A DNA stretch of 64,000 nucleotides, taken from a virus. Location: the IMG/VR virus record IMGVR_UViG_3300025087_000641, positions 32,001-96,000 of that record. The stretch is one strand, 5' to 3'. How positions within the stretch are numbered: the stretch's first letter is position 1; each line of letters opens with the position of its first letter. Position numbers and translations under genes: made by a program. Below the pieces are notes generated by a model, which was not told where the DNA came from, ran no database searches, and saw only the letters and a list, made by a program, of their open reading frames with translations. This document shows positions 1 to 64,000 of this stretch, in pieces.

Positions 1-558
1 GGTTGGGGCGGGAGTCTAAGCCACTTGAACAGTTTTAAGTTTAGTGGTATCCTTGACGCTCTAACCAGAGTGTTCAAACAGCGCAAGAATGTGAAGTTTC
101 TTCTGGCGGGCGATGAGAGGATTATGCCACTGTTGAAACTTCCAAGAGACAGAATAATTTTTCAACAGTATGTGATGTGGAGTGACTGGCCGAAAGTAAT
201 GGCGAAGATGGATATTGTGGTTGCGCCACTGTTCAATCGCTATGACCACAGCCGTTCTGGAATCAAGTTGATGGAATCTGCGGTGATGGGTTTGCCAGTG
301 GTGGCAACTGGGTGTCCGACTTATGAAGATTGGATGAACAAAAATATTGGCCTCTATATAAATGATGGGCCAAAAGAAGAGATGAAAGACAGGTCTGAAT
401 TGTGGGAACAGAAGTTACTCGATGTGATTGACCACTATTCAGAATACCGAGACGAGATGGCAAGCCACATAGATTACGCCATGAGTTGGGACGTGGATGC
501 CAATGTAAAGTATATTGAGAGTGTTTACAAGGAGGTCATAGAGAAAAATGACAGATAA
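1..558 (+). CDS. Glycosyltransferase (GT-B/GT4-like), 5'-truncated by window edge
   Basis: Frame 1 is open from base 1 (GWGGSLSHLNSF). Motifs DIVVAPL...RSGIKLMESAVMGLPVVAT match the GT4 C-terminal domain. Confidence 0.85.
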   Translation, partial: GWGGSLSHLNSFKFSGILDALTRVFKQRKNVKFLLAGDERIMPLLKLPRDRIIFQQYVMWSDWPKVMAKMDIVVAPLFNRYDHSRSGIKLMESAVMGLPVVATGCPTYEDWMNKNIGLYINDGPKEEMKDRSELWEQKLLDVIDHYSEYRDEMASHIDYAMSWDVDANVKYIESVYKEVIEKNDR

Positions 559-793
559 ATGCAGTCATCCTAATAAGCAATACGTTGACAAGTCTGGATG
601 GATTGTTGGACATGGATTATGTTTGGAGTGGGCTTGTCCAAACTGCGGGATACACGGATTCAAAGAGATCGAGCCTCGAAACAAGCGCGACCAAGCCATT
701 TATGATGCCAATGCCAATCTTGCATCTCTAGCATTTGCATCTCTAGCATCGAGCATATCGTTTTTTATGGGGGACGATTATCAAGATGACTGA
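548..793 (+). CDS. Hypothetical protein (CxxC)
   Basis: GGAGG upstream; overlaps both neighbours; CPNCG motif. Confidence 0.6.
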   Translation: MTDKCSHPNKQYVDKSGWIVGHGLCLEWACPNCGIHGFKEIEPRNKRDQAIYDANANLASLAFASLASSISFFMGDDYQDD

Positions 794-1025
794 CGAACCG
801 AAGAAAGAACTTCCCCCCAGTGACCAACCGTGGGGCGAAGACTTCACCACAGTTCAAGAATACATGGCGAATGTGGCGAGGATTGTGTTTGAGTATTACA
901 ATGGTCTGTGCGAGGCTGGATTGGACAAGCCAGAGGCTTTAGCAATGGCACAGTTGTTCCAACTCCAATATTGGGCGATAATTCTGAATATCATCTATCA
1001 CGGAAAGAGTAAGACAAGTGACTGA
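786..1025 (+). CDS. Hypothetical protein
   Basis: Overlaps both flanking ORFs in the operon. Confidence 0.6.
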   Translation: MTDEPKKELPPSDQPWGEDFTTVQEYMANVARIVFEYYNGLCEAGLDKPEALAMAQLFQLQYWAIILNIIYHGKSKTSD

Positions 1026-1464
1026 TTTGACAGGCGAACAGATTGACGCCATGCCTGCTGGACACGAGATGGATGTACTTGTGGCAGAGCATGTGATGGA
1101 GTGGGAACGTCTTGATTCTTGGATGGGAAGTCCTCTTGCTAAAGGATGGGATGGTTTTTGGGATGGTGAGTGGGTGAAATGGATTATAATGCCAGAATCG
1201 GACGATGAGAACAGGGCTAAATTGTGGTCTCCAAGTACAGATATTGTTGCGGCATGGCAGGTGGTGGAGAAACTTGTCGAAAACTGTGATGGAAGAGACT
1301 TCTTTATAGAATGTTGGGGTGATGGTGAATGGTTTGTTGCGTTCCATCCGATTGGATATAGTTCAAGAAAACCACAGGGTGCGTGCGATGGCAAGAAAAC
1401 CCAGAATCCATCCGCACCCTTGGCGATTTGTCGCGCCGCATTGAATTGGGCAATTGATGACTGA
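1018..1464 (+). CDS. Phage ABA-sandwich domain protein
   Basis: Motifs DVLVAEHVMEW, PSTDIVAAWQVVEKL and APLAICRAAL are typical of this family. Confidence 0.8.
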   Translation: MTDLTGEQIDAMPAGHEMDVLVAEHVMEWERLDSWMGSPLAKGWDGFWDGEWVKWIIMPESDDENRAKLWSPSTDIVAAWQVVEKLVENCDGRDFFIECWGDGEWFVAFHPIGYSSRKPQGACDGKKTQNPSAPLAICRAALNWAIDD

Positions 1465-2470
1465 TAATCTAGTATCCATGCAAAACATCTTCTGGCGTGG
1501 TGCTTCTGTCGCCATCACTGGCATTACTGGAAGCCTCGGAACTGCGCTATCCAAAGAACTATTGAAACCAGAGTACAATATTTCTCGTCTTGTTGGGATA
1601 AGTCGAAAGTGGCAAGACCAAGACAGACTCCGCAAGGAATTGGGGGATGACGATAAACTCAGATTATTCATTGGCGACATTCGAGACATTGACAGACTTA
1701 GACTTGCACTAGACGGGGTTGAATATCTTGTCCATGCAGCAGCTATAAAATCAGTTCCCGCCTGCTGGTATAATCCCACAGAGGCCGTAAGCATAAACGG
1801 ACAGGGAACTATCAATGTTCTGCAAGCGTCTAGGGATGCTGGGGTCAAACGGGTAATTGTCATCTCTAGTGATAAGGCAGTAGCACCCGCCAGTGGCAAC
1901 CTCTACGGCGCAACAAAAGCAGTATGCGAGTCTGTGGCGGTATCGTATAACAACTATAGCGCCAGTCGTCAGACTCGGTATGCGGTTTGTCGCTATGGAA
2001 ATTGTGTAGCGTCAAGTGGATCAGTTATCCCATTGTTCCTAAGCCAAAAAGAAAGCGGGAAATTGACCATTACTCATCCAAAGATGACAAGATTCTGGAT
2101 TACGCTAGATGAGGCAACACATTTCATCCTGAAAAGTATGGAGTCAATGCTCGGTGGCGAAATCTTTGTACCCCACCTCCCATCCTCTCGGATAACTACG
2201 TTGGCATCTATGATAGCGCCTGAGGCAGAGATTGAGACAATCGGTATTCGTCCCGGCGAGAAGTTGCACGAGGTTATGCTAACACCAGATGAAGCACCAC
2301 GGACTAAAGATTTGGGATGGGCATACAGAGTCGAGCCACAAGAAAGGACATGGGGAGGCTTGCCGTATATTGGGGGTAGTCCAGTTCCGGCAGATTGGAT
2401 TTACAGCAGTGCAAGTGCTACGCGACTTGGCGAGGATGAGTTGCGCGGGATGTTGTCCGAATTTGTATAA
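1454..2470 (+). CDS. pseB: UDP-GlcNAc 4,6-dehydratase (inverting)
   Basis: ITGITGSLG, IGDIRD, VHAAAIKSVP, SSDKAV, NLYGATK, RYGNCVASSGSVIP, MTRFWIT, GIRPGEKLHE. Confidence 0.92.
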   Translation: MMTDNLVSMQNIFWRGASVAITGITGSLGTALSKELLKPEYNISRLVGISRKWQDQDRLRKELGDDDKLRLFIGDIRDIDRLRLALDGVEYLVHAAAIKSVPACWYNPTEAVSINGQGTINVLQASRDAGVKRVIVISSDKAVAPASGNLYGATKAVCESVAVSYNNYSASRQTRYAVCRYGNCVASSGSVIPLFLSQKESGKLTITHPKMTRFWITLDEATHFILKSMESMLGGEIFVPHLPSSRITTLASMIAPEAEIETIGIRPGEKLHEVMLTPDEAPRTKDLGWAYRVEPQERTWGGLPYIGGSPVPADWIYSSASATRLGEDELRGMLSEFV

Positions 2471-2494
2471 TCCAATGTAAAAGAGAGGATACAA

Positions 2495-3301
2495 ATGGGA
2501 TATACAACGGGTGTTCAATGGACAAATCGGACTCACAATTTCTGGTATGGGTGCAAAAAGGTATCTGCGGGATGTAAGTTCTGTTATGCAGAACGCGATA
2601 TGGAGCGGTATGGACGCAATTTCAATACTGTGACTAGGGCAAAGGGATTTTATACGCCACTAAATTGGAAAGAGCCAGCACTTGTATTTGTGAATTCATG
2701 GTCAGACTTCTTTATTGAGGAAGCCGACGAATGGCGCAGTGATGCTTGGGATGTTATCTGGAAGACCCCGCATTTGACTTATCAGATACTTACCAAGCGT
2801 CCAGAGAATATCAAAGATAGACTCCCCGCCAATTGGGGATGGGGATGGGATAATGTTTGGTTGGGGGTAAGTGCAGAGAATCAGGCAATGGCAGACAAGC
2901 GCATACCAATTCTATTGTCCATTCCGTCAAGTATTCGTTTTGTAAGTGCAGAGCCGTTACTCGGAAAGATTGATCTTGGACTGTGGTGTATGGATTGCGA
3001 TGATTATATGCGTATTCATCGCGCGGAGGGCGAGCATCTAACCGATGCGGGAGATGGATTACACTGGATAATTGCCGGTGGAGAGAGTGGTCATACTCCG
3101 CGCCCATCTGATATTGATTGGTTTCGTTCTATTCGCGACCAATGCCTCTCCGCAAATATTCCGTTCTTCTTCAAACAGGTGGGCGGAAGCAAGAAAGTCA
3201 ATGGCGCATGGGGTGGGGACTTGCTTGACGGCAAAATATGGCACGAGTTTCCACAGACAAGCAAGCAGACAGAATCACAGCCAGAATTGATTAGGAGTTG
3301 A
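2495..3301 (+). CDS. Phage Gp37/Gp68 (DUF5131) family protein
   Basis: GCKKVSAGCKFCYAE, FVNSWSDFF, YQILTKRPE, NVWLGVSAENQ, WIIAGGESG, PFFFKQ. Confidence 0.92.
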   Translation: MGYTTGVQWTNRTHNFWYGCKKVSAGCKFCYAERDMERYGRNFNTVTRAKGFYTPLNWKEPALVFVNSWSDFFIEEADEWRSDAWDVIWKTPHLTYQILTKRPENIKDRLPANWGWGWDNVWLGVSAENQAMADKRIPILLSIPSSIRFVSAEPLLGKIDLGLWCMDCDDYMRIHRAEGEHLTDAGDGLHWIIAGGESGHTPRPSDIDWFRSIRDQCLSANIPFFFKQVGGSKKVNGAWGGDLLDGKIWHEFPQTSKQTESQPELIRS

Positions 3302-3302
3302 C

Positions 3303-3563
3303 ATGGCCTACTTCTTGGCATTACCCAATGGTGACGAATACACGATAGCATCGGGATCGTTTTCTGTGCGCTCAAATGCGGAGAAGTATGCAAAGAGAAT
3401 GGGATGGACTAAATATTTCATCGCCACTTCCGAACAAAAGGCAATGATAGAGAGCGGTCAACTGGTCTCATTCGGAACTGTTATTCCCATTGAGAATGTT
3501 ACCGCGCTAGTTGAGCCGGAAAAAGAATCCAAGAACAAACGCAAGCGCCATGTCTCCCGCTGA
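3303..3563 (+). CDS. Hypothetical protein
   Basis: AGGAG upstream of ATG; operon context. Confidence 0.6.
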   Translation: MAYFLALPNGDEYTIASGSFSVRSNAEKYAKRMGWTKYFIATSEQKAMIESGQLVSFGTVIPIENVTALVEPEKESKNKRKRHVSR

Positions 3564-4050
3564 ATTCTTTCTCAACCTCTCCGCCAATATAGCAGGGGAG
3601 ATAGCCTTTGCCATACTTGCAGTTGTGGCGGGACTCGTTGCGTTTCGCTATCGCAAGGCCGCCTCTGTATATCGTGCGCTAGTATCTCAAATGTGGGTAG
3701 GAAGAAAGACAACCTCACCAGACGGTAGAAGTACAGCACACGAGGCCAATGGTGAAATATATATTACCGAGAAGTCTGGTAGAATAACAAATCTGACTCA
3801 TCATCCAGCACTAGATATTCGCCCAATGTTTTCTCCCGATGGACGATGGTTGGCATTCCAAAGCAATAGGGATGGTGGGGATTGGAATGTCTATGTGGTG
3901 GATATTGCATCCCAGAAAACGGTTCAGATTACAAAAATCAAAGGAACAGAGAGAGCAATTGGATGGGACATGACGGGGCAGTTGTATGTAGACCTCGGGG
4001 GCAGCCTGCTTGTCGTCAAGTCTATTGAGTTGGAGAACAAATTGAAATGA
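3550..4050 (+). CDS. Membrane-anchored protein with TolB/PD40-like repeats
   Basis: N-terminal hydrophobic helix, then SPDGRS and PMFSPDGRWLAFQSNRDGGDWNVYVVD. Start taken at ATG 3550. Confidence 0.75.
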   Translation: MSPAEFFLNLSANIAGEIAFAILAVVAGLVAFRYRKAASVYRALVSQMWVGRKTTSPDGRSTAHEANGEIYITEKSGRITNLTHHPALDIRPMFSPDGRWLAFQSNRDGGDWNVYVVDIASQKTVQITKIKGTERAIGWDMTGQLYVDLGGSLLVVKSIELENKLK

Positions 4051-4511
4051 GCAATATTGTATATGAATGGATTATGGACAGAGACGGAAATGTTGTGGTT
4101 GGGGAACACATCTTGTCACAAGAGGAAGTAGTCGCCATATTCAGTGGTGGAAGTAGTACTAACACGACCTCAAATGGTGGAATGTTGACATGGACTATTC
4201 CCAACGCAAACAATAGTAATCAGTCAACTCCCACAGTCAAGGTTGCCCTCTATCGGCGTAGCACCCATGATGGGAAGGGGAACTACAAGCAATTCACGCC
4301 TACGCAAGAACAACTCTGGAAAGACCTTGCAGTAGTTGCGACGATGACGAGTGCACTGGCATGGAAATCTGTAGATGAGATTTTCAGAGACGCCACGGAC
4401 TATCGGAACAGAATGATAGGTGGCAAAAAGGAATACATCTCTAGGGACTTTGTTGAACAGTCATTAGAAATACTTTGCAATAATGGATTGATCGAGAAAA
4501 ACGATGCCTAA
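4047..4511 (+). CDS. Hypothetical protein
   Basis: ATGA overlap with the upstream gene. Confidence 0.6.
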   Translation: MSNIVYEWIMDRDGNVVVGEHILSQEEVVAIFSGGSSTNTTSNGGMLTWTIPNANNSNQSTPTVKVALYRRSTHDGKGNYKQFTPTQEQLWKDLAVVATMTSALAWKSVDEIFRDATDYRNRMIGGKKEYISRDFVEQSLEILCNNGLIEKNDA

Positions 4512-5214
4512 TTGTGTGGCGGTTATTCCCGTTCGGGGAAACAGCAAGGGTATTCCAAGAAAGAATCTAATTGACTTGGGCGGCAAGCCTCTATTCATGT
4601 GGACAGTTGGGGCGGCAATAGAGTCTGGCGTATTTGACAAGATTGTAGTGAGCACAGAAGATGATGAAATCATAAGTTATTGTGACAACGGGAAAGTGGA
4701 TGTAATTTTTCGCCCGCGCTATCTTTCACAAGATCATGTTCAATTGAGTGAGGTTGTGTTACATGCCTATCGGGTTATGGAGCAAGAGTGGGGATGGAAT
4801 CCAACAACGCTATGCTTGTTACAGGCGACCTCGCCACTAAGGACGGCGGGCCATATCATCAATGCCATGCGACAATATAGGGGGCGAGGGACTCTATTCT
4901 CAGCATACATTGACAAACGGTATCACTGGGCGGTGGAGGATAGAGTCGAACCAATACAGCATAATCCTGCTAGACGACTTGGCAGGCAATGGGAGCCAAG
5001 TCAAATTTATACCGAGAACGGGGCGATTTATTTCTTTCCAGCAAAACGATTTAGCCTAGAATGCACAATTAGACTAGAACCATTTGATGTCTATATTATG
5101 GACGAGGAAGATGGATTTGAAATTGATACCCCTTGGCAACTTGATATAGCAAGGCTTAGACTAGAGAAATATGGTCTGCATTTCCCGGAACTTGCGCCAC
5201 AATTAGGCCCTTGA
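4504..5214 (+). CDS. neuA: CMP-nonulosonate synthetase (NeuA/PseF family cytidylyltransferase)
   Basis: IPVRGNSKGIPRKNL, VVSTEDDEI, LLQATSPLR, ENGAIY, EIDTPWQL. Confidence 0.92.
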   Translation: MPNCVAVIPVRGNSKGIPRKNLIDLGGKPLFMWTVGAAIESGVFDKIVVSTEDDEIISYCDNGKVDVIFRPRYLSQDHVQLSEVVLHAYRVMEQEWGWNPTTLCLLQATSPLRTAGHIINAMRQYRGRGTLFSAYIDKRYHWAVEDRVEPIQHNPARRLGRQWEPSQIYTENGAIYFFPAKRFSLECTIRLEPFDVYIMDEEDGFEIDTPWQLDIARLRLEKYGLHFPELAPQLGP

Positions 5215-5239
5215 CTTTTACATAAAGATATATTATATT
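5211..5239 (+). promoter_or_regulatory. Sigma70-type promoter for tnpB, probably leaderless
   Basis: TTGACT-N17-TATATT; ATG begins 7 nt after the -10 box; no Shine-Dalgarno. Confidence 0.7.
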
Positions 5240-5246
5240 GTAAGGC

Positions 5247-6431
5247 ATGATTATCAATAAATCATTTAAGTTCAGAGTTTATCCAACGAGAGAACAGAAA
5301 AAAGAACTCGTCAGGCAATTTGACGCATCACGTTTTGTATATAATTATTTTCTTCGCCAAAGAATTGATTTCTATGTTGCCCACAGGGGGGAGAAAAAAC
5401 AATCCCTGAATTATAATGATACTTCTGCATTGCTTACTCAACTTAAAAAACAGCCTGAATATAATTGGCTTAGGGATACAAATGCCCAATCTCTTCAACA
5501 GTCCTTACGCAATCTTGATATTGCCTATAATAATTTTTTCAATAAACGGACTGAATTTCCGAGATTCAAAAGTAAAAGGGCAAAGCAATCCTTCCATGTC
5601 CCACAATCTTTTTCGGTAAATGTTGAAAATGAACATTTAATTATCCCCAAAATAACACCACTAAAAATTGTTCTGCACCGCCATATTGAGGGGAAAATGA
5701 AGGGCGTTACCATTTCCCGCTCTCCGTCTGGCAATTATTTTGCCTCTATTCTATGTGAAGTTGAAATTAATCCGAGTCCAAAAAGTCTAGGGCACACTAT
5801 TGGATTAGACTTGGGATTGAAACATTTTGCCATTTCATCGGATGGGGCAAAAATAGATTCTCCAAGATATTTTAGGGTATCCGAGCGTAGGCTTTCACGT
5901 TTTCAGCGTAACCTTTCAAGAAAGAAAAACGGAAGTCGGGGACAAGAAAAGGCAAGATTGAAAGTAGCACGTCAGCACGAAAAGATTGTAAATCAACGCA
6001 TTGACTTCCTTCATAAATTAAGTCGTCGCTTAGTAGACGAGAGCCAAGCTATCTATGTTGAGGACTTAAATGTGAAGGGCATGATAAAGAATCGCGCCCT
6101 TGCAAAATCTATCGGCGATTCTGGGTGGGGAGAATTTGTGCGCTGGTTAGAATACAAGGGCAGATGGAATGGTTGTTATATTGGGAAAATTGATAGATTC
6201 TTTCCATCAAGCAAGCGGTGTCACAAATGCGGCTACATCTACCAGGATTTGCGACTCTCGGAACGTGAATGGACTTGCCCAGAATGCGGGAACACAGTAG
6301 ACCGTGATGAGAACGCTGCCCAGAATATTCTTATTTTTGGGGAAGAACGTAGGGCTGGGATGGCCCGAACGCATACGCGAGGGAAGATTCGTCGCCGAAT
6401 CGCTGATCCTCGAAGTCGCATGATTCTATAA
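5247..6431 (+). CDS. tnpB: RNA-guided endonuclease TnpB (IS200/IS605 family)
   Basis: FKFRVYPT N-terminus; RuvC-I GLDLGLK, RuvC-II VEDLNV, Zn ribbon CHKCG/CPECG, RuvC-III DRDENAA. Catalytic D/E/D residues are intact. Confidence 0.95.
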   Translation: MIINKSFKFRVYPTREQKKELVRQFDASRFVYNYFLRQRIDFYVAHRGEKKQSLNYNDTSALLTQLKKQPEYNWLRDTNAQSLQQSLRNLDIAYNNFFNKRTEFPRFKSKRAKQSFHVPQSFSVNVENEHLIIPKITPLKIVLHRHIEGKMKGVTISRSPSGNYFASILCEVEINPSPKSLGHTIGLDLGLKHFAISSDGAKIDSPRYFRVSERRLSRFQRNLSRKKNGSRGQEKARLKVARQHEKIVNQRIDFLHKLSRRLVDESQAIYVEDLNVKGMIKNRALAKSIGDSGWGEFVRWLEYKGRWNGCYIGKIDRFFPSSKRCHKCGYIYQDLRLSEREWTCPECGNTVDRDENAAQNILIFGEERRAGMARTHTRGKIRRRIADPRSRMIL

Positions 6432-6464
6432 TGCGACAATTCACATTATGCCAGAAGAGGATGG
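6346..6464 (+). ncRNA. Predicted TnpB omegaRNA (scaffold plus guide at about 6445-6464); 5' end approximate
   Basis: GGGCTGGGATGGCCC stem; terminal hairpin GTCGCAT-N9-ATGCGAC then AATTCAC (TTCAC at 6440-6444), resembling an IS200/605 right end. Confidence 0.75.
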
Positions 6465-6561
6465 GCGGGAGATAGACGCTCAATGGGAGCTTGATGTGGC
6501 GAGGTTGAGATTTGAGAAGTACGGGTTACATCATCCAGACACAACGCCCATTTTGGAATAA
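6445..6561 (+). pseudogene. Orphan second copy of the neuA 3' end (38 codons plus stop)
   Basis: Reads IMPEEDGREIDAQWELDVARLRFEKYGLHHPDTTPILE*, 25/38 identical to the NeuA C-terminus. Its stop lies 2 nt before the next ATG. Confidence 0.9.
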
Positions 6562-6563
6562 CA

Positions 6564-7046
6564 ATGCTAACACTTTCGCCAATAACGCTAAAAGAAACGG
6601 AGAGGATTTGGCAACTCAGAAACGATGTTGCCACGAGGCGCGAGTTTGGGATACCTGTAATCTCATATGCTCAGTGCCTAGATTGGGTGGCGACTGTCAC
6701 CGACAGAAAGACTCCCGAATATGTGTTCCTCGTCAGAGATGCCAAGATGGGGAATATCGGTCTTATCATTCTGGAGAAACACGGCGCAGAAATTGAGATT
6801 CATGTTACAATAGACCCTGCCCATCGAGTACGCAGGGGATATGGCAAACAGGCGATAAAACTAGCAACCGACTGGGCATTTATGAATGGCGCAGACAGGG
6901 TAGTTGCCAACATCCGAGAAGAAAATTACAAAGGACTCTTTGCATTTGAGTCCTCTGGGTACAAAGAAGTCAGAAACTATCTTGGGCCGAGGAATATATC
7001 ATACTTTGAATACGAGATAAGAAATGACCAGAAGAAGAAATACTAA
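6564..7046 (+). CDS. GNAT N-acyltransferase (PseH-like)
   Basis: IWQLRND, DPAHRVRRGYGK, IREENYKGLFAFESSGY; pseudaminic acid pathway context. Confidence 0.8.
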   Translation: MLTLSPITLKETERIWQLRNDVATRREFGIPVISYAQCLDWVATVTDRKTPEYVFLVRDAKMGNIGLIILEKHGAEIEIHVTIDPAHRVRRGYGKQAIKLATDWAFMNGADRVVANIREENYKGLFAFESSGYKEVRNYLGPRNISYFEYEIRNDQKKKY

Positions 7047-7851
7047 TATAGACAGACATTGGGATGAAATTACATGGTTATATCTAAATAATTTTGAATC
7101 AACTGTATCATTGGGAGAAAAATTTAGCGTACATGCATCAACTATAGAGAGGCGATTGAAACAGAGTGGTATTCCTGTAAGGCCAGGCGGGAATCTTACT
7201 GAAAATCACACAGCCTTTGATGAAATTAATCCAGATATGTTGTATTGGCTTGGCTATTTGGCTGGAGATGGATGTGTTACACACAATGCAAATGGAATAT
7301 TATCAATCATTTCAATAACAAGCATTGATATTGAACATATTGATAAATTTCTACATTTCCTGTCATCGCATTCCAAAATAACACGGCGCGAAAGCGAAAT
7401 AAATGGCAAGAAATATGTTGTTCATGGGGCAAAAATTACATCTGAAAGAATCGCAAATAGACTTGTTTTTCTTGGGGTAACTCCAAGAAAATCAAGAACC
7501 ATTTCAATATGCCAACAATCCATAGTTTCGACGGTTGATTTTCTGCGTGGTATAATAGATTCTGACGGTTCATTAACTATAACGGCTGATGGATTTACCC
7601 CGACGATAAGCATTTACACCAGTAGCGGGAAATTCTCGGAACAACTCTCTCTTGGTTTCAATGAAATGTTTGGAGAGACATGTGGGATATATTATGACAA
7701 AAGGGGGTCTGGAGCATACCAAGTCGCACTACATGGAAAGAGAATATTGCCCATCTTGCATAGATTATATTCGGGAGACGACATATCATTAAACAGAAAA
7801 AGGGATATTGCATTAGATGTTTTGGAAAGGTTTGGATATGCCCAAATTTGA
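7024..7851 (+). CDS. Free-standing LAGLIDADG homing endonuclease
   Basis: Two motifs, YWLGYLAGDGC and FLRGIIDSDGS; HTH-like N-terminus; AT-rich. Confidence 0.9.
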   Translation: MTRRRNTNIDRHWDEITWLYLNNFESTVSLGEKFSVHASTIERRLKQSGIPVRPGGNLTENHTAFDEINPDMLYWLGYLAGDGCVTHNANGILSIISITSIDIEHIDKFLHFLSSHSKITRRESEINGKKYVVHGAKITSERIANRLVFLGVTPRKSRTISICQQSIVSTVDFLRGIIDSDGSLTITADGFTPTISIYTSSGKFSEQLSLGFNEMFGETCGIYYDKRGSGAYQVALHGKRILPILHRLYSGDDISLNRKRDIALDVLERFGYAQI

Positions 7852-8731
7852 TACTAAACAAGATTCTCGCATTAAATCTGCAAATTATAGGCATGTAGAA
7901 TTAATAGCAGAAATAGGAAGCAACGCAAACGGCGATTTTGAACGTGCGCGGCAATTGGTAGAAACGGCGTGTTCCTGTGGTGCTGATATTATCAAGGTGC
8001 AACTCTTCGCCGCCGATACCCTGTGGCGCAAAGACCACCCTCGCCATGCCGAGACCCTGAAAGTTGAGACTAAGCCGGAATGGATTAAGCCACTGAAAGA
8101 AATCATTGAGAAGCACGGCAAAGAGTTTCTGTGTACTCCGTTCTCTCCATTTGCCATTGATGTTCTTGAAGAGGTGGGTATCAAGAGATACAAGATAGCA
8201 TCTGGAGATGTCACCTACCGCCCATTACTACAGGCGGTAGCATTGACTGGCAAGCCGGTTTTACTCAGCGTTGGGTTTTCAACATTTGCTGAAATCCACA
8301 AGGCGATTGAATGGCTTAGGCCGTCCGGGAGTCGGGAGGATATTACGCTCCTGTGGTGTGTGGGTGACTATCCAACGACTCCTGCTAGGGCTAACTACCC
8401 TGCTGTTCTTGACCTCATCCAAGAGTTTGTGATGCAATACAATTGCCAGATTGGATTGTCTAGTCACCTGAAAGAGTGGTGGTTAGACCTAGTCCCAATG
8501 GCTTACAAAATCAGCGTCATTGAAAAGCACTTTGACCTGTTTGATAGTGCGGGCATTGAACATGGTCATTCACTATCGCCACATGACTTTACGCTATTCT
8601 CACAAGCAGTACGGGATGCGGAAAAGTCGCTGACTCGATATGATTTCCCGTCACCAGATGATGACGAGACGCGGACTTTATGCAGGCGTGACCCGCGAGA
8701 TTGGCTTAGGCCAGAAAGACGCGATAAATGA
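7838..8731 (+). CDS. neuB: Nonulosonate synthase (NeuB/PseI family), no C-terminal SAF domain
   Basis: IAEIGSNANGD, ADIIKVQ, CTPFS, YKIASGD, IEKHF. Start taken at ATG 7838. Confidence 0.88.
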   Translation: MPKFDTKQDSRIKSANYRHVELIAEIGSNANGDFERARQLVETACSCGADIIKVQLFAADTLWRKDHPRHAETLKVETKPEWIKPLKEIIEKHGKEFLCTPFSPFAIDVLEEVGIKRYKIASGDVTYRPLLQAVALTGKPVLLSVGFSTFAEIHKAIEWLRPSGSREDITLLWCVGDYPTTPARANYPAVLDLIQEFVMQYNCQIGLSSHLKEWWLDLVPMAYKISVIEKHFDLFDSAGIEHGHSLSPHDFTLFSQAVRDAEKSLTRYDFPSPDDDETRTLCRRDPRDWLRPERRDK

Positions 8732-8958
8732 CAGATTATCCCGGTTCAACTGGCGGTGGGCGATACTGCGAAACATGCCATACATGGATTCCGTGGGGGA
8801 CATTCCATTTTCACCCGGAGCCGATACAGGTGCAACCACCTCAATTGCCACCCATGCCACAAATTCAATTTTGCGACAGTAGGATAGTTCCACTTCTTGA
8901 GCGCATTATCGTTGCACTTGAGAAAATTGTCTCCATACAAGAAAGTCAACGTGGATGA
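8728..8958 (+). CDS. Hypothetical Pro-rich protein (CxxC)
   Basis: ATGA overlaps at both ends. Confidence 0.6.
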   Translation: MTDYPGSTGGGRYCETCHTWIPWGTFHFHPEPIQVQPPQLPPMPQIQFCDSRIVPLLERIIVALEKIVSIQESQRG

Positions 8959-9533
8959 CATCCCTTTGGTTAATCCGACACGGCAGGACAGCATGGAACG
9001 CTGAAAAAAGAATACAGGGAGACATGAATATACCACTTGACGATATTGGTATAAGTCAGGTGTCTAAACTTGCACAAACACTCCTCGCAGAAAGATTTGA
9101 CGCTATCTACAGTTCACCTCTCCACAGAGCACTCCACACGGCAGGCTCAATTGCATACGGCAGACGACTAGATGTTATTCAGGATGACAGACTGAAAGAA
9201 CGTAGTTATGGACTCTGGACTGGTATGCTAGAGGCGGATGTACGTAAGGAATATCCAGAAACATGGGGTGGCGACTGGCGCATCTGTGGCACTCCGGGTG
9301 GAGAGAGTCAGGCACAACTTGTTATCCGTGCCTCATCGTTCTTAGATGCCATTCTAAATCGGCATCCAGAAGGACATATTGCTGTAGTTAGCCACGAATG
9401 CTTGTTGGGAGCAATGCTCGGCACTATTCTAAAGATGCCCATTGAAATGCATGAGGCCATCAGATTCAAGAATTGCGGGTACGCCAATGTCAAGTTCATA
9501 AATGGAAAGGCAAGGTTGATAACATTACAATGA
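8955..9533 (+). CDS. Histidine phosphatase (phosphoglycerate mutase family)
   Basis: LIRHGRT, YSSPLHRA, PGGES, VVSH. Confidence 0.9.
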   Translation: MTSLWLIRHGRTAWNAEKRIQGDMNIPLDDIGISQVSKLAQTLLAERFDAIYSSPLHRALHTAGSIAYGRRLDVIQDDRLKERSYGLWTGMLEADVRKEYPETWGGDWRICGTPGGESQAQLVIRASSFLDAILNRHPEGHIAVVSHECLLGAMLGTILKMPIEMHEAIRFKNCGYANVKFINGKARLITLQ

Positions 9534-9652
9534 AACGAATAAGAATGGTTTTTAGGGAACCATATGATATTGGCACAGTTCTAATAACTGCCACCTTCCT
9601 GATACTGCTAATTATTGCCGTGGTATTTAACAATTGTTGCTATATTCCATAA
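9530..9652 (+). CDS. Small single-TM peptide (40 aa)
   Basis: MKRIRMVFREPYDIGTVLITATFLILLIIAVVFNNCCYIP; ATGA overlap with the upstream gene. Confidence 0.55.
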   Translation: MKRIRMVFREPYDIGTVLITATFLILLIIAVVFNNCCYIP

Positions 9653-9660
9653 TCTAAGAA

Positions 9661-10407
9661 ATGAAACTCCCAGACCTCTATCTCAATGTAGACACCGTTC
9701 ACGGTCTTGGTCACAAGATGCGAACATGGGCAATTGCCGAGGAGTATCTGAGACAAGGTGGTGCTGTTCATTGGCAATGGGATAAACTGCCAGATGAGAT
9801 GAGTGTAACCATCTTTGATGGATACAACTATACCAACCATGACAGAGAGCGGTGGATGTCTGCGGGACATTTAGTGGTGACGCTGGATGACTTTGCGAGG
9901 GCAGATTTTACAACTCACATTCTAATCAACTACAATTATGGTGCTGAGAAATTGCCGTGTTTCAAGATGTCAGGGATGAAGATTCCGGGCATATCAATTT
10001 TTCTTCTCGGAACTAAATACTTCCCGCTGAGAGAGGATTATAAAAAACTCACAAGCGTTGATGGGGGACATTCATTTGATACAGACTCGGTTGGCAGGCA
10101 AATGCCTCCAGCGCAATTCGCAAAGAATATGGCAGAGGCCTCATATGTGCTATCTTCGGCAGGGGGGACAGTTTATGAAATCATGTATCTGTGCAAACCA
10201 ATGCTTCTGCGGAAGGCGAACAGTACACAAGGGGTAACATACAACAATGTCATCCGTGATGGGTTGGCACTTCCAGATACACAAGAGAACAGAGAGATGA
10301 TGAAAAATCCATATCATCGGGATAGATATGTGTCCTATTTGCAAGGGCTAGTTGACGGGAATGGCGCAAGTCGGATTGTGGAGGAAATAAGCCATGTGGT
10401 CGGGTAA
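9661..10407 (+). CDS. PseG/SpsG-like UDP-sugar hydrolase (shortened)
   Basis: GLGHKMRT, IFDGY, LDD, SAGGTVYE, VDGNGASRI. Confidence 0.75.
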   Translation: MKLPDLYLNVDTVHGLGHKMRTWAIAEEYLRQGGAVHWQWDKLPDEMSVTIFDGYNYTNHDRERWMSAGHLVVTLDDFARADFTTHILINYNYGAEKLPCFKMSGMKIPGISIFLLGTKYFPLREDYKKLTSVDGGHSFDTDSVGRQMPPAQFAKNMAEASYVLSSAGGTVYEIMYLCKPMLLRKANSTQGVTYNNVIRDGLALPDTQENREMMKNPYHRDRYVSYLQGLVDGNGASRIVEEISHVVG

Positions 10408-11293
10408 AAAGGTCTTGGTTACTGGTGGTGCTGGTGTAATTGGCAGAGTCCTTGTCCAGAAACTAGAGGAGCGTGGTGCTAAAGTTGTCTCTATTGACCG
10501 CGAGCCTGCTAAATTTGAGAAGGCTACCCATTATACAGATAATGTCTTGGGGCACATGCTCACATGCGAGGAACAGCAAATAGTATTCCATCTGGCGGCA
10601 TCATTCGGCAGGACTGAAATAGAGCCACAATTCTTCAATGAGAATTTCTACAACAATGCTGGATTGACGCATACGCTCCTGTCTTGCGAGCATCATTGGG
10701 AGAAGTTCATATTTGCGTCGTCGTATTTAGTCTATGACCCATTACTCTATCTTTGGGACGACACCCATTTCCTTAAAGAGTCTGATAGAATTGCACCACG
10801 AAACATGGTTGGCGCGGCGAAGTATTATACCGAGAACGAGTTAGACTTTGTATGTCAAGATGAGAAGATGTCTGGAGTCTCTGCGCGTATCTTCCGGGTA
10901 TATGGCAGAGGGGCAAAAGATATTATCTCAAGAGTCGTTCAGAAAGCATTGAGGGGTGAGACAATTGAGGTGTATGGCGAGAATGCCAGATTTGACTACA
11001 TCTTTGCTGACGACGTGGCAGAGGGATTGATAAAACTTGCAGAGGTTGATTTCCCAACAACCGCTGTAAATCTCGGAACTGGCAAGGGAAAGAGTCTGTC
11101 GGAAGTCATTGCAGTTATCCGAGAGCATATACCAAATATGAAAGTTGAACATGCCGAGAAATTTGGACACCCCATAGAGAACAGCAGGGCAGATGTATCT
11201 CTTCTGAGAGAGTTGACGGGATGGACTCCGCCAACGCCACTAGAGGTCGGGATACGAAAGGTAATAGAGTATGAAAGAGAGAAAAGCAGTTGA
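10394..11293 (+). CDS. NAD-dependent epimerase/dehydratase
   Basis: VLVTGGAGVIG, FHLAA, RIFRVYG, DYIFADDVA, NLGTG. Confidence 0.9.
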   Translation: MWSGKKVLVTGGAGVIGRVLVQKLEERGAKVVSIDREPAKFEKATHYTDNVLGHMLTCEEQQIVFHLAASFGRTEIEPQFFNENFYNNAGLTHTLLSCEHHWEKFIFASSYLVYDPLLYLWDDTHFLKESDRIAPRNMVGAAKYYTENELDFVCQDEKMSGVSARIFRVYGRGAKDIISRVVQKALRGETIEVYGENARFDYIFADDVAEGLIKLAEVDFPTTAVNLGTGKGKSLSEVIAVIREHIPNMKVEHAEKFGHPIENSRADVSLLRELTGWTPPTPLEVGIRKVIEYEREKSS

Positions 11294-11615
11294 CAAAGTT
11301 AATATGGGATTTACTTCTAGACTGGCATGGGGATTATTTTCAAGAATAGAGAGTCCGGGATTTGGCGCATGTGAACGATGTGGAATGTCATGGGCTATAG
11401 TTAATGGACACGCCACTTATGTAGCAGGTGGTTTTGGAATATTCCCGCTATGCTTGGAATGCAAATTGGAATTATCGCCAGAGGAGCGATTGCCATATTA
11501 TCTTGCTCTCTATAAACGTTGGCCTACAATGCAATCACATTATTCCATTGATGAACTTACACAAGCGGTTTTGAATGAGGTTGTAGATGAGCGAGAATTG
11601 GAAAGTTGTTCTTGA
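11271..11615 (+). CDS. Hypothetical protein (two CxxC)
   Basis: CERCG and CLEC; overlaps both neighbours. Confidence 0.6.
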   Translation: MKERKAVDKVNMGFTSRLAWGLFSRIESPGFGACERCGMSWAIVNGHATYVAGGFGIFPLCLECKLELSPEERLPYYLALYKRWPTMQSHYSIDELTQAVLNEVVDERELESCS

Positions 11616-12510
11616 CCCACTCGGTTATTACCGACTCGACCCGATCCCGCAGGTAGCGGACTATTATCGAAAGGGATACCACGAGGCATCTGGCATGAAT
11701 CGTGCGCCTGATATGCGCCGTGCCATTGACGGTGGTGCGGAATACGATAGAGAGAAGTTCTGGCTGTCCTCGACTCTGTGGAATGACATTTTAGAGATTG
11801 GGATTCTATGCCTCCATCAATGGACAAAGGGGTATCACTTTCTGGATTACGGATGTGGAGTCGGTGATTTGTGCGTATACATGAGAGACTTCGGATGGGA
11901 AGTAGAGGGAGTGGAACCATCTGTGCTCGCATCAGGGATTGCCAAAAAGCACGGGGTGAATATTCACAAAGACCTGTCAACCGTCAAGGGATATGACATC
12001 ATTTCTGCTATCAATGTCTTAGAGCATGTCCCCGATCCTCAAAAGACTATTTTAGAACTTAGGTCACATCTCACCGAAGGAGGTGTACTTGTTATTCAGA
12101 CTCCGAATGACTTCTCGCCACTCCAGTCTGTTGTCAAAACAAAGGCAATGGGAAAGGATTATTGGGTTGCTTATCCAGACCATATCAACTACTTCAACTT
12201 CGACTCTCTAACAAAGTTACTTGAGCATTGTGGTATGAGAGTCGTCTATCGGATGGCGACATTTCCTATGGAGTGGTTCGTACTCCTGGGTGACAATTAC
12301 GTTCTCAATCGGGAGTTTGGCCCACGATGCCATAACAAGAGAATTGAGTTTGATTTATCCCTGCCAACTGAATACAGGCGCTCGCTCTATACTAAACTGG
12401 CAGAGATAGGATGGGGAAGGTCTTGCATATTGTTTGCAATAGACGCTAGTTACACAATGCCACAGATGAGACACGCTTTTGAGTGGATGAGAACAGAGGT
12501 CAAAGCGTGA
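11587..12510 (+). CDS. Class I SAM-dependent methyltransferase
   Basis: LDYGCGVG, GVEPS, NVLEHVPDP, PDHINYF. Confidence 0.9.
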   Translation: MSENWKVVLDPLGYYRLDPIPQVADYYRKGYHEASGMNRAPDMRRAIDGGAEYDREKFWLSSTLWNDILEIGILCLHQWTKGYHFLDYGCGVGDLCVYMRDFGWEVEGVEPSVLASGIAKKHGVNIHKDLSTVKGYDIISAINVLEHVPDPQKTILELRSHLTEGGVLVIQTPNDFSPLQSVVKTKAMGKDYWVAYPDHINYFNFDSLTKLLEHCGMRVVYRMATFPMEWFVLLGDNYVLNREFGPRCHNKRIEFDLSLPTEYRRSLYTKLAEIGWGRSCILFAIDASYTMPQMRHAFEWMRTEVKA

Positions 12511-13076
12511 AGGTCTTGTTTTTGGGCAACCCCAACTCGCCACTTGTGGAGTATCTTATTGGGACTGGTGAGAAAGTCATAGTCACATGGGACAAGATTG
12601 ACCCACAGACCATTGAAACCTATAAGCCAGATTTTCTTGTGAGTTATGGGTATCGCCACATCCTCCGCGAAAATGTGTTGAATATGTTGCCCGACAGGGC
12701 AGTGAATCTACATATCGCATTCCTCCCCTGGAATCGGGGTGCAGACCCGAACTTTTGGAGTTTCGCGGAGCATACGCCAAAGGGTGTTACAATTCATTAT
12801 CTTGACAAGGGTGTTGATACTGGTGACATCATAGCGCAGAGATGTGTTATGCCATTCCCCCATGACACATTCAAGACGAGTTACTATAGACTCCAATATG
12901 AAATACAAAAGTTATTCAAAGAGAACTGGGCAGAAATCAGAATTGGGGCATGTAATAGGAGCAAGCAGGGCAGACTTTGCACATTCCACCATTCAAAGGA
13001 CAAGAATAGATTGATGCATATGCTGACAGATGGATGGGATACTCCTATATCTGTGTTTGACGGGTATGAAGAATGA
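12507..13076 (+). CDS. Sugar N-formyltransferase
   Basis: VSYGYRHI, NLHIAFLPWNRGADP, GVTIH, DKGVDTGDII. GTG start overlaps the upstream stop. Confidence 0.9.
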   Translation: MKVLFLGNPNSPLVEYLIGTGEKVIVTWDKIDPQTIETYKPDFLVSYGYRHILRENVLNMLPDRAVNLHIAFLPWNRGADPNFWSFAEHTPKGVTIHYLDKGVDTGDIIAQRCVMPFPHDTFKTSYYRLQYEIQKLFKENWAEIRIGACNRSKQGRLCTFHHSKDKNRLMHMLTDGWDTPISVFDGYEE

Positions 13077-14068
13077 ACGCGCTAAACATTCTTATAACCA
13101 GTGCCTCGCGCAAGGTGTCTCTTGTCAAGTCGTTTCAGCAGGCATTGAAGGAAGAGGGACTCGGCGGATTTGTTGTGGCGGCAGATTCCTCGCCAGACAG
13201 CGCCTCAATGCAGCTCGCGGATATGGGTGCAATTGTCCCGACACTTCCCAACAATGGAACAGATTACGAGTTCTTCAAAAGCATTGCTGAAATATGTATC
13301 CAGATGGGGATAGGCCTCGTTGTTCCAACTAGGGATGGAGAATTGCCGTTCTTTTCTGAACACAAAGAATTCTTTGCCGAACAGGGTATATTTGTCGCCA
13401 TACCAGACTCCGAGTGTGTAAGATTATGCCAAGATAAATTGGCATTCTGTGATTTCTGCGTTTCAAATAACTTCTCTGTGCCGCAGAAGATTGATGACGT
13501 AACGCGATTGCCAGTCTTTGTAAAAGCGCGAAATGGGCATGGTGGCAACTCTGCGGCGAGGGCTGATACACTGCCGGAATTATTTGCACTCAGGCGAAGA
13601 TATGGGGAGTCCATAACCCAAGAGAATATCAATGCACCAGAGTACACTATTGATGTGTTCTCAGATTCTAACTCAAAGGTATTGAGTGTTGTGCCTCGCC
13701 AGCGCATCAAGATCATGGGTGGAGAGTCTTGGGTAGGCAGGACAGAGAAGAATGCCGACATCATGCGAGAGAGTCAAAGACTAGCAGAGGCATTGAAACT
13801 AAAGTATCACAGTGTTATCCAGTGCTTCTATGACAATGGGATTGTCAAATTCATTGAGGTCAATCCTCGCTTTGGAGGGGCAAGTAATTGCAGTTTTGTG
13901 GCGGGTGCTAATAGTCCTCGCTGGCTAGTTCAATTGGCAACTGGCAGAGATGTAACAGCGCCCCCAATTGGGGACTTTCTGGACAATTTGACGATGTTAA
14001 GGTATAGTCAAGATACATTTGTTTATCCAGAGACGAACGATGAAACAAGACCCGAAAGGCCCGTTTGA
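13073..14068 (+). CDS. ATP-grasp domain protein
   Basis: VVPTRDGEL, CQDK, FVKAR, EYTID, FIEVNPRFGG. Confidence 0.88.
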   Translation: MNALNILITSASRKVSLVKSFQQALKEEGLGGFVVAADSSPDSASMQLADMGAIVPTLPNNGTDYEFFKSIAEICIQMGIGLVVPTRDGELPFFSEHKEFFAEQGIFVAIPDSECVRLCQDKLAFCDFCVSNNFSVPQKIDDVTRLPVFVKARNGHGGNSAARADTLPELFALRRRYGESITQENINAPEYTIDVFSDSNSKVLSVVPRQRIKIMGGESWVGRTEKNADIMRESQRLAEALKLKYHSVIQCFYDNGIVKFIEVNPRFGGASNCSFVAGANSPRWLVQLATGRDVTAPPIGDFLDNLTMLRYSQDTFVYPETNDETRPERPV

Positions 14069-14174
14069 TAAATTGGAAGACGACATCAGGCTATCAATCA
14101 TTGCGTATATCGCCAGACTCATTCTGCTTCTTATAGGTTTTTCAATCTTTGTGAGGTTGTTCCCGCCAAAATGA
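14040..14174 (+). CDS. Small single-TM peptide (44 aa)
   Basis: MKQDPKGPFDKLEDDIRLSIIAYIARLILLLIGFSIFVRLFPPK; stop overlaps the gmhA ATG. Confidence 0.55.
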   Translation: MKQDPKGPFDKLEDDIRLSIIAYIARLILLLIGFSIFVRLFPPK

Positions 14175-14740
14175 AACGTCAAAATATAATAGAGTCGTCG
14201 CTAAAAGACTCTGCAACAGCGATGCTCTCTCTAATTCCCATAGTTCCATTTTTAGACAAATTTGCACAATCGGTTATAGAGACGTTTGACTCCGGAAACA
14301 AGATTATCGTCATTGGCAATGGCGGGAGTGCGGCGGACGCGCAACATTTTGCAACAGAGATGGTGGTGAGATATAAAAAAACTGGAATTGCGCTTCCCGC
14401 GATTGCACTGACGACTGATACAAGCATTCTGACAGCGACAGGAAACGACATCAACTTTGACCAGATATTTGCGAGGCAAGTTGAGGCGCTTGGCAGACGA
14501 GGCGATATGCTGTTAGCGATAAGCACAAGCGGAAACTCGCGTAACATTCTGAGGGCAGTTGAGGTTGCAAAGAATCTGAGTCTGTTCTGTGTGGCATTGA
14601 CTGGCAAAACTGGGGGGCGGTTATCGCAACTCTGCCACATGGTAATCAAAGTACCGCAGAATGCCACAAGTCGTATTCAAGAGGCGCATATTGCCATCTT
14701 ACATGCGGTATGCGAGGTGGTAGAAAGCCAGAAAAGATGA
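14171..14740 (+). CDS. gmhA: Phosphoheptose isomerase (SIS domain)
   Basis: GNGGSAADAQHF, LPAIALTTD, TATGND, FARQVEAL, ISTSGNS, RIQEAH. Confidence 0.92.
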   Translation: MKRQNIIESSLKDSATAMLSLIPIVPFLDKFAQSVIETFDSGNKIIVIGNGGSAADAQHFATEMVVRYKKTGIALPAIALTTDTSILTATGNDINFDQIFARQVEALGRRGDMLLAISTSGNSRNILRAVEVAKNLSLFCVALTGKTGGRLSQLCHMVIKVPQNATSRIQEAHIAILHAVCEVVESQKR

Positions 14741-14853
14741 GACGGATGCTGATTGAACTCATCATTTGGTTGATATTGGCGATTATCATAATTGTTGGCA
14801 TTGGACTCTTTGGTTGGGACACATGCGGCGGTCTGGTTTGGTGGTGCATATGA
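14737..14853 (+). CDS. Small single-TM peptide (38 aa)
   Basis: MRRMLIELIIWLILAIIIIVGIGLFGWDTCGGLVWWCI; ATGA overlaps at both ends. Confidence 0.6.
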   Translation: MRRMLIELIIWLILAIIIIVGIGLFGWDTCGGLVWWCI

Positions 14854-15671
14854 GTCTCGGAATAATGCAGGGACGCCTTGTCCCACCAATAGATGGCAAA
14901 CTACAGGCATTCCCCACAAATGGGTGGAACAAAGAACTAGAGATATGTCGAGGATTGGACGTTGCATATATTGAGTGGATTTATGATGGCGAGGACTTAT
15001 ACTTTTTGCCAAATCCAATCTCAACATTTGAGGGTGCAAATGCGCTGAGTGGGATACAGTCTCCTCGTATCGCGTCTCTGTGTGCTGATTACTTTGTGAA
15101 AGCGCCACTGCTGAGAGTGCCAGGGAATATTCTAGAACAGAGAATAGCAAAACTCAGATGGCTGGTTTTTCAATGCAGTCTTGCAAATATTCCCACTCTT
15201 GTTCTCCCATTTGTGGACGATAACGCGATTCGCACACACGGCGAAATTGATGATGTCATTTGTATTCTCTATGAACTTTCTGGATTAATTGACGCCTGTA
15301 ATGTCAGGATTGCGCTAGAAACAAATCTTGACGAATGTGATATGCAGACTCTTTCGCGTGAATTGGTAGATGTGTTTGTTGGAATAAATTACGACTCTGG
15401 AAATAGTGCATCGCTTGGTTATGATGTTGAAAAAGAATGGAATATGTATGGACATCGCATTGTCAATGTCCACATCAAAGATAGAGTCCTAAAGGGTAGC
15501 AGTGTGCCACTTGGCGAGGGCAGTACCAATTTTGATACACTGGCAAAGATGCTGTCTAAATTCAATTATCGCGGCAATGTAGTCTTACAGGTGGCGCGGG
15601 GAGAGTCGGGCAAAGAAGTTGAGTGGTATCACAAGAACAGGAACTTCCTGCTTGACAAGGGCATCGGATGA
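14850..15671 (+). CDS. Sugar-phosphate isomerase/epimerase (xylose isomerase-like TIM barrel)
   Basis: GIMQGRL, IALET, NYDSGNSAS, VHIKDR, VPLGEG. Start taken at ATG 14850. Confidence 0.88.
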   Translation: MSLGIMQGRLVPPIDGKLQAFPTNGWNKELEICRGLDVAYIEWIYDGEDLYFLPNPISTFEGANALSGIQSPRIASLCADYFVKAPLLRVPGNILEQRIAKLRWLVFQCSLANIPTLVLPFVDDNAIRTHGEIDDVICILYELSGLIDACNVRIALETNLDECDMQTLSRELVDVFVGINYDSGNSASLGYDVEKEWNMYGHRIVNVHIKDRVLKGSSVPLGEGSTNFDTLAKMLSKFNYRGNVVLQVARGESGKEVEWYHKNRNFLLDKGIG

Positions 15672-15796
15672 ATACATTTGGGGCAGACTTCATCATCGTC
15701 TTTGTAGCATTAGTGCTGGCATGTTCAATCGGCGCATTTGTGAAACTTGTCCATGATGTTGTAAAAGGCAATAATGATTCCGCAAAGTCGTCATAG
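15668..15796 (+). CDS. Small single-TM peptide (42 aa)
   Basis: MNTFGADFIIVFVALVLACSIGAFVKLVHDVVKGNNDSAKSS; ATGA overlap with the upstream gene. Confidence 0.5.
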   Translation: MNTFGADFIIVFVALVLACSIGAFVKLVHDVVKGNNDSAKSS

Positions 15797-16856
15797 CATC
15801 ACCCGCGAGGACATCAAATTTGTTGGCAAGGCTCTTGCTGGCGACTTTCTGACTCGCGGGCCATTGACACTTGAGTTTGAGGCAAAGATAGCCGAATTGT
15901 GTGGCAAGAAGTATTGTGTCACAATGGCAAATGGGACAGTCGCCCTCCATGCCGCGCTATTGGCCTGCAATGCGAAGCATGTAGTCTCTCCAACTCTGAC
16001 ATTCTCTGCTATCGCCAACGCTACACACTTCGCTGGTGCTAAACTCTATCTCACAGATGTAGACTCATATAAACTCCATGCCACAACGTACAGCCAACCC
16101 CTTCCCGCGAAAGGGCTTGTTTTCGTTCCGATGGACTACGCTGGTCTGCCTTATAATCTGGACTCTTCTGGATTGGGGGCTGGCTATACTACTGTCATCC
16201 GTGATGCGTGCCACTCATTTGGGGCAACGATTAATGGAGAGTCGCATGTCAAGCGCGATGATATGGCCGTCTTTAGTTTTCATGCTATAAAGACAATATC
16301 ATCTGGAGAGGGGGGATGTGTCGTAACCGATGGCGAAGAATACGCCACAGAACTTCGGAGAATACGGAACAACGGACTAGAGAATCATCAACAGCATCGG
16401 TTTGGATTGAACTACCACATGAGCGAAATTGAGGTAGCACTTGGATTATCGCAGTTGAAACGACTTGACAAGATATTGGAGAGACGAAGAGAACTGGCAA
16501 GTAAGTATATTGAGCATTGGGCAGGACAATACGACAGAATTACTTTGCCCGCCGACGATAATGGTCATGCCTATCATCTATTCGTTATCCGCCTTGCCGA
16601 CTCTGTAAAAATAAAACGAGACACATTCCGAAGAGAACTTGCCGATATGGGCATTGGAACACAAGTCAACTATCGCCCCCTCCACAGACAACCCATTGTG
16701 GCGTCAGTAATTGACTCTGCGCTCACTGAGTTTCCGAACGCTGATTGGGCATGGGAACGAATGCTGAGTATCCCACTATACTATGGATTGACAGACAATG
16801 AACAGAAGGTGGTCATGAAAGCCATAGATAGACTGTTGGATAAACATGCCAAATAA
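15774..16856 (+). CDS. pseC: PLP-dependent UDP-sugar aminotransferase (DegT family, PseC-like)
   Basis: MIPQSRHSI..DFLTRGP, NGTVALH, DACHSFGA, FSFHAIKTISSGEGG, GLNYHM. Confidence 0.85.
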   Translation: MIPQSRHSITREDIKFVGKALAGDFLTRGPLTLEFEAKIAELCGKKYCVTMANGTVALHAALLACNAKHVVSPTLTFSAIANATHFAGAKLYLTDVDSYKLHATTYSQPLPAKGLVFVPMDYAGLPYNLDSSGLGAGYTTVIRDACHSFGATINGESHVKRDDMAVFSFHAIKTISSGEGGCVVTDGEEYATELRRIRNNGLENHQQHRFGLNYHMSEIEVALGLSQLKRLDKILERRRELASKYIEHWAGQYDRITLPADDNGHAYHLFVIRLADSVKIKRDTFRRELADMGIGTQVNYRPLHRQPIVASVIDSALTEFPNADWAWERMLSIPLYYGLTDNEQKVVMKAIDRLLDKHAK

Positions 16857-17646
16857 TCTATTTGACCTCACTGGCAAGGTGGCGATCATAACTGGCGGGG
16901 CAGGATTGCTTGGGCAACAGCACGCCGAGGCAATTGCGGCATTCGGCGGATGTCCGGTGATTCTGGACATTGATTATGATGCGGCCAGAAACATTATCAA
17001 GGAAATCGGCGTGGGGTTTGCGTTTGAATGTAATGTGACGCGCCCCCAAGATATTTATGATACGTTGAATGAAACACTTACGCTACGCGGGCATGTGGAT
17101 ATTCTCATCAACAATCTCTCTTGTAATGCCAATGTTGAATCTTTGGGACAATATTCACGCCTTGAATTCTATCCATATTCACAATGGGCAAAGGACTTGG
17201 AACTCGGATTGGGAAGTGCATTCCTATGTAGTAAAATAATTGGCAGTCACATGGCAGACAAAGGCAAGGGGGTGATTGTCAACATCGCCTCAGACCTCTC
17301 CGTGATAGCGCCAGATCAGAGGCTCTATCACAAAGAAGGACTTGCTGATGAGGAGCAGCCCAAAAAACCAATTTCTTATTCTGCAATAAAGCATGGTATT
17401 ATTGGGTTAACTCGCTACCTTGCGACATATTGGGCGGGTAGAGTTAGGGTAAATGCCATAAGTCCTGGTGGAATATTTAATAATCAGCCAGATGATTTTG
17501 TGCGACATATTAGCGACAGAATCCCAATGGGGCGCATGGCACGGGCAAATGAAATACAGGGAACATTGGTCTTTCTATGTTCTGATGCGTCATCATATAT
17601 GACTGGGCAAAATATTATTGTGGATGGCGGAAGGAGTATTTGGTAA
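16846..17646 (+). CDS. SDR oxidoreductase (PtmA-like, nonulosonate-cluster type)
   Basis: TGGAGLLG, APDQRLY, YSAIK, RVNAISPGG, VDGG. Confidence 0.88.
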   Translation: MPNNLFDLTGKVAIITGGAGLLGQQHAEAIAAFGGCPVILDIDYDAARNIIKEIGVGFAFECNVTRPQDIYDTLNETLTLRGHVDILINNLSCNANVESLGQYSRLEFYPYSQWAKDLELGLGSAFLCSKIIGSHMADKGKGVIVNIASDLSVIAPDQRLYHKEGLADEEQPKKPISYSAIKHGIIGLTRYLATYWAGRVRVNAISPGGIFNNQPDDFVRHISDRIPMGRMARANEIQGTLVFLCSDASSYMTGQNIIVDGGRSIW

Positions 17647-18146
17647 TGAGGAAAATAGAATTATCAAGAGGATATACTTCTGACATTGATGATGAGGATT
17701 ATGAATGGGTATCCCAATACAAATGGAATGTTTCACTGTGTAACCATACCCAATATGCTTATAGATATTCTTACAAGCCGAATGGGACTGGGGCGAAGAA
17801 ATACATGCACCGCGAGATAATGGAAAGATATAACGGGGCATTAGGGAGTGGTATGCAGATAGACCATATAAATCACGATGGACTGAACAACAGGAAAACA
17901 AATCTTAGGATATGTACCCAGTCCCAAAACAATTGGAACGGGAGGGGGATTTTGGAGGGAACCTCAAAATACAAGGGAGTATACTTTTACAAAAGTCGCG
18001 GGAAATGGGTTGCACAAATGTGCCTTTTCGGGAAGCGCATTTTCATTGGTAGATTCGACAGCGAAATTGATGCGGCAAGAGCATATGACAGAGTAGCAAA
18101 AGAAAAGTATGGAGAATTTGCGAAACTGAACTTCCCGGAGGAATAA
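17646..18146 (+). CDS. HNH-AP2 homing endonuclease
   Basis: MHREIM, IDHINHDGLNNRKTNLR, SKYKGV, FDSEIDAARAYD, GEFAKLNF. Confidence 0.92.
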   Translation: MRKIELSRGYTSDIDDEDYEWVSQYKWNVSLCNHTQYAYRYSYKPNGTGAKKYMHREIMERYNGALGSGMQIDHINHDGLNNRKTNLRICTQSQNNWNGRGILEGTSKYKGVYFYKSRGKWVAQMCLFGKRIFIGRFDSEIDAARAYDRVAKEKYGEFAKLNFPEE

Positions 18147-18943
18147 TGACGATGGATTTATTGGCTTCTAATTTATTCTCCGTGGCGGGGAAGACAGCCC
18201 TTGTCACTGGGGCAAATGGTTATTTAGGACAAGTGGTGGCAGGAGTCCTTAAACAGAATGGTGCAAGTGTTATTGGGACTTATGCAACAAAAATCCCAAC
18301 AGATGGATTCTGTGATGAGTGGTATCTGATTGATTCAAATTCGCCATATCCAGACTTGGAAGAAAGATTGCGCGAAATTGAATCTAATAACCAAATAGAT
18401 GTCCTTATCAACAACGCGCATCCCATGAAACGCGAGGCTGGATTCAATGTTGAGACAGACCAAATAGAACACTATTCACGGGCAGAATGGCAACAGAACA
18501 TCAATGGCGCTATTGGACTCCCGGCACTCACAACATCAATCATTGGGGCGGGGATGAAAGATAGAGGGCATGGTAGTATTATCAACATCAGTAGCATGTA
18601 CGCCCTCGTTGCCCCCCATCCAAATTTGTACAAAGATACGCTATACATGAATCCGCCCGGATATGGGGCAAGCAAGGCGGCTCTACTTGAGTTTACTCGC
18701 TATGTGGCGGCATTCTGGGGACAGTATGGAGTGCGGTGTAATGCCCTGTGTCTTGGCCCATTCCCGAAATCAATTACACCAGAGATGCAAGAGTTCATCA
18801 CGCGGTTGAACTCGCGCACTTGTCTTAATAGAACTGGCAGGGCAGGGGAGATAGCTGGAGCAATTCTATTTCTGGCGAGTGAGGCATCGTCATACATGAC
18901 GGGCCATGCCCTAGTCCTCGATGCTGGATGGTGTGCCACATGA
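18146..18943 (+). CDS. SDR oxidoreductase (second paralog)
   Basis: TGANGYLG, LINNA, SSMY, YGASK, VRCNAL. Confidence 0.88.
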   Translation: MTMDLLASNLFSVAGKTALVTGANGYLGQVVAGVLKQNGASVIGTYATKIPTDGFCDEWYLIDSNSPYPDLEERLREIESNNQIDVLINNAHPMKREAGFNVETDQIEHYSRAEWQQNINGAIGLPALTTSIIGAGMKDRGHGSIINISSMYALVAPHPNLYKDTLYMNPPGYGASKAALLEFTRYVAAFWGQYGVRCNALCLGPFPKSITPEMQEFITRLNSRTCLNRTGRAGEIAGAILFLASEASSYMTGHALVLDAGWCAT

Positions 18944-19113
18944 CTTTTCCGAAGTCCCCCAATGTGCCATTTGTCCAATCGGTTATCTTTGTCATGTCTC
19001 ATGTTGGCTATCCATATTGGGATGATGTGGTTTTGAATCCAACCAGTGCTAAGGCGCTTGGTCTAAAACTTATTGAATACGCAGGCGAATGGATAGAGGA
19101 AAAGCGTGACTAA
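18940..19113 (+). CDS. Hypothetical protein
   Basis: ATGA overlap; fills the gap between SDR and TylF. Confidence 0.5.
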   Translation: MTFPKSPNVPFVQSVIFVMSHVGYPYWDDVVLNPTSAKALGLKLIEYAGEWIEEKRD

Positions 19114-19963
19114 TCCCTGTGTCCATTGCAACGAGAATGAGTCAGACTTTGACACATACCTCTGCAAGAAATGTGCCGAGGACTTTCAGGTTACACCACA
19201 AACAACGAGGGATTTCTATGGCTTTCTGGCTAGAACGGGAAGGTCGTATCTAACATCGTATTTGTCAAGGCCAGACCAAGAACAGGGGAAGCCTCACGAT
19301 TATATCTTTGCCGCGCCTGCCGCAAGTTTTCACCACGCTAGACGATTCAATTTCTTTACTCGCATGGCAGAACTTGTGCGAGGTGTTCCGGGGGACATTG
19401 TGGAGTGTGGCGTAGAACATGGGCAGACATTACTATATTGGCTATCCATTGCATTTGACGAATTGACGCCACGAAATGTATGGGGATTTGACTCTTTCGC
19501 CGGGCCAGAAACAGTTGGAGAGAAAGATAAGAATTCTAATGGCGACATATATCCGCCCCTTCCGAATGTCTATGCTAGGGCAACCGAGGGATTTATCAAT
19601 CTCCTGAATGCCTATGGACTTCCTCGTATTTGGACGAACTCACATTTAGTCGTCATACCCGGCTTTTTCTCTGAGACTCTGAAAGATTATAGGGGCGAGA
19701 AGATAGCGATTCTTCACCTTGACGCGAACTACTACGACAGTTACAAAACTTGTATGGAGATGCTGTGGCCGAAAGTGGCCCGTGGTGGAGTTGTAATTTT
19801 TGATGAATACCAAAATCAAAATGATACTCTACACTTTGCTGGTGCAAAACGCGCAATAGACGAATATATGGAAACACTCAAGGATGACGGAACGACAATC
19901 ACGAGGGACAAAATGTATGGCAAATTCTATTGCATCAAGGGAGGCATTCAATGGCGGATTTAG
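19106..19963 (+). CDS. TylF/MycF-family O-methyltransferase with N-terminal Cys cluster
   Basis: GDIVECGV, GFDSFAG, LHLDANYYDS, GGVVIFDEY, GAKRAIDE. Confidence 0.9.
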   Translation: MTNPCVHCNENESDFDTYLCKKCAEDFQVTPQTTRDFYGFLARTGRSYLTSYLSRPDQEQGKPHDYIFAAPAASFHHARRFNFFTRMAELVRGVPGDIVECGVEHGQTLLYWLSIAFDELTPRNVWGFDSFAGPETVGEKDKNSNGDIYPPLPNVYARATEGFINLLNAYGLPRIWTNSHLVVIPGFFSETLKDYRGEKIAILHLDANYYDSYKTCMEMLWPKVARGGVVIFDEYQNQNDTLHFAGAKRAIDEYMETLKDDGTTITRDKMYGKFYCIKGGIQWRI

Positions 19964-20835
19964 TTATCGGCGGTAGCCCAATTGGGGACGGACACCCAGT
20001 AATTTGTATAGGAGAGGAGGGTATAAATCATCAGGGCAATATAGATATTGCCAAGAAACTTGTTGATGTTTGTATTGAGGCAGGTTGCAATGCTGTCAAG
20101 ATGCAATCTCGTACAGTTGATGTAGTTTATTCGGAAGAGGAACTTTCCAGGCCGAGAGAGTCGCCCTTTGGAACAACAAATGGAGACTTGAAACGCGGTC
20201 TTGAATTGGGGAGGAAAGAATATGACGAATTTGATGCTTACTGCAAATCAAAGAGTATGACATGGCTTTCCTCATGTTGGGATGAAGCGTCTGTTGATTT
20301 TATTGCACAATACAACCCACCATGTTTCAAGATTGCCTCTGCCTGTATCACGGATGATAACCTGCTAAGACATCATCTACAATATCATAAGCCACTCATT
20401 ATCAGTACGGGGATGACAACTTTGCGCCAAATTGACCATGCCATTGAAATTGTCGGGACTGACAATGTTGCCCTAATGCATTGCATTGGAGTTTATCCGG
20501 CTGATCCGAGGACTCTAAACCTTCGTGTTATCCAAACACTGAAAGAGCGGTATAATGTTCCCGTTGGATGGAGCGGACATGAAGTAGGACTCGCTACAAC
20601 CGTTGCGGCTGTGGCGATGGGTGCAAATCTTGTTGAGAGGCATGTCACATTGGATAGGGCAATGTTCGGCTCAGATCAGTCGGCCTCGGTAGAACCCCAG
20701 GGATTGAAAAGACTTGTCAGGGATATTCGGGTTGTTGAAGATGCAATGGGGGATGGCGTAAAACGAGTATTGCCTGCCGAGTCTGTTGTGGCAAATAAGT
20801 TGCGCCGTGTTGACACTCTGAAACAGGAGGGGTGA
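19951..20835 (+). CDS. neuB: Nonulosonate synthase (NeuB family, second copy)
   Basis: EEGINHQG, FKIASA, ISTGM, LMHC..YP, VGWSGHE, VERHVTLDRAMFGSDQSASVEP; GGAGG RBS. Confidence 0.92.
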   Translation: MADLVIGGSPIGDGHPVICIGEEGINHQGNIDIAKKLVDVCIEAGCNAVKMQSRTVDVVYSEEELSRPRESPFGTTNGDLKRGLELGRKEYDEFDAYCKSKSMTWLSSCWDEASVDFIAQYNPPCFKIASACITDDNLLRHHLQYHKPLIISTGMTTLRQIDHAIEIVGTDNVALMHCIGVYPADPRTLNLRVIQTLKERYNVPVGWSGHEVGLATTVAAVAMGANLVERHVTLDRAMFGSDQSASVEPQGLKRLVRDIRVVEDAMGDGVKRVLPAESVVANKLRRVDTLKQEG

Positions 20836-21269
20836 TGACTGGGCGACCAGATCTGACGTTTCAGATTTCCGAGAGTGACAATGAGGTTTATGATGTCATG
20901 CGGGATTTGGCACAACGACTTGGCCTGACCGAGTTACGGACGAGTCCCATGACGATGGTGAGTTGGACTGCGCCCGCGCCAATTGTAGAAACTCCTCCAC
21001 CATCCAATCCTCAACCATCTCGAAATGCCCCATACAAGTTGGCAACACGAGTGCCAACACGCATTCAGTTTGTTGGAGAAGTCAATTGCTGGGTTGCGCC
21101 AGACCCAAATTCGCGCAAGTTGACTTTTACTGACAATCGGGAGGTGGACATCTTCGAGGAGAGAGATACCGAGTTGTTTGGAAAGTGGTGGTGCGTACTC
21201 CATAAAACATTGCCGAGTGGTGAACTGTTTGAATTATGGATTCCGGCTGCGTATTTTGTTCTGTTCTGA
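20832..21269 (+). CDS. Hypothetical protein with Pro-rich linker and possible SH3-like C-terminus
   Basis: APAPIVETPPPSNPQP linker; C-terminal ELWIPAAYF. Confidence 0.55.
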   Translation: MMTGRPDLTFQISESDNEVYDVMRDLAQRLGLTELRTSPMTMVSWTAPAPIVETPPPSNPQPSRNAPYKLATRVPTRIQFVGEVNCWVAPDPNSRKLTFTDNREVDIFEERDTELFGKWWCVLHKTLPSGELFELWIPAAYFVLF

Positions 21270-21273
21270 AAAG

Positions 21274-21798
21274 ATGATTAAGGTCGCAATATTCGATACC
21301 GATGGAGTTATGTCCGATGGCGCAGTAATCTACCTCGATGGTGGGGTGCGAGGCAGAGTCTTCAATGTCAGAGATGGACAAGGGATTACCAATCTAAAGC
21401 ACGCCGAGGTATCTGTCTGGCTAGTCAGTGGCGAACAAGACTCTCATCTGTTTGACCGTTCCGAGAAGTTGGGCGTAGACCAATTGTTTGGATTGCCAGA
21501 CAAACGCAGAGTCCTAGAGGAACTTCCGCTTGACATAAACAACGACGAAATAGCATTCATGGGTGATGACATTGGGGACATTCCGCTGCTGATGATGGTG
21601 GGTATGCCTGCGTGCCCACAGGACGCTCACCGTGACGTTGTGAACTGCGTTGTTAGTCTACGTGGGTTTGTCGCCACAAAAAATGGCGGCAAGGGGGCAG
21701 TACGAGAGTTCTGCGACTATATATTGACAAGAAACAGACTCGATACTGCCCCAGAGTATATGCGAGAGATTGGAGAGTTGAAAAACGCATTGGAATAG
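21274..21798 (+). CDS. HAD phosphatase, KdsC/YrbI (Kdo8P/Kdn9P-type)
   Basis: FDTDGVMSDG, FNVRDGQG, AFMGDDIGD, GGKGAVRE. Confidence 0.9.
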   Translation: MIKVAIFDTDGVMSDGAVIYLDGGVRGRVFNVRDGQGITNLKHAEVSVWLVSGEQDSHLFDRSEKLGVDQLFGLPDKRRVLEELPLDINNDEIAFMGDDIGDIPLLMMVGMPACPQDAHRDVVNCVVSLRGFVATKNGGKGAVREFCDYILTRNRLDTAPEYMREIGELKNALE

Positions 21799-21813
21799 TC
21801 AAGTTTGACTATT
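21794..21813. other. Palindrome at the convergence of the two operons
   Basis: AATAGTCAA-GT-TTGACTATT; half-site resembles the repeated TAGTCAAA motif. Confidence 0.5.
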
Positions 21814-21821
21814 ACTGTGTC

Positions 21822-22430
21822 TTATTGTCCCCAAGTGGAGTAGTTGCAAGAGAAAAATATTTGACCAGTAGTATTTCTGCGCTCCATCCTTAAACTTGCA
21901 AAACAAGTACCGTGAATGCCGAGATCAAACATGGGCATTGTTTCACTTGTTGATGAAAATATGAAGTTTGCGATGGATGTTCCGCCATTTAGAAACACGG
22001 CGGATGCTCCCCCATTAACCTGTGTTCCAGCAACAAAAATCTTGTATAGAAGCCCCGAGGAAACTGTTACGGTTTCTGTAGATGCTCCGCCCATTGCACA
22101 AGTGACAGTTGACATTGCTGAGACATAGGCATGTCCTCTATCATCACCCCTCTGCGCCATTGCGTTGTTAGTCCCCATCGAGGATGCATTTGTGGTGAAT
22201 GAAAAGACATTCATCACTCCAACTGGGGCATTGGTGACTGGACTTCCGGCCACATGGGTTCCGACCTGTAATGCTGCATGGATTTTTGAGGTCGCTCCAA
22301 TTGTAGATGCGCCGATTCCGGCAAACAGGGCAAAGTCGGACTGCGAACTTGATATATTTATAGGGGCAAGCATTTTCGCCCCTCCAGCATCCTTCGGTGA
22401 AATATCCGCCGTAGAATAATTTGTAGTCAT
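21822..22430 (-). CDS. Ser/Thr/Gly-rich putative virion protein
   Basis: AAGGAG RBS; composition like the other decoration proteins; last gene of the late operon. Confidence 0.65.
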   Translation of the reverse strand: MTTNYSTADISPKDAGGAKMLAPINISSSQSDFALFAGIGASTIGATSKIHAALQVGTHVAGSPVTNAPVGVMNVFSFTTNASSMGTNNAMAQRGDDRGHAYVSAMSTVTCAMGGASTETVTVSSGLLYKIFVAGTQVNGGASAVFLNGGTSIANFIFSSTSETMPMFDLGIHGTCFASLRMERRNTTGQIFFSCNYSTWGQ

Positions 22431-22440
22431 GCGATTCTCC

Positions 22441-22580
22441 TTGACACAATTGTTCTAATGTGGTACAAATGTACTGTCTAGACGGTTGCTAGTCGGGTGT
22501 GATATAATGAATCGAGAAGTCTTGTGCAAGGCAATCGTCTAGACAACAATTGCCACCCGCACAAGGCTTTTTGTTTAAGG
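22441..22580 (+). promoter_or_regulatory. Tandem promoters + inverted repeat + leader terminator (locus A)
   Basis: TTGACA-N17-TACAAA; TGn-TATAAT at 22503; IR 22475-89/22531-45; stem 22517-27/22559-69 followed by a T tract. Confidence 0.7.
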
Positions 22581-22588
22581 AGTCCAAA

Positions 22589-23110
22589 ATGGAAGAAGAA
22601 ATATGGAAGGATATTCCAAATTTCCCGCACTATCAGATTAGCAATCTTGGGCGCGTTCGTTCGTTTTTCGTCAGGGGGCAAAAACAGAAACCATGTGATA
22701 CTCCGAGAATACTTGTTCCTGTTCATCGTGGCAAGGGATATTATGCGGTAAATCTTCATCGTGGAGATGATATGATTATGGTTAATATCCACCAAGCTGT
22801 TCTTACTGCATTTGTCGGCCAATGTCCAGATGGACTTGAGGCGTGCCACAATAACAGTGTTCGCAATGACAACAGGCTTGAGAATCTTAGATGGGATACC
22901 CGTTCCAGCAACTTTCTTGACAAACGCGCAAATGGAACATCTCGCTGTGGCGAGGAAAATAATAGGGCCAAACTTAATACTGCCCAAGTTCTCGAAATAC
23001 GAGAGAGGGCATTTCAGGGAGAATCGTTTGGGGTTCTCTCCGGGGATTATGGGATAAGTAATATCCATGTAAAGAGAATTGTAGAACGGGTTGTGTGGCA
23101 ACATATCTAG
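22589..23110 (+). CDS. NUMOD4-HNH homing endonuclease
   Basis: EIWKDIPNFPHYQISNLGRVRS, IHQAVLTAFVG, ACHNNSVRNDNRLENLRW; AAGGAG RBS. Confidence 0.92.
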   Translation: MEEEIWKDIPNFPHYQISNLGRVRSFFVRGQKQKPCDTPRILVPVHRGKGYYAVNLHRGDDMIMVNIHQAVLTAFVGQCPDGLEACHNNSVRNDNRLENLRWDTRSSNFLDKRANGTSRCGEENNRAKLNTAQVLEIRERAFQGESFGVLSGDYGISNIHVKRIVERVVWQHI

Positions 23111-23112
23111 CC

Positions 23113-23346
23113 CTATTTCTCCTTACTCAATGCTTGCGTCTCATCGTCCAGCCTCGCAAGATACTTTTCGCATTTTTCTAGGTCTGCTTGGATAGCATCA
23201 AGCACTGATTTGTCCGTCCCAATGCTCTTGCTCACCCGGTAGCGCATTTGAAGTTGCCAGCGAGTGTTGATATACATACTGACTTCTTGTGAGAGAAGCA
23301 CCAGTTTGGTTTGGTTATCAGGCTCTAAATCAAGAATGTTCGACAC
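23113..23346 (-). CDS. Small coiled-coil protein after the tail fibre
   Basis: Overlaps the end of the fibre gene; helical composition. Confidence 0.6.
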   Translation of the reverse strand: MSNILDLEPDNQTKLVLLSQEVSMYINTRWQLQMRYRVSKSIGTDKSVLDAIQADLEKCEKYLARLDDETQALSKEK

Positions 23347-25510
23347 TTTCGAGACTCCTAATTCTTTTGTGAAGTTCGATTAGATGGGTAAAAATTTCTT
23401 CTATCTTCTCTAATGCAATATCGGCTCGATCAAAAATGCCAGACGGCTCATCTGTTATTCTCGGAAGTCGCATGTTCTCTTTGATGTATGATTCTATCTC
23501 ATCCAGCGATAGGCGCTGATAGCCTTCCGCCCCACGGTTTGTGGCGTATCTATTAATGTGATCGGTTAGCCAATATTCAAGTGCATAGTCTGGATTCCCA
23601 TATGCAGAATTATTTAAGTAAATATTTGTCGCCACATTGATAGTGCCACTACCCTTATCTCCGCCAGTAGGTGCGCCCATCTGTAGCCCAGCACCAGTAA
23701 TGACATTGGAGTTGCTTGTGGAAATGTACATGGCATAATTTGTACTCCCACCCGGATGCGTGCCGATTAGCAATCCGACATTGGCTGTAGCAATCGTTGC
23801 CTCAGCCATCACCAACGCGGCATAAGTGGAAATTGTCCCAGAACCACTTACACTTGGCACGCCAATATTGATACCCGCTACCGCCAATCCAGTAAATGCA
23901 CCTTTGGCGTAGGTGACATTCAACTGCAATCCACGTAAGGCATCACTGTTTGCAATGGCGGTCAATATCGTGCTTTCGTACAATCCTAGCGCCTGCCCGC
24001 CCGCGGCTGTCACACTCTGCGCCAATTCAATGCCGACAGGTGCGACCGTAGCCGCAGTCCCCAATAGTACCCGTCCGGCTTGTATCCACAGCGCCAACGG
24101 ATTTGTGATAGTGGCATTTGTCCCTGCCACCGGAGCGCCAGTAATTGCTACTGTTGCCGCCGTTGTAATTGTACTCGTTCCAGTAAAAGCATAGGTTGGG
24201 GGTTCAAATATTACTGCTCTCTGTGTGGTCACATCCCCAGAGAGCCATTGAACAGTTCTACTTAGTGCGAAATAAATATCTGTCGCCTCTCCATTTGCCG
24301 TCAGGCTGGTATGTGCCCCGCCCAAAACATAAATCAAATTTTGATGTGTCCCGGAAATTGCTGGTTGCGAGATGTATACGAATCTCGAACTAACCATTGG
24401 GACTCCGATTCCGAATGTACTTCCGTTGAATTGAAATGTCGAGTTTCCTGTTATTGCGGACGATGCACTCCAATAGGCAACATGATTTGCCGTTCCCGTG
24501 CCTGTTACAGTACCCGTGCCAGCCGTATTTCCGGGAATCCACCTGCCACTTGAAAATATAAGCACTTGGTCTGTAACAGCCCCAGTTGTGTCTACATCTG
24601 CCAATCCATTTAGAGTGTTATCGCCACTATCAGATGCAGAGGCAGACCCCACCATCATCAGGTCTGGCGGATTACCAGACAGACCCTCTAGTTGTTTGAT
24701 TCTGTCCAACAAATGTAATGCGGGAGGACTTGGAAACAGCCTCGCGTCTCTCATATTGTCCACCACAGAAGACCAATCAACAACGGTAGTGGTGGATGCA
24801 AGTTTTACATAGCCAAGTGGTATCTCGTTCCCTGCCGGTGCTGGTACTGGCGTGAATAGGTCGTAGATAATCTCTTGTGTTCCTGTGGCATATGGGACTC
24901 CGGGACGATAAACAAGAATATCTGCCTCTGGGTCTAGCCCAATGAGAACATATCGAATCTGTCCACTCGATGGCTTGAATTGAGTCAAGTCATCGGTTTG
25001 CGTGAATGGGAATCTCTGCCATGTGTCCCAGAAGTAAATGAATGACCTCACATTGGCAATCATTGACGATGGATAGGTTGGATAGACCAATCCCGGAAGG
25101 AATTGGAGAGGGTCTATGAATACCTCGTCGCCCCCATGCCATTCATGTTGCTGGTGGTGTGGGCCTACTATTGGGATAGTGCTTGCTGGAATATCTCCAA
25201 GTCCAGCATAGTGCATACTGATAATCTGTTCTTCTTGGTCAGACTCCCCGGGTTCGGGGAAGCCAATAAGAACTGGAAGATTATGAGATGGTTGAACAAC
25301 ACCACGATTTAGAATCTGGAAATATCGAGTGCTACTTACATCATCTCTGGCAAAAACGTAATTGTCACGATTGGGAACAAAGAGATTAGACGTGGCAGTA
25401 CCGCGCCCGTCACCGAGTACAGCAGAGCGTATCTGTTGAACTTGTTGGTATTGGGAGATGGTCTCTCTCCATCTCCGCCTAGCCTCAGCAAGAGTTGTCA
25501 CGATGACCAA
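23330..25510 (-). CDS. Tail fibre/spike with C-terminal chaperone-like domain
   Basis: G/T/A-rich shaft; C-terminal PDYALE..LSLDEIESYIKENMRLP..LEKIEEIFTHLIEL. Confidence 0.8.
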   Translation of the reverse strand: MVIVTTLAEARRRWRETISQYQQVQQIRSAVLGDGRGTATSNLFVPNRDNYVFARDDVSSTRYFQILNRGVVQPSHNLPVLIGFPEPGESDQEEQIISMHYAGLGDIPASTIPIVGPHHQQHEWHGGDEVFIDPLQFLPGLVYPTYPSSMIANVRSFIYFWDTWQRFPFTQTDDLTQFKPSSGQIRYVLIGLDPEADILVYRPGVPYATGTQEIIYDLFTPVPAPAGNEIPLGYVKLASTTTVVDWSSVVDNMRDARLFPSPPALHLLDRIKQLEGLSGNPPDLMMVGSASASDSGDNTLNGLADVDTTGAVTDQVLIFSSGRWIPGNTAGTGTVTGTGTANHVAYWSASSAITGNSTFQFNGSTFGIGVPMVSSRFVYISQPAISGTHQNLIYVLGGAHTSLTANGEATDIYFALSRTVQWLSGDVTTQRAVIFEPPTYAFTGTSTITTAATVAITGAPVAGTNATITNPLALWIQAGRVLLGTAATVAPVGIELAQSVTAAGGQALGLYESTILTAIANSDALRGLQLNVTYAKGAFTGLAVAGINIGVPSVSGSGTISTYAALVMAEATIATANVGLLIGTHPGGSTNYAMYISTSNSNVITGAGLQMGAPTGGDKGSGTINVATNIYLNNSAYGNPDYALEYWLTDHINRYATNRGAEGYQRLSLDEIESYIKENMRLPRITDEPSGIFDRADIALEKIEEIFTHLIELHKRIRSLESVEHS

Positions 25511-28467
25511 TCCACTTCCATGCGTTTGAGAGCATAGTCATTAACTGTCCCGCCAATATTCCCAAACACATTCTCAAAGTCTCCAGTCTTGTTCTGGAAT
25601 GTACTTCCGCCATCAGACGAATATCGTGGCGAGTCTGTCCCATAAACAATATAGAGTCTGTTGTAATTGTTTATCCACGTTTTGACATGGTATCCAAGAG
25701 TCAATCCGGGATTGACAAGCACCCAAGTTGCGCCACCGTCAATGGTCTTGAACACGCTTTTCTCGTCAGATACATAGATAGTATTACCGTCTCCAGTTAT
25801 ATCCTTTCTGTTACTTCCGGGCGGTGAACTCTTGCTATATCTACTTGGCGTAATATTGCTCCAACTCGCCCCCTGATTTTCGGTTTTGAATACGCCTGTG
25901 GTTGTAGATACATAGATGATTTGGTCGTTGTCATTCCCGGAATAGGGTAGATATAGACTCACTGCATATCCAGAGGCGGCAGGGAAAGACAGGGAACTCC
26001 AAGAACCTCCCCCATTAGAACTCATGTAGACATATGCGGTAGTGGCTGTTGACGAATTGCTACCCAAGAAGAAGAGATTGGATATACTGTGGTTGCTGTA
26101 AACAACCTCGCCCTGACTATTGTAACTAACTGCAATAGTCGCCCAACTCCAAGTAGAACCATTGTTGGAAGTTACACCTATTTGTGGCGCGGCGGCGTTG
26201 TCCTGAACAAGAAGTGCCCAATATCCGCTTGACGCAATACTTGGCGAAAGAATCGGGATGGTTGGACTGGCAAGCGTTCCGCCAAATCCTGCCTCAATTT
26301 GTGCGCCAGTCAATACCCTCGTCCATATCGGTGTTGTCTGATTCAGACTCGTTGTTTTCCAAATGTTGCCCTTTGTGGTTGCTATCCATGAGACAGTGCT
26401 TAGATTGTATGGGTCAAACACCAAGTCCGTAAATGCTTCAGAACTAAAGGTGATGTTGTTTGTAATGTTCTTCCACGATGGATTACTTGCCAAGAAGTTA
26501 GTAGTTCTTGCAACAATATCATTTGACCCAGATGGTGCTTGTGCGATAAGTGCCGCAATCTTTCCAGCAGCCCCACCGGGATTAGGCTCTCCAGGGGTTG
26601 GAGGTGTAATCAGTGGGGGGAAGTCAACCGAAGACCCGCCATGCCCATCAACAACCGACTCTGCGGTTATGTCAATCTCTGGCAATGCAGAGATTGGATT
26701 GTATGAAACCCTCATCTCGTATGGGACAAGACTCTGGTTGTTCCAATTTAGGCCACGCATATTTGTTGCACCAGTTGGAGAGAGTGACATTGTAATGCGA
26801 CTCTGCGGAACTGGGTCTAGGCGTAGATTCCCGGAAAGAGGAATGTTGACTCTCTTGTATGGATTGTTCCTCTTGGCTCTTAGATTCCCGGCCCATGTGA
26901 TTGCCGTGTCTGTATCTGGCGCTGTGGCATTACGGGATATTTCCTGCCTGCCTCCAAAGTGTCCCGCCCGATGACTTGGAGAGACACCACCGATTGGTGT
27001 ATAGACTCCGGCGCGAATAGCATAGATGGTCTGTTGGGAATTCTCGTCAAAGTGCGGATGTTCAAGTACAACTGCGCCTCGTCTATCCCCAGCACCAATG
27101 TCTGCAATAATCGGCAGTGAGGCGCTTGCCCCAGTAACGTGACTGTCCAGACTTGCATAAATTGAGGATTGCATGTCTGATGCCAGAAGCCCAAGAACAC
27201 CCTCATAGTTATAGCGCAATTGTTCCCACAAGTTCCCCTGTGGCAATGAACGAAATGCAAGTTCGAGAGATGATGCCGAATCTCCCGCAAAGTTGAAGTC
27301 GGTAACATTCCCAATGGTAGACCGATATTTGACGAGGGTTAGTGCCGCCTTGTCTATTGTCAATTGGGATGCCATAGTCCACGCTGATGCTGCAGACCCA
27401 CCCTCCAAGAATATGTCATAGGCGTCTGTCATTGCCAAGACTCTATCTATCGTTGCGACTCTGAATGACACATTTCCGGTGAATGGTTCTATGCGAGTGG
27501 AATCGTCAACAATCCACCCGACAAAGACAATGTTGTTCCTCCCAAATGAGTTTCCGCCAAGAGACGATGCAATCCCATTGTAAGATGCTTTCTCAAATAT
27601 GACTATCTGCGCACCTTCCGGGAAATTGTCGGAAGTAGCCCCGCTATAGGCTTGTATCCTGCCATCATATCCACCACTATTGAGTCCGCCAGCGATTTCC
27701 TCAATCATTACTCGCTGGGGTTGTGCGTTACTTGAATTGAATGCGAATGTCAGACGTTGCCCGATATGACTTGCACCGTTGGAATCCGTGACGGTGAGTG
27801 TGTGGTATCTCCCGCCTGACGATGCATTGGTATAAGTAATGACAATCGGATTCTGGGACGAACCAAGTTGGCTTGAAACAGTCTGTCCATTGGGGAAACT
27901 CCACGACTGAGACGTAATGGATACTGCCCCAGTAAACGAATAACTCCTATCCCCAACATAACTTGCCGTACCGACTCCGCTGTCAAGCCATACCACGGCA
28001 GGCGGGCCGAGTAATGCTAATGGCCCAAAATTCCTTGTTTGTGCTGTGTATGGGTCTAGGTCTACCCACCACGCAGATGTAGCAGTATCATATGAGGGAT
28101 GAACAGACCAAGGTGCATACTCCTCAACTATTGTTGCAATAGCACCATTCCATCTCGTGATGCCACTACCGTATTCTCCAACATGGAGTAGACTTGCAGA
28201 TGTTGGGGTTGCCCTAATCCTCATTTTCCCCTTGTCATATTGCCCAACATTTGTTCCGATTCTAACTGTCATTCCTTTTCGAGCATCAGAGAGATTGCCC
28301 TGCAAAGTATTGCTTGCAGTAATGGCACTCGCGGGAAAGTTGTCGGGAATGGCATTGACAGACCCCGCCCAAATTATGCGCGGTTGGGCGACGGCACAGT
28401 AATATTCACTGCGCTGTGGATGCGCCCTAAAAATAGCCTTTTCGTTAGTCGTCAGTGCTATTCTCAT
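25498..28467 (-). CDS. Tail tip/hub protein with C-terminal Asp-box (BNR) beta-propeller
   Basis: Lies after TMP and Dit; repeats TSNNGSTW, SSNGGGSW, TENQGASW, TIDGGATW, SSDGGSTF. Confidence 0.8.
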   Translation of the reverse strand: MRIALTTNEKAIFRAHPQRSEYYCAVAQPRIIWAGSVNAIPDNFPASAITASNTLQGNLSDARKGMTVRIGTNVGQYDKGKMRIRATPTSASLLHVGEYGSGITRWNGAIATIVEEYAPWSVHPSYDTATSAWWVDLDPYTAQTRNFGPLALLGPPAVVWLDSGVGTASYVGDRSYSFTGAVSITSQSWSFPNGQTVSSQLGSSQNPIVITYTNASSGGRYHTLTVTDSNGASHIGQRLTFAFNSSNAQPQRVMIEEIAGGLNSGGYDGRIQAYSGATSDNFPEGAQIVIFEKASYNGIASSLGGNSFGRNNIVFVGWIVDDSTRIEPFTGNVSFRVATIDRVLAMTDAYDIFLEGGSAASAWTMASQLTIDKAALTLVKYRSTIGNVTDFNFAGDSASSLELAFRSLPQGNLWEQLRYNYEGVLGLLASDMQSSIYASLDSHVTGASASLPIIADIGAGDRRGAVVLEHPHFDENSQQTIYAIRAGVYTPIGGVSPSHRAGHFGGRQEISRNATAPDTDTAITWAGNLRAKRNNPYKRVNIPLSGNLRLDPVPQSRITMSLSPTGATNMRGLNWNNQSLVPYEMRVSYNPISALPEIDITAESVVDGHGGSSVDFPPLITPPTPGEPNPGGAAGKIAALIAQAPSGSNDIVARTTNFLASNPSWKNITNNITFSSEAFTDLVFDPYNLSTVSWIATTKGNIWKTTSLNQTTPIWTRVLTGAQIEAGFGGTLASPTIPILSPSIASSGYWALLVQDNAAAPQIGVTSNNGSTWSWATIAVSYNSQGEVVYSNHSISNLFFLGSNSSTATTAYVYMSSNGGGSWSSLSFPAASGYAVSLYLPYSGNDNDQIIYVSTTTGVFKTENQGASWSNITPSRYSKSSPPGSNRKDITGDGNTIYVSDEKSVFKTIDGGATWVLVNPGLTLGYHVKTWINNYNRLYIVYGTDSPRYSSDGGSTFQNKTGDFENVFGNIGGTVNDYALKRMEVDWSS

Positions 28468-28614
28468 ATAACCCTATCGCCAAAATCTCATGTATGGGCC
28501 GAATCCCATCTCTCCGAATCAATCCCTATTCTTCGGAAAATTCTCTACGATACATATGGATACAACTTCTCAGACATGGATGACTACGACTTGTCAAGGC
28601 TTCGCCCTAAGTAA
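28468..28614 (+). pseudogene. Relic 3' end of a deleted HNH endonuclease
   Basis: ITLSPKSHVWAESHLSESIPILRKILYDTYGY aligns with ISLCRKCHRRAEAHPNVSVPQLQSLLIERYSY of the 36351 nuclease. Confidence 0.65.
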
Positions 28615-28942
28615 CTGCAATGCCATTGATTAGAGCAGACCACCTGCCAACATATCCAGCCTCGAATGTTGGTCTGCCAATTTGCAAGAAGATTCCAGCG
28701 TTAGAATACGAAACGAAAGAGCCAGTATCTAGTGATAGCAATTGAATAGATGTCAGACTCGCACCATTGAATGCCGCCCATTGTTGATATGAGGCATAAG
28801 TACAAGCATCAAATTCAAGTCTTGCTGACTTCGTGGCGGCATAGACTGGCCTACCCGTGTGGTCAGTCCCGAGAACAATGTCCTGCCACGACTGTTGATA
28901 TGGTGCAAGGCTGGCTGTTTGACCATTGATGGTGTATGGCAC
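28607..28942 (-). CDS. Putative distal tail protein
   Basis: Immediately after TMP; AGGAG RBS; beta-rich, 111 aa. Confidence 0.65.
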   Translation of the reverse strand: MPYTINGQTASLAPYQQSWQDIVLGTDHTGRPVYAATKSARLEFDACTYASYQQWAAFNGASLTSIQLLSLDTGSFVSYSNAGIFLQIGRPTFEAGYVGRWSALINGIAVT

Positions 28943-28950
28943 AGTATCTC

Positions 28951-31515
28951 CTATATCGCAATCACATCCACAACAGCATTCAGGGCTGCGTTCCGAACGG
29001 CAGAGGCAAGTATGCCATCCCCCTGAACGTTTAGAGTTACCATGATATTAGACCCAGTTCCACCAGCCATTAGCATTGGCTCTTGACCACCACCAGGGCC
29101 AGGGGCGGGATATGGGTTGTCCCCCAAGTCTGGAATTGGGGCGGGCGGGCCAGGTTCTTCGCCATATGGAATGGGGGGTGGATTCCCGCTAGGAGTACCG
29201 CCCCCTCCAGATTCAAGGTCGCCATAATATTGATTGATACCCATTCTTTCTTGCCAATACCGAATTAGATTTGTAATGCGTTGCTGATATTCAAGACTCT
29301 CTCTGCCTGAAACATTTGTTAGGAACAATTCAATATTTGCTTCTTCTTGGCGACGATACGCCTCTTGTTCGCCAATCTGTTCCTGTAACGCCTGTTGCAA
29401 ATCCCGCTTTCGTCTTTCGTCTGCCCGCCGTGCGTCCTCTACCTCGCGGTCATATTGTCTCTGGATTTCGCGGCGTCTATTATCATACTCGTCGGCAATA
29501 TCCTTGAGCCTGTCCTGCTTCTGGCGCTCGGCATCTTCCTCTTTCTGCTTGCGGTCTGCCTCGGCGTCTTTAAGTTCCTCGTTGCGGGCTAGTTCGGCCT
29601 CAAACAATGCGCGGGCATCAAGGTCAATAAGCGCCTGAATTCTTGAGCGGGCATATTTGTCAAGTATCTTTTGAATACGTCTCTGGTATGCGGACTCGGC
29701 ATCCTCTGAGTCCTTGTGTCTCTTCTCCTCGGCATCAGAGATTGCTTTATCCCGATCCTTCTGCGATTTCTCCTCAAGATCAGCCAAATCCCTGTCGCGC
29801 TTTGTGGCAGCATCAATCATGTCATCGGCCAACTCGCGCTCAGAGTCGAGGACATCCTGTTTGTATTTGTCCCTAAGTTCTTGAATTTTCTTGTCAACTT
29901 TTTCCCAAAGTTCAAGAGTCTTCTGTGCGGCCTGTTCAAATGCTACAGGCTTGAAAGCATCCTGAAGTTCTTTGAGTGTGATAATGCCATCTTTGCCCGC
30001 CACTTCTAGGGCGTCTCTGAATTTGAATATTGCCTCATCTGCTAATCCGAAAGCAACCCTAAGTTTATCCAGTGCCTCTGGGGTTAGAGTCCCAGCCTTC
30101 TCGTTGAACTCTATAGCCTTCTTTGCGGCCTCTTCAAATCCAAAATCTAGTGTTTTCCCAGATATGTCGTTAAGTTTTTCAAGCGCCTCGGTTATTGCGT
30201 TCTCGCGTTGTTCTTGAAATGCCAGTTGTTCATTGAGGGCTTCAATTGCCTCGCGTCTGTCATCTGTAGCCCTTATTCCGTTATATTCAGATTCGGAAAG
30301 AAGATAATTTGACTGAACTAATGTCTCTATAGTATCAGTCCCGTCAGACATTACACTTACAAGATCGCCACTACTGTTTACGGCCAAGTTTTGTGATTTT
30401 GCAACCCGCTCCAATTCTGCGCGATATTCTCCATAGGTCTTGGAACTTTTAGACATCTCGCTGGCATGTGTTTTTATTGCCGCATTGATGTCTATGTATC
30501 CAAATAGAAGAATGTCAAGGGACTTTATGAGTGGCGAAACAGCATCACCAATATGTGTCTTTATCGCATTTGTAGCATCTGTAATATGTGTCTCAAATCG
30601 CTCATAGGCATTTGCGGCATCGTCAACCAATCCGCCAGTATCTTTCAGGAGTTTATTCCCATCCTCAATAATGGCGTTTGTTAGTGCCTGTCGCTTCTCT
30701 GCCTCGGTTAGATCATCTGCCACTTTGCCAATTGACTTCCCATAATTGGCGTAGGCGGTTTCTCCATCAATGACAATACCAATATCGTCAAGGACGCGGG
30801 TAGACAGACGCCCAATACCGAGGATGATACGTTCAAATGCGGCTTCTGTGTCAAGTCCGGCAGCACGTCCACGAATGGCGGCAATCTCAAGCAACTTCGC
30901 CATTGTGTCGGTATCTCTCGCCACTCCGAGGAGCATAGATCGGTTTGCCTGTGTAATGGCTTCGTTGGCAGAGATAGCACCGTGCGAGGCGGTTTTCATC
31001 TTCGCCACCGCCTCTTCCATATCAACGCCGTAACTCTGTGCTAATTTAGTGCCTGTCTCCCGCAGGCGGTCAATGGCCGCGCCCTCTTTTCCGAAGTCGT
31101 ATGCGGATTTTATGGCAACAGCAAACGCGGTAAGAATTCCAGTCGCAATTAGAGCGTCTTGGGCAAGAGCGGCAAATGATTTGCCAAATTCCTCATTCTG
31201 CTTGATCGCCCCCTCCATGCCTCCTTTTGCCCCAATCGTGGAGAGACGCCCGAGGAATGTTCGTTGTATATCGTTGAACTTCTGTTGTTGGTCTGCTAAT
31301 TCCTTTTGGAGGAGTATCTGCTGCTTGATGTTGGCTTGTGAATTCTTGAAAGCCTCTGTTTCAGAAGACCGAAGTAAGGCATTTCTATTACGGAGAGACT
31401 CGTATTGGGCGCGATTCAGGGCCTCAACTGAGGCTTTCGCCTCATCAAGCACTTTTTTCCCCGCGAACATCGCGTTAATTAGAATCTTGATTTCGTCGGA
31501 TGCGCCTGTTGGCAT
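28951..31515 (-). CDS. Tape measure protein
   Basis: Long Ala-rich helical protein; GIGRLSTRVLDDIGIVID motif; charged coiled coil; follows the chaperone genes. Confidence 0.9.
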   Translation of the reverse strand: MPTGASDEIKILINAMFAGKKVLDEAKASVEALNRAQYESLRNRNALLRSSETEAFKNSQANIKQQILLQKELADQQQKFNDIQRTFLGRLSTIGAKGGMEGAIKQNEEFGKSFAALAQDALIATGILTAFAVAIKSAYDFGKEGAAIDRLRETGTKLAQSYGVDMEEAVAKMKTASHGAISANEAITQANRSMLLGVARDTDTMAKLLEIAAIRGRAAGLDTEAAFERIILGIGRLSTRVLDDIGIVIDGETAYANYGKSIGKVADDLTEAEKRQALTNAIIEDGNKLLKDTGGLVDDAANAYERFETHITDATNAIKTHIGDAVSPLIKSLDILLFGYIDINAAIKTHASEMSKSSKTYGEYRAELERVAKSQNLAVNSSGDLVSVMSDGTDTIETLVQSNYLLSESEYNGIRATDDRREAIEALNEQLAFQEQRENAITEALEKLNDISGKTLDFGFEEAAKKAIEFNEKAGTLTPEALDKLRVAFGLADEAIFKFRDALEVAGKDGIITLKELQDAFKPVAFEQAAQKTLELWEKVDKKIQELRDKYKQDVLDSERELADDMIDAATKRDRDLADLEEKSQKDRDKAISDAEEKRHKDSEDAESAYQRRIQKILDKYARSRIQALIDLDARALFEAELARNEELKDAEADRKQKEEDAERQKQDRLKDIADEYDNRRREIQRQYDREVEDARRADERRKRDLQQALQEQIGEQEAYRRQEEANIELFLTNVSGRESLEYQQRITNLIRYWQERMGINQYYGDLESGGGGTPSGNPPPIPYGEEPGPPAPIPDLGDNPYPAPGPGGGQEPMLMAGGTGSNIMVTLNVQGDGILASAVRNAALNAVVDVIAI

Positions 31516-31516
31516 A

Positions 31517-31852
31517 TTACTCTTTTGGCCTTTGCGGTAACTGGACTCTTACTTCAAGCGGATTGTTAGTCTTTGTTTCCCCGCCTTTTGCCCACCGCAA
31601 TAGACTTACCCCATTAGGATTGTTCTTTTCCCAATCACGCTTATTCTTGGCGTCGTGTTTGCCCTTTGCTGTATGATATACATTAAGGCATGTCCGAATA
31701 TCCCTGACAACTCGTGGGTCTTGTGTGTCAAATCCAAGTTCGGATGGTGACATTCTAAGATGTTCGCAAATCAATCCGGCCTCAAGCAGTCGTGGCGGGG
31801 GGCAACGACTCGGACTATCCACATAGTCTATTACCCCCCTTGCGAGTTTGGG
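31517..31852 (-). CDS. Tail assembly chaperone -1 frameshift extension (gpT-like)
   Basis: The -1 frame from the slippery site reads PKLARGVIDYVDSPSRCPPP... into ORF 31517..31822. Confidence 0.8.
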   Translation of the reverse strand, partial: PKLARGVIDYVDSPSRCPPPRLLEAGLICEHLRMSPSELGFDTQDPRVVRDIRTCLNVYHTAKGKHDAKNKRDWEKNNPNGVSLLRWAKGGETKTNNPLEVRVQLPQRPKE

Positions 31853-32166
31853 TCAGAGGCGTTGGTCTTTTCGTAGAGGTCGGTGATGCACTCCACAAGC
31901 CACGCCACAAGTTTTGGTGACGCCGGGAAAGTCTCGTAAGTCACGGGATTCGGAAGTCCAGAAATATCCCACAGTTTTACAAGCGGAATAGCAGCAGGCA
32001 GAAGTGCGGCATAGAACTCGTAAAGAGAGTCTGTTGACTCTTTGAGTTTCGTTGCCACCGATAGTGCTTTCTCCCATGCTACCAAAGCGGGAAACGAGAG
32101 ATAGTCATTGTGGAAGGTTATCTTTCCCCTCCACCTATCAACATCACATGGATATTCAAGAGGCAT
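31831..32166 (-). CDS. Tail assembly chaperone (gpG-like)
   Basis: Upstream of TMP; ends with a slippery site. Confidence 0.8.
   Translation of the reverse strand: MPLEYPCDVDRWRGKITFHNDYLSFPALVAWEKALSVATKLKESTDSLYEFYAALLPAAIPLVKLWDISGLPNPVTYETFPASPKLVAWLVECITDLYEKTNASDPNSQGG
31846..31852 (-). other. Programmed -1 ribosomal frameshift site C CCA AAC
   Basis: In-phase X XXY YYZ heptamer a few codons before the stop; the -1 frame is open. Confidence 0.8.
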
Positions 32167-32200
32167 TTGTCATCTTCTTTCTGTGGTGTTCGCCACAAAC

Positions 32201-32244
32201 AAAAACGGGCAACGGCAGTCTTTTCGACTATTTTCCGTTGCCCG
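32201..32244 (-). terminator. Intrinsic terminator in the leader of the chaperone gene
   Basis: CGGGCAACGG...CCGTTGCCCG followed by TTTTT on the minus strand. Confidence 0.7.
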
Positions 32245-32327
32245 CGCTAAAGGCCGAGTCTATTATTCAGTTCCCATAAAAGTACCCAAGATAATGATAA
32301 GTGTGGACTATTTATGGGTTACATAAC

Positions 32328-32355
32328 ATTTTATACAAGTTTTCACAAAAGTCAA
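32328..32355 (-). promoter_or_regulatory. Sigma70-type promoter
   Basis: TTGACT-N16-TAAAAT. Confidence 0.6.
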
Positions 32356-32705
32356 GGGGAGATTTCAACCACTCCCGAAATTGTAATTTGTGTCGCAGAC
32401 TTGCACTTTCGGCACACAAACTCCATGTCTCCAGAGTCGTCTACAATCGTGTAAGGCAGGGCTAAATCACATATCCTCGCCAAACAGTCAAGATTCGAGC
32501 AACGGATAGGCTCTGGGGCGATTGGGGCGACGTAACGGGGCAATTTCACCCTGTAACTGACAATTGCCTCGTGGTGTATTGCTTTTGAGCACCGCTGGCA
32601 CTTTACGGACAGGTCTGGGGCATTTCCCTGCATAACCTGACACTCATGCCTGCTTTTGAATAGGAGGGCATTGCAGGTGTGGCGGACATCATTTCTGAAG
32701 ACCAT
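32352..32705 (-). CDS. Double zinc-ribbon protein (Mu Com-like)
   Basis: RHTCNALLFK..VKCQRCSK and RCSNLDC..FVCRKCK. Confidence 0.65.
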   Translation of the reverse strand: MVFRNDVRHTCNALLFKSRHECQVMQGNAPDLSVKCQRCSKAIHHEAIVSYRVKLPRYVAPIAPEPIRCSNLDCLARICDLALPYTIVDDSGDMEFVCRKCKSATQITISGVVEISP

Positions 32706-32706
32706 T

Positions 32707-33789
32707 CTAATGCGTCAGTAGTCTAAGCCAGACAGACCAAATCCCAAGAAGGTCTGTAGTATCATCAAATGGAAGGGTCAGCATTACAAATGTTCCGGGG
32801 TTGTCATATTGTGCCCTAGTTCCAGACTCTAGGCGTGTGCCATATTTCAGATACAACAAAACGTGGTACTCCCACGGATTTGCCCCATACTTCTCTATAA
32901 TCTCATTGCGCTCATATTCATGTCCCGCCCAAAAGCGGTCACTCTTGCGTGAGGCCCGTTCATCAGATTCGGAGCGTAGAAACAGGTTGGCAAACAGATC
33001 ATATGCCCACACATCTTCGCGCAGTCTTGAGCGAAGTGACAGACGAGATAGATTTTCAAGCTCATACCAGAATGTTTTACACGCCAATTCGTCGCCGTAA
33101 TTGCACATTGCAGCTAATACTTCAAGCGTTGCAGCGCTGGTGTTACTTTCTAGTATCGCGGATTTCTCTCTCCATGTTTCTCCGTCTTGGGGATTTAGAA
33201 AGTTTCCCCCCTGAATATGAACCATTTCGTGGACGAAAACCTCAAGTATGTCTCGGCTGTCTTGCCATGCCGGATCATCAAAGTAGCGTGCATTTATCCA
33301 GACGACACACATATTCCTACCAACGCTTGGGTCATACTCACAATTGGCACGTCCGCCAACCTGAAACGATGTATCCCCATCCCACGGACGAACAACAATG
33401 TAATCTGGATATATGCCCTCTCCAACACGCTCTCTAAGATAATACGGAATAATGCGGGTTGCATAATCAACAAGCCATTTGCTGTTGGTATATATTCCCC
33501 AAGTCTCTTCTTGGTCATAGAATTGACTCCGGTTGTAATCTGCTACAACTGGAACTGGCTCACCCGCCTTCTGGTGTGCCACAACTGCTATCACTGCATC
33601 TCTGGCGATTTGAGGTATTTGTGTATTGTGCCATGCCCACACCTCAGTACCTACAGACCCCAATGATACAACAGTCACCACAAGAACAAGAATGCCCATC
33701 TTGATTTGTGGCCTGAATTTTCGCCAGCCAGTTACTATTGGCTTCTTTGCTATTCGTTTCTTTGTGGTGGACTTTCTTTTTGCGGGCAT
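32707..33789 (-). CDS. Membrane-anchored/secreted HExxH metalloprotein (putative zincin)
   Basis: Basic N-terminus plus a TM segment; VFVHEMVH with a downstream Glu (LESNT). Confidence 0.7.
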   Translation of the reverse strand: MPAKRKSTTKKRIAKKPIVTGWRKFRPQIKMGILVLVVTVVSLGSVGTEVWAWHNTQIPQIARDAVIAVVAHQKAGEPVPVVADYNRSQFYDQEETWGIYTNSKWLVDYATRIIPYYLRERVGEGIYPDYIVVRPWDGDTSFQVGGRANCEYDPSVGRNMCVVWINARYFDDPAWQDSRDILEVFVHEMVHIQGGNFLNPQDGETWREKSAILESNTSAATLEVLAAMCNYGDELACKTFWYELENLSRLSLRSRLREDVWAYDLFANLFLRSESDERASRKSDRFWAGHEYERNEIIEKYGANPWEYHVLLYLKYGTRLESGTRAQYDNPGTFVMLTLPFDDTTDLLGIWSVWLRLLTH

Positions 33790-33839
33790 ATCATACTCCC
33801 CCTAAAAGGGTGATTTATATATTTGATTCTACCACGCCA

Positions 33840-33972
33840 TTGACACTATGTAAAGGTATGGTACAATTTGGTTGTCACCCACTATGCAAGATGGTATAAT
33901 GTCTTTGCGACTCCTCTGCCACAAGCCTTGCGCTAGTGGGTGACACAGAGGAGTTGCTTTTATTTTCAGGAG
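33840..33972 (+). promoter_or_regulatory. Tandem promoters + inverted repeat + leader terminator (locus B)
   Basis: TTGACA-N16-TACAAT; TTGTCA-N17-TATAAT; IR 33873-84/33934-45; stem 33907-18/33946-57 followed by TTTTATTTT. Confidence 0.75.
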
Positions 33973-33977
33973 TCATT

Positions 33978-34760
33978 ATGGCTAAAAGTTCTTTGGGTAA
34001 AAAGCGCGGTATTCACACTTGCAATGTGTGTGGCGTAAAATTTAAGAGATGGTGTGATGCGCCAATACTCTTGATATGTGAGGACTGTTATTTAATAACT
34101 ATACCATGTGAACAATGTGGAGAACCTGCAAGGAAATATACAAAAGTTGCTAGGCCAAGAAGATTCTGTGACAGCAAGTGCAGGCAGACATATATTGCTA
34201 GAAAGACAGCACAAACTAGGGGCGAAACAACAAGGCAAAAACACAAAACAGACCAAGTTTACCACGAAAAGATGTCTGCAATTTTAAGGTCTGTTCATCA
34301 TCTTTCACAAACGAAAGAGAATTTTGAGGCAATATCTAAAAGTCTCAAGAAGAGATGGAAAAATAAAGATTATAGGGAATATATGTCGGCAATGTCGCGT
34401 CGGATTTGGGAAGACAGGGATAAAATGCTGAATTCCGTAAAGTGGCATCCAACTAAAATGACAAATCTAGAAAGGAAAATTGATGAAATTATATCGGAAT
34501 GGGGAATTACATATCACTTAAATTATATGGTCGGGAGATACTTTATAGATTTTGCATTCCCAGAACATATGATTGGCATAGAATGTGATGGGGAATATTG
34601 GCATCGTAACACAAGGGAAAGAGAAGCCAAGCGTGATGCTTGGCTCTCATCTTGTGGTTGGACAATTATTAGACTCTCTGAAAACGAGATTGAAAATTGT
34701 CCCGTTTGGACACTTGCCACAAAGGTGGTTCCCCTTATAGAGAATTGTTCTAATCCCTAG
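33978..34760 (+). CDS. Vsr/DUF559-like endonuclease with N-terminal zinc fingers
   Basis: TNLERKI, YFIDFAFP, IECDGEYWH, RDAWL..GWTIIRLSE; AGGAG RBS. Confidence 0.88.
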   Translation: MAKSSLGKKRGIHTCNVCGVKFKRWCDAPILLICEDCYLITIPCEQCGEPARKYTKVARPRRFCDSKCRQTYIARKTAQTRGETTRQKHKTDQVYHEKMSAILRSVHHLSQTKENFEAISKSLKKRWKNKDYREYMSAMSRRIWEDRDKMLNSVKWHPTKMTNLERKIDEIISEWGITYHLNYMVGRYFIDFAFPEHMIGIECDGEYWHRNTREREAKRDAWLSSCGWTIIRLSENEIENCPVWTLATKVVPLIENCSNP

Positions 34761-36139
34761 AGTACCCCCGTGCCCAGACTCCTCCCCGGAACTCCACTAA
34801 GCAACTGGAAACTGAATGGAAAGTTATCATTTCTAACAACTCGGTAATTCCCAGTCAGAACCCATGCACCATTGCTATCAGCAACACTCACATTTTCAAT
34901 ATAGGCAGGCACGGAAGCACTCAATTGCATATTGGAAGCACCGATTCGCCAGGGTGTAGAATATAACCAATGCATCTGAATCTCGCTGGCGTTCTTCCAC
35001 TTCTGATACTCAAGTTCATTGTTTAACAGAAGGGTAATGTTGCCAGTATATTCAGTTGCACCGAAGAATGAACCCTGTGGGCCTTGCACGCCAGCAGCGG
35101 CACGATAGTTGCGGTTGCCAGTTGAGATAGTCATGTCGCCGTTCTGCATCACATCCCACTGAGTCCCGTTGTCGCGTCTCACGCGCAATCCCCACGCGGG
35201 CCAGATGCGAAGTGGGGATGGAGAATGGAGAGTCGTTTCCGCACTAGACCCAGTTGGTTCGCCCTCAAAGTCAGCGGTTACATTGAAGATACCATCAACT
35301 GCCTCGGAGTCGGCAGTAAGAGTTAGACTCTTTAGAACCATCCCCGTATGCATAAAGGAGAGGTTGGCAGATGCCTCGCCAGCAGTCGGGTTATTGAGTC
35401 TCTCGAATGCGAGAGTTGGCGCTGAGGAGTTGACCGTAAAAGTGTGCAACCAGTGTTTGATTGCAGAGACACTGACAACGCCCGTAGATGCTCCAGAGAT
35501 AGAGATACCAGAGGCCGCGATAGAAGACCATGCAGTTCTGGTATAGGCAACTACTGATTGGGCAGACCCAAACGAGATTTGTTCACTCGCGCCATTACCA
35601 TACGAGTCGATGCCACTGATGGAGATAGTACCAGCGGGAATACCACCCGACAGTTGGATTTGTAGAATCTTTCCGCCCGATTCTGGTTGATTGTTGAGAA
35701 CAAGGGCTTTTGGGTCTGCGTTTAGAGGTTCATTTCCCCGCAGAAGTTGTGGCGCTGATGCTTGCGGAATCATGTCCGTAGAAGCACCACCCATCGCCGC
35801 ATACAGAAGTACACCCAAGAAGTCGGGGATGACGGGTGCAGAGAATCCGCCCTCTGACCAAGTACGTCCCTGCACTGGCGGTTGCTGATTGATGCGCCTA
35901 TCGCCTGCATGTCCAGCGGGAAAGATAGTTGCTCGTTGTTCTTGCAGGGAGGGCAAGTCATCGGTAATCATGTTGTGCCACATGCCCCCCTCCCACCATG
36001 CCTTTCCGAGGTGGGCCGCAAGTCCAGTGGCGTAAGCACCCGCACTCGGCGCAACACCACGATTCCACGCTGGTGTGGCGGCCTGATTCACCTCAACAGA
36101 AATTTTGAGTCCCTGATTAAAAGTTGAACTGATTGCCAT
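34757..36139 (-). CDS. Major tail (tube) protein with insertion domain
   Basis: Between terminator and chaperone genes; LGVLLYAAMG, HTFT..PTLAFE, GMVLKSLTL. Confidence 0.75.
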   Translation of the reverse strand: MAISSTFNQGLKISVEVNQAATPAWNRGVAPSAGAYATGLAAHLGKAWWEGGMWHNMITDDLPSLQEQRATIFPAGHAGDRRINQQPPVQGRTWSEGGFSAPVIPDFLGVLLYAAMGGASTDMIPQASAPQLLRGNEPLNADPKALVLNNQPESGGKILQIQLSGGIPAGTISISGIDSYGNGASEQISFGSAQSVVAYTRTAWSSIAASGISISGASTGVVSVSAIKHWLHTFTVNSSAPTLAFERLNNPTAGEASANLSFMHTGMVLKSLTLTADSEAVDGIFNVTADFEGEPTGSSAETTLHSPSPLRIWPAWGLRVRRDNGTQWDVMQNGDMTISTGNRNYRAAAGVQGPQGSFFGATEYTGNITLLLNNELEYQKWKNASEIQMHWLYSTPWRIGASNMQLSASVPAYIENVSVADSNGAWVLTGNYRVVRNDNFPFSFQLLSGVPGRSLGTGVL

Positions 36140-36212
36140 TTTTATCTCCCCGAATATCTTTACTCTATCACAAGATATTCAGAATGCAACACGAGTTTTG
36201 TTAAAAGAACAC

Positions 36213-36346
36213 TTGTACTATATCCCATTATATGGTAAAATTTGCTTGCTGAGGTAAGCCATAATACGGTATAATAGAATTCATCAATCGCCTGCATCGG
36301 CTTGCCTCAGCAACAAGACCGTATCGCGGGCGATTGTATTTGGAGG
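36213..36346 (+). promoter_or_regulatory. Tandem promoters + inverted repeat + leader hairpin (locus C)
   Basis: TTGTAC-N17-TAAAAT; TTGCTG-N18-TATAAT; IR 36246-60/36299-313; stem 36285-95/36326-36 followed by TATTT. Confidence 0.7.
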
Positions 36347-36350
36347 TTGT

Positions 36351-37334
36351 ATGCCAAGAAAAGGCCAGAAGATTACCAAAGAACATAGCCAAGCTATTGC
36401 CGATGCTAATAGGCGTAGAATTTTCACCCCAGAAATGCGTGGGAATTACAGTAAAGCACAACAGGGCAAAACCCTTTCCGATGAGCATAAGAAGAAACTC
36501 AGCGACTCTCTTTCTGGAGACAGAAATCCATTTTTTGGAAGAACACATAGCGAGGAGACTCGCAGAAAAATATCCGAGGGGAATAAGGGCAAGGTCGGCT
36601 ACAATCTTGGGAAACATCTCTCTGACAAAACGAAAGAAAAACTTAGACGGGTTCATCTTGGTAAGCCAAGTCCCATGAGGGGAAAGCGGATGTCGGAAGA
36701 ATCTAGGGAGAAAATGAGAATGGCTTGGGGCAATCGGCGTATGCGTATGGCTGAGGCAAAGGATATTAGAAAGCGCCAAAGAATGAAAGATGCTTGGAAG
36801 TCCAGAAAGGATAAAATTGGCGGGAATGGAGTTCATCCCGAAACAAGGGAAAAGTTGAGCATCAGTAGAATGGGAACTGGCAATTCTTTTTACGGAAAGA
36901 AACATTCCCCTGAAACAATAGAAAAAATGACAGGCCCAAACAATAGCCAGTGGAAGGGGGGACACGAAAGATATTATGGCCCGGAATGGACTAAAACACT
37001 GAGGGCAAAAATAAGAAGGCGTGATGGATACAAATGTATGATTAATCCATCCCATCTCATTTCTGGTCATTTTGGCGTTCCAGATGTTCATCACATTATT
37101 CCATATTTTGACGCTATTGATGCACAACTAGAGCGTCCACACCGTCACGAAAATCTTATATCGCTCTGTAGAAAATGTCATCGTCGGGCAGAGGCACACC
37201 CAAATGTCTCTGTGCCACAACTCCAATCATTGCTTATTGAAAGATATAGTTATCAAAGGGAAAATATGTTATCTATGCCGATATACATTCAAACTGAAAA
37301 ATCCACCCAATCATGTCCGTGCCCGCAAATGTGA
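36351..37334 (+). CDS. NUMOD3-repeat HNH homing endonuclease
   Basis: Repeated HSEETRRKIS-type units; WKGG, RRRDGYKC, VHHI, NLISLCRKCH. Confidence 0.9.
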   Translation: MPRKGQKITKEHSQAIADANRRRIFTPEMRGNYSKAQQGKTLSDEHKKKLSDSLSGDRNPFFGRTHSEETRRKISEGNKGKVGYNLGKHLSDKTKEKLRRVHLGKPSPMRGKRMSEESREKMRMAWGNRRMRMAEAKDIRKRQRMKDAWKSRKDKIGGNGVHPETREKLSISRMGTGNSFYGKKHSPETIEKMTGPNNSQWKGGHERYYGPEWTKTLRAKIRRRDGYKCMINPSHLISGHFGVPDVHHIIPYFDAIDAQLERPHRHENLISLCRKCHRRAEAHPNVSVPQLQSLLIERYSYQRENMLSMPIYIQTEKSTQSCPCPQM

Positions 37335-37737
37335 GCAAATTATTTCCATTTCCAACTCCATATTGCCCACCAGTCAGAAACACTTTCACCCCGCCAAGTT
37401 GTGATAGCAAATTTGTTATCACCGTGGTATCCTGAAACTTCTCTCGCCACTTCTGCCCGAATGGAATAGCCGCATTCTCAATATATCTCAACTTTCCCCC
37501 TGCCGATTCTCTTGGAAGTACAAACAAAACGGAATTGAAGGTCATGGAATTCGCCCACACATTTGGGAATGCCCGTGGCGTAGCCCCAAATGATGGAATG
37601 AAATGTATCACGGCAGGCAGGACATTGTTTAGCGAGTCTGGATTCTGTGCATATCCAAACGACGCCTTGACTCCATCAATAGATGCCTCTTGCGCTGCAA
37701 TGAGGTTGATAGCATTTTCTTCGCGGAACGCTGGCAC
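37273..37737 (-). CDS. Putative tail terminator/completion protein
   Basis: 154 aa; directly upstream of the tail tube gene apart from the inserted nuclease; PAV motif. Confidence 0.65.
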   Translation of the reverse strand: MPAFREENAINLIAAQEASIDGVKASFGYAQNPDSLNNVLPAVIHFIPSFGATPRAFPNVWANSMTFNSVLFVLPRESAGGKLRYIENAAIPFGQKWREKFQDTTVITNLLSQLGGVKVFLTGGQYGVGNGNNLLTFAGTDMIGWIFQFECISA

Positions 37738-37980
37738 TCACTTCACCAATAGTCCAACCAGATAGATGATAACAGAAGCGACAAATGGGCCGCCTACAAA
37801 CATCAATATCTTGACAATGGTATCAACCCTCTTCTCCACGAGAACACTCTTGGTAACTAAGCCACCCTCCATATTTCCATTGCCATAGATGGTTTGTCTC
37901 ATACAATCCAATGTCTCTTTTACATCCTTGACATCTGAATGTAACTCTAGGAGTATTTCGTGATCGGTCAACTCACTCAT
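37738..37980 (-). CDS. Small coiled-coil protein with C-terminal TM (XhlA/holin-like)
   Basis: IYGNG..GL motif; hydrophobic C-terminus. Confidence 0.6.
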   Translation of the reverse strand: MSELTDHEILLELHSDVKDVKETLDCMRQTIYGNGNMEGGLVTKSVLVEKRVDTIVKILMFVGGPFVASVIIYLVGLLVK

Positions 37981-37986
37981 AACGCC

Positions 37987-38886
37987 TCACGGTATTACCT
38001 GATATGTCGTTCTGACAAATCTATCAATCTTTTGTTTGATGTCTGTCGCAAGTCCCTGCGGAATCTCAATTGTCCCCAGTTGGACGAATGCCGTCTTGTT
38101 ACTATACGGGACATCTTTTTGCCCAAATAACCATCCCGTCAGTCGCCTCGTAGCCCATTCAATATCCGCCTCTGGCGCAAACCTAGCGATGCTTGCCCCG
38201 CTTCCATGATTGGCGGCAGTTGTGCCATTCATGTATCCATGTACTACTACCGAGGCGTTCCCGGATGTCCCACCACCCAATGCCTGAAAATATTCATCCC
38301 CTATCTTCAAGAGGTCGCCAGGAGCGATTCTCGGATGTTCACCCCAGACATCACTTGCTCCCGCACCAACAGACCCCGCGCCCGCGAGTCCAAGAGTTGT
38401 CCCACTTGCGGAGTAAGCATCATTGAGACTCGCACCTGTATCTACCCACGCATTTGCCCAATCCTCGTGATACCCCCAAGTGCCAGTAACCTCGTTTGCG
38501 CGCTGAACTGTCCCAGAGAAATTCAACACACTTCCCGAACTATCGTCAAGAACAATAGTATCGTATGGCGGCCTGTTCCAATTGTCGCCAGTTGACAACC
38601 ACATCACGCCACTGCCGACAGTACACGCCCCATTTTGTGTCGCAAGGGTTGTTAGTTCTAGCAAGTCGTCGTCAAGAGAAACCTTCCCAGAGTCCTTATA
38701 ATTGTAGCGTCTCAACTCGTTACGCGGATAAAACTTGCGACGAGCATAACGATCTATTGAACGCGAAGCACGCCCAATGAAATTCATCAGTGTGGCGTCA
38801 TCAGCAGTATTCCCGGACGCGGCGGCAGAATTTAGACCAAGATAGTCTCTAACTCTAGCCAAATTTGTATAAGTGTTGGTGGTCAT
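37987..38886 (-). CDS. Head-tail adaptor (gp6/gp15-like) with insertion
   Basis: YTNLARVRDYLG..DDATL..ASRSIDRYARRKF; VTGTWGY; ADIEWAT. Confidence 0.8.
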   Translation of the reverse strand: MTTNTYTNLARVRDYLGLNSAAASGNTADDATLMNFIGRASRSIDRYARRKFYPRNELRRYNYKDSGKVSLDDDLLELTTLATQNGACTVGSGVMWLSTGDNWNRPPYDTIVLDDSSGSVLNFSGTVQRANEVTGTWGYHEDWANAWVDTGASLNDAYSASGTTLGLAGAGSVGAGASDVWGEHPRIAPGDLLKIGDEYFQALGGGTSGNASVVVHGYMNGTTAANHGSGASIARFAPEADIEWATRRLTGWLFGQKDVPYSNKTAFVQLGTIEIPQGLATDIKQKIDRFVRTTYQVIP

Positions 38887-38903
38887 TTATCTTTTATGGA
38901 AAT

Positions 38904-40322
38904 CTAGTAGATTGTGACTATTGCTGTCGGGTCTATATTGGCTGATGCGGAATCCAGAAAATTGCAGTTGAAAAGTTGTACATTTGAGGCTGCTGATTGA
39001 GCCTGAAAAGAACTACCGCTACTTGTTAACTCAACGTGGAGTCCCATAATGGTTGTACGATTTGACCTATTAATAAGAATACCACCATTAGACGATGTTG
39101 AACTGGTATAAACTAATCCCCCAAGAATAGTCGTTGAATTTGGATATGGTACATCTCCTGCTGTAATTCGTATCCCGTGCTGACACTTTTCCGTATGAAT
39201 GCCATTAAGAACTATGCTATAGGCATATTGCGAAACATCAAATCCCTTATCACAGGTATCGGCAATACAACCATTATAAACTGCCCCAGCCTCATGTATT
39301 GCAAATCCAATACCAGATGATCCGACGGGAGATGCACCCTGAACAATACAATTGTTATAGCGATTTGCCACCCCATAATTAATAAACCCAAATGATGGAG
39401 GCCGGAAAACGCGCACTTGTTCAAATACATTTTGGTTATTCCCAGTCTCTCCACGAACTCCTGTATCAGTTATCCCGTCAATATTTATATTCTCAAAGCG
39501 ACAGAAGGCCATATCCTCAAAGTGAAGGCCATATTGTGCATTGGCAACGCCACGGATGGTCAAATTGCAAATCTCAATATTTCTCTGAATGCTAGTTAGT
39601 CCAATGGGAATGCAAGGCGCGGACGATGCCAATGAAAAACTCAGGATTGTGGTTTCCTTGCCAGCCCCCGCAAGAATAATACTGGGATAGTCGGTATTCA
39701 ACGGGAATGTTAATGATGATGTGATTCTATATGTTCCCGGAGGAATAGCAACGATACCACCATTCTCTGCCATATTGATGGCAAGTTGAATGGCGGCTGT
39801 ATCATCGGCGGCCCCATCGCCAATGGCCCCATAATCGGTAACATTATAGAAAAATGATCTTGTCATATTCCCTATTTCTTGATATTCAACATTGAATGTA
39901 AATTCCCATCCAACCCACGCAATACCATCATGCTCAATGTCTGTCCTATATTTTGCACTAGATAATTCTAGCAACAGAACTCTTGGCAAATCCCTTGATA
40001 TTTCTGCGATAGTATTTCTGTCTTGAAACTTGTTTCTCCACCGTTCCCCAAATGGGATTGCCAAAGACTCTATCTTTGATAATTTCCCGCCGTATGCTTC
40101 TCTTGGGCAGACAAGCAAATAACTCGTGATTTCCGCAAAGTTTTTCCACTCATTGTTGAATGCTATTTGGCGACATAGGAAATGCGGCGATAGATGCAAA
40201 ACTCCCGGAACATTTGGCTTACCGCCCGGATTCTGTGCCCCGAGATATGAGTAGTTGACACCCTGAATGCTTCTCTCGTGTGTCGCTATTTTATCAATGA
40301 TGTCTATTTCACTGAATGACAT
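38904..40322 (-). CDS. Fusion of tail-terminator-like domain and pectate-lyase-like beta-helix
   Basis: First ~150 aa are paralogous to 37273..37737; then YNVTDYGAIGDGAADDTAAIQLAI..IPPGTY. Confidence 0.8.
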   Translation of the reverse strand: MSFSEIDIIDKIATHERSIQGVNYSYLGAQNPGGKPNVPGVLHLSPHFLCRQIAFNNEWKNFAEITSYLLVCPREAYGGKLSKIESLAIPFGERWRNKFQDRNTIAEISRDLPRVLLLELSSAKYRTDIEHDGIAWVGWEFTFNVEYQEIGNMTRSFFYNVTDYGAIGDGAADDTAAIQLAINMAENGGIVAIPPGTYRITSSLTFPLNTDYPSIILAGAGKETTILSFSLASSAPCIPIGLTSIQRNIEICNLTIRGVANAQYGLHFEDMAFCRFENINIDGITDTGVRGETGNNQNVFEQVRVFRPPSFGFINYGVANRYNNCIVQGASPVGSSGIGFAIHEAGAVYNGCIADTCDKGFDVSQYAYSIVLNGIHTEKCQHGIRITAGDVPYPNSTTILGGLVYTSSTSSNGGILINRSNRTTIMGLHVELTSSGSSFQAQSAASNVQLFNCNFLDSASANIDPTAIVTIY

Positions 40323-40367
40323 ATATATGAATTACACAAAGAACTTATCCATCGCATGAATATCTTG

Positions 40368-41135
40368 TCAGATTGTAGCCATCTTAGCAACCTCGCTAGA
40401 TGTAGCCGCACGATTGAGACAGAGCCAATGCATCAATGGGCCATCCCAGACAAGCGTGGGCGTAGTGATATTTGCACCGATAAGAGTCTGAGTAGCCGAC
40501 AATGCCCCTGCCCAAGTGGCAAGTGTGGCAGACGTTCCTATAGAAGCACCATTGATATAGGCAGCAACAATATCTCCCGACACACTCCAAGTAATTGCAG
40601 TATGTAGCCAAGTCGTAACCGCAAAACTGGTTGTGGTGATTTGTTCTGAAACATTGTTGGCTTTGTAAATAAGGCTAAGTTGATTATTGGTCGCCGTTTT
40701 TTCAATCAAAATAAGATTTTGAAGGTCAGTGCGAAGTTGCATTGCAAAATGACGCAACCCATCTGTCCATATTCCCGCTGCTGATACTCTTAGCCATCCG
40801 CCCATTGTCCCCTCGGACGGATTGAACGCCGTTCTGAATCCCGCTGGCGGCTGCATGAAGTCATTTGCGCCGTCATACAGTGGGCAGGTCAGACCATCCC
40901 CGATACCTTCTTGTCCCAATGTTACGCCAGTATAGACTCCATTGTATCCATTGCCAGAATAATCCACTGCGACTGTTCCCGCCTCTTCGCTTCCGGGCCA
41001 ATAGCCAATAAGCGAAGTTCCGAACATGGAAATGATTTTCTGGAGATGTGATTGGCGTGCAACGCCACCCCCAACGGATAGTTGTGATATTCCTCGCCTG
41101 ATACGCCACTCCTCACGGAATTGTCCGATTGGCAT
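40368..41135 (-). CDS. LamG/concanavalin A-like virion protein
   Basis: LIGYWP..DYSGNG, WLHTAITW, AYING, NRAATSSEV. Confidence 0.85.
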   Translation of the reverse strand: MPIGQFREEWRIRRGISQLSVGGGVARQSHLQKIISMFGTSLIGYWPGSEEAGTVAVDYSGNGYNGVYTGVTLGQEGIGDGLTCPLYDGANDFMQPPAGFRTAFNPSEGTMGGWLRVSAAGIWTDGLRHFAMQLRTDLQNLILIEKTATNNQLSLIYKANNVSEQITTTSFAVTTWLHTAITWSVSGDIVAAYINGASIGTSATLATWAGALSATQTLIGANITTPTLVWDGPLMHWLCLNRAATSSEVAKMATI

Positions 41136-41153
41136 TAGTTCAATCCACCACTA

Positions 41154-41510
41154 CTAATACAGCGGCACTCTACGCCAGCAAACCCAGTTGTAACTTGCGT
41201 TGAATGCGCTCGGCGCGTCTGTCCCATTCGCCCGCGCCACAACCAATAGACTTGCATTGCCGACTCTCTGTGGCGGCAAGTCAATTGTGCTGAGACTTGG
41301 ATATATCTTGTAGCCTAGAGTCTGTGATACCTGCCCAGTTGGGCCAAGAAAAAACTCATTGGCACTGGCGCTAACTTGAATATGAACCACATCGTCATTA
41401 TTCAGTAGCGATAGACCAGAGTATGTTCCGAAAAACGTCTGCACAGCACTTGAATTCGTGGCGTTTATACTTGCACTATAGAACTCGTATCGGGTGTCTC
41501 CATAACTCAT
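41154..41510 (-). CDS. Putative virion decoration protein (paralog of 45993..46334)
   Basis: MSYG..GLSLLNNDDVVHIQV..DLPPQRVG; AAGGAG RBS. Confidence 0.7.
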   Translation of the reverse strand: MSYGDTRYEFYSASINATNSSAVQTFFGTYSGLSLLNNDDVVHIQVSASANEFFLGPTGQVSQTLGYKIYPSLSTIDLPPQRVGNASLLVVARANGTDAPSAFNASYNWVCWRRVPLY

Positions 41511-41574
41511 CGTAAGACTCCTTACATTGCCAATTTCTTGTGAAAGATTATGGCAAAACATTTACACTGCATTA

Positions 41575-41590
41575 TACAAATTTGACTAAT
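41575..41590 (-). promoter_or_regulatory. Repeated motif ATTAGTCAAATTTGTA (copy 1)
   Basis: Identical 16-mer at 50922 and 60503; here it continues into TATAAT. Confidence 0.6.
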
Positions 41591-42569
41591 GCCTCGTTCT
41601 CCAGTTGCGAGATTGATGTCCAAGTTGTTCTCTCCAACGCAATCTCCTCAAAACAACTACCGTTCCAAGATTCGGCGCGGCGGGGAATATAATATCTACA
41701 ACTTCCCATCCCTCATCGCTATCAATTGAATCTGGGAATATTGTCTGTATAATTTGTTGTAGTCCGCCCCACGCCTCATCACTCCCAAAACTTGACGGAG
41801 TGATAATATAAATGACATTGGGGGATGGGAACCCCTCATTTGTCCCGATTGAACTTGGGAAGATAATATAGTTGACATTGGGTACTCCCCAAGCCTCGTT
41901 GCTCCCCGTTGTGTCTGGGAAGACAGTGTAGTTGAGTTGCGGGCTTCCGAATGCCTCATTGCTCCCAATAGAATTTGCAAGGAGAATGAAGTTGACTAAT
42001 GGACTCGGCCATCCCTCATCACCGCCCCAACTATCGGGAGAGATAGTCTGTGCGCCTGCACCCGCAACAGTCAAACTCCCCCATGCCTCATCGCTCCCAA
42101 ATGAATTTGGGAAGACGATGAAGTTTACTTGATGTGTTCCCCACGCCTCATTGCTACCGAATGAGCTTGGGGAAATAATCTGTATGACACTTGGCTGTGA
42201 CCATCCCTCATCGCTCCCAACCGAACTTGGGAGTATGTAGAACATCAGGGTTGATGTTCCGAATGCCTCATTACTGCCAATAGAACTTGGCAGGAGAATG
42301 AAGTTGACTTGTGGACTTTGCCAACCCTCATCGCTTCCAAAACTTCCGGGAGCGATGATATGTGCAATTATTAATGTGCCAAACGCCTCATTACTCCCAA
42401 CCGAACTTGGGAAGAGGGTGAAATTTAACTGACTTGTTCCCCATGCCTCATCACTCCCAATGCTACTGGGGGATATTGTTTGATCGCCAGTTGGTGCAAC
42501 GGGTACAACAGCATTGACATCTCGGTGTACCTGCCGTGGCGATAGTGGGCGATAGACCCAACGAGGCAT
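41586..42569 (-). CDS. Protein with 13 tandem ~20-aa repeats (PSSxGS[DN]E[AG][WF]G)
   Basis: Repeats counted in the translation; about 60 bp period. Confidence 0.85.
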   Translation of the reverse strand: MPRWVYRPLSPRQVHRDVNAVVPVAPTGDQTISPSSIGSDEAWGTSQLNFTLFPSSVGSNEAFGTLIIAHIIAPGSFGSDEGWQSPQVNFILLPSSIGSNEAFGTSTLMFYILPSSVGSDEGWSQPSVIQIISPSSFGSNEAWGTHQVNFIVFPNSFGSDEAWGSLTVAGAGAQTISPDSWGGDEGWPSPLVNFILLANSIGSNEAFGSPQLNYTVFPDTTGSNEAWGVPNVNYIIFPSSIGTNEGFPSPNVIYIITPSSFGSDEAWGGLQQIIQTIFPDSIDSDEGWEVVDIIFPAAPNLGTVVVLRRLRWREQLGHQSRNWRTRH

Positions 42570-42570
42570 G

Positions 42571-43041
42571 TCATGTCATCTCACGATAAATAATGTGTCC
42601 ACTCCACGTATTAGCAGCAGGCGAGGCCGTAAATTGGAATGTGTAGAAATTCGTTGGCGCGAGAACTGGCCTCTCCTCTGGAACCGGCACATAAAGCAAT
42701 CCATTCAGAACATTGAAGTTCCAGCGCATAATAGATGCACCAAAAGACCCAGTGCCGGTTGCAATCCCAATGGCATTTGTAATAGATGTCCCTGCCAGCA
42801 ATGTTCCCGGATCATTTGGATTCAGTGGGACTCTCTCTGCAACATTCGGCAGTGTAGAGTTAGTTGTCCTACGGGTCAGTTCAAGCGTTTCCATCTGGGA
42901 GGTTGTGCTATCCTCCTCCCCAATCTCTACGCGGAGGAGTTCAATAGCCGTGGCGGATGGAGTGGCTATTTGAATCCACGGCGTTAGCCCAATCCCAGAA
43001 GCGCTTTTGACAATATAAGAGTATGTTCTTCCAGTTGCCAT
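42571..43041 (-). CDS. Putative virion protein
   Basis: Beta-rich; operon context. Confidence 0.65.
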   Translation of the reverse strand: MATGRTYSYIVKSASGIGLTPWIQIATPSATAIELLRVEIGEEDSTTSQMETLELTRRTTNSTLPNVAERVPLNPNDPGTLLAGTSITNAIGIATGTGSFGASIMRWNFNVLNGLLYVPVPEERPVLAPTNFYTFQFTASPAANTWSGHIIYREMT

Positions 43042-43047
43042 ATTTGC

Positions 43048-44643
43048 CTACATTCTTGCAATGGTTGAGTAACTTGTTTTAAGAATACGAGATGCAGGAA
43101 CGGGCGGGAATGTACTTGTTCCAGCAACCGTCCATGTGGCTATTAGGTCAGCCGCATTCGCCGCGTTATCTGTATAATCAGCCCAGTTCCACCAGGCCGA
43201 AACTGCCGCACTCCCATTTATGCATGTTACCCCGATGTCGCCCGAAAATCCTGCCCGATTGACAACAATCTGCATAGGCGTTACAAGTGATGGGCTAGTA
43301 TGTGTGGTGGCATCTGCCCAACTATTGTCACTAACTGGACTTCCCGTGCGCGCATGATGGGCACTAATGCGGTGAACATCGGCATTGAGAAAGTCTGTCG
43401 GCGTATCTATATTGAAAAAGTCCCATGCCAAAGTGTGTCCAGCATCAAAATCTGTTGACTGTTGCACGAGTGTAACAGTGGACGTGTTAATGGTTGCGCC
43501 TTGCGGAATGGCCGTCGAGCGCCAAATCCAACCACCATCCATGTTATTAATGGGTGTAGCCAAGTCACAGCCAATGTAGAAAGTTCCAAACGTTGCTTGA
43601 GACGGAAGAACCATCTCATCGTTATCCTCATTTGTAGAGCCACTCGCCCCGTCCTCGTTAGTCTCTGCAACCGTGAAAGTCGGGTCAAACACAATCGGCC
43701 CGGCGACCATTGAATTTAGGTCTGGTACGAGCGCACCGACAAGCAGATATGTATTACCGTCTGGGTCGCGCCAGACACGCTTGCGAAGCGTGCGCCAATC
43801 GCGGACATTGGTATGCAGGCCGATTGTATAGGCTTGGCTGTAAGCCTGTGAAATCGGCAAGAATCCGAGCAACCGATTTAGCGAGTCTTCAATGCGGATG
43901 GATGTGCCATCGGAGTCATCAAAATCGCCAGTGATGTCTTGTTGAATTGCGCCCTTGACCCAACGCGAGATGTCGCTTGCGTCAAGTCTGAAAACAAATC
44001 CAAAGTATGTCTCATTAGCAGGCGTTGAGGGTGGTGCATTGGCAACAATCCACTCCCGCGCTGCCTGACTGACAACAATCTCCTCTTTCATGTCACGCCC
44101 CGCGATACGCCAACGGATGTCAATGGGGCGCGTCGTTCCCCCTCCCAATGCCCAAATGCGATTCCATGTTGCCAATGCCGATAGTGGATATACGATTTGT
44201 GTTCCACTTGGGCCTATAGTTTTAGTTTGAGAAACCTGCGTTAGTCGTCCGCCTGTCCGCACATAGGCGGGCAATCCGCCAATATCCTGCCAATCGCGTG
44301 TCGGCCAATGTAGATAGCCAACACGAGTCAAGCGTGAGCGCAACCAATTCTGCCCACGTCGTCCACCAAACCCAACTACACCATCCAACCCCGCCAGCAC
44401 GCCACTTCCGGGAATACCGAGTGCATAATGCCATCCATTTTGCGTAACAAGCCATCCATCAAGTTGTGCATTGTTTATACGTGTTGGCAATGCCGCAATC
44501 TCGCCATCATATATTCCAGAATCAAGCGCGGTTTCATAATGCAGGCGCGCAATGCTGGCATGTGTGTGAAATAGTCCTGTTGCATCATCGCGCCATGTCT
44601 TTGAACCTCTCCCCCGAAGAGTCTGTTGTTCAACCCACGCCAT
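43048..44643 (-). CDS. Large putative virion protein
   Basis: 531 aa; PIVFDPT domain boundary, then IPQGATI beta-sandwich-like region. Confidence 0.65.
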   Translation of the reverse strand: MAWVEQQTLRGRGSKTWRDDATGLFHTHASIARLHYETALDSGIYDGEIAALPTRINNAQLDGWLVTQNGWHYALGIPGSGVLAGLDGVVGFGGRRGQNWLRSRLTRVGYLHWPTRDWQDIGGLPAYVRTGGRLTQVSQTKTIGPSGTQIVYPLSALATWNRIWALGGGTTRPIDIRWRIAGRDMKEEIVVSQAAREWIVANAPPSTPANETYFGFVFRLDASDISRWVKGAIQQDITGDFDDSDGTSIRIEDSLNRLLGFLPISQAYSQAYTIGLHTNVRDWRTLRKRVWRDPDGNTYLLVGALVPDLNSMVAGPIVFDPTFTVAETNEDGASGSTNEDNDEMVLPSQATFGTFYIGCDLATPINNMDGGWIWRSTAIPQGATINTSTVTLVQQSTDFDAGHTLAWDFFNIDTPTDFLNADVHRISAHHARTGSPVSDNSWADATTHTSPSLVTPMQIVVNRAGFSGDIGVTCINGSAAVSAWWNWADYTDNAANAADLIATWTVAGTSTFPPVPASRILKTSYSTIARM

Positions 44644-44645
44644 GA

Positions 44646-44960
44646 CTATCGCCTATCAAAATACACCACGACTTGTTTCCACAACTTCTTTATTTGCCCC
44701 CCCATGCCAATTACTGCCTCATCAGATTCAATGGACTCTGCCTCAACGATGATGGGCGCGGGGAGAGTGGGCGCTACGGCGTTTTCTATGGCCGCCTTAG
44801 CCTCTGCAATCCTTCGTTCTGCATCTGCTTCCACACTTCTTCGGTTACGCCACTGTTGAACAACTTTTATTTGGCCCTTCGTGGCGTAGAATTGGTCATA
44901 CAATTTCGCAGAATACAGATTCAATTCCTCAAGCGTCATTTCCTCAATGGGTTTATCCAT
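44646..44960 (-). CDS. Hypothetical coiled-coil protein
   Basis: Contains one unit (ESIESDEA) similar to the 41586 repeats. Confidence 0.6.
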   Translation of the reverse strand: MDKPIEEMTLEELNLYSAKLYDQFYATKGQIKVVQQWRNRRSVEADAERRIAEAKAAIENAVAPTLPAPIIVEAESIESDEAVIGMGGQIKKLWKQVVVYFDRR

Positions 44961-44975
44961 ATCAATTCCCTTCTC

Positions 44976-45407
44976 TTAGAGCATGAAAATTCTGCTTGCC
45001 CCTGCCGACCATTGAACCGTGATGTCACCACCGTTGGGCGAGGCCGGAATCCCGGTTGCCGTGTCAATCCACCCAATGAGCCTAGCTGTGCTTGGTGATC
45101 CAGTGTCCTGATAGATAACAATAGCACCAATGGCTGAGTTGGCTACAGCAGATACGGCAGATGCAGTATGGTCGTCAGCATCAGCGACTCCAGATGCAAC
45201 GGTCTTGCCACCCAATGCAGTTTCCGACATCCGTATTCTTGCGGAGTCTGGAATCTGAGTCAGGAATGTAATGTCAGTTACCGCATTATATCCGTTAGTG
45301 CCCCCAGCCCCTCTTGAGATGAAGACAAGTCTTATCGTGTCCGTATCCCAATCCAGAGTCCCGTCCAAGAAACCTTGTCTACCCGACATAAATAAGGTAT
45401 TTGCCAT
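44976..45407 (-). CDS. Conserved phage structural protein
   Basis: MANTLF..LDWDTDTI..PNGGDITVQW..IF pattern; GAGGT RBS. Confidence 0.7.
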   Translation of the reverse strand: MANTLFMSGRQGFLDGTLDWDTDTIRLVFISRGAGGTNGYNAVTDITFLTQIPDSARIRMSETALGGKTVASGVADADDHTASAVSAVANSAIGAIVIYQDTGSPSTARLIGWIDTATGIPASPNGGDITVQWSAGASRIFML

Positions 45408-45435
45408 TGACTTTTACCTCGCTAGATGGTACAAT
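45407..45435 (+). promoter_or_regulatory. Sigma70 promoter for leaderless HNH gene
   Basis: TTGACT-N17-TACAAT with TG extension; ATG begins 7 nt after the -10 box. Confidence 0.75.
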
Positions 45436-45442
45436 AGACTTT

Positions 45443-45988
45443 ATGAAAAAGAAAAGATGCGCTGGAATCTGCAAAATGGATTTGCCACTTTCTGAATTCC
45501 ACAAGAACAGGGCAAGACATGATGGGCTTGATACTCGTTGTAAGTCCTGTAGTAGAAAACGTCGAGTTATTGTTTACCATCAGAATCCGGAGAAAGAAAA
45601 AAAGAAATCTGATGATTACCGTCGTTCCCATCTTGAACAATATCGCAAGTATTCTAGGAAAAGATACAAAACAGATAAATGGCAAGAGTACATGCGTAAA
45701 TATGTGGCACAATGGCTTAAGACTGATAAGGGCAAAAAGAGCAATCGGGCCAAGCGCCGTCGCCGTCGTGAAAAAGAATGTTCGGCAAGTGGGCAATGCA
45801 CAGATATACAACTCCAGGCCCGCATTAATTATTATGGGGGGAGATGCTGGATATGTGAAAAGCCCTATGAAGCTATTGACCATGTAAAACCAATCTCTAA
45901 AGGTGGAGCGGGTTATCCTGTAAATCTTCGGCCAATTTGTAGAAGTTGTAATTCAAAGAAGGGTGACACTTGGCCGTTTTCTCCATGA
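45443..45988 (+). CDS. HNH endonuclease (zinc-finger type)
   Basis: KRCAGIC..CKSC; CWICE, IDHVKPISKGG, NLRPICRSCNSKKG. Confidence 0.9.
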   Translation: MKKKRCAGICKMDLPLSEFHKNRARHDGLDTRCKSCSRKRRVIVYHQNPEKEKKKSDDYRRSHLEQYRKYSRKRYKTDKWQEYMRKYVAQWLKTDKGKKSNRAKRRRRREKECSASGQCTDIQLQARINYYGGRCWICEKPYEAIDHVKPISKGGAGYPVNLRPICRSCNSKKGDTWPFSP

Positions 45989-45992
45989 TTCA

Positions 45993-46334
45993 TTACTTAT
46001 TTGTTCCCGCCCACTGAGTCCAAATAGTCCAGTAAAGAGTCGTATTTGTTCCTGCATCGCGGGTAAAATGCAACGTACTCGCGCTTCCGACTCTCATTGG
46101 GGGCAAGTCAAATACACTGCCTGCATCAGAGAGTCGCAAGCCAGTACCATTAGTTACCGTTGAATTCCACACCCTTGCATCTGCGCCCGTCGGTACAATC
46201 TGGACAAACACTACGTCTTGTTGATTCAGAAGACTCAATCCACCATTCGCGCCGAACAATGAATGCGCTGTGGCGGCACTGGTAGCCGTAGACCCAGATG
46301 CGAAAAGTTCAAAGTAGACACCACCGTAAGCCAC
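45993..46334 (-). CDS. Putative virion decoration protein (paralog of 41154..41510)
   Basis: MAYG..GLSLLNQQDVVFVQI..DLPPMRVG. Confidence 0.7.
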   Translation of the reverse strand: MAYGGVYFELFASGSTATSAATAHSLFGANGGLSLLNQQDVVFVQIVPTGADARVWNSTVTNGTGLRLSDAGSVFDLPPMRVGSASTLHFTRDAGTNTTLYWTIWTQWAGTNK

Positions 46335-46352
46335 TCAATTGCCTCTCAATCC

Positions 46353-46395
46353 AAAAGAAAAGGGCGGGCGGCTTGGGACGCCATACCCGCCCTTT
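46353..46395 (-). terminator. Intrinsic terminator after the capsid/decoration genes
   Basis: AAAGGGCGGG...CCCGCCCTTTTCTTTT on the minus strand. Confidence 0.75.
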
Positions 46396-46425
46396 CATTT
46401 CCCGTGATTTTTGACTAACCCCGAA

Positions 46426-46905
46426 TTACCCCGGTGCGCCAGTTGAAGAACTTGCCGCAGTCTTCCACACACTCCCAGAAGTGCCATCAGAGTCATTCCA
46501 GTACATAGCACTCATACTTCCATCAGAACGCAAGAAGATTGACCCCGGCGATGCAGCATGAGTCGGGATATTCCGGCCTGTACCAACAGTTGGGGCACGA
46601 GTCCCATCCGTGATCCTGAAAGTTCCAGCATCGTTGGTAGTAACATTCACATTCATAGATGCGCCAACGGCAAGCAAGATTGCACCACCCGCAACTTGAG
46701 TCTGTGAGGCTTGCCCGAAAGTCACGCCACCGCTGAAGTTCAGAAGACCAGAAGCCGCGATATTCGCGCCACTGGGTAGGCTTAGATTCGCACCAGAGGC
46801 GATAGTCAACAATCCGCCAGCATCAACATTGATACTTCCACCACTGGCAACAGTTAGAACGCTTGCACCCTGTTCGCGGATAAGACGCCCACTATACGTT
46901 GTCAT
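46426..46905 (-). CDS. Gly/Ser-rich capsid-associated (head fibre-like) protein
   Basis: Follows capsid genes; AGGAG RBS; ASPGSIFLRSDG. Confidence 0.65.
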   Translation of the reverse strand: MTTYSGRLIREQGASVLTVASGGSINVDAGGLLTIASGANLSLPSGANIAASGLLNFSGGVTFGQASQTQVAGGAILLAVGASMNVNVTTNDAGTFRITDGTRAPTVGTGRNIPTHAASPGSIFLRSDGSMSAMYWNDSDGTSGSVWKTAASSSTGAPG

Positions 46906-46925
46906 TTGTTTAGTCTCCTATCCGC

Positions 46926-47354
46926 CTAGCCACCCAACACATCGCTGTAGACCGTGACAGCCTTACGAGTGTCTTGGGTAATCGGGACATTGCGTGCACC
47001 CTGCAACATGAAGAGGACTGCCCCTCCACCCTGCGTTGTTCCGTCAAGGTCACGCACCAATCTGTACCAAGTGGCCGAAGAGTCAAGCGTGAACGAGCGC
47101 ACATAAGTAATGCCTGAACCAGAAGCACCAGACTGGATTTCGGGGAACGATGCACCGAAACCTGCAAATGTGCCATTGCTTGTCCCAGACCGTTGTACGC
47201 TGAGGCTGATTCCGCCGTCAATACTTCCCGCAGAAAATATGACGGTTGCGAAATCATACCCAGCGAAGTTCGACGCCCCGGTTGACCCACTTCCGTTGGG
47301 CAGGCCGCTAACTGCTGTCCAGATTTTTATTGCTGAACCGTTTAGATTATCCAT
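46926..47354 (-). CDS. Putative capsid decoration/cement protein (paralog 2)
   Basis: Shares GSTGASNFAG, RSGTSxGTF, RSxTLDSSAxWY, RNVPI and SDVLGG with 47363..47788. Confidence 0.75.
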   Translation of the reverse strand: MDNLNGSAIKIWTAVSGLPNGSGSTGASNFAGYDFATVIFSAGSIDGGISLSVQRSGTSNGTFAGFGASFPEIQSGASGSGITYVRSFTLDSSATWYRLVRDLDGTTQGGGAVLFMLQGARNVPITQDTRKAVTVYSDVLGG

Positions 47355-47362
47355 TTTGTCTC

Positions 47363-47788
47363 CTACCCACCGAGAACGTCAGAGAAGACAGTCGTATTGC
47401 CATTCTGTCCAATTGGGACGTTGCGCCCGTCTTTCAGAACAACCTCGATTGCCGTTGCGCCGGTAGACCCGCCGTTGCTGTTGTTGTACGAGATCATGTA
47501 CCAGCACGCGCTAGAGTCTAGAGTCCATGAGCGCACACGAGTCCCCTTGAGAACTAGGTTATTGTAGGAAATGGATGCGCCGAAACTAGAGAACGTACCA
47601 TCGCTTGTCCCACTACGCAACATCTCCACGATAAAGCCAGCAGCACTTGGCGCACTAGAACCAATCACAATCAGTTCGCCAGTTTCAAAACCGGCAAAGT
47701 TAGATGCGCCAGTTGACCCAGCGTAGTTGACGTTTGTGGGACTAAGCGCGTTGATATACTGAATTACAGAACCATTGCCACCGCGCAT
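47363..47788 (-). CDS. Putative capsid decoration/cement protein (paralog 1)
   Basis: Directly after the major capsid gene; AGGAG RBS; paralogous to the next gene. Confidence 0.75.
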   Translation of the reverse strand: MRGGNGSVIQYINALSPTNVNYAGSTGASNFAGFETGELIVIGSSAPSAAGFIVEMLRSGTSDGTFSSFGASISYNNLVLKGTRVRSWTLDSSACWYMISYNNSNGGSTGATAIEVVLKDGRNVPIGQNGNTTVFSDVLGG

Positions 47789-47803
47789 TTTCTTTTACTC
47801 CTG

Positions 47804-47829
47804 GGGGAGGGCTAGAAATAGCCCTCCCC
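47804..47829. other. Strong hairpin after the major capsid gene
   Basis: GGGGAGGGCTA-GAAA-TAGCCCTCCCC; no U tract. Confidence 0.7.
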
Positions 47830-47856
47830 ATCGGTTTCGTTAGTTATTTTCCACTA

Positions 47857-49344
47857 TTACGCGGAAATTTGGAGTGCGGCGAATGCCCACGGAGCGATAA
47901 CCTGTCCACCCAACCGACGCCGAGCAAACAGAGCCACTTGGTTCTGTCCAGTAGTCGTGGTGTCCTCCACACGCTTCACGGTCATACCCACACGGTCAAC
48001 GATGATATATCCATCCCGCCAACTGCCAAAGATGTCCACATACGCATTGGCCGCGATAGCATCCATGTTCTCGGACTCGAAAGCCGCATATCCGAGAAGA
48101 CTCTGGGGTTGGCCTGCTGTCAATCCAGCCGCCCAGATATACCGACCATCGCCATCCTTCAACTTGCGAGTATCCCGAAGAGTCGTGCGCGCCAGAACGT
48201 GAACAGCATTGGCGCGATACTGTGCGGGCAAGGAGTACACAAGGTCAATGAACCCGTCAGCCGTCACCGCAGAGGCATTACCACTATTCACATCAGTTAC
48301 GCCGGTAACAGGGGAGTTCTGCGCGCCGTTAGCACGATCACCCAACACACCGTAAGGCCGCCCAGCCCCAGTGCCAGTGAGAAATTGAGCATCCTCATCA
48401 ACTGCCATCGCCTCAGCAAACAACCCACTCATAATTTCAAGCAGATTGAACGCAGAGTCTTCAAGCAGGTTCTGGGAGAGGTTAGTGCGGGCCATCACCG
48501 TATGCACGGGGATTCGCTTCATGCCAAAGGTCGGGTTGGTTTCAGCAACCGAGGCATTGGCAGGGGTTTCGTCAACCCACGTCACACGCACAGCCGAGGT
48601 GTAGACATTGTTCCCGCCTTCCAGAGTCGGCCACTCAACGGCATCCCGCGTGGTCGTCACAACACGCGCACGCCCGCGAACCACCGTCACACCCATCAAC
48701 CGCTTGATGATTTCAGTGCGATAGTCCTCTGGCACAAGGAACCCGCCGAGGTCGTTGGAGGCCTCTTCAAGAGTAGCCTTGATTTCGCCAACAGTGCGCC
48801 CAGCATCAATTTCCGCCTTAATCATATCGGGGCGGAGAATGATATTCTTCGCAGAGGCGTGCAATAGCGCCGACTCGGTCGCACTCAGGCGATTCTCGCC
48901 AAAGCGAACATACTTCACAAACGCACCCATCTGATCGTGGCGTGCTTGATTGTAGTTGAACTTCGAGCCGTAGAGGTCGCTGATAACCGCTTTCGTGGCT
49001 GCATCAGTTTCGCCATACTTGAGGGTCACAAACGATTTCAGACCATCACCCTCGCCCTCGGCATTAGTTCCGTCCTCGAAAGGGGGACGAACAGGCTCTT
49101 TCGCCTTCGCCTCAAGTTCTGCGTTCTTCTTCTCAAGGTCTGCAACTTTGGTTTCCTGCGCGGTCTTCTCTTCGTCCGCACGGGCTTCAATTTGCGCCTT
49201 GAGGGTTTCGGCTTGCACCTTCAATTTCTTGGCCTCTTCCTGCTTGGCCTTAGCCTCATCGAACTTGCTTTCACCGATGAGTTTTTCCGCATCGTCCAAG
49301 AGCGCCTTAATGGATGCGCGGAGAGCTTCGAGTTTTTCCTTCAT
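47857..49344 (-). CDS. Major capsid protein, HK97 fold with delta domain
   Basis: Coiled-coil N-terminus, GGFLVPED, SQNLLEDSAF, FLTGTGAGRPYG, LKDGDGRYIW, RRLGG. Confidence 0.95.
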   Translation of the reverse strand: MKEKLEALRASIKALLDDAEKLIGESKFDEAKAKQEEAKKLKVQAETLKAQIEARADEEKTAQETKVADLEKKNAELEAKAKEPVRPPFEDGTNAEGEGDGLKSFVTLKYGETDAATKAVISDLYGSKFNYNQARHDQMGAFVKYVRFGENRLSATESALLHASAKNIILRPDMIKAEIDAGRTVGEIKATLEEASNDLGGFLVPEDYRTEIIKRLMGVTVVRGRARVVTTTRDAVEWPTLEGGNNVYTSAVRVTWVDETPANASVAETNPTFGMKRIPVHTVMARTNLSQNLLEDSAFNLLEIMSGLFAEAMAVDEDAQFLTGTGAGRPYGVLGDRANGAQNSPVTGVTDVNSGNASAVTADGFIDLVYSLPAQYRANAVHVLARTTLRDTRKLKDGDGRYIWAAGLTAGQPQSLLGYAAFESENMDAIAANAYVDIFGSWRDGYIIVDRVGMTVKRVEDTTTTGQNQVALFARRRLGGQVIAPWAFAALQISA

Positions 49345-49360
49345 TTTCTCACTCCCTGAT

Positions 49361-50713
49361 TTAGACTAATTCCATTTCCAGTCTGGTTTGTTCGACTTCC
49401 GCTAAGAGTCGGGCTTTCTCGGCCCCTTGACCCACATCGGTGTCTTGGACGCCAAACTTCTTTAACACACACTCAAAGTCGGTACACCCGACTTCTTGAT
49501 ACGCTGTTTTTAGAACATTCACAGATTGCAACCTGTGTTCAGCAGGTGTCACCGTGCCAGTTATCTCAACTACCGGCCAGCGTGCTATCCTTCCGTTGTC
49601 CTCAACCCTGCGAGACACTGGGAAGGTTTGCGTTGATGTCTTGAGGCGCTTTTCGGCTATGAGTTTCTTGACGCCACCCTCAACGAGTTTCTTGACATGC
49701 TCGGCATAATCTTTGGCCTTTTTCAGTTGAACTTCATACCACAGTCCAACATCATCCTTGACTAATGTATCTACTATGCCAACCACGGTCGTCTTGATAG
49801 TCTCATCTAGGCCATGATGATAAAGATATGGCAACTTGCCTACCGCATCAAAGATTGTGGTCAATTCCTCTGTGTCTTTATCAAAAAATTCACCCGTGAG
49901 GTCTTTTCTGCTTTCATCTCCCCACAGAACTGCATACCCGCCGATTCTGTCCTCGCCTAAAGCCTTGACAGACAAATCAATGTCTTTGTTCATCATTTCG
50001 TGATACACCTCCATGTCTGCATCGTCCCCCATATCCTCGGGTGGCGTATCATCTGGGATGTATTCAATCTTGACTTTATTGGGTTCGCCTAAAGTAATCT
50101 CGTATGTCTCGGCATCAATGCTGTATGAAACCTGATAGAGTCCTACTGGTGCTTTGATAATGGCAAAGTCAACAAATACATCTATCGGACAATAGGGCAT
50201 GTCATATTCGTCATCTGCCCCAGTTGCTTCCATCATCTTGTCCTTGACAGACTGACGAACTTTTTGCTCTAGGTCAAAGAGTGAGATGGTTTTCTTTGCG
50301 CCCTCTTTGCTTTCCGGCCATTTCAAGCCTGCCTTTTTATAAAGGCGTTTCAGTTTTGAAAGAGCCTCCTCTTTCCCCGGCCCCGCATATTTGTTTCCAC
50401 GATACCCAACCGTCAATGCGGCATGGGCAGCCCCGAGGAGGCGGGGGGAGAGTTTTCCATCTTTGTAAACTGGTAAGTGCTGTTTGCCATCTTCCTCAAC
50501 TACAAGGAATTCTCTGTCTGGACGCTTTGTTGCCTTTATCTCTTCGCCAAAAAATTCAAAGGACTTGCCCTCTGCGGAATACAAAGCACGCATTTGGGCC
50601 ATAGCCTTATCATGCGTAGGGTGGCATCCGTGGGACTTTCCCATCGGCTTACCATCATCCCCTTCTTTGTACACGCAATATTCTTTGTCTTTCTTGGCTA
50701 TGATGTATGGCAA
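49361..50713 (-). CDS. Prohead protease with long N-terminal extension
   Basis: IGGYAVLWG..DLTGEFF, LYHHG, DDVGLWYE, WPVVEITGTVTPAE. TTG start assumed; the ORF track extends to 50767. Confidence 0.85.
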   Translation of the reverse strand: MPYIIAKKDKEYCVYKEGDDGKPMGKSHGCHPTHDKAMAQMRALYSAEGKSFEFFGEEIKATKRPDREFLVVEEDGKQHLPVYKDGKLSPRLLGAAHAALTVGYRGNKYAGPGKEEALSKLKRLYKKAGLKWPESKEGAKKTISLFDLEQKVRQSVKDKMMEATGADDEYDMPYCPIDVFVDFAIIKAPVGLYQVSYSIDAETYEITLGEPNKVKIEYIPDDTPPEDMGDDADMEVYHEMMNKDIDLSVKALGEDRIGGYAVLWGDESRKDLTGEFFDKDTEELTTIFDAVGKLPYLYHHGLDETIKTTVVGIVDTLVKDDVGLWYEVQLKKAKDYAEHVKKLVEGGVKKLIAEKRLKTSTQTFPVSRRVEDNGRIARWPVVEITGTVTPAEHRLQSVNVLKTAYQEVGCTDFECVLKKFGVQDTDVGQGAEKARLLAEVEQTRLEMELV

Positions 50714-50734
50714 CTTTGTATTCCGAGTTAAATG

Positions 50735-50775
50735 AAAACGCCCCACACTGATGCCGATGGCATACAATTGGGGCG
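50735..50775 (-). terminator. Terminator-like hairpin in the protease leader
   Basis: CGCCCCA...TGGGGCG followed by TTTT on the minus strand. Confidence 0.55.
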
Positions 50776-50819
50776 CGAACGAATGTCGCAGGTTATTCGG
50801 TTATGTCAATCAACTTACG

Positions 50820-50847
50820 ACTTTATCACATATTTCCTGTTTGTCAA
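50820..50847 (-). promoter_or_regulatory. Sigma70-type promoter upstream of protease/capsid genes
   Basis: TTGACA-N16-TAAAGT with TG extension. Confidence 0.6.
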
Positions 50848-50921
50848 GGGGAGGATGCCACCACAAATTACTTGCACTTATTGGAATGTGCAGTTATTTT
50901 GTTACATGGGTAATGCGAGGT

Positions 50922-50939
50922 ATTAGTCAAATTTGTACA
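50922..50939 (+). promoter_or_regulatory. Repeated motif ATTAGTCAAATTTGTACA (copy 2)
   Basis: 18/18 identical to the reverse complement of 60501-60518. Confidence 0.6.
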
Positions 50940-50970
50940 GTATGTCTCGGAAAGATAATTAGCGAAATCG

Positions 50971-51216
50971 CTAATTTAGTTTTCTCTTTATCTTGCCTCG
51001 TGCCTGTTTGTCTATGTTAATCCCACTTTGTTCTGCTGTTCTTGCGCGATTCCACCCCTGTTCTGCAAACTCCTCCAATTTCACAATTTCAAGGAGTTCT
51101 GCATAATCCTCTCCGTTAGGCTTGCCCTTATAAATCTCTTCCCACTCATCATCAACCCGCTTAAGTTCGTCTCTCCAGCGATGCATGTTCATTGTTGTGC
51201 CTCTTTCACAAATCAA
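50971..51216 (-). CDS. Hypothetical protein
   Basis: Operon context; start uncertain. Confidence 0.5.
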   Translation of the reverse strand: MICERGTTMNMHRWRDELKRVDDEWEEIYKGKPNGEDYAELLEIVKLEEFAEQGWNRARTAEQSGINIDKQARGKIKRKLN

Positions 51217-51427
51217 GATTGTTGTTATTCATATCTAATTCAACCGGCGGTAACACGTCAATATATACAACTCCAATGTGCTTTGCTAAACGTCCGGTTT
51301 GTATATTTCTATACAATATTCTGGTTCCATCACATCTTCTGCAAGTGCCATAATAATCCCATGCCCATTCCATCCCGGAAGAACACCAGCAAAATACTGT
51401 TTCCCAATTCTTATTCTCTTCTTCCAC
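51206..51427 (-). CDS. Hypothetical Cys-containing protein
   Basis: CWCSSG..CRRCDG. Confidence 0.55.
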   Translation of the reverse strand: MEEENKNWETVFCWCSSGMEWAWDYYGTCRRCDGTRILYRNIQTGRLAKHIGVVYIDVLPPVELDMNNNNLDL

Positions 51428-51429
51428 GC

Positions 51430-52338
51430 TTATGCCTCTTTCACAAAATAGTATTTCCCGTTGAATGGATCACGCATTCTGCGAACATACTTGTCTGCCA
51501 TGTATTCATCTATCGCCTTACGTGCTCCCGGAAAATAATAATTCTCGAAACTATTTGCATATTCGTCAACGGCTATTACGCCACCAGCTGAAACTTTCGG
51601 ATAGAATGCCTCAAGGCACAATTTGTAACTATCATGTAGATCACAGTCTAAATGGAGTAGTGCAATCTTGTCTCCCGTATAGAGTCCGAGACATTTATCA
51701 AACCACCCCTGAATGAGTGTAACATGAGTAGCCATCCATGCCTTTGGAATACCGAACCAGCCGAATGTATCTCGTAACATCCTTAGTGGACTCACACCCA
51801 TTCTTTCTTCGGAATAGGTGTCGCCCTTGACAGTTGCACGAGGGCTATCATCCTCTTTTGTTGGTGCAGGCCATCCCTCAAAAGAATCAATTCCCCAGAG
51901 TCGCCTAGTGGGTTGCTCAACGCTAGTAATAGCAGATATATGGAGTAATGATTCGCCCCATCCGACGCCACATTCAACTATATCGCCCTCAATGTCTTTG
52001 ACCGAATTCATGAGTCTGTGGAAGTACATAAACTTTGTCGTTGGCACAAATCCGAGAAGGGGAGCGATTGAAATTGCGTGTAATTGTTCCCACTTCTCAA
52101 CGGGCCTTGATTCATAATTCCGAATCTTATCGCCAAGCGTGTCAAGCAAGGCATATCCAATCTTGAGAATGACTGGATATGACAATTTGTATGCCATCTC
52201 ATCAAAAATCTCAAATTTCTCGGCACACTTCTTCCCGAATTCACCGAATAGTTTTGGCTCCTCACCACAAACGACACATCGGTTTGCATCTTCAGTGAGT
52301 ACGGGAGACCTAATGTCAACGCTTTTCCACCCGTTCAT
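51430..52338 (-). CDS. TylF/MycF-family O-methyltransferase (second copy)
   Basis: GDIVECGV, DSFEG, LHLDCDLHDS, GGVIAVDEY, GARKAIDE. Confidence 0.9.
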   Translation of the reverse strand: MNGWKSVDIRSPVLTEDANRCVVCGEEPKLFGEFGKKCAEKFEIFDEMAYKLSYPVILKIGYALLDTLGDKIRNYESRPVEKWEQLHAISIAPLLGFVPTTKFMYFHRLMNSVKDIEGDIVECGVGWGESLLHISAITSVEQPTRRLWGIDSFEGWPAPTKEDDSPRATVKGDTYSEERMGVSPLRMLRDTFGWFGIPKAWMATHVTLIQGWFDKCLGLYTGDKIALLHLDCDLHDSYKLCLEAFYPKVSAGGVIAVDEYANSFENYYFPGARKAIDEYMADKYVRRMRDPFNGKYYFVKEA

Positions 52339-52358
52339 ATTCTCGGTTTCTTCGGGAA

Positions 52359-53678
52359 TTACAATGGCAATCTTTCTGGCAAGTCAGCATAAATCCATCT
52401 TGACTTATCATAGAATGCCTCGTATTCCTCCACCAATCCACCCGCCCGGCATTTGGTCTTGAGATAATGCTGTCTTTCTGGCACATCGGAAATACGAGTC
52501 TGGAATGATTGGTCTGCCGAATGTCTTACCGCGCCACTCCCGTATGGGCCAGGAACAATATGGCGAGGATTCTTCTGGTATGCCATCGCCTCAGCATTGC
52601 TCATCTGGAAATTGCCATGCAGACTCTTCTTTGTGGTATGTGCCATTTCCTCGCAGTCTGCCGAGAATGCGCCGAGGGCATACTTCAAATCCCTCTTGGA
52701 GTCCATGTCCTCTGGGCCAATATAGTCAATAATCAATAGGTCAGGGTCGTCCCACGAAATCACATTCCGTATCTGATTGAAATATTTCCAACTGTAGACT
52801 CTCCCATAAGCATCTAACGCCTCAACCCACCCCTGATAGATGAATTGGCGAACTTTCTCATCGTGCCATGCGCCAATAGCATTTCCAGTGGAATCGTAGA
52901 TGGTAATTGGACTTCCATGTTCATCTAGCATTGCTGGTTGCGCCCTACAGACTCCAGAATTGACCTCGTTGAGTGTTAAATGAGTCAATCCAAGCAAGAG
53001 TCGTGAGGCAACTTGCTGTTGATTCTCCTTTGAGATAAATGTCACTCGGTGCTGTTGCTCTACAGCATCACAGCCAAGAGAATATCCCGTCGTCGTCTTG
53101 CCGCGCCCCGACTCCCCAATCCAGACAGTCCACCATCCCGCCCGATGTCCGCCACCGTCTCCAGCATTGCCCTCGGTCATCTTATTGAAGAATTTTAGTT
53201 TGCTTCTGAAAAGAACAGGTGGAACTATTGGCCCGCGATGGGCGGATGGGCGAGGATCATATGCCTTTGCGTGAATGGTGAGTGATTGCAACCTCTGTGC
53301 GAATACTGGCAACCACTGCGAGATTTCTTTATCTTTGTCGCTACGCAACTCCAATGCACGTCTTACAAGTTTGTCAACCTCGCCTTGAAGATAATGGTCA
53401 CGAACTCTTTTGACTACATCCTCTGGTGGAACATCTCCTGTCCCATTTAAACTAAAAATGGACTTGACAGATTCGGAATCCTGTAATTTCCCAGATGCTC
53501 TCACCATCAGCGCCAAGAGATTGATTTTTTTCTTCTCTCTCAGCAACCCAACTGCGGCATCGTAAAGCACTCGCGCATCATTGTCTGGAATACCATCCGA
53601 CTTCAATCCGAGATGCAATAGAGTCTCGGTATAGTTGTGCGATATGCTCGTGATGACCGCCTTGCTGATGTCGTCCAT
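52359..53678 (-). CDS. DnaB-like (RecA-fold) helicase/ATPase
   Basis: Walker A GESGRGKTT, FISKE, Walker B LLIIDY, FQMS, GSGAVRHSAD, KCRAG. Confidence 0.8.
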   Translation of the reverse strand: MDDISKAVITSISHNYTETLLHLGLKSDGIPDNDARVLYDAAVGLLREKKKINLLALMVRASGKLQDSESVKSIFSLNGTGDVPPEDVVKRVRDHYLQGEVDKLVRRALELRSDKDKEISQWLPVFAQRLQSLTIHAKAYDPRPSAHRGPIVPPVLFRSKLKFFNKMTEGNAGDGGGHRAGWWTVWIGESGRGKTTTGYSLGCDAVEQQHRVTFISKENQQQVASRLLLGLTHLTLNEVNSGVCRAQPAMLDEHGSPITIYDSTGNAIGAWHDEKVRQFIYQGWVEALDAYGRVYSWKYFNQIRNVISWDDPDLLIIDYIGPEDMDSKRDLKYALGAFSADCEEMAHTTKKSLHGNFQMSNAEAMAYQKNPRHIVPGPYGSGAVRHSADQSFQTRISDVPERQHYLKTKCRAGGLVEEYEAFYDKSRWIYADLPERLPL

Positions 53679-53680
53679 AT

Positions 53681-54112
53681 TTAGAATTCCATTTGTTGAA
53701 TGACTTTCGCGGGGACTGTTGGAACGACAACCATTGTAACAGGTTCTTCTGGATATGCAACCCGTCCCGTGTCTTTTTCCCATTCTTTAACCTCCGCGAG
53801 GTTCCAATGTGGCGGAGGTGTGTTCAGATAACTCAGATATTGTTCATAATACGGCGGATGTCCCCACATGACAACGTACATTGACTCTACTTTTCCACCG
53901 GAATAGTCAAATTTGCACAAACGTAGTGCTTGGATTGTCGCCCAAACAATATCTGGGTCTAGTGGCTTGTCGCCGTTCTTTGGATTACAGAGTCTTTTTG
54001 CTTCTGCGGCATAGCGACGAAAAAGGCGTTGGTCACTGAAATCGGAATGGCCCAACACCTCCGTATAGAATCTTAGTGCAAGTCTAGTTACTGGCCCTAC
54101 TTTGCGAGGCAT
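53681..54112 (-). CDS. Hypothetical protein (possible helicase partner)
   Basis: Ends 2 nt before the helicase start. Confidence 0.6.
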   Translation of the reverse strand: MPRKVGPVTRLALRFYTEVLGHSDFSDQRLFRRYAAEAKRLCNPKNGDKPLDPDIVWATIQALRLCKFDYSGGKVESMYVVMWGHPPYYEQYLSYLNTPPPHWNLAEVKEWEKDTGRVAYPEEPVTMVVVPTVPAKVIQQMEF

Positions 54113-54270
54113 ATTACATCTTTATCTAATCTGGTTGAAAGGATATTGAGAATGGACGAAATGTTACAAGCCACCAGCCAAGCCAAATATATTTGCAAAT
54201 CTCATTCATTCCCCAATGAAAGTACAGGGGGACTGTCCACCAATAATTATGGGTGATTTTCATTGATATA

Positions 54271-54468
54271 TTAGTCCTCATCCTTCCAGAACGGAAGATT
54301 CGGGTCGTACCATTCATCCCCTATAGAATTGTACTTCTTTGGAACAGTTACACCTATGTCCCAATGTTCTATGGGAGTCTTTGGCTTGCTGTTTGAGATG
54401 CGACGACTTATAGTTTCATCCCATACAATCGCCACAACAACACATACAAGAAGGAGCCAGCCAATCAT
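54271..54468 (-). CDS. Small membrane protein
   Basis: N-terminal hydrophobic helix. Confidence 0.5.
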   Translation of the reverse strand: MIGWLLLVCVVVAIVWDETISRRISNSKPKTPIEHWDIGVTVPKKYNSIGDEWYDPNLPFWKDED

Positions 54469-54570
54469 GTCTGTTGCCTAAAATGTTCAGAAACAACAAT
54501 TTCCCCGCATTTGTATAACCCGTCCTTGCTATCAGATATTGCAACCAGTTTTGGCCTGTTGGTTGAATTG

Positions 54571-54771
54571 TTAATCTCTGTAAGTATAAGCATTCTTATC
54601 GCCCAATACTGTCTGTAATTGTGCCACTGCTAATTTTGCGCGTCTCAATTCGTTTATCAGAACATCTCGTTCTTTTGACTCTGGAATCTTGTCAACCTTT
54701 AGTAAGGCGCGGAAGATGTCTTGGCGTATCTTATTGGCAGTATCAATCTCGGCGCTTTTTGGCTTTGCCAT
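54571..54771 (-). CDS. Hypothetical protein
   Basis: Start taken at MAKPKSAE; helical. Confidence 0.55.
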   Translation of the reverse strand: MAKPKSAEIDTANKIRQDIFRALLKVDKIPESKERDVLINELRRAKLAVAQLQTVLGDKNAYTYRD

Positions 54772-55003
54772 TTTGTGTCTTTCTAATAACAAGAAGCCTA
54801 TTTCCGTTTTTACCAGCAACTCTAATCAATTCCCATTTACCAGTTCTTGCAAGTTGTTCTCCACGCCTTCTTGCCGTATTCCATCCACAATCCCATTGTG
54901 CCATCAACTGGCAAAGTGTAATGTCGCTTGACAACTGTGGTGGCAATACGTCCAAGTCGGCCCCCATCTCAGATATAATATCTTCAATGGTCAGTTCTGT
55001 CAT
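54743..55003 (-). CDS. Small putative winged-HTH protein
   Basis: ITLCQLMAQWDCGWNTARRR; coupled to the phosphoesterase gene. Confidence 0.55.
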   Translation of the reverse strand: MTELTIEDIISEMGADLDVLPPQLSSDITLCQLMAQWDCGWNTARRRGEQLARTGKWELIRVAGKNGNRLLVIRKTQNGKAKKRRD

Positions 55004-55857
55004 TTGAACTCAGCAACGGAACTCTGCGAAATTGGAAGTATCATAAACTCGAATCCCGTTACCTCTCCATCGTCAATGTCAACGATTAGTCCGCCAACAT
55101 CTGCGATGTCCTCATGGCTAACGACTCTGTGGGCATATTCCGTTTTCCATTGCCAGGCTGGAGTGATAAACGAATGGCAGGTATGTCCATAATCATTACA
55201 GGTTTCATGTACCTTGTGGTGAATGTGACTTCTAACCAGCACATCGGGCAGTTTTGTGTCTACACCCTTTCCCCTAGACACTAGGCCATCAAGTACAATC
55301 GTGCGTGTATATGACCTCAATTCGTTACCGTAAGTCCATATTCTCCTTCCAGAACTTGGGCCGTGATGGGCTATATTCATCTCCACGCCATAGACATTTA
55401 GCATGAGATGATACATGCTCCGAGTACCAACCATCTGTCCGTTAACCCTGTTGGATTTCAACTTCTGTGCTATTGATTCATCGCCTGTTCCAGATGGTTG
55501 AACATGGGCGGGTGTTCCCCTAACCACATAGGTCGCATTTGCTTTTTCTGTGTGCCTGACAAAAATATCTGTTGCGACTCTTGCTTGGTCAAATAGGGAT
55601 TTTGACCATATCTGATTTGTGGCATGATGGTCTCCGTCAATCAGGTCGCCATTGAAAACAAGAATTGTCTTTCTTGACTTCGCTCGCCGCCACACAGAGG
55701 GCCAGAATTCCCTTTCCCAGAATTTCCATGCCTCTTTCTGGAGTCTGTTTGGCGTATATTCTCCTCCGTCATCCAGATACACTACTGGAGGGCACAACCC
55801 AACCGTCGAACCTACATGATGGTCTGAGGTTACGACGACCTGCGCTGATTTTTTCAC
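55000..55857 (-). CDS. Calcineurin-like metallophosphoesterase
   Basis: SDHHVGS, NGDLIDG, VRGTPAH, AHHG, RSHIH, PAWQ. Confidence 0.88.
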   Translation of the reverse strand: MKKSAQVVVTSDHHVGSTVGLCPPVVYLDDGGEYTPNRLQKEAWKFWEREFWPSVWRRAKSRKTILVFNGDLIDGDHHATNQIWSKSLFDQARVATDIFVRHTEKANATYVVRGTPAHVQPSGTGDESIAQKLKSNRVNGQMVGTRSMYHLMLNVYGVEMNIAHHGPSSGRRIWTYGNELRSYTRTIVLDGLVSRGKGVDTKLPDVLVRSHIHHKVHETCNDYGHTCHSFITPAWQWKTEYAHRVVSHEDIADVGGLIVDIDDGEVTGFEFMILPISQSSVAEFK

Positions 55858-56130
55858 TTATAAAAGTTCCCGACCAGGTATCCTCATCAGCCCAAGTTCA
55901 TCCAATGATAGAACACTGGTATGGTACTGCTTATCGTGACGTTCCTCAACTACAAGACATTCCCCAATTACGGAGAAAATCTTTCTATGACAGTGTTTAC
56001 ATTCAACCCGACTACCCCCAGATGGGACTATGGTTGCCATATACCCGACTGTTTGAAACAACTTCTCCGCCAGAGAAGCAGCCCCCGACTCCTTCTGTGG
56101 CGGAGAGATGATAGATGCCGAAGATAGCAT
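55858..56130 (-). CDS. Small zinc-ribbon protein
   Basis: VECKHCHRKIF..RHDKQYH. Confidence 0.6.
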   Translation of the reverse strand: MLSSASIISPPQKESGAASLAEKLFQTVGYMATIVPSGGSRVECKHCHRKIFSVIGECLVVEERHDKQYHTSVLSLDELGLMRIPGRELL

Positions 56131-56342
56131 TATTGTCCTTTAGGCATAAATCGCTGTTGGATGACACTCCGTAATCTGACTTGCAATGCAGCGGCTTTTG
56201 CCTCTGGTACTTGCTCAAGATTGATGTCATTGTGCTCAAAAAGGTCAACAAGTGATTCTATCTCGGAATACGAGAGCGGTCTTTTCACAATCCACTTTAT
56301 TGCCGCCACAATTGCAAACAGAACATCTAATACGTCGCTCAT
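56130..56342 (-). CDS. Hypothetical protein
   Basis: Operon coupling; GGAG upstream. Confidence 0.55.
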   Translation of the reverse strand: MSDVLDVLFAIVAAIKWIVKRPLSYSEIESLVDLFEHNDINLEQVPEAKAAALQVRLRSVIQQRFMPKGQ

Positions 56343-56382
56343 TTTCTTGTATATTCTCCGTTAGGTCAATAGTTACAGGGTA

Positions 56383-56613
56383 CTAATGACATAATGTAAT
56401 GTCTGGTGTGTCTTTGTCTTCTGGTGTTATGACTTTCAATTCAATGTCTCCGGCGAATACAACGCCTTTTACGCCAAGCGGACGAAAGACTTCATCCAGT
56501 ATATGTTGCAACTCAAAAATTTCCATATGCGATACATCTTCTCTAACAATAACGGCAAGAACATCGCCATTCTTTAGCTGCAACTTATCTATTTCTATCT
56601 TTTCAATTTCCAT
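56383..56613 (-). CDS. Hypothetical protein
   Basis: Abuts the upstream stop; LQLKNGDVLAV. Confidence 0.6.
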   Translation of the reverse strand: MEIEKIEIDKLQLKNGDVLAVIVREDVSHMEIFELQHILDEVFRPLGVKGVVFAGDIELKVITPEDKDTPDITLCH

Positions 56614-57087
56614 TTAGAACCCCGCAATCCTTAGAACTTTCTCAACGCCACTTCTGAATATCTGGACTACTCCTTGCTCTACGTCATTCTTAATCCTTTC
56701 TATGTTGCGCCAATTACGCATTTTGTGGAACCATGTCTGCTTTACAACACCATGAACCCACGGCGCATAACTCGCCTTGTTCTCTACAACACCTTGAACG
56801 CCATCACCCCTTTCACTAACCATCCTATCCCACCGCAGATTCAGTTGTTCGCTTTCTCCGCGATTATACTTCTCATATTGAGTACCCCTGCCTCGGATGT
56901 AGTAGGGCGGAGGAGGAGCATTGGCTTCTGTTTCGTCAGGATAGACAGCCGCATTCGTCGCCACATATTTAGTGGCGTCGTGCATTCCTCCAAGCATAGC
57001 AGTTTTGCGAATCAAATCACCTGCCATTTTCAACCTCTTGGCGAGTTGGTCTGCCCCATCAATCTTGATGTCAATGACTACTGGCAT
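56614..57087 (-). CDS. HK97 gp10-like neck/tail-completion protein
   Basis: IKIDGADQLAKRL, VENKASYAPWVHG. Confidence 0.7.
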   Translation of the reverse strand: MPVVIDIKIDGADQLAKRLKMAGDLIRKTAMLGGMHDATKYVATNAAVYPDETEANAPPPPYYIRGRGTQYEKYNRGESEQLNLRWDRMVSERGDGVQGVVENKASYAPWVHGVVKQTWFHKMRNWRNIERIKNDVEQGVVQIFRSGVEKVLRIAGF

Positions 57088-57100
57088 GTTAATCTCTATG

Positions 57101-57229
57101 TTGCATAATATCACAATTTATTGTAAAATCAATGTGGGCTTGAGATGTCTTGCTAACATCTGACAAATCCGAAACCTGTATCGGAAGCCCCGTTATCCCC
57201 AACAGGCCATCATTAACAGGAATGGCGAA
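57101..57229 (+). promoter_or_regulatory. Promoter and structured leader of the Vsr-like nuclease
   Basis: TTGCAT-N17-TAAAAT; GGGCTT/AAGCCC stem enclosing two hairpins. Confidence 0.55.
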
Positions 57230-58213
57230 ATGTCTTATCATGTCCCTAATACAACAATAATCTGTGAACAGTGCGGAAAAGAATTTTCATACTATAAGGT
57301 TGCATCTGTAAAGATGCGACATTTCTGTAGTTGTGAATGTCATGGCATTTCAATAAGAAGGGGATGGTCAAAAAAGGCTTGTGCCATATGCGGAAATGAA
57401 TATATTTCAAAGAATTCAGACAAAAAGTATTGCAGAAGAACCGCATGTAGTATCGGATGTGCCATAAAATTAGCACGACTAGAGAATAAGGAAAAAATCA
57501 ACGAGAAACTATTTTGGAATGAGGCTAGAAAGTCATTTCTTGTTGAAAATTATGCCCTTCTTGGGAAAAAATTATGTGCCGAGAAACTGGGATGTTCTGA
57601 AAAAGCCATAGGTGCACAAGTGCATAGGCTTGGATTGAGTCTTCCGCTAGATATTGCCCAAAAGAATAGAGCAGATGCACTTCGTGAACACCGAAGGGTA
57701 AACGGCCACCCAATGAAAAATCCAGAGATTGCAAGGCGAGGCCGCGAAACATGGCTCAAAAATGTCGGTGAGGTTGGACAAGAGGCTGAAAGGCAAAGAC
57801 TCATAAAAATGTCCAGAGAAATTAGATTGAAAAAATCCTCAAAACTTCAAGAGTCCGTCAGGGATAAACTGCTCACCATAGGATTGGATTTTGAATATGA
57901 ATTCATATTGAATGGGAATTTCATTGTTGATTTTGCATTCCCCAGTAAGAAATTTATTGTACAGATTGATGGATGTTACTGGCATGGGCATTCCTGTAGA
58001 AACAAAGAATTGACAAGTGGTCAAATTTCACAAATCAAGCGGGACGCCTCACAAGATAAATATTGCGAGGTATGTGGATGGATGGTTTTGAGAATATTTG
58101 AGTGTGAGATACACAGGGATTGGACATCATGTCTGGACAAAATATTTTCATGCTTGGGAAAGCCAGCACCTACACCCACTCTGGCACTTAAAATCCCCCG
58201 GAACGCGCTGTGA
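57230..58213 (+). CDS. Vsr/DUF559-like endonuclease with zinc fingers
   Basis: CEQCGKEF, FCSCEC; VDFAFP, QIDGCYWHG, RDASQD..GWMVLRIFECEI. Confidence 0.88.
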   Translation: MSYHVPNTTIICEQCGKEFSYYKVASVKMRHFCSCECHGISIRRGWSKKACAICGNEYISKNSDKKYCRRTACSIGCAIKLARLENKEKINEKLFWNEARKSFLVENYALLGKKLCAEKLGCSEKAIGAQVHRLGLSLPLDIAQKNRADALREHRRVNGHPMKNPEIARRGRETWLKNVGEVGQEAERQRLIKMSREIRLKKSSKLQESVRDKLLTIGLDFEYEFILNGNFIVDFAFPSKKFIVQIDGCYWHGHSCRNKELTSGQISQIKRDASQDKYCEVCGWMVLRIFECEIHRDWTSCLDKIFSCLGKPAPTPTLALKIPRNAL

Positions 58214-60457
58214 TGTTGCGCTAAGATATTCAGAAAACGATTCATATAATCTTCCCGCCTCATCGTGGTATATTGGACAGTCCGTACAATGTTGTGCCTG
58301 TGGGTCAAGGAATGCCTTGATGGGCTTATTATTTTCTTTTGCATCTAGCCCAACACCCCAATTGTAAAGGTTCCAGTATTCCGTTGCATAGGATTCTACC
58401 CTAGATTCTACCGTGAATAAAACCGCCCTTAATGTTTCCTCGCCCGCGCCCGAAGAGATAGCAAGTAGAATGTCTGGATCATCAAATGCCCTCTGTAATT
58501 TGGTAGCAATGGCAGGAATAAGACTGGTGGCAAGATAGGTTTCATTGCTTCTAAGTGCCTCTGCCAACTTGTCTACCAATTCTGGCGATTGCCCATTATT
58601 GCCAACTGCAATGTCAATTGCGTTCGGCAGAGTTTTTCTGCCAAGCGCAATCAATAGAACTAATAGAATGGCGAGTCTTTCATCTGTAATGCGTTTACGA
58701 CTTTCTGCATCTTTGGCATCTGCAAGACTTTTAGCAGTTTCATCCGTCCAATCCTCATAGGTCTCGGCTAATTCCCCCTGATAGGCATTTGTCGCTATAG
58801 TTTGCTTGTTTTTTCTACCCCTCCCGCCCCCGCGAGTATCCGAGAGTTTTGTGTTCTCAAACACTGTCTTGATTTCCGTTTCAGTCTTGTCACACTCCAG
58901 TAATCCGCCACGAATGGCATGATAGAGTCTTGGGGGCAGGACTTCGCTTTTGAATGAGTACAGACCGGGATTGCGCCCAGCAACAGACTCTTTTGTGGCA
59001 ACCTTCCGCCAACGATTTAGTTCTGTGCGTATGCCCTCGTCAATGGCGGCTTGTGGCAATTCGGGTATATCCTTTGCCGCATCTGACAATTGATTGACTG
59101 GCGCATCAGATTCCGACATCGCCGCATTGGGTGAAGGGAGGCGTCTTGGTGATTTCGGATCGTTCCCCCCCTTGCCCCCCGGCGCAGTTCCCACAACAGA
59201 AAGTCCTTTTAGCGCAGAAACATAGGCAGGATCAGTCGCTAGTGGAACTGGCAAATTTCCAATCTCGTCATCCTCATACGGGGGTAACATCAAGTCCTGC
59301 CGCGCCTCATTGAACTTCTTGACTCGCCAGTAGACATTCCTCTCTTGCACGTTCAATGCACGGTCTTGTGTTCGGATGTCATCGAACTCATAAACCAAAT
59401 CCTCGCCATAGAATCTGTGAAGTGCCTGTACGGAGATTTGTCCAGCAACGAGTCTGTGAGTCGGGTGGATAATGGTGTCTTGGAACATGCGGTATCTCTG
59501 CCTAAGTTCCGACTCTGTCTGCTTGCCATGTAATTCGTATCCTAGGAACACCACATCAATCTCGTCGCGGGTGAACTCTCTCTGCCCAATCAACTCCATT
59601 TCTTTTTGGGTGAGTCCAAGTGTGGTTGCCTTGACATCACCCGCCCGCGTGATAATTACCTTCTGTTCCTCCTCGAAGTCGTGGCGAATCTGTGCGCTTA
59701 GGGATATGAAATCCCGTTCCCCCGTTTCTTCTGGTAGCGATATGATGCTTCTCGGCATACCTCTACCAGAGACATATGTATCTCTCTGAAACTTTCCTGT
59801 TCCGATTTCGGTTTCCATTGCCAACAATGCGGCATTGAGGGGGACTTCGCCATCCAATAGAGTGAATGGATTGGGAAACTGAAAATGCACAACATATTCT
59901 GGGAGAATAATCTTGCTTTGTCCTGACAGCGTGGTGTATTGGTATCCACGAAGCATCTTCTCCTTGTCTGGAATGGGCTTGACTCTATCTGCCGGAATGG
60001 GCCAGATTTCAACAATCTCTTTCGCATTCCCCGCCGCTGGTGCTAAGAACCAATAGGCATTACCCTTCAATTGCATCCACTTGATAGTGTAAATCCACAG
60101 GAACGACAAATCCATCTTGTCGTTTGGCTTACGCAAAAGCAATTCAAATGGATGGTTCTTTATACTGTTGAGTTGTTCACCTTCTATTCGTTTGACTTCG
60201 CCATTTGCAGAGGAGAATGTATTGGCAAAGAGTCTGATGTCCGAGTATATCCAACTGACAGTAACCGCAATTCTGCGCTTTTGGTCATCTGCCAATTTGG
60301 TAAACGGGTCGCCGTCTGATACGTTTGACAGGAACATTGATACAAGTTGCCTGTCCTGTGTATCTAGTTGCTGAGTCTTCCATGTGTTTGCAGCGAAAGC
60401 CGCCCGCTGGATACCCCACTGCACTAATCCATCTATCAACCCAAGTTTTTTAGCCAT
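58148..60457 (-). CDS. Portal protein fused to a MuF-like C-terminal region
   Basis: HPFELLLRKPN, LKGNAYW, IWPIPADRV, VVHF, NEAR; C-terminal HCTDC..CQSGCRC. Confidence 0.9.
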   Translation of the reverse strand: MAKKLGLIDGLVQWGIQRAAFAANTWKTQQLDTQDRQLVSMFLSNVSDGDPFTKLADDQKRRIAVTVSWIYSDIRLFANTFSSANGEVKRIEGEQLNSIKNHPFELLLRKPNDKMDLSFLWIYTIKWMQLKGNAYWFLAPAAGNAKEIVEIWPIPADRVKPIPDKEKMLRGYQYTTLSGQSKIILPEYVVHFQFPNPFTLLDGEVPLNAALLAMETEIGTGKFQRDTYVSGRGMPRSIISLPEETGERDFISLSAQIRHDFEEEQKVIITRAGDVKATTLGLTQKEMELIGQREFTRDEIDVVFLGYELHGKQTESELRQRYRMFQDTIIHPTHRLVAGQISVQALHRFYGEDLVYEFDDIRTQDRALNVQERNVYWRVKKFNEARQDLMLPPYEDDEIGNLPVPLATDPAYVSALKGLSVVGTAPGGKGGNDPKSPRRLPSPNAAMSESDAPVNQLSDAAKDIPELPQAAIDEGIRTELNRWRKVATKESVAGRNPGLYSFKSEVLPPRLYHAIRGGLLECDKTETEIKTVFENTKLSDTRGGGRGRKNKQTIATNAYQGELAETYEDWTDETAKSLADAKDAESRKRITDERLAILLVLLIALGRKTLPNAIDIAVGNNGQSPELVDKLAEALRSNETYLATSLIPAIATKLQRAFDDPDILLAISSGAGEETLRAVLFTVESRVESYATEYWNLYNWGVGLDAKENNKPIKAFLDPQAQHCTDCPIYHDEAGRLYESFSEYLSATSQRVPGDFKCQSGCRCWLSQA

Positions 60458-60500
60458 TCCTCGTTGCCCCTTTGCTATTCCTCATAGCCTATCGGGTATT

Positions 60501-60518
60501 TGTACAAATTTGACTAAT
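60501..60518 (-). promoter_or_regulatory. Repeated motif ATTAGTCAAATTTGTACA (copy 3)
   Basis: Intergenic, about 45 bp upstream of the portal start. Confidence 0.6.
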
Positions 60519-60529
60519 CCAGTGTCTTT

Positions 60530-60780
60530 CTAGGGAAGTCCATAGTCTTTCTTGTATTTCTCATTCTTTCTCATACATTCATCGCAGACAACATTCTCAT
60601 TGTCCGACTCTCTTACAACCCCCATATTCCAACCATGCGATAGAACCCAGAAGTACCCATGCTTGATTCCAGTCCGTGTACTGTTTCGTGGCATCTGTCG
60701 CACACCACGGAAACACTTTTCAGTTTGTGGTGGTTGCCATAGTCTCTAAAGCCATCTGGGATATTGCTTTTGTGGCTCAT
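60530..60780 (-). pseudogene. Small two-CxxC gene frameshifted at a G5 tract
   Basis: Adding one G at 60619-60623 joins ..CDRCH..GFYRMVGIWG to VVRESDNENVVCDECM..LP*. Confidence 0.55.
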
Positions 60781-62192
60781 ACAAACTCCAGCATGGCAAT
60801 CCGACTACTGCGGATTGACGGGATCAAATAGCGAGTTGTGTCTGCATAATGGAAGGCGTTTTTGTTGTAAATCTCGTCTGTGGGATTGCCGGAATTGTCG
60901 TACTTGCGCCGATACAACAGCATATCGTTTTGGATTCCGGGCAAATCGTCAAAGAAGAACAAGTTGTTCTGTTTGATGTGTGAGTAGACAATGTTGATTC
61001 CCAACCAGACATCTGCAATCTTTGGCAGTTTCACGGATAGTCCGCCGTCTCTAAATTCTTGTCGCCATTGACCCTCTGCCTTTGCGCCTCCCCAACACAG
61101 AGGAAGCATGTTTTCAGATTCCACCATTGCCTCAACGTGCTCTTTCGCGCTTCTTCCGCCCGCCTTGTATTCCCGATAGCAATACAGTTTTCTACTCCTT
61201 GGATCTTCTGCCCAGAATGTCGCCACAGTGTTGACAGCGCCAAAGTCCAATCCCATGTATCTCTGCCATGTGGCGTCTATCTCAAATCTTGGAATGAAAT
61301 GTAAATCCTCATTGAGGCAGTCGTAGATCATGTGGCGAGGCCGACTGATTCTGCCTCGGTAGAACATATTGAACAAGTCATCTGGGAGTTTTTCTTTGGC
61401 GTCGTTCCACTCCTCAATTGAGAATTCTGGATTGACAATTGAATCGTACTGAATTAGCGTGCAATCCTCTTTCTCGCTTTCTGTAATGTCTATCTCCGCC
61501 CCATTAGGCATTGACTCTGTTCTAGTAATGCCGGTTTTGATTACGGGGTCTATCAGTTCACTTTTCAGCCAGCCCAAATTATAAAGTGTCGTGGAAATTA
61601 GTTTCCTGCCGCGATTGAGGGCCAACCGACGATTGATAGCGCGATATGCCTCTAGTGGGAATTCATCCTGTCCCGCCTCATCCAAACATGCCGCTTTTGC
61701 AGTTGCGCTTTCAAGACCTCCCAGAGATTGGGCAGACCTCAGAATGATACGTCCCCACATTGTATCTGTGGACTTCTCTGCCCAATACTCGCCAGTCTTT
61801 GGGTCTTTCAGTTCTATTATTTTGTCGCCCGCCCAAAACCTGCCCCATCCAAGAATATCCTCAAAGACCTTGAGAACTTCCGGCAAGAACTTCAACTTGA
61901 ATAGGTCAAACGATGAGGTTACAGCAATATAGTCGCCAGTACCTTTTAGTTGTATTTCGCGCTTAAGCCACCACGGTAGCCACGAGGTCTTCCCAGATTG
62001 ACTCCCGGCTGAGAGTACAATGGTTCGTCGCGTACTATCATATCCAACCGATTGAGCAAGATGAAATGGTACGGGCTTTCCGTCTTTACCAATGATGTGT
62101 CTATCGGGCCAGTCTACTTGCTTGATTTTAGACTTGGCACGGGCTTGTTCTAACCTATCCAGTATTGCTCTGTTCTGTAGTTGCTCCAACAT
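60777..62192 (-). CDS. terL: Terminase large subunit
   Basis: Walker A AGSQSGKT, Walker B ACLDEAG, ISTT, MGLDFG, HYADTTRY. Confidence 0.93.
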   Translation of the reverse strand: MLEQLQNRAILDRLEQARAKSKIKQVDWPDRHIIGKDGKPVPFHLAQSVGYDSTRRTIVLSAGSQSGKTSWLPWWLKREIQLKGTGDYIAVTSSFDLFKLKFLPEVLKVFEDILGWGRFWAGDKIIELKDPKTGEYWAEKSTDTMWGRIILRSAQSLGGLESATAKAACLDEAGQDEFPLEAYRAINRRLALNRGRKLISTTLYNLGWLKSELIDPVIKTGITRTESMPNGAEIDITESEKEDCTLIQYDSIVNPEFSIEEWNDAKEKLPDDLFNMFYRGRISRPRHMIYDCLNEDLHFIPRFEIDATWQRYMGLDFGAVNTVATFWAEDPRSRKLYCYREYKAGGRSAKEHVEAMVESENMLPLCWGGAKAEGQWRQEFRDGGLSVKLPKIADVWLGINIVYSHIKQNNLFFFDDLPGIQNDMLLYRRKYDNSGNPTDEIYNKNAFHYADTTRYLIPSIRSSRIAMLEFV

Positions 62193-62706
62193 CGGTTGGG
62201 GTAAGTTCCTTGAATTCCCCCTCTATGAGTTCTTCTTGTGGTGCTTCTATCATCTTCGCCACTTCGGAGTAAAGTTCTTTTGGCAATGCCTCTTCTAGTG
62301 CCTCTTGTGTAATCTCGCCACGCCGAAGCATTCCGAGGGCAACCACTCTCCAGTCTTTGTCGTAATTGTGAATCTCCTTGCGCTCACTCCACCTGTCTGG
62401 GAAACGACGCGCAAGGAACTTGAGTCCTATCTCCGCGTCATCCATTGATTTGGCGCGGATGTTTTCAACTATCTCAACTTCACAGGCAGCCTCCGCCTCC
62501 CGAATTTGGTCAATGAATGCAATGAGTTCGGGGGGCGGAGGTTCTGGATTGAGTCTATCCTTGTATTCTGCCCACTTCACCCATTTTGCATAGGTGGAGG
62601 GATGAATACCAACCGCACGGCAAGCCACTCTGATGTGGTTGCCGTTGCGGATGAATTCCAGCAGAGTAGATTGTGTTTTTGGGTCTGCCCAGAGAGGTTC
62701 AATCAC
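62155..62706 (-). CDS. terS: Terminase small subunit
   Basis: HTH ACRAVGIHPSTYAKW, EAEAACE, FLARRFPDRW; upstream of terL. Confidence 0.85.
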   Translation of the reverse strand: MIEPLWADPKTQSTLLEFIRNGNHIRVACRAVGIHPSTYAKWVKWAEYKDRLNPEPPPPELIAFIDQIREAEAACEVEIVENIRAKSMDDAEIGLKFLARRFPDRWSERKEIHNYDKDWRVVALGMLRRGEITQEALEEALPKELYSEVAKMIEAPQEELIEGEFKELTPTDVGATTEQSNTG

Positions 62707-62710
62707 TCAA

Positions 62711-62935
62711 TTACTTGAATAGCCCAAAACGCTTGCCCAATCCATGCACACCAGATGTGCCTAGCCACGCCAGAATTGCCGCATAGATAGCCGCCAGCAA
62801 TGCATCATTGGTCGGAATGTCGCCAAGCAATCTGGCAATGTAGAGTCCTAAAATTGTGGTCGCTAGAACCACAGTCTTTTGACTCACAAGAAGATTCTTG
62901 AGCCATTCCAAGAGAAGTTTTAGATAATCAGACAT
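62711..62935 (-). CDS. Small two-TM holin-like protein
   Basis: Two hydrophobic segments and a basic C-terminus; GGAG RBS. Confidence 0.6.
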   Translation of the reverse strand: MSDYLKLLLEWLKNLLVSQKTVVLATTILGLYIARLLGDIPTNDALLAAIYAAILAWLGTSGVHGLGKRFGLFK

Positions 62936-62975
62936 TTGTTTTCTCCATTCTAGTGAATTGTTGTTATGTCCAGTT

Positions 62976-63003
62976 ATTCTATTCGCTTTTTATGAAAAGT
63001 CAA
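62976..63003 (-). promoter_or_regulatory. Promoter at the head of the virion operon
   Basis: TTGACT-N16-TAGAAT. Confidence 0.6.
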
Positions 63004-63054
63004 GGGATGAATCTGATACTTGACAACACCACGAAAATGCTGTATATAGATAAA

Positions 63055-63145
63055 GTGTCTGTTGTGGCGGTAGATGTGTCAGCGTACTTGCAACGCCACA
63101 ACTCCTCCTCTCTGGGCGACTCTGAATGAGTCGCCCGCTTTATTG
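63055..63145 (+). ncRNA. Candidate small RNA
   Basis: TTGACA at 63020; stem GTTGTGGCG/CGCCACAAC; CTCCTCCT; terminator-like GGGCGACTC/GAGTCGCCC. Confidence 0.4.
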
Positions 63146-63196
63146 TCTAGTACCGTTTTCCTATTGCGCCGTGTACAAATTTGTATAAAATAATAG

Positions 63197-63680
63197 TCGC
63201 TGGCTTGGCTTGAAAGAGTCTTTGCCGGTGTGTCTGTGAGAGAACGCGAGGAGAGTCCGTCTACATAAGACGTAAGTAGCAGGCGGTGGAACCGTAGCGA
63301 AATGTGAGGCTTGCTCGTTGGCCGGAGTAATGCGCCCTGAAAGGCGTCAAAACGGCGTCGGCATCGCAAGACTCAGTGACTCGGCTCTGAATGTGGTCAC
63401 GCTAGAAATAGATGTTTCCACCACAGACAAAATTGTAATGGGCGAGTACAAAGGCGTGGAGCCTGTGTGTCAGGGCGCGAAAACCACTCATCCATTGCAA
63501 CAAAATTGAAGTCATACGGGAAGTGGATTGTCTGTTGGACTGTACAGATTGGCAAAATTGAATGAGCCAGCAGTATCCTGGGCAGAAGTACAGACATGCA
63601 ATTCTGCGATACCCGTCAACCCCATGTTGTGTGAGGCTGGACTATGGAGTTTTCTGAGCATGGCAGAAGACTCCACCATA
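63197..63680 (+). ncRNA. Candidate large structured ncRNA
   Basis: About 500 bp with no credible ORF; promoter TTGCGC-N16-TAAAAT; several GNRA-type hairpins; 12-bp 3' hairpin. Confidence 0.45.
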
Positions 63681-63700
63681 TATAAGAGAGGATAATCAGA

Positions 63701-64000
63701 ATGGCAGCAGGACTCCAAATCTCAGTAGACCAAAGCCTCGTTGAGCCAATTGTTCGGGCAGAAATTGAATCTGCTATTGTCTCGCAACTCAACAATGTCC
63801 CAGACCTCGTATCCAAACTTGTGCAAGCGGCAATGGCCGACAAGGTAGACGAACGGGGAAATAAGGGAAGATATGACAGCGATAATAAGTATTTGTTCAT
63901 TGATGTGCTTTGTCGTAATGCAATCCAGTCTGCCGCAAAAGAGGCGATGACAAAGTATATTGCCGAACACTCCACAGAACTCCAAGACGAAATCCGAAAG
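63701..64000 (+). CDS. Hypothetical protein, 3'-truncated by window edge
   Basis: GAGGA RBS; MAAGLQISVDQSLVEPIVRAEIE... open to the end of the window. Confidence 0.7.
   Translation, partial: MAAGLQISVDQSLVEPIVRAEIESAIVSQLNNVPDLVSKLVQAAMADKVDERGNKGRYDSDNKYLFIDVLCRNAIQSAAKEAMTKYIAEHSTELQDEIRK

Follow-up and report, generated by a model that had tools for sequence, protein, structure and literature searches.

Mycobacteriophages are said to glycosylate their virions with transferases of their own, and they use ordinary host nucleotide sugars. In the KDN/Kdo-type route, a synthase acting on a sugar phosphate is followed by a KdsC/YrbI-family phosphatase and then by a cytidylyltransferase. The bacterial CMP-pseudaminic acid (Pse) pathway of Helicobacter and Campylobacter takes six chemical steps, carried out by PseB, PseC, PseH, PseG, PseI and PseF. 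In the BFO_1060 family, transferase function for Pse and Leg has been proven genetically in Tannerella forsythia (Tanf_01245 / TFUB4_00887), where the enzymes serve a general surface O-glycosylation system (PMC5420450), and Acinetobacter baumannii prophages encode the nonulosonate tailoring enzymes EpaA and EpaB (PMC12053666). No description of a complete nonulosonate-type pathway borne by a phage was found in the literature.

The window analysed here is a stretch of 64,000 nucleotides from the genome of an uncultured tailed phage of ~ 105 kb, which appears to carry its own genes to make, activate and attach sialic-acid-like sugars. Two ulosonic-acid branches are predicted, one a Pse-type route through UDP-sugars and the other a route via a phosphorylated intermediate. 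The best explanation, to which we assign a probability of about 0.5, is a phage-owned, vertically inherited cytoplasmic glycan factory with two branches, for which a protein acceptor is favoured. Phage-encoded glycosyltransferases are shared with the virion glycosylation reported for mycobacteriophages, which draw on host nucleotide sugars, whereas this phage encodes de novo ulosonate synthesis. Like the A. baumannii prophages, it has enzymes for Pse-type sugars, including an adh_short_C2 short-chain dehydrogenase/reductase (SDR); unlike EpaA and EpaB, which only retailor a sugar made by the host, its genes represent a whole de novo pathway with two synthases and activation.

Extent and ownership of the island

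The island reaches ~ 5.6 kb beyond the upstream edge of the window: it starts at genome position 26348, and its + strand arm spans genome 26348–53798 (about 27 kb, comprising the left 21.8 kb of the window and the upstream 5.6 kb). The right arm holds the tail, head, portal and terminase module. Searches against Pfam, NCBIfam and PDB sequences recovered, on the + strand of window positions 1–21798, all of the gene classes named in an earlier sequence-only reading, each enzyme where that reading had placed it and with strong HMM support. Its listing of phage and selfish genes between the sugar genes was also borne out, and a TnpB gene that it had not listed was added; a small PD40 protein encoded in the island is given with them:

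1018..1464, + strand, phage ABA-sandwich domain protein (PF18066, 7e-14)
2495..3301, + strand, DUF5131 (phage Gp37/Gp68) protein (PF07505, 4e-72), not in the G001 and G002 islands
3511..4050, + strand, small PD40 (TolB-like beta-propeller repeat) protein (PF07676, 4e-12)
5247..6431, + strand, IS605-family TnpB at the 3′ end of the cytidylyltransferase gene (OrfB_IS605, 1e-27; Cas12f1-like TNB, 3e-23)
7024..7851, + strand, free-standing LAGLIDADG homing endonuclease (PF14528, 5e-11)
17640..18146, + strand, HNH-AP2 homing endonuclease (PF13392, 8e-13; AP2, 3.5e-10)

The composition of TnpB is unlike the rest of the genome, and just past it, at about 6442–6558, the C terminus of PseF is encoded a second time in recoded form. 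The PD40 protein has one N-terminal transmembrane or signal segment (residues 19–47), and the G001 island encodes a homologue with 37% identity.

The same reading had proposed a phage-domesticated pathway rather than a fresh capture from a host, and three observations uphold this. The first 126 bp of the contig recur at its end as a self-closing overlap. Two complete relatives, G001 (99,998 bp; capsid protein 57% identical) and G002 (101,465 bp, with terminal repeats; capsid protein 51% identical), carry the core in matching order, GTB416-GT2-GT4-PseB-PseC-PseF-FormT-PseG-NeuB1-NeuB2(-KdsC), and in both the core adjoins the same distal tail genes. Finally, sugar genes and structural genes share their codon usage (RSCU r = 0.90), while three selfish genes deviate (r about 0.62, GC 0.39). 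The island is therefore old phage property and neither host DNA nor a chimera. Homologues of PseG-like, NeuB1 and NeuB2 that are 70–98% identical occur in many metagenomes, which indicates that these genes have been kept by the lineage.

Two putative ulosonic-acid branches and their tailoring enzymes

Candidates for the Pse-type branch (branch A) are as follows:

1454..2470, + strand, PseB-like UDP-GlcNAc 4,6-dehydratase, first step (PF02719, 1e-77)
4504..5214, + strand, PseF/NeuA-like cytidylyltransferase (PF02348, 1.4e-19)
6564..7046, + strand, GNAT N-acetyltransferase (Acetyltransf_3, 4e-13)
7817..8731, + strand, NeuB1, SAF-less NeuB-family ulosonate synthase (PF03102, 7e-49)
9661..10407, + strand, PseG-like UDP-sugar hydrolase candidate (TIGR03590, 3.4e-13; a partial match of 49.8 bits, cut-off 153.6)
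12483..13076, + strand, sugar N-formyltransferase (PF00551, 8e-19; ArnA-type and dTDP-amino-sugar formyltransferase matches)
15774..16856, + strand, PseC-like sugar aminotransferase (PF01041, 1e-75)

Each of the six chemical steps of the bacterial pathway has a homologue, and the PseB-, PseC- and PseF-like proteins have those families as their best NCBIfam matches, although every Pse-pathway match lies below the curated equivalog cut-off. The PseB-like protein scored 333 bits against TIGR03589 PseB (cut-off 408), compared with 206 for FnlA and 66 for LegB; its best solved relative is H. pylori PseB (2GN4, 2.5e-71), the SxDKA and YGATK motifs are kept, and it is 52% and 35% identical to its counterparts in G001 and G002. 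The PseC-like protein, conserved in both relatives, keeps the PLP-lysine motif FSFHAIK and scored 275 bits against TIGR03588 PseC (cut-off 423.5), compared with 191 for ArnB and 143 for LegC. The PseF-like protein (TIGR03584 PseF, 100.6 bits, cut-off 205.7) covers profile positions 1–219 of 222 and is 43% (G001) and 41% (G002) identical. In the PseG-like protein, 35% identical in G001, the catalytic GxGH motif of PseG is kept as a GLGH invariant among 17 homologues; a weak AF2 model (pLDDT 62) matched only GT-B folds.

The GNAT protein matched no PseH model in NCBIfam and is absent from G001 and G002, and it could possibly be a phage-specific PseH substitute. The formyltransferase is present in G001 (38%) and G002 (34%), and the predicted conserved N-acylase of the lineage is this enzyme, not the GNAT protein, which is a departure from the bacterial pathway. 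NeuB1 keeps the metal-binding His217 and His238 but is altered at two otherwise conserved positions (SNH to SNA, LHC to LWC); its nearest relatives form a small clade of metagenomic proteins without names, and its counterparts share 45% identity with it in G001 and 38% in G002. Both of its relevant scores are below cut-off (NeuB_NnaB 178 bits, PseI 158 bits). The sequence-only reading had counted a single NeuB step, which is indeed present, but as two divergent paralogues that are 24% identical. Both are SAF-less, unlike the synthases of the bacterial Pse pathway, both are kept in all three phages, and neither has PseI as its best NCBIfam score, each scoring slightly better as NeuB. NeuB1 is likely the condensing enzyme of branch A. 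This branch would run from the PseB-like dehydratase to the PseC-like enzyme, N-acylation, the PseG-like enzyme and NeuB1, with CMP activation by the PseF-like enzyme, and would yield a CMP-linked 5,7-diamino nonulosonate of the Pse type that is probably N-formylated.

The genes assigned to the second branch (branch B), together with a small protein encoded between two of them, are:

14171..14740, + strand, GmhA-like SIS sugar-phosphate isomerase (TIGR00441, 193 bits, cut-off 209; NF010546, 203 bits, cut-off 276)
14766..15671, + strand, xylose-isomerase-like TIM-barrel sugar(-phosphate) isomerase/epimerase (PF01261, 4e-12; weak L-ribulose-5-P 3-epimerase matches)
19930..20835, + strand, NeuB2, SAF-less NeuB-family synthase (PF03102, 2e-74; NeuB_NnaB, 240 bits)
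20832..21269, + strand, 145-aa protein without a Pfam or PDB sequence match
21274..21798, + strand, KdsC/YrbI-family HAD phosphatase, ulosonate-phosphate type (phmmer against PDB)

NeuB2, present in G001 and G002, belongs to a large, well-conserved family of ~ 290 aa and is 61–68% identical to many proteins, including some from Anaerolineae. A substrate-pocket motif is altered throughout the family (KIASA[CS]xTDD in place of KIxSGE). The HAD phosphatase of the earlier reading was confirmed, but its true start is at 21274 and not at 21178. It keeps the DxDG motif and matched 4NAV (1.9e-25), E. coli KdsC (1e-20) and 3E81/3E8M (3e-19); the latter, whose chains the PDB names 'acylneuraminate cytidylyltransferase', we take to be the Bacteroides thetaiotaomicron KDN-9-P phosphatase. 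The phosphatase gene lies two genes past NeuB2 here and directly past it in G002, while the G001 island is without it; the Anaerolineae NeuB2 orthologue adjoins a fused cytidylyltransferase-HAD phosphatase. A homologue of the TIM-barrel enzyme adjoins NeuB2-like genes in a viral contig (L005).

Judged from this gene linkage, NeuB2 is likely the condensing enzyme of branch B and would join PEP to a sugar phosphate that the GmhA-like and TIM-barrel enzymes of this phage may provide or modify. The KdsC-type phosphatase would then dephosphorylate the product, in the manner of the KDN and Kdo pathways. The order of synthase and phosphatase, and the cytidylyltransferase-HAD fusion beside bacterial NeuB2 orthologues, resemble the KDN/Kdo route. 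The NeuB2 family differs from it in having its own pocket motif, and in this phage it is accompanied by a GmhA-like heptose-phosphate isomerase, the TIM-barrel enzyme and PtmA-like SDRs. The label of a complete pseudaminic pathway, given by the sequence-only reading, thus stands insofar as each step has a homologue and is otherwise too simple, since no curated cut-off is reached, the GNAT protein matches no PseH model, PseI is not the best match of either synthase, and branch B follows the logic of KDN/Kdo rather than Pse synthesis.

This phage has about ten tailoring enzymes of its own, among them:

8955..9533, + strand, histidine phosphatase (branch 1), phage-specific (PF00300, 5e-52)
10394..11293, + strand, extended SDR of the nucleotide-sugar epimerase/reductase type (PF01370, 9e-29; weak heptose 6-epimerase and GalE NCBIfam matches)
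11587..12510, + strand, SAM methyltransferase, Methyltransf_23 (PF13489, 1e-27)
13073..14068, + strand, ATP-grasp ligase, carbamoyl-phosphate-synthase-like PRK12767 type (NF009405, 2e-70; PylC-like_N, ATPgrasp_Ter)
16846..17646, + strand, SDR1, classical PtmA-like SDR (NF006619, 164 bits; FlagModPtmA, 103 bits)
18146..18943, + strand, SDR2, classical SDR, 31% identical to SDR1 (PF13561, 2e-29)
19106..19963, + strand, TylF-type sugar O-methyltransferase (PF05711, 3e-23)

Homologues of SDR1, 37–46% identical, adjoin NeuB2 orthologues in Anaerolineae. The two classical SDRs, the extended SDR, the two methyltransferases, the ATP-grasp ligase and the histidine phosphatase would decorate the sugars as phage-specific additions.

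Transferases, acceptor and number of products

Inspection of the sequence upstream of the window for further glycosyltransferases yielded two more, together with the N-terminal part that completes the gene at the window start:

L004:7348-8598, outside the window, GTB416, a 416-aa GT-B enzyme, TagF/2-epimerase-like
L004:9389-10642, outside the window, GT2 (PF00535, 9e-22)
1..558, + strand, C-terminal half of GT4 (Glyco_trans_1_4, 4e-14); full gene 376 aa, L004:12428-13558

All three are conserved in G001 and G002, and no transmembrane segment was predicted in any of them. GTB416 is probably a nonulosonate transferase. Its family profile matched the TagF-like enzymes TarL (6e-21) and Cps3D (5e-13), the HP motif is nearly invariant in the family, and NCBIfam BFO_1060 was matched at 6e-13. 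With the T. forsythia transferases (PMC5420450), GTB416 has in common its solubility, a nucleotide-binding domain of the TagB/TagF-like kind, an HP motif and a gene beside a nonulosonate pathway; it differs in that the BFO_1060 match is partial (48.6 bits, cut-off 200), its fold resembles NeuC-type 2-epimerases no less closely, and the phage shows no sign of host-type O-glycosylation machinery.

In the preferred reading the island enzymes would act in the cytoplasm of the infected cell, and the three soluble transferases would build a short ulosonate-capped glycan on an acceptor that is most likely a protein made there, probably a virion protein. A protein is taken as the most likely acceptor because genes for lipid-carrier initiation, flippase and polymerase are lacking in all three phages. 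A hydropathy scan detected no polytopic membrane protein in the window, in agreement with the earlier statement that wzx/wzy and exporters do not occur there, and no Bac_transf (initiating phosphoglycosyltransferase), Wzx or Maf gene was found in this phage. Unlike the bacterial Pse pathway, the island is accompanied by neither Maf nor flagellin genes. The Ser/Thr richness previously noted for virion proteins was confirmed for small virion proteins (20–25%, against a median of 11.7%) and lends weak support to a virion acceptor.

It could be instead that the same activated sugars are added by the soluble transferases to lipid-linked or nascent surface glycans of the host (LPS, capsule, S-layer or general O-glycan units) and exported by host flippase and ligase, an alternative that we rate as less likely than the preferred reading. 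The receptor would then change, leading to superinfection exclusion or keeping progeny from adsorbing to debris. Lipid-linked assembly of the host type is hinted at by a GTB416-like gene that adjoins a Wzx flippase gene in Anaerolineae and by the surface O-glycan served by the T. forsythia members of the GTB416 family (PMC5420450), and in Acinetobacter the pseudaminic acid of the capsule is modified further by prophage enzymes (PMC12053666). Within this phage, a GT87-like GT-C membrane glycosyltransferase is encoded elsewhere and the PD40 protein in the island would be secreted or anchored. In view of a tyrosine recombinase in G001, some members of the lineage may be temperate, and temperate phages usually convert the host surface; searches of this phage and of G002 gave no integrase, however. 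Flippase, polymerase, ligase and initiating transferase were found in none of the three phages, the GT-C gene is missing from both relatives although they keep the island, and about 27 kb would be costly for a transient surface change with no sign of lysogeny. The evidence on virion proteins or host surface as target points both ways, the phage particle being possibly the target.

Several observations run counter to the preferred reading, among them the Pse matches below cut-off, the NeuB1 substitutions, the single cytidylyltransferase, the GT-C gene and the G001 recombinase; by its fold, GTB416 could also be a NeuC-like enzyme feeding NeuB2. The last point belongs to an unlikely alternative of a single product, in which one synthase step is shared by NeuB1 and NeuB2, as its subunits or as alternates, or GTB416 is a 2-epimerase supplying NeuB2, the latter giving Pse-type and Neu/Leg-type sugars without a phosphorylated intermediate. 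The retention of both SAF-less paralogues in three of three phages and the missing KdsC gene in G001 would fit, as would the PseF-like gene being the only cytidylyltransferase found for two proposed branches. The GTB416 model (pLDDT 95.7) has hydrolysing UDP-sugar 2-epimerases, NeuC and UDP-GlcNAc 2-epimerases, as its closest folds (NeuC at Z 26, with TagF at Z 22.8), and there is a weak Pfam Epimerase_2 match. Its profile, however, favours TagF-like transferases (6e-21) far more strongly than 2-epimerases (3e-10 to 1e-4), NCBIfam groups it with the BFO_1060 transferases, its gene always lies in the transferase block and never beside NeuB2 in the three phages, and a HAD phosphatase gene accompanies NeuB2 in G002 and in bacteria as it does here.

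Attachment of the sugars to modified phage DNA bases, blocking host nucleases, is very improbable: phage glycosyltransferases reportedly place diverse glycans on DNA and a DNA methylase gene lies within the transferase block upstream of the window, but that gene is not in the islands of G001 and G002, the genome yielded no hydroxymethylase of the thymidylate-synthase type, and ulosonic acids are not known to us as DNA modifications.

One further gene, in the head-assembly block, is possibly linked to the island:

51430..52338, – strand, second TylF-type methyltransferase (PF05711, 8e-26)

The encoded protein is 36% identical to the TylF-type enzyme of the island.

Content of the sugar island

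The + strand arm that fills the left 21.8 kb of the window and extends ~5.6 kb upstream of it was searched against Pfam, NCBIfam and PDB sequences, and every enzyme class that a sequence-only reading had called in it was found in place. For the HAD phosphatase, the gene class stood but the start did not, the true start being 21274 rather than 21178. The sugar island and the structural arm comprise:

Upstream of the window, +, GTB416 (a GT-B enzyme of 416 aa), GT2 (417 aa), a DNA methylase and the remainder of the GT4 gene (376 aa)
Island, +, PseB-like dehydratase, PseC-like aminotransferase, PseG-like protein and PseF/NeuA-like cytidylyltransferase
6564-7046, +, GNAT
7817-8731, +, NeuB1, the first NeuB gene
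Island, +, formyltransferase, ATP-grasp ligase, two kinds of methyltransferase, extended SDR, two classical SDRs, TIM-barrel enzyme, GmhA-like isomerase and histidine phosphatase
19930-20835, +, NeuB2, the second NeuB gene
21274-21798, +, KdsC-type HAD phosphatase
21822 to ~62700, -, tail proteins, tail tube (34757-36139), head-tail adaptor, major head (capsid) protein (47857-49344), prohead protease, portal and large terminase

Reading upstream of the window, which had been proposed as a way to find more glycosyltransferases, thus yielded GT2, GTB416 and the rest of GT4, none of which has a predicted membrane segment. The island encodes no polytopic membrane protein, which bears out the claim that the window is free of exporters and of wzx/wzy. 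The whole-genome search found no initiating phosphoglycosyltransferase (PF02397), and the Wzx-type flippase domain PF13440 had no match in this phage or in two related phages, G001 and G002; a Wzx/Wzy-type locus was rejected on these three grounds. Maf-type flagellin glycosylation was rejected because the MptE-like/Maf domain PF01973 had no match across the phage genome at E <= 0.01, and a GDP-heptose pathway for the GmhA-like isomerase was rejected because no heptose kinase or nucleotidyltransferase appeared when the larger island ORFs were scanned with Pfam and NCBIfam.

The described interleaving of phage-type and selfish genes with the sugar genes was borne out for an ABA-sandwich protein, DUF5131, a LAGLIDADG nuclease and an HNH-AP2 nuclease, and a TnpB gene can be added. 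These elements interrupt no sugar gene, and the matches of the GNAT, both SDRs and PseF span the full length of their models. The TnpB gene (5247-6431, in the region 5095-6561) directly follows the cytidylyltransferase stop codon, and a recoded second copy of the last ~38 codons of the cytidylyltransferase lies after it at ~6442-6558 (IMPEEDGREIDAQWELDVARLRFEKYGLH... as against IMDEEDGFEIDTPWQLDIARLRLEKYGLH...). This duplicate indicates that the insertion brought or kept a replacement 3' end and left the gene intact. A promoter and terminator scan gave nothing above chance by which operons could be defined.

Phage ownership and age of the core

The source is a single virus record of 105,404 bp, of which the window is positions 32001-96000; IMG/VR classes it as linear and CheckV estimates its completeness at 85%. 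Bases 1-126 are repeated exactly at 105257-105382 and are followed, up to 105404, by 22 bases that repeat bases ~65-90 in inverted orientation. The exact 126-base overlap points to an assembly closing on itself, and the 22-base assembly scrap probably explains both the linear label and the 85% figure. The structural genes of the - strand arm identify the record as a tailed phage.

The same island core was present in two related complete phages of similar size, both among 53 viral loci that a NeuB alignment returned from IMG/VR. G001 has 99,998 bp (CheckV 99%), with a capsid protein 57% and a terminase 59% identical to those of this phage; G002 has 101,465 bp and direct terminal repeats (CheckV 100%), with a capsid protein 51% identical. 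In both, the genes come in the same order, GTB416, GT2, GT4, PseB, PseC, PseF, formyltransferase, NeuB1 and then NeuB2, and the end of the block abuts the same distal tail genes. The PseG-like gene is present in G001, an unassigned 270-aa gene occupies that position in G002, and in G002 a KdsC gene comes directly after NeuB2. Island proteins are 31-52% identical between this phage and the other two, which places the island before the split of the three. Homologues of the PseG-like protein, NeuB1 and NeuB2 that are 70-98% identical are spread over many metagenomes, indicating retention of these genes among the near relatives of this phage.

Composition was in line with this. Between sugar and structural genes, relative synonymous codon usage (RSCU) correlated at r = 0.90 (structural against early genes, 0.87), and the tetranucleotide correlation was 0.97, while three selfish genes stood apart (GC 0.39, r ~0.62). 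The proposal that the pathway is phage-domesticated rather than a host locus is therefore upheld by the end overlap, the shared core in two complete phages and codon usage. A piece of host chromosome, a host flank or a chimera was rejected on the self-closing contig, the synteny and the matching composition, and is excluded as far as sequence can show.

The 'extensive tailoring' that had been described is borne out, but as a recent layer over an older core. Missing from the G001 and G002 islands are the GNAT, histidine phosphatase, extended SDR, Methyltransf_23 enzyme, ATP-grasp ligase, GmhA-like isomerase, TIM-barrel enzyme, both classical SDRs and the TylF methyltransferase. Some of these additions also turn up next to NeuB2-like genes on viral contigs that are unrelated, and classical SDRs of this type retailor nonulosonates, as does EpaB of Acinetobacter prophages (PMC12053666).

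No close relative of this phage was found among 50,697 deposited phage records, and megablast of the island against GenBank phages gave no match. An attempt to infer the host from TnpB returned best matches of ~50% identity scattered over many phyla. That NeuB2 is 61-64% identical to proteins of Anaerolineae is at most a hint of where the gene came from.

Two proposed synthase branches and a candidate transferase

The first branch resembles the UDP-sugar route to pseudaminic acid. For its PseB-, PseC- and PseF-like enzymes the corresponding NCBIfam models outscored the Leg, Fnl and Arn alternatives by a wide margin, yet all fell under the curated cut-offs: TIGR03589 at 333 bits (cut-off 407.75), TIGR03588 at 275 (423.5) and TIGR03584 at 100.6 over the full length (205.7). 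The best PDB match of the PseB-like protein was H. pylori PseB (2.5e-71), with the catalytic motifs kept; the PseC-like protein keeps the PLP lysine, and its top PDB matches were ArnB, not PseC. The PseG-like protein gave a partial match to TIGR03590 (49.8 bits, cut-off 153.55) and has a GLGH motif that is invariant among its homologues. Its AF2 model was poor (pLDDT 62) and matched only GT-B folds in general, and neither it nor GTB416 had a PDB match in a single-sequence search. The GNAT matched no PseH model in NCBIfam and is absent from G001 and G002, while the formyltransferase is the acylase conserved across the three phages. It is thus more likely that the sugar of this lineage is N-formylated at the position that PseH would acetylate.

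NeuB1 and NeuB2 are 24% identical, and both occur in all three phages. Both scored higher against NeuB_NnaB than against PseI, under both cut-offs. In the CMP-pseudaminic acid pathway PseI combines NeuB and SAF domains, whereas the two phage proteins are SAF-less and retain both metal-binding histidines. NeuB1 sits in a small clade made up of unnamed metagenomic proteins and has lost two otherwise conserved histidines (SNH to SNA and LHC to LWC). The SNH histidine is kept in an 89%-identical relative, and the LWC tryptophan is common to its three closest relatives. With these losses NeuB1 activity is not assured, and its function may have drifted.

NeuB2 is a member of a very large family of ~290-aa proteins, with homologues 50-61% identical in 6 of 101 sampled Anaerolineae genomes. 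Two genes downstream of it lies the KdsC/YrbI-family phosphatase, which in PDB sequence searches matched E. coli KdsC (1e-20) and the 3E81 chain (3e-19), as well as 3E8M; we take the latter two to be the Bacteroides KDN-9-phosphate phosphatase. In two Anaerolineae genomes the NeuB2 orthologue is preceded by a gene for a cytidylyltransferase-HAD phosphatase fusion, with PtmA-like SDRs nearby, and one of these loci also has a GTB416-like gene and a Wzx flippase. The synthase gene is thus linked to both a KdsC/YrbI-family phosphatase and a cytidylyltransferase. In KDN and Kdo synthesis PEP is condensed with a sugar phosphate, the phosphate is removed and the product is activated with CMP, and the linkage of NeuB2, phosphatase and cytidylyltransferase, known here from gene order, follows the same logic. 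Throughout the family the motif KIASA[CS]xTDD replaces the canonical KIxSGE, and this altered pocket hints at a phosphorylated sugar as the NeuB2 substrate. Candidates to supply that substrate in this phage are the GmhA-like isomerase (193-203 bits, slightly below the cut-offs) and the TIM-barrel enzyme; the isomerase might feed in a heptose phosphate, in which case the product would be a ten-carbon ulosonic acid.

GTB416 is likely to be the CMP-ulosonate transferase. The alternative is a NeuC-like hydrolysing epimerase, and on the predicted model (pLDDT 95.7) NeuC and UDP-GlcNAc 2-epimerases were indeed the closest folds (Foldseek 1e-15; VIA Z 26), with TagF, TarL and TagF-like capsule polymerases just behind (Z 22-23). 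The family profile reversed this order, with TarL at 6e-21 and Cps3D at 5e-13 against 3e-10 to 1e-4 for the epimerases. NCBIfam placed GTB416 weakly with the BFO_1060 family (NF046086, 6e-13, 48.6 bits, cut-off 200) and with TIGR04396. BFO_1060 is orthologous to T. forsythia proteins that knock-out and complementation showed to be required for adding a Pse or Leg derivative to the O-glycan (PMC5420450). A TagB-type domain and the motifs HP and D/E-D/E-G mark those proteins (PMC5420450); in the GTB416 family an HP pair (H287-P288) is nearly invariant and a QEG motif is present. The gene always occurs together with GT2 and GT4 in the three phages.

Acceptor and wider occurrence

Outside the island lie:

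Genome 1592-2728 (L001, beyond the window in this phage's record), a protein of 378 aa that lacks a Pfam match and is predicted to cross the membrane ~11 times, grouped by the protein atlas with GT87/PMT-type GT-C membrane glycosyltransferases (score 0.98)
46926-47354 and 47363-47788, -, two tandem paralogous Ser/Thr/Gly-rich proteins of ~141 aa, directly downstream of the major head gene
51430-52338, -, second TylF-type O-methyltransferase, 36% identical to the island TylF
52359-53783, DnaB-like helicase gene, with the second TylF gene between it and the prohead protease/scaffold gene

The evidence on the acceptor points both ways, with a protein, probably of the virion, as the likelier candidate. 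The transferases are soluble, the three complete or near-complete genomes hold no lipid-carrier machinery, and the island always abuts tail genes. No tyrosine integrase was found in the whole genome of this phage, and G002 has no integrase either. The second TylF-type methyltransferase sits in the head block, small proteins of the virion block are Ser/Thr-rich, and there is a precedent in mycobacteriophages, whose virions are reportedly glycosylated. The tandem paralogues have counterparts at 81-91% identity on a related contig fragment, and they could serve as decoration proteins and as targets of glycosylation.

The host envelope may be the acceptor instead. Bacterial relatives of GTB416 serve surface glycans (PMC5420450) and adjoin Wzx, a PD40 protein with a signal-like segment lies inside the island, and G001 has a tyrosine recombinase. 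The GT-C protein, the sole polytopic protein found, also favours the envelope; of the three phages only this one encodes it, ~24 kb from the island and next to the RtcB RNA ligase gene. Phage DNA is an unlikely acceptor, as the genome has no match to PF00303, the thymidylate-synthase-type hydroxymethylase that forms hydroxymethylpyrimidines.

Taking the virion as acceptor, one interpretation of these data is that a ~100-kb phage lineage coats its own particles with a glycan bearing two bacterial ulosonic acids, one an N-formyl Pse-type sugar and the other made via a phosphorylated intermediate by a widespread, as yet uncharacterised SAF-less NeuB family. In this full form the reading is tentative, and we put it at about one in four. 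If true, it would amount to virus-made 'sialylation' of virions.

Pseudaminic and legionaminic acid, like other nonulosonic acids, are viewed as sugars of the bacterial surface, with roles in motility, immune evasion and phage recognition. The phage examples known to us only retailor a host-made sugar or glycosylate virions from ordinary host nucleotide sugars, whereas in the present tailed phage lineage a complete pathway to make, activate and transfer such sugars has long been retained. The literature searched, in which coverage of subscription journals was incomplete so that absence is not proven, gave no description of a complete phage-borne nonulosonate pathway; it lists pseI as a virome auxiliary gene (PMC6359870) and describes EpaA and EpaB as prophage tailoring enzymes (PMC12053666). 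In IMG/VR a single peptide pattern picked out 53 contigs with a NeuB gene, and phage nonulosonate modules therefore look common in nature, though missing from that literature. NeuB2 homologues occurred in 3 of the 50,697 deposited phage records, none of them from a cultured phage: two belong to large uncultured viruses and the third to a Moritella contig that is doubtful. The present case is notable for its two synthase branches, a TagF-like transferase in place of Maf and an unusually rich tailoring layer. It suggests that viruses use nonulosonic acids for their own ends, such as stabilising or masking the particle or reprogramming the receptor. Three poorly understood groups gain testable functions from the island: the large SAF-less NeuB2 family, the BFO_1060/TagF-like transferases and a set of sugar-tailoring enzymes that may be of use in glycoengineering.

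Elsewhere in its record (L004:959-2308, L001:416-1588 and L003:6445-7146) this phage encodes an Mgm101/Rad52-type annealing protein, the RtcB ligase, a sigma-70-like factor and at least three DNA methyltransferases. The RtcB gene of G001 directly follows NeuB2. In G001 (the record of L081) the large terminase match at 71359-74001 is split by ~1.2 kb within one 887-aa open frame, which looks like an intein or another in-frame insertion.

Follow-up and report, generated by a model that had tools for sequence, protein, structure and literature searches.

A tnpB cassette between two versions of the neuA 3' end in a groundwater tailed phage: a candidate RNA-guided homing element

Background

TnpB is the ancestor of Cas12, and its demonstrated natural role is the keeping or spreading of its own transposon. 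In the groundwater tailed phage described here, a tnpB gene lies within the sugar-activating gene neuA between two versions of the end of that gene. The transposon machinery is gone, and what is left resembles a homing endonuclease gene that is purely RNA-guided and makes up for its insertion with a spare gene end. The window analysed is a 64,000-nt stretch (positions 32,001 to 96,000) of the 105-kb IMG/VR record IMGVR_UViG_3300025087_000641, and all coordinates are those of the window. A prior inspection without database searches (hereafter the sequence-only reading) had proposed that tnpB forms an RNA-guided homing cassette carrying an immune replacement end for its target gene; its individual claims were followed up by comparison with related phages and tnpB loci.

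Anatomy of the neuA locus

The neuA gene is split by a 1350-bp insert (5095-6444). The left part of the insert is a diverged neuA 3' end (T'); a 32-nt spacer resembling a promoter, an intact ISDra2-like tnpB and a right end closing with a hairpin and TTCAC come next, and the native tail (T, 6445-6561) follows directly. All features lie on the + strand. The native part of neuA (cytidylyltransferase, codons 1-197, 4504-5094) carries the CTP_transf_3 domain and is 93-100% identical in nucleotides over 4796-5095 to L080, the closest cassette-free relative. As resident, the ORF runs from 4504 to 5214 (236 aa, Pfam CTP_transf_3, E 1.4e-19) and is complete without splicing, ending in T' (39 codons plus stop, 5095-5214), which was delimited by comparison with L080 and the native tails. 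A TAM-like pentamer, TCTAT (5090-5094, read directly), abuts the insert on its 5' side and has one mismatch to TTTAT. The left junction is ambiguous by 6 nt, since ATTATG is common to T' and the start of the orphaned tail; target duplication was looked for, and ATTATG at both junctions belongs to the homologous tails.

The neuA stop codon falls inside the -35 hexamer of a promoter-like site for tnpB, TTGACT-17-TATATT (5211-5239), a consensus match only (10/12) and the best in the region, which agrees with the claim that a promoter alone separates neuA from tnpB (5247-6431, 394 aa). The right end with the presumed omegaRNA scaffold was placed at 6305-6444 (hairpin 6415-6437, TTCAC 6440-6444), the extent of the scaffold being taken over from ISDra2 (PMC8612924); the bases between the terminal hairpin and T are AATTCAC, ending at 6444. 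The orphaned T (38 codons plus stop, in frame, without start context) was assigned by its identity to the L080 tail. Its stop codon is at 6559-6561, and the ATG of a GNAT acetyltransferase gene (6564-7046, Pfam Acetyltransf_3, 85% nucleotide identity to L080 996-1465), the putative right-hand homology arm, begins 2 nt later. Direct reading of the junction thus bore out that the orphan begins right after the hairpin and TTCAC and stops 2 nt before the next gene. A LAGLIDADG gene is also present in the window, and two small ORFs lie in the L080 neighbourhood.

Since the sequence comes from a metagenome assembly and its samples contain several neuA alleles side by side, a chimeric assembly in which two neuA alleles were placed around an unrelated tnpB contig was considered. 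In 16 runs, 95% or more of the words sampled from 4700-6900 were present, separate Logan contigs from another sample span 5071-5335 and 6432-6735 with 0 differences, and the exact TnpB protein occurs on 34 contigs and the exact NeuA on 28, which makes an artefact of this kind hardly credible.

Origin of the two neuA ends

The translations of T' and T were as the sequence-only reading had given them, with 25 of 38 residues identical; 68 of 117 nt are identical and 15 codons differ synonymously only (dN 0.28, dS saturated, third-position identity 0.31). In-situ duplication followed by divergence was ruled out, as synonymous sites are saturated while the adjacent neuA backbone has a dS of 0.40 to L080. 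T' lies outside all sampled native tails (62-67% nucleotide identity, third positions 31-43%), and because of this and the saturated dS it appears to have been imported and not to be a local duplicate.

Identity to L080 falls at 5096 from 97% to about 60%; past 5095, L080 matches T (85-89% nucleotide identity) and not T' (60%). Tails of the orphan type are found in the native alleles P0006, P0007, P0008 and L075-L080. T differs from the P0008 tail at 2 of 38 residues, one of these being W to R at a site where most relatives have W or F, the one other exception being P0023 (C). The comparison supports the view that T is the native neuA end, which cassette-free relatives have at the same place. 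Among 5.8 billion proteins grouped into clusters at 90% identity, the T' tail was carried solely by the P0005 cluster, and no protein with a different tail came near it. The NeuA variants bearing T' are all 236 aa long and represent at least three backbones, which supports T' as a foreign sequence that travels with the cassette.

TnpB, right end, predicted guide and TAM

TnpB contains the HTH_OrfB_IS605, OrfB_IS605 and Cas12f1-like TNB domains (Pfam PF12323, PF01385, PF07282), matches the ISDra2 TnpB structures 8bf8 and 8h1j over its full length (E 5e-90), and has the RuvC-type motifs GLDLG, VEDLN and DRDENAA and a CxxC...CxxC zinc ribbon. It is the single tnpB of the phage genome. Its IMG/VR and GTDB relatives share no more than 55% identity with it, and no second copy of the element in another context was found in either database. 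TnpB relatives at 70% identity also exist on other contigs.

Right ends were compared across the 58 related loci in which the end motif TTCA[CT] was found. About 40 distinct right ends close in a hairpin followed by (T)AGTTCAC, with the flanks diverging afterwards, and compensatory changes were seen in 6 of the 7 pairs of the terminal hairpin. Judged by this comparison, the boundary after TTCAC is real. The fold of the whole presumed omegaRNA region was no better than that of shuffles (z = -0.8), and an Rfam search of 4000-8000 had no hit to any family, omegaRNAs and introns included.

In this family, the final ~16 nt of the omegaRNA are specified by the flank beyond the right end (PMC8612924), and by this rule the predicted guide would be encoded in the first 16-20 nt of T (6445-6464). 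Relative to L080 it has 0 mismatches at positions 1-17; relative to T' it has the five mismatches that had been counted from the sequence, at positions 7, 8, 9, 12 and 15 of 20. Cleavage by ISDra2 TnpB is abolished by double mismatches at guide positions 1-12 (PMC10097598), and escape of T' from the guide is proposed because four of its mismatches lie within these positions.

The sequence-only reading had also called for uninterrupted neuA alleles with an orphan-type end, and had guessed that a synonymous GTT TAT would give a TTTAT TAM. Such alleles were found in L080, with TCTAT upstream, and in L075 and L078, with TTTAT at the homologous place; 6 canonical relatives also have TTTAT, 8-11 nt ahead of their left-end motif, so the guess fits. 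For ISGst2, the published TAM is TTTAT and the right-end motif differs from it at positions 3 and 5 (10.1101/2023.03.14.532601), which would presumably make that motif TTCAC. By analogy, the TAM of the phage TnpB is predicted to be TTTAT, to which the flank TCTAT is a 4/5 match. L075 and L078, which have TTTAT, each have a seed mismatch to the guide, at position 3 or position 1. The resident site and the nearest empty allele, L080, both read TCTAT, and L080 may be a poor TnpB target because its pentamer is not TTTAT.

Transposase, left end and intron searches

The reported absence of tnpA and of a left-end hairpin held up. The Y1 HUH transposase TnpA (PF01797) had no match in the 105-kb record, which is about 85% complete, in a search that gave matches in 6 of 14 control genomes, and no significant DNA hairpin was detected in 5080-5260 (z = 0.29). 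In canonical relatives, a GTAAAACCC-hairpin-GGGATGTAAG left end lies 100-145 nt before the tnpB ATG; in the window just 32 nt lie between the neuA stop and this ATG. Alignment of this spacer with relatives was too poor to derive it from the element. No group I intron family was found in 4000-8000 at E values up to 1 (Rfam), and a reading as an IStron was set aside, as the search yielded no ribozyme and an intact neuA requires none.

Without TnpA and a left end the element cannot transpose, and the cassette might therefore be a passive relic: a canonical IS200/IS605 element, inserted 3' of TTTAT in neuA, whose left end was later replaced by the neuA end of another phage, leaving tnpB stranded, shuffled by ordinary recombination, and idle or acting elsewhere. 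The non-consensus TCTAT at both the resident site and L080 is in line with this, as is the neighbourhood, an insertion hot spot by virtue of the LAGLIDADG gene and the two small ORFs noted above; phage mosaicism alone can also place one tail on several backbones, and ordinary homologous recombination between co-infecting phages would produce such mosaics with no cleavage involved. However, an idle 1.2-kb phage gene would be expected to decay, and here neither the tnpB frame nor the catalytic motifs nor the right-end hairpin is disrupted, and all 34 contigs encode an identical TnpB. The orphan holds exactly the guide position, T' is highly unlike T at third positions, and the layout recurs at independent loci with the left end lost each time. 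Because of the intact TnpB, the orphan at the guide position, the diverged T' and this recurrence, selection for the arrangement is suggested, and a passive relic is regarded as rather unlikely.

Cassette-free relatives and spread

The cassette is missing from L080 and L075-L078 at the very same neuA codon and is thus a presence/absence polymorphism at one precise neuA site among close relatives. T' is identical at 39 of 39 residues on at least three NeuA backbones: P0001-type, P0005 (P0006-like) and P0247. P0247 is 46/48 identical to P0009 over residues 32-80 and has a window-like TIRLEP stretch just upstream of the tail, as co-conversion would give. This multi-backbone evidence (P0005 and the P0245-P0250 contigs) is at the protein level and comes from short metagenome contigs that are possibly assembly chimeras. 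The presence of an identical T' on several backbones indicates that the cassette tail has spread laterally by recombination between them.

Contigs from four partly matching samples were 100-450 bp only, and none joins 5094 to 6445; a loose end at 6460 in X20 proved to be a P0021-like relative and not a recombinant. Scans of IMG/VR with the GNAT gene, a NeuA alignment and the exact right-end 30-mer returned nothing beyond the window's own record, and a similar region was not found in phage GenBank records.

The same anatomy would also suit a competition weapon, in which TnpB-omegaRNA cuts the neuA of co-infecting relatives chiefly to destroy or exclude rivals, with T' as self-immunity and copying-in as a by-product. 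Over the 300 nt preceding the insertion site, divergence among relatives is 5-27%, so that repair from the donor may be inefficient in distant relatives, where cutting would kill. There are precedents among phage homing endonucleases (reviewed in PMC13565253), the PhiPA3 intron endonuclease being described as a means of interference competition (PMC11620839). The identical tail on three backbones and the short co-conversion stretch point instead to copying-in as something that does occur. The two roles are not mutually exclusive, and a primarily destructive function is considered improbable.

Proposed mechanism and origin

We lean towards the view that 5095-6444 is a transposase-less TnpB cassette that homes by RNA-guided cutting and repair from the cassette-bearing genome, and hold it to be somewhat probable. 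From the proposal of the sequence-only reading, the native orphan, the foreign T', a genuine right-end boundary and the lack of TnpA and left end all stand; RNA-guided cleavage would be the driver of spread. The neuA gene is kept whole by ending in T'. In the homing model, the displaced T sits where the omegaRNA guide would be transcribed, the right end presumably encoding the omegaRNA scaffold. TnpB-omegaRNA would recognise the TAM and T in the cassette-free neuA of co-infecting related phages and cut it. The break would then be repaired from the cassette-bearing genome, with upstream neuA and downstream T-GNAT as arms, and the cassette copied in. The resident TAM and T' would be spared via mismatches 7, 8, 9 and 12, and possibly via the TAM variant.

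Three steps could have led to the cassette. A canonical TnpA-mediated insertion would have occurred 3' of TTTAT in an ancestral neuA, illegitimate recombination would have swapped the left end for a complete gene end, and this replacement end, having restored neuA, would have been selected.

If the cassette is active, TnpA-independent homing of TnpB from phage to phage would be real; a 2026 review (PMC13565253) names phages just as a theoretical case of TnpB homing. Activity would help to explain orphan tnpB genes in phages, and would provide a compact natural system for viral drive and resistance dynamics, with a defined target (the TAM plus 16 nt of neuA), an immune allele and empty alleles.

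Comparison with known systems

The phage layout can be regarded as a variant of TnpB homing and of fungal mORF gene hybrids. With IS200/IS605 TnpB elements (ISDra2, Geobacillus ISGst2) it shares the TnpB protein, the right-end hairpin with TTCAC, the guide position 3' of the right end, a TTTAT-like left flank and the proposed logic of cutting the element-free allele (PMC8612924; 10.1101/2023.03.14.532601; PMC10097598). It differs in the lack of TnpA and of a left-end hairpin, and hence in having no excision to restore, and in that its left part consists of coding sequence, a gene end that makes the interrupted gene whole again; moreover, homing of IS200/IS605 TnpB acts on the sister chromosome, whereas the targets of the phage cassette would be other phage genomes. 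The TnpB gene drive in multicopy plasmids (PMC11870625) and 'transposon non-restorative homing' (PMC13565253) are likewise TnpA-independent, RNA-guided means of spread into element-free replicon copies, but the plasmid drive was shown for complete IS elements without a rescue sequence.

Nearly the same anatomy is known from fungal mitochondrial mORF hybrids (Allomyces macrogynus atp6; Glomus atp6, atp9, cox2 and nad3; PMC3630166), with the order native core, foreign diverged C-terminus, endonuclease gene and displaced native C-terminus. Here too, the nuclease gene lies within a host gene, with a foreign substitute end on one side and the displaced native one on the other. Identity to relatives is 91-98% for the native tail and 64-81% for the inserted tail in mORF hybrids, and 85-89% and 60-67%, respectively, in the phage. 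In mORF hybrids of a eukaryotic organelle, the nuclease belongs to the protein-guided LAGLIDADG or GIY-YIG enzymes, whereas that of the phage is the RNA-guided TnpB, and only in the phage does the displaced tail double as predicted guide template. Intronless homing in T-even phages (SegF, SegB; PMC13565253) likewise involves a phage nuclease gene between conserved genes that spreads in co-infection with co-conversion of flanks; Seg and Mob genes, however, lie between genes and interrupt none, rely on protein recognition and have no duplicated gene end.

The cassette is a natural parallel to engineered cleave-and-rescue and home-and-rescue drives. HomeR CRISPR drives (PMC7968924) also combine an RNA-guided nuclease within a gene, a needed one in their case, with a recoded, cleavage-resistant gene end, but are synthetic, Cas9-based and operate in a diploid insect, whereas the phage element is natural and resides in a virus. 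In IStrons (group I intron plus IS607/IS605 TnpB; PMC10690162), a TnpB element likewise spares the interrupted gene; they restore it by RNA splicing, whereas the phage cassette does so at the DNA level via the spare end. No publication describing a TnpB cassette with a spare gene end was found in the literature.

Recurrence at other tnpB loci

Repeats of the upstream gene's end past the right end, a survey of which had been proposed from the sequence, were looked for in 121 related tnpB loci. When the regions upstream of the element and beyond its right end were compared locally as protein, the score was 141 here, the runners-up (68 and 67) were true duplications, and the background was about 62 or less. 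L012 and L014 are phage tnpB loci with the same layout, each having lost the left end; no cassette-free relatives usable for comparison were found for either, the matches being too distant.

The chances appear evenly balanced that phages harbour a natural RNA-guided home-and-rescue class, consisting of TnpB and omegaRNA without TnpA or left end plus a cleavage-resistant spare gene end, and spreading by nothing other than guide-directed cleavage of empty alleles followed by repair through recombination. If so, fungal mORFs would have an RNA-guided equivalent and synthetic HomeR drives a forerunner in nature, and the window would offer a clean and apparently active example in which the empty allele, the target and the immune copy are all identified. 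By eye only, TTGACTTTT...TATATTATA is common to the 32-nt spacer and L014.

Gene neighbourhood

The window derives from a 105-kb IMG/VR virus record. Genes for a major head protein, portal, large terminase and tape measure identify it as a tailed phage, and the sequencing runs in which the stretch occurs come from groundwater and soil metagenomes. A nonulosonic-acid gene set (pseudaminic or legionaminic-like) surrounds the cassette at 1454-8731 and includes a PseB-like dehydratase (1454-2470), the NeuA-like cytidylyltransferase neuA (4504-5214), a GNAT gene (6564-7046) and neuB (7817-8731); a DUF5131 gene lies at 2495-3301. Between neuA and GNAT stands tnpB (5247-6431), whose 394-aa product has 3/3 TnpB Pfam domains, aligns along its whole length with ISDra2 TnpB structures (E 5e-90) and retains the motifs GLDLG, VEDLN and DRDENAA as well as the zinc ribbon.

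Two neuA ends and the extent of the insert

The sequence-only reading held that tnpB is flanked by two versions of the neuA 3' end, and both translate as described: the resident end (T', 5095-5214) comprises the last 39 codons, and the orphan end (T) is a reading frame at 6445-6561, stopping 2 nt 5' of the GNAT start. The two agree at 25/38 residues and at 68/117 nucleotides; in 15 codons all differences are synonymous. Scored for similarity between the sequence upstream of tnpB and that following the right end, the window reached 141 in a set of 121 related tnpB loci, against a background of ~62 or less. Both junctions were bridged by contigs of another sample with 0 differences.

The orphan is the native end. 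Among 5.8 billion proteins searched, the 235-aa proteins P0006-P0008 are close relatives of NeuA and carry orphan-type tails, that of P0008 differing from the orphan at only 2/38 residues, and the uninterrupted neuA alleles with an orphan-type end that the earlier reading proposed to look for were recovered as DNA by metagenome scan. In the nearest cassette-free relative, locus L080, identity to the window is 93-100% across 4796-5095 and drops to ~60% from 5096 onward, and the L080 tail is 85-89% identical to the orphan; the insert is therefore placed at 5095-6444 (1350 bp), with a boundary ambiguity of 6 nt owing to the hexamer ATTATG at both junctions. The orphan has R in place of W at a site where most relatives have W or F (one other exception, C in P0023), a change in keeping with a recent release from constraint. 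We regard the anatomy, the assignment of native and foreign ends, the boundaries and the polymorphism as solid.

Element ends

In some 40 distinct relatives of the element, whose TnpB is 34-55% identical, the right end is a terminal hairpin followed by (T)AGTTCAC, with flanks diverging beyond, and 6/7 hairpin pairs show compensatory changes. The window matches these ends with a hairpin at 6415-6437 and TTCAC at 6440-6444; since related elements stop at TTCAC, the first base beyond the element is also the first of the orphan. Canonical relatives have a left end GTAAAACCC-hairpin-GGGATGTAAG 100-145 nt 5' of the tnpB start, preceded in six of them by TTTAT 8-11 nt upstream. As the sequence-only reading had it, the cassette lacks these features: 5080-5260 contains no significant DNA structure and no canonical left end, no Y1 transposase (tnpA) was found in the record, and the neuA stop and the tnpB ATG are separated by only 32 nt with a promoter-like TTGACT-17-TATATT. 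No intron family was found around the cassette.

Predicted guide, likely target-adjacent motif and empty alleles

In ISDra2 a ~16-nt guide is copied from the position directly outside the right end (PMC8612924), and cleavage by its TnpB is abolished by double mismatches at positions 1-12 (PMC10097598). The corresponding predicted guide here differs from T' at positions 7, 8, 9, 12 and 15, the first four of these falling within positions 1-12, and going by this relative T' is predicted to escape cleavage. A small contig from sequencing run X20, placed at window 6460-6503 and belonging to a relative like the NeuA protein P0021, has ...ACGAGGAA ahead of GATGG; the Asp-Glu-Glu codons of T' at guide positions 7-15 therefore also occur in natural neuA alleles.

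TnpB2 of ISGst2 uses TTTAT as its target-adjacent motif (TAM), from which the right-end motif of ISGst deviates at positions 3 and 5 (10.1101/2023.03.14.532601); we infer TTCAC for the latter. Given these data and the TTTAT upstream of canonical left ends, TTTAT is the likely TAM of the window TnpB. TCTAT immediately precedes the insert. Roughly 2-3% of sites would be expected to follow a pentamer with at most one mismatch to TTTAT, and the junction thus resembles a canonical site of TAM-directed insertion. The earlier guess of a TTTAT at this place fits two of five cassette-free alleles, L075 (6574-6612) and L078 (1007-1045); the homologous site is TCTAT in L076 (623-661), L077 (3268-3306) and L080 (435-473). 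None of the five pairs TTTAT with a perfect 12-nt seed, each having the TCTAT variant or a mismatch within the first 12 guide positions: L080 has 0 mismatches at positions 1-17 beside TCTAT, L075 a mismatch at 3, and L078 is mismatched at both 1 and 15. The case for present relatives as good targets is the weaker for it; with n=5, the pattern might equally reflect drive-resistance alleles or plain drift.

Origin and likely spread of the resident end

T' and T differ by a dN of 0.28 with synonymous sites saturated; the neuA body adjoining T' has a dS of 0.40 to L080. T' also falls outside all sampled tails (62-67% nucleotide identity, vs 71-89% among native tails), with third-position identity to native tails of 31-43%. 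With residues 190-236 scored alone against the 5.8 billion proteins, the tail occurred only in one cluster (P0005), the next best match being ~75% identical. On these grounds T' is an imported gene end, shaped by selection on its protein in a lineage outside the sampling, and not a recent local duplicate.

The P0005 cluster comprises eight NeuA variants (236 aa or partial) with T' identical at 39/39 residues in all and differing bodies. The P0005 body follows P0006 (50/50 over residues 81-130, vs 45/50 to the window); that of P0247 follows P0009, an L075-type protein whose site reads TTTAT (46/48 over residues 32-80, vs 37/48 to the window), and turns window-like, with TIRLEP, some ten codons ahead of the junction. 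This comparison is at the protein level and uses short, possibly chimeric ENA contigs. One foreign tail, unchanged on three backbones and accompanied by a short converted stretch, is the pattern expected from homing with co-conversion, and lateral spread is likely. The main rival, a stranded relic moved by ordinary recombination, accounts equally well for these mosaics; we consider it rather unlikely. That RNA-guided cleavage drives the spread is well motivated and, on balance, somewhat probable. TnpB homing (PMC8612924; 10.1101/2023.03.14.532601), drive in plasmids that does not need TnpA (PMC11870625), gene hybrids formed by protein-guided mORFs (PMC3630166), synthetic HomeR drives (PMC7968924) and intronless homing in phages (PMC13565253) have been described, the last source, a 2026 review, treating phage-to-phage homing of TnpB elements as theoretical. 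The parts of the proposed system are known; our literature search found no published TnpB element with a replacement gene end.

Further insertions and related layouts

At a distance of 460 nt from the TnpB cassette lies another homing-type insertion, this one protein-guided: a free-standing LAGLIDADG endonuclease gene (7024-7851; Pfam LAGLIDADG_3, GC ~35%) between GNAT and neuB. It is missing from L080, and the last few GNAT codons and first ~20 neuB codons beside it are unlike those of L080. Between neuA and GNAT, L080 has two small Cys-rich ORFs (570-1000; 86 and 69 aa) with no counterpart in the window; the neuA-GNAT junction is an insertion hot spot.

A survey for repeated gene ends, as the earlier reading had suggested, found the same layout with left-end loss at two other phage loci among the 121. 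At L012 a 70-aa gene (3746-3958) upstream of tnpB (3998-5200) ends ...DIKTFVEETLE, and the same 11 codons follow TTCAC with 4 synonymous differences (5228-5270). This repeat contains, in another frame, the ATG and first codons of a downstream epimerase-like gene, and the L012 tnpB has no ATG. At L014 a 51-aa zinc-ribbon-like gene (3247-3402) precedes tnpB (3491-4654) and ends ...CANDKSLTLKLYK, repeated as CVNDKSLTLKLYK directly after TTCAT; the repeat (4694-4745) reads CVNDKSLTLKLYKTVK-stop, with 8/39 nt different, nearly all synonymous. The L014 and window spacers have TTGACTTTT...TATATTATA in common.

Follow-up and report, generated by a model that had tools for sequence, protein, structure and literature searches.

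The window analyzed here, a 64,000-nt stretch (positions 32,001 to 96,000 of IMG/VR record IMGVR_UViG_3300025087_000641) of the 105-kb genome of an uncultured groundwater phage, contains three free-standing genes predicted to encode homing endonucleases, each of a different family and all oriented antisense to the virion operon (Table 1). Pfam assigns NUMOD4 and HNH_3 domains to the first, DUF559/MTES_1575 (Vsr-like) to the second, and four NUMOD3 motifs plus HNH to the third. All three genes therefore encode a homing-endonuclease family domain, and they belong to different nuclease families, as a preliminary description of this DNA had held. The 3′ end of the second gene overlaps the stop of the tail-tube gene. 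BLAST of the region against a phage database, in near and distant modes, returned no matches, and IMG/VR yielded no relatives of the three nucleases above 40% identity.

Each gene is preceded by a leader of ~150 nt whose geometry is identical at the three loci, with sequences that are unlike. The order of elements is promoter P1, a box of 12–15 nt, promoter P2, and a terminator hairpin that carries the complement of the box (anti-box) in its loop. Two inverted repeats are thus interleaved at each locus, running box, stem 5′ arm, anti-box, stem 3′ arm; we refer to the box/anti-box helix as H1 and to the terminator stem as H2. Every element of this shared geometry lies where the preliminary description had placed it, with a minor correction of the start codons of the leader-linked genes to 22589, 33978, and 36351.

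Table 1. Nuclease genes and predicted leader elements in the window (window coordinates)
Feature	Position	Strand	Details
Locus 1 promoter P1	22441..22469	+	-35 22441-22446; 17-nt spacer; TG-extended -10 22464-22469
Locus 1 box (5′ strand of helix H1)	22475..22489	+	predicted P1 start G 22476
Locus 1 box/anti-box	22475-22489/22531-22545	+	15 nt, 1 G.T
Locus 1 promoter P2	22500..22508	+	extended -10 TGnTATAAT; predicted start near 22515
Locus 1 predicted P2 RNA, 62 nt	22515..22576	+	hairpin H2, anti-box in loop, U tract
Locus 1 terminator H2 arms	22517-22527/22559-22569	+	
Homing endonuclease 1	22589..23110	+	173 aa; NUMOD4 + HNH_3; RBS 22577-22582
Locus 2 promoter P1	33840..33867	+	TTGACA, 16-nt spacer, TG-extended TACAAT; 11/12 consensus matches
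Locus 2 box	33873..33884	+	predicted P1 start G 33874
Locus 2 box/anti-box	33873-33884/33934-33945	+	12 nt, perfect
Locus 2 promoter P2	33892..33900	+	extended -10; 11/12 consensus matches
Locus 2 predicted P2 RNA, 58 nt	33907..33964	+	anti-box abuts 3′ arm directly; U tract
Locus 2 terminator H2 arms	33907-33918/33946-33957	+	
Homing endonuclease 2	33978..34760	+	260 aa; DUF559/MTES_1575, Vsr-like fold family
Locus 3 promoter P1	36213..36241	+	TTGTAC, 17-nt spacer, TG-extended TAAAAT
Locus 3 box	36246..36260	+	predicted P1 start G 36248
Locus 3 box/anti-box	36246-36260/36299-36313	+	15 nt, 1 T.G
Locus 3 promoter P2 -10	36270..36275	+	TATAAT, without TG extension
Locus 3 predicted P2 RNA, 62 nt	36282..36343	+	H2 hairpin, anti-box, weak U tract
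Locus 3 terminator H2 arms	36285-36295/36326-36336	+	
Homing endonuclease 3	36351..37334	+	327 aa; four NUMOD3 motifs + HNH

Leaders of the same geometry accompany nuclease genes in related phages

Strong interleaved inverted repeats occur nowhere in the phage genome except at the three leaders. Scanning all 105 kb at a 23-match cut-off identified these three loci and a fourth, weaker interleaved pair at window positions 62439-62543, and five mononucleotide shuffles of the genome produced none at this cut-off.

Related phages contributed seven further leaders of this geometry, with different sequences, bringing the number of distinct leaders to ten. The related contigs carry the closest tail-tube homologues from one metagenome scan; a search of genome contigs with the tail-tube alignment gave no match and hence no pointer to the host. 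Nine leaders were tabulated, comprising the three of the window and those of L093 (two), L092, L100, L107, and L089; in the tenth, L119, H1 is degenerate.

Comparison of otherwise collinear relatives revealed presence/absence polymorphism at the same intergenic site for sites 2 and 3, while site 1 allows a loose comparison with G001 only. L092 and L099 lack a nuclease gene at site 2. Homing endonuclease 3 is missing from site 3 in L094, L090, and L091, and that site is occupied by other alleles in L092, L100, L107, and L089. Nuclease-free alleles lack the whole leader, which therefore travels with the gene. Together with the domain assignments, this polymorphism predicts that the three genes are free-standing homing endonuclease cassettes.

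The preliminary description had proposed a covariance model of related leaders; a model of the site-3 family matched the locus-1 leader over its full length (43.6 bits, E ~2e-5) and ranked that of locus 2 fourth. The design was seen in just one clade of uncultured phages. A search with model R1 detected nothing in 433 kb around distant nuclease homologues, and an exact-pattern scan of IMG/VR (shared 8-mer box start, -10, and anti-box end) returned six matches, all attributable to chance and none with the architecture. With relaxed criteria, a scan for the architecture across 725 kb of nuclease-bearing loci gave mostly AT-rich chance matches and one weak candidate, L017.

Predicted tandem promoters and long-looped terminators

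The three top-scoring sigma-70-like sites in 20 kb are locus-2 P1, locus-2 P2, and locus-1 P2, all of them TG-extended; reading them as promoters assumes that the host uses a sigma-70-type consensus. Across the tabulated leaders, exactly 7 nt separate the P1 -10 from the first G of the box (9/9), and a -10-like hexamer lies 6–9 nt upstream of the terminator stem. P2 has the same orientation as P1, 27–33 bp downstream, and the consensus -10 TATAAT is found in P2 of six of the nine leaders versus three for P1. The second promoter had been described as using a -35 that overlaps the box. P2 itself held up, but its dependence on such a -35 largely did not, as P2 mostly relies on an extended -10; a box-overlapping -35-like TTGTCA is present at locus 2 (33872-33877). 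At locus 1, the -35 of P1 overlaps the RBS of a divergent gene on the - strand (21822-22430).

Downstream of P2, a stable, G+C-containing stem followed by a U tract resembles an intrinsic terminator. The stems are 8–14 bp long and the loops unusually long (26–39 nt), and because of these loops a simple terminator scan misses the hairpins. In 7/9 leaders, the stem is immediately followed by four or more consecutive U, whereas the tract is weak in L093_3 and in locus 3 (4 T in 5); the succession of stem, T-rich tract, RBS, and ATG reported earlier thus holds at all loci, but with a weak U tract at the third. The RBS follows the 3′ arm in each of the nine tabulated leaders and falls outside both H1 and H2. 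We rejected two other candidate features: a leader peptide, since the short ATG frames begin upstream of the predicted +1 or are unconserved, and a terminator on the - strand, where no U tract follows the hairpin.

Covariation and folding point to alternative RNA helices

Box and anti-box covary. In the site-3 family, both sides of H1 have changed in a compensatory manner at 8 of 16 box/anti-box pairs, 90.6% of cells are paired versus 25%–43% with the partners slid, and none of 500 shuffles reached the observed values. Pairing in this family is invariant from the predicted +1 G on. Three further double changes distinguish H1 of locus 2 from that of its homologue L093_2. The 12 non-Watson-Crick positions in H1 and H2 comprise 11 G.U on the nuclease-sense strand, one U.U, and no A.C, which argues for pairing at the RNA level; these strand-specific mismatches and the compensatory changes substantiate the earlier claim of RNA-level pairing on the + strand. 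RNAalifold was uninformative for the P2-RNA region because the MAFFT alignment does not bring the terminator arms of the subfamilies into register, so H2 conservation was judged sequence by sequence.

Folding of the nascent P1 RNA to the end of the anti-box predicts H1 in 9/9 leaders. For P1 RNA beginning at the box G, the minimum-energy fold includes H1 in 7/9; H2 is thermodynamically favored in L093_3 and L089, as well as in the tenth leader, L119. Forced-H1 and forced-H2 energies lie 0.1–8.6 kcal/mol apart. H1 is 12–16 bp long, reaching 17–19 bp in some leaders.

The P2 RNAs are predicted to be 58–64 nt hairpins (-23 to -29 kcal/mol), in line with the ~60-nt terminated RNA first proposed, and to leave the 3′ part of the anti-box unpaired in the apical loop (9/9). 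In a 7×7 cofold matrix, each P1 5′ end and each P2 RNA had its cognate as the best partner. The hairpin of the P2 RNA is stable in its own right, so that cofolding brings only a small net gain (-2 to -12 kcal/mol).

The interleaved order typical of an attenuator with two mutually exclusive helices is present in all ten leaders. In the locus-2 family, the gap between anti-box and 3′ arm is 0 nt, making H1 and H2 mutually exclusive. Where this spacer measures 11–18 nt, we infer exclusivity on kinetic grounds only, and the two helices might coexist there as a pseudoknot, which folding programs cannot score.

A candidate promoter-selected attenuator and its alternatives

We propose, at roughly even odds for the reading as a whole, that the leaders are transcription attenuators selected by promoter and carried as part of a mobile nuclease cassette. 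The P1 transcript would start at the first G of the box. Its 5′ end would pair with the anti-box as soon as the latter is transcribed, ~55 nt later, to form H1, enclosing the terminator 5′ arm and leaving 0–18 nt before the 3′ arm. With H1 formed first, H2 would fail to close in time, and RNA polymerase would continue into the nuclease gene. We consider it likely that H1 lets P1 transcripts escape the terminator in this way; folding and H1 covariation both favor the preliminary claim that the antiterminator is open to P1 transcripts alone. P2 transcripts, predicted to start 0–3 nt before the terminator stem and so to lack the box, would form H2 and terminate at the U tract, releasing the short hairpin RNA.

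In the P2 RNA, the anti-box segment complementary to the first 6–9 nt of P1 RNA would be exposed in the apical loop. Abundant P2 RNA could then bind nascent P1 RNA in trans, pre-empt H1, and restore termination. If so, a pulse of nuclease after entry would be followed by silencing, with specificity set by each box. This trans step, which the preliminary description had suggested together with a burst in naive cells and element-specific immunity, agrees with the exposed loop and with the orthogonality predicted for cognate pairs, and we rate its chances slightly below even; a counterpoint is the large local-concentration advantage of the cis anti-box. More tentative is the full proposal, in which a portable riboregulator is common to nucleases of at least three unrelated families and its terminated P2 RNA, antisense to the start of the P1 mRNA, creates a pulse generator with orthogonal, allele-specific “immunity.”

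The leader may instead act in cis only, a reading that we regard as doubtful but serious. P2 would be a second, heavily attenuated promoter supplying nuclease at a low basal level or on a different schedule, and its terminated RNA a by-product without function in trans. All of the cis evidence (folding, covariation, and geometry) applies equally to this reading, the cis anti-box would kinetically outcompete an RNA supplied in trans, the net cofold gains are small, and the greA leader GraL offers a precedent in which tandem promoters and leader termination release short RNAs (PMC2836576). It accounts less well for the retention of P2 at a fixed distance in every leader, with the RNA start at the terminator base. 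A promoter with a mostly terminated product would be costly unless the RNA is used, the more frequent consensus -10 of P2 would suit an RNA made in excess, and the seed for the P1 5′ end is exposed in all nine apical loops. Also conceivable, if improbable, is a role in mRNA fate, with H1 in P1 RNA and H2 in P2 RNA burying the 5′ triphosphate and protecting the nuclease mRNA against 5′-end-dependent decay, or H1 serving as an RNase III site; read-through would then be equal from both promoters. Both predicted transcripts do begin within 0–3 nt of a helix, H1 pairing begins exactly at the predicted +1, and the longest H1 helices reach 17–19 bp, but the placement of the anti-box within the terminator loop of all ten leaders, its direct abutment to the 3′ arm in the locus-2 family, and the U tracts kept in 7/9 would be left unexplained.

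The repeats could also be DNA operators, with box and anti-box as inverted half-sites at which a dimeric nuclease or phage repressor loops or occludes P2. I-TevI represses its own promoter via an operator resembling its homing site (PMC2988022), and the P1 start and the region upstream of P2 both overlap the box. We nevertheless consider operators very unlikely: the mismatches are G.T and never A.C, a distinction relevant solely to the RNA of one strand; the half-sites covary freely between alleles; and three unrelated nuclease families would each need dimeric binding at the same 38–51-bp spacing. Moreover, a search of the genome and the nuclease-free target alleles for additional copies of the box or homing-site-like sequences, allowing up to three mismatches, found none. 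Translational control of the kind established for I-TevI, segB, and Aeh1 mobE, in which a hairpin of the longer transcripts hides the RBS and is avoided by initiation at a proximal promoter (PMC2988022), is scarcely credible here, as the RBS of the tabulated leaders lies beyond the 3′ arm and the proximal P2 transcript contains the whole hairpin, precluding bypass.

Comparison with known systems

Attenuation of plasmid rep gene transcription by antisense RNA operates in pT181 (RNAI/II), pIP501 (RNAIII), and pAMbeta1, work reportedly due to Novick in 1989 and Brantl in 1993. As in these plasmids, the nascent leader would fold either a pre-emptor/antiterminator or a terminator, a small, abundant hairpin RNA is proposed to bring about the terminator by pairing with the pre-emptor's 5′ strand, and specificity would reside in a short loop-target pair. 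The plasmid regulators, in contrast, are made from the opposite strand, whereas here the anti-box lies on the box strand and P2, 27–33 bp downstream, is co-oriented with P1, such that the P2 RNA is not a countertranscript. The regulator would be the terminated leader itself, the 3′ strand of the antiterminator lies in the terminator loop rather than an arm, and the controlled gene encodes a homing nuclease instead of a replication protein.

Same-strand immunity RNAs include P4 CI, whose seqB pairs with seqA and seqC, N15 CA, and P1/P7 c4. In these systems, a small RNA specified by the sense strand of the leader pairs with complementary sequences of its own transcript, which blocks expression or, in P4, causes premature termination (PMC4825925). 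The phage leaders likewise specify a sense-strand RNA complementary to a segment elsewhere in the same transcript. Unlike those RNAs, which are processed from a longer transcript and control lysogeny or anti-repressor genes, the P2 RNA would have a dedicated promoter and terminator, act on homing nucleases, and have one target at the extreme 5′ end. The likeness to P4 CI and P1 c4 drawn in the preliminary description therefore stands as an analogy but not as kinship, given the separate promoter in place of processing and the lack of an Rfam match: searching leaders within 20–40 kb of the window against Rfam 15 at E ≤ 1 gave no hits, including to the P4 CI, P1 c4, and IsrK-type families. In Gifsy-1 IsrK, the short, terminated leader RNA works in trans on the read-through transcript of the same locus (PMC4825925), as we propose for P2 RNA. 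IsrK differs in using one promoter and activating translation, as opposed to two promoters and a predicted repression through termination, and here the target box occurs only in the longer RNA.

The T-even nuclease genes I-TevI, I-TevII, I-TevIII, and segB, and Aeh1 mobE, carry promoter-dependent RNA hairpins (PMC2988022). There, as predicted here, promoter choice sets nuclease output because the RNA 5′ end decides which helix forms, and the elements reside within nuclease cassettes. The sign of control differs: extra 5′ sequence in T4 closes a hairpin that sequesters the RBS and represses translation, whereas in these leaders it would open a terminator and activate transcription. Here, too, the RBS lies outside the regulatory helices, P2 sits upstream of the hairpin rather than inside or after it, and a discrete small RNA is the expected product of this second promoter. 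PeSL cassettes of T4-type phages are also composite promoter-plus-hairpin modules, located beside accessory genes (PMC2839356, PMC4122927). Our three leaders, by comparison, share geometry rather than sequence and add an interleaved second helix. PeSLs are reportedly near-identical repeats that serve as recombination substrates. We found no Rfam family or paper that describes this leader design, and the portable ~150-nt two-promoter leader is apparently undescribed.

Implications for homing nuclease control

To our knowledge, nuclease restraint in free-standing homing endonucleases is understood in detail for T-even phages only, where hairpins gate translation. The leader would offer a second, transcription-based means of restraint, carried inside the mobile cassette, needing only host-type promoters and nothing phage-specific, and common to unrelated nuclease families. 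Should the trans step hold, the leader would be a compact pulse-generating module of ~150 nt, orthogonal and easy to reprogram, and its product would be a natural small RNA from the same strand as its target that acts on the target's 5′ end. Constitutive promoters would thereby become a pulse generator, with nuclease made only on entry into a naive cell. Competing alleles at one site would diversify their box/anti-box pairs in a manner resembling incompatibility groups, and the covarying alleles at a single insertion site would then constitute a ready set of specificity variants for testing.

Nuclease genes and their shared leader

Three plus-strand genes encode free-standing homing endonucleases and run antisense to the late operon; virion-protein genes occupy the minus strand from ~21.8 kb rightwards. 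The source IMG/VR virus record spans 105,404 bp (the window being its bases 32001-96000). No close relative of this record was found in the phage collection, and no close homologues of the three nucleases were found in IMG/VR.

Coordinates of nuclease genes and neighboring virion genes in the window
Feature	Position	Strand	Setting
Nuclease 1, NUMOD4 + HNH_3	22589-23110	+	interrupts minus-strand virion block
Nuclease 2, DUF559/MTES_1575, Vsr-like	33978-34760	+	interrupts minus-strand virion block
Nuclease 3, four NUMOD3 motifs + HNH	36351-37334	+	interrupts minus-strand virion block
Tail tube gene	34757-36139	-	within virion block
Portal gene	58148-60457	-	within virion block
HNH/HNH_5 gene, 181 aa	45443-45985 (region 45407-45985)		antisense to virion genes; P1-like promoter
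Vsr-like DUF559 nuclease, 327 aa	57230-58213 (region 57090-58213)		fourth antisense nuclease
HNH_3 gene	17640-18146	+	within operon, sugar-pathway block; co-oriented with neighbors

The leader elements listed in the preliminary description are present upstream of all three nucleases (loci 1-3): promoter P1, a box, promoter P2 and a terminator hairpin with the box complement (anti-box) in its loop. Each leader thus interleaves two inverted repeats, in the order box, terminator 5' arm, anti-box, terminator 3' arm. At a 23-match cut-off, the whole genome contains four such interleaved pairs, one at each of the three loci and a weaker fourth at 62439-62543, and five shuffles yielded none. A strong G+C-rich hairpin lies at 62490-62541 (15-bp arms, 93% complementary, 22-nt loop), inside a minus-strand ORF (62155-62706). 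The three top sigma-70-like sites in a consensus scan of 20 kb are locus-2 P1, locus-2 P2 and locus-1 P2. A composite -35/extended -10 pattern has only five occurrences in 105 kb, of which four are at antisense nuclease genes.

Leaders travel with their nucleases

Relatives' loci were gathered by one alignment-based scan with the tail-tube protein, for which groundwater metagenomes contain homologues at 87-96% identity. When the window was compared with these loci by BLAST, the nucleases proved polymorphic for presence or absence: insertion site 3 is unoccupied in L094, L090 and L091, as is site 2 in L092 and L099. In the empty alleles, leader and gene are missing together and are replaced by a plain short spacer in some cases and a simple bidirectional terminator in others, indicating that the leader is part of the mobile cassette. 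At the empty site 2 (L092:2950-3140; L099:760-950, reverse complement), a clean bidirectional terminator separates the tail-tube gene from the next gene; it is gone in the window, where the nuclease 2 gene and the tube stop codon overlap by 4 nt.

Among occupied relatives, L093 has homologues of both leader 2 and leader 3, and site 3 of L092/L104, L100, L107 and L089 holds other NUMOD3-HNH alleles (34-41% protein identity) that have the same leader architecture with a different box in each. A covariance model built from site-3 leaders only and searched against 64 kb recovers the full length of the locus-1 leader (43.6 bits, E ~2e-5) and ranks the locus-2 leader fourth (14.4 bits, E 2.6); it also matches the L093 homologue of leader 2 and an HNH_3 leader in G001, a 100-kb relative, near E = 1. 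These matches fit a modular design shared across unrelated nucleases, whether by homology or convergence. The G001 leader (L119:3172-3327, minus strand; ~82.4 kb in G001) is a tenth, weaker one, with a box start resembling locus 1, a degenerate box/anti-box helix (9+4 bp) and a poor P2. Its HNH_3 gene, of 151 aa, is co-oriented with a tyrosine integrase gene immediately upstream, and the design therefore does not depend on antisense placement. G001 may be temperate.

Evidence that the repeats pair as RNA

The proposal that box and anti-box pair at the RNA level, on the nuclease-sense strand, is backed by homologous leaders. In the site-3 alignment, 8 of 16 pairs of the box/anti-box helix (H1) are changed on both sides, a covariation reached by 0 of 500 shuffles, and 90.6% of H1 cells are paired versus 25-43% when partners are slid 1-3 columns. 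Locus 2 and its L093 homologue differ by three double changes in H1 and several in the terminator stem. The two helices of nine leaders contain 12 non-Watson-Crick positions: 11 G.U as read on the nuclease-sense strand, a single U.U and no A.C; five of the 12, those in the window, come from a scan permitting any mismatch. Were the repeats protein operators, box and anti-box would be read as DNA; the covariation, the strand-specific G.U pairs and the absence of additional box copies from the genome and from empty target alleles counter this explanation and favor pairing in the sense transcript.

A predicted antitermination switch

The leader is real and conserved, and comparative sequence evidence supports well its reading as a cis antiterminator. 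The first box G lies exactly 7 nt past the P1 -10 hexamer in all nine leaders, and site-3 pairing is invariant from this G onward, not upstream of it, so the P1 RNA should begin with the box. H1 would then act as an antiterminator, letting transcription enter the nuclease gene. H1 folds in nine of nine nascent RNAs ending at the anti-box and appears in the minimum-energy fold of the P1 RNA from the box G in seven; forced H1 and forced terminator helix (H2) differ by 0.1-8.6 kcal/mol. Leaders of the locus-2 family have the anti-box directly against the terminator 3' arm, and the two helices therefore cannot coexist; elsewhere the gap is 11-18 nt, and exclusivity would be kinetic or topological. 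In the nine leaders the RBS lies outside both helices, so control would run through termination and not through RBS masking.

The P2 -10 (TATAAT in six leaders, TACAAT in two, TATACT in one; TG-extended in six) sits 6-9 nt upstream of the terminator stem, and the P2 RNA should thus begin at the terminator foot, without the box. These 58-64-nt RNAs have predicted hairpins of -23 to -29 kcal/mol whose apical loops all expose 6-9 nt matching the P1 RNA 5' end. Cognate partners score best throughout a 7x7 cofold matrix, with modest net gains. A putative trans action of P2 RNA on the P1 RNA 5' end is a reasonable extension of the cis reading. In locus 1 and in every site-3 leader, the final CA of the anti-box is followed by a short A/C-rich element, ACAA or ACAG (36314-36320 and 22546-22552 in the window, and homologues), that has persisted although the boxes diverged; it may be an Hfq ARN-type or RNase site.

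Other nucleases and known systems

The same leader is absent before the other nuclease genes in the window. The HNH gene at 45443-45985 has a promoter (TTGACT, 17-nt spacer, TG-extended TACAAT) and neither box nor terminator leader; its ATG is only 8 nt past the -10, predicting a leaderless mRNA. At 57230-58213, a P1-like promoter is followed by a different 5' region of ~95 nt with small hairpins and no P2, interleaved repeat or terminator. The gene at 17640-18146 has a start that overlaps the preceding stop and lacks its own promoter or leader. In the AT-rich IMG/VR contig L017 (2395-2503), upstream of a distant NUMOD4/HNH_3 homologue (32% identity), an 8-bp box/anti-box pair interleaves with a 10-bp terminator ending at the ATG, which may be a remote instance of the design or chance. 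Interleaved repeats at L044:2154-2228 precede a DUF559-type nuclease, and their second helix holds the RBS (AAGGAGGA), making this a predicted T4-like RBS-masking variant, not a terminator.

The leaders match no Rfam family, and literature text searches found no published description of the arrangement. Plasmids pT181 and pIP501 use antisense-driven attenuation, which is closest in logic. The same-strand immunity RNAs of P4, N15 and P1, and IsrK, are also near (PMC4825925). By contrast, T-even phage nuclease genes are controlled by promoter-dependent RBS hairpins and autorepression (PMC2988022), which the present leader sequences do not match. RNA-mediated attenuation of this arrangement would be new, and is newly tied here to mobile nucleases.
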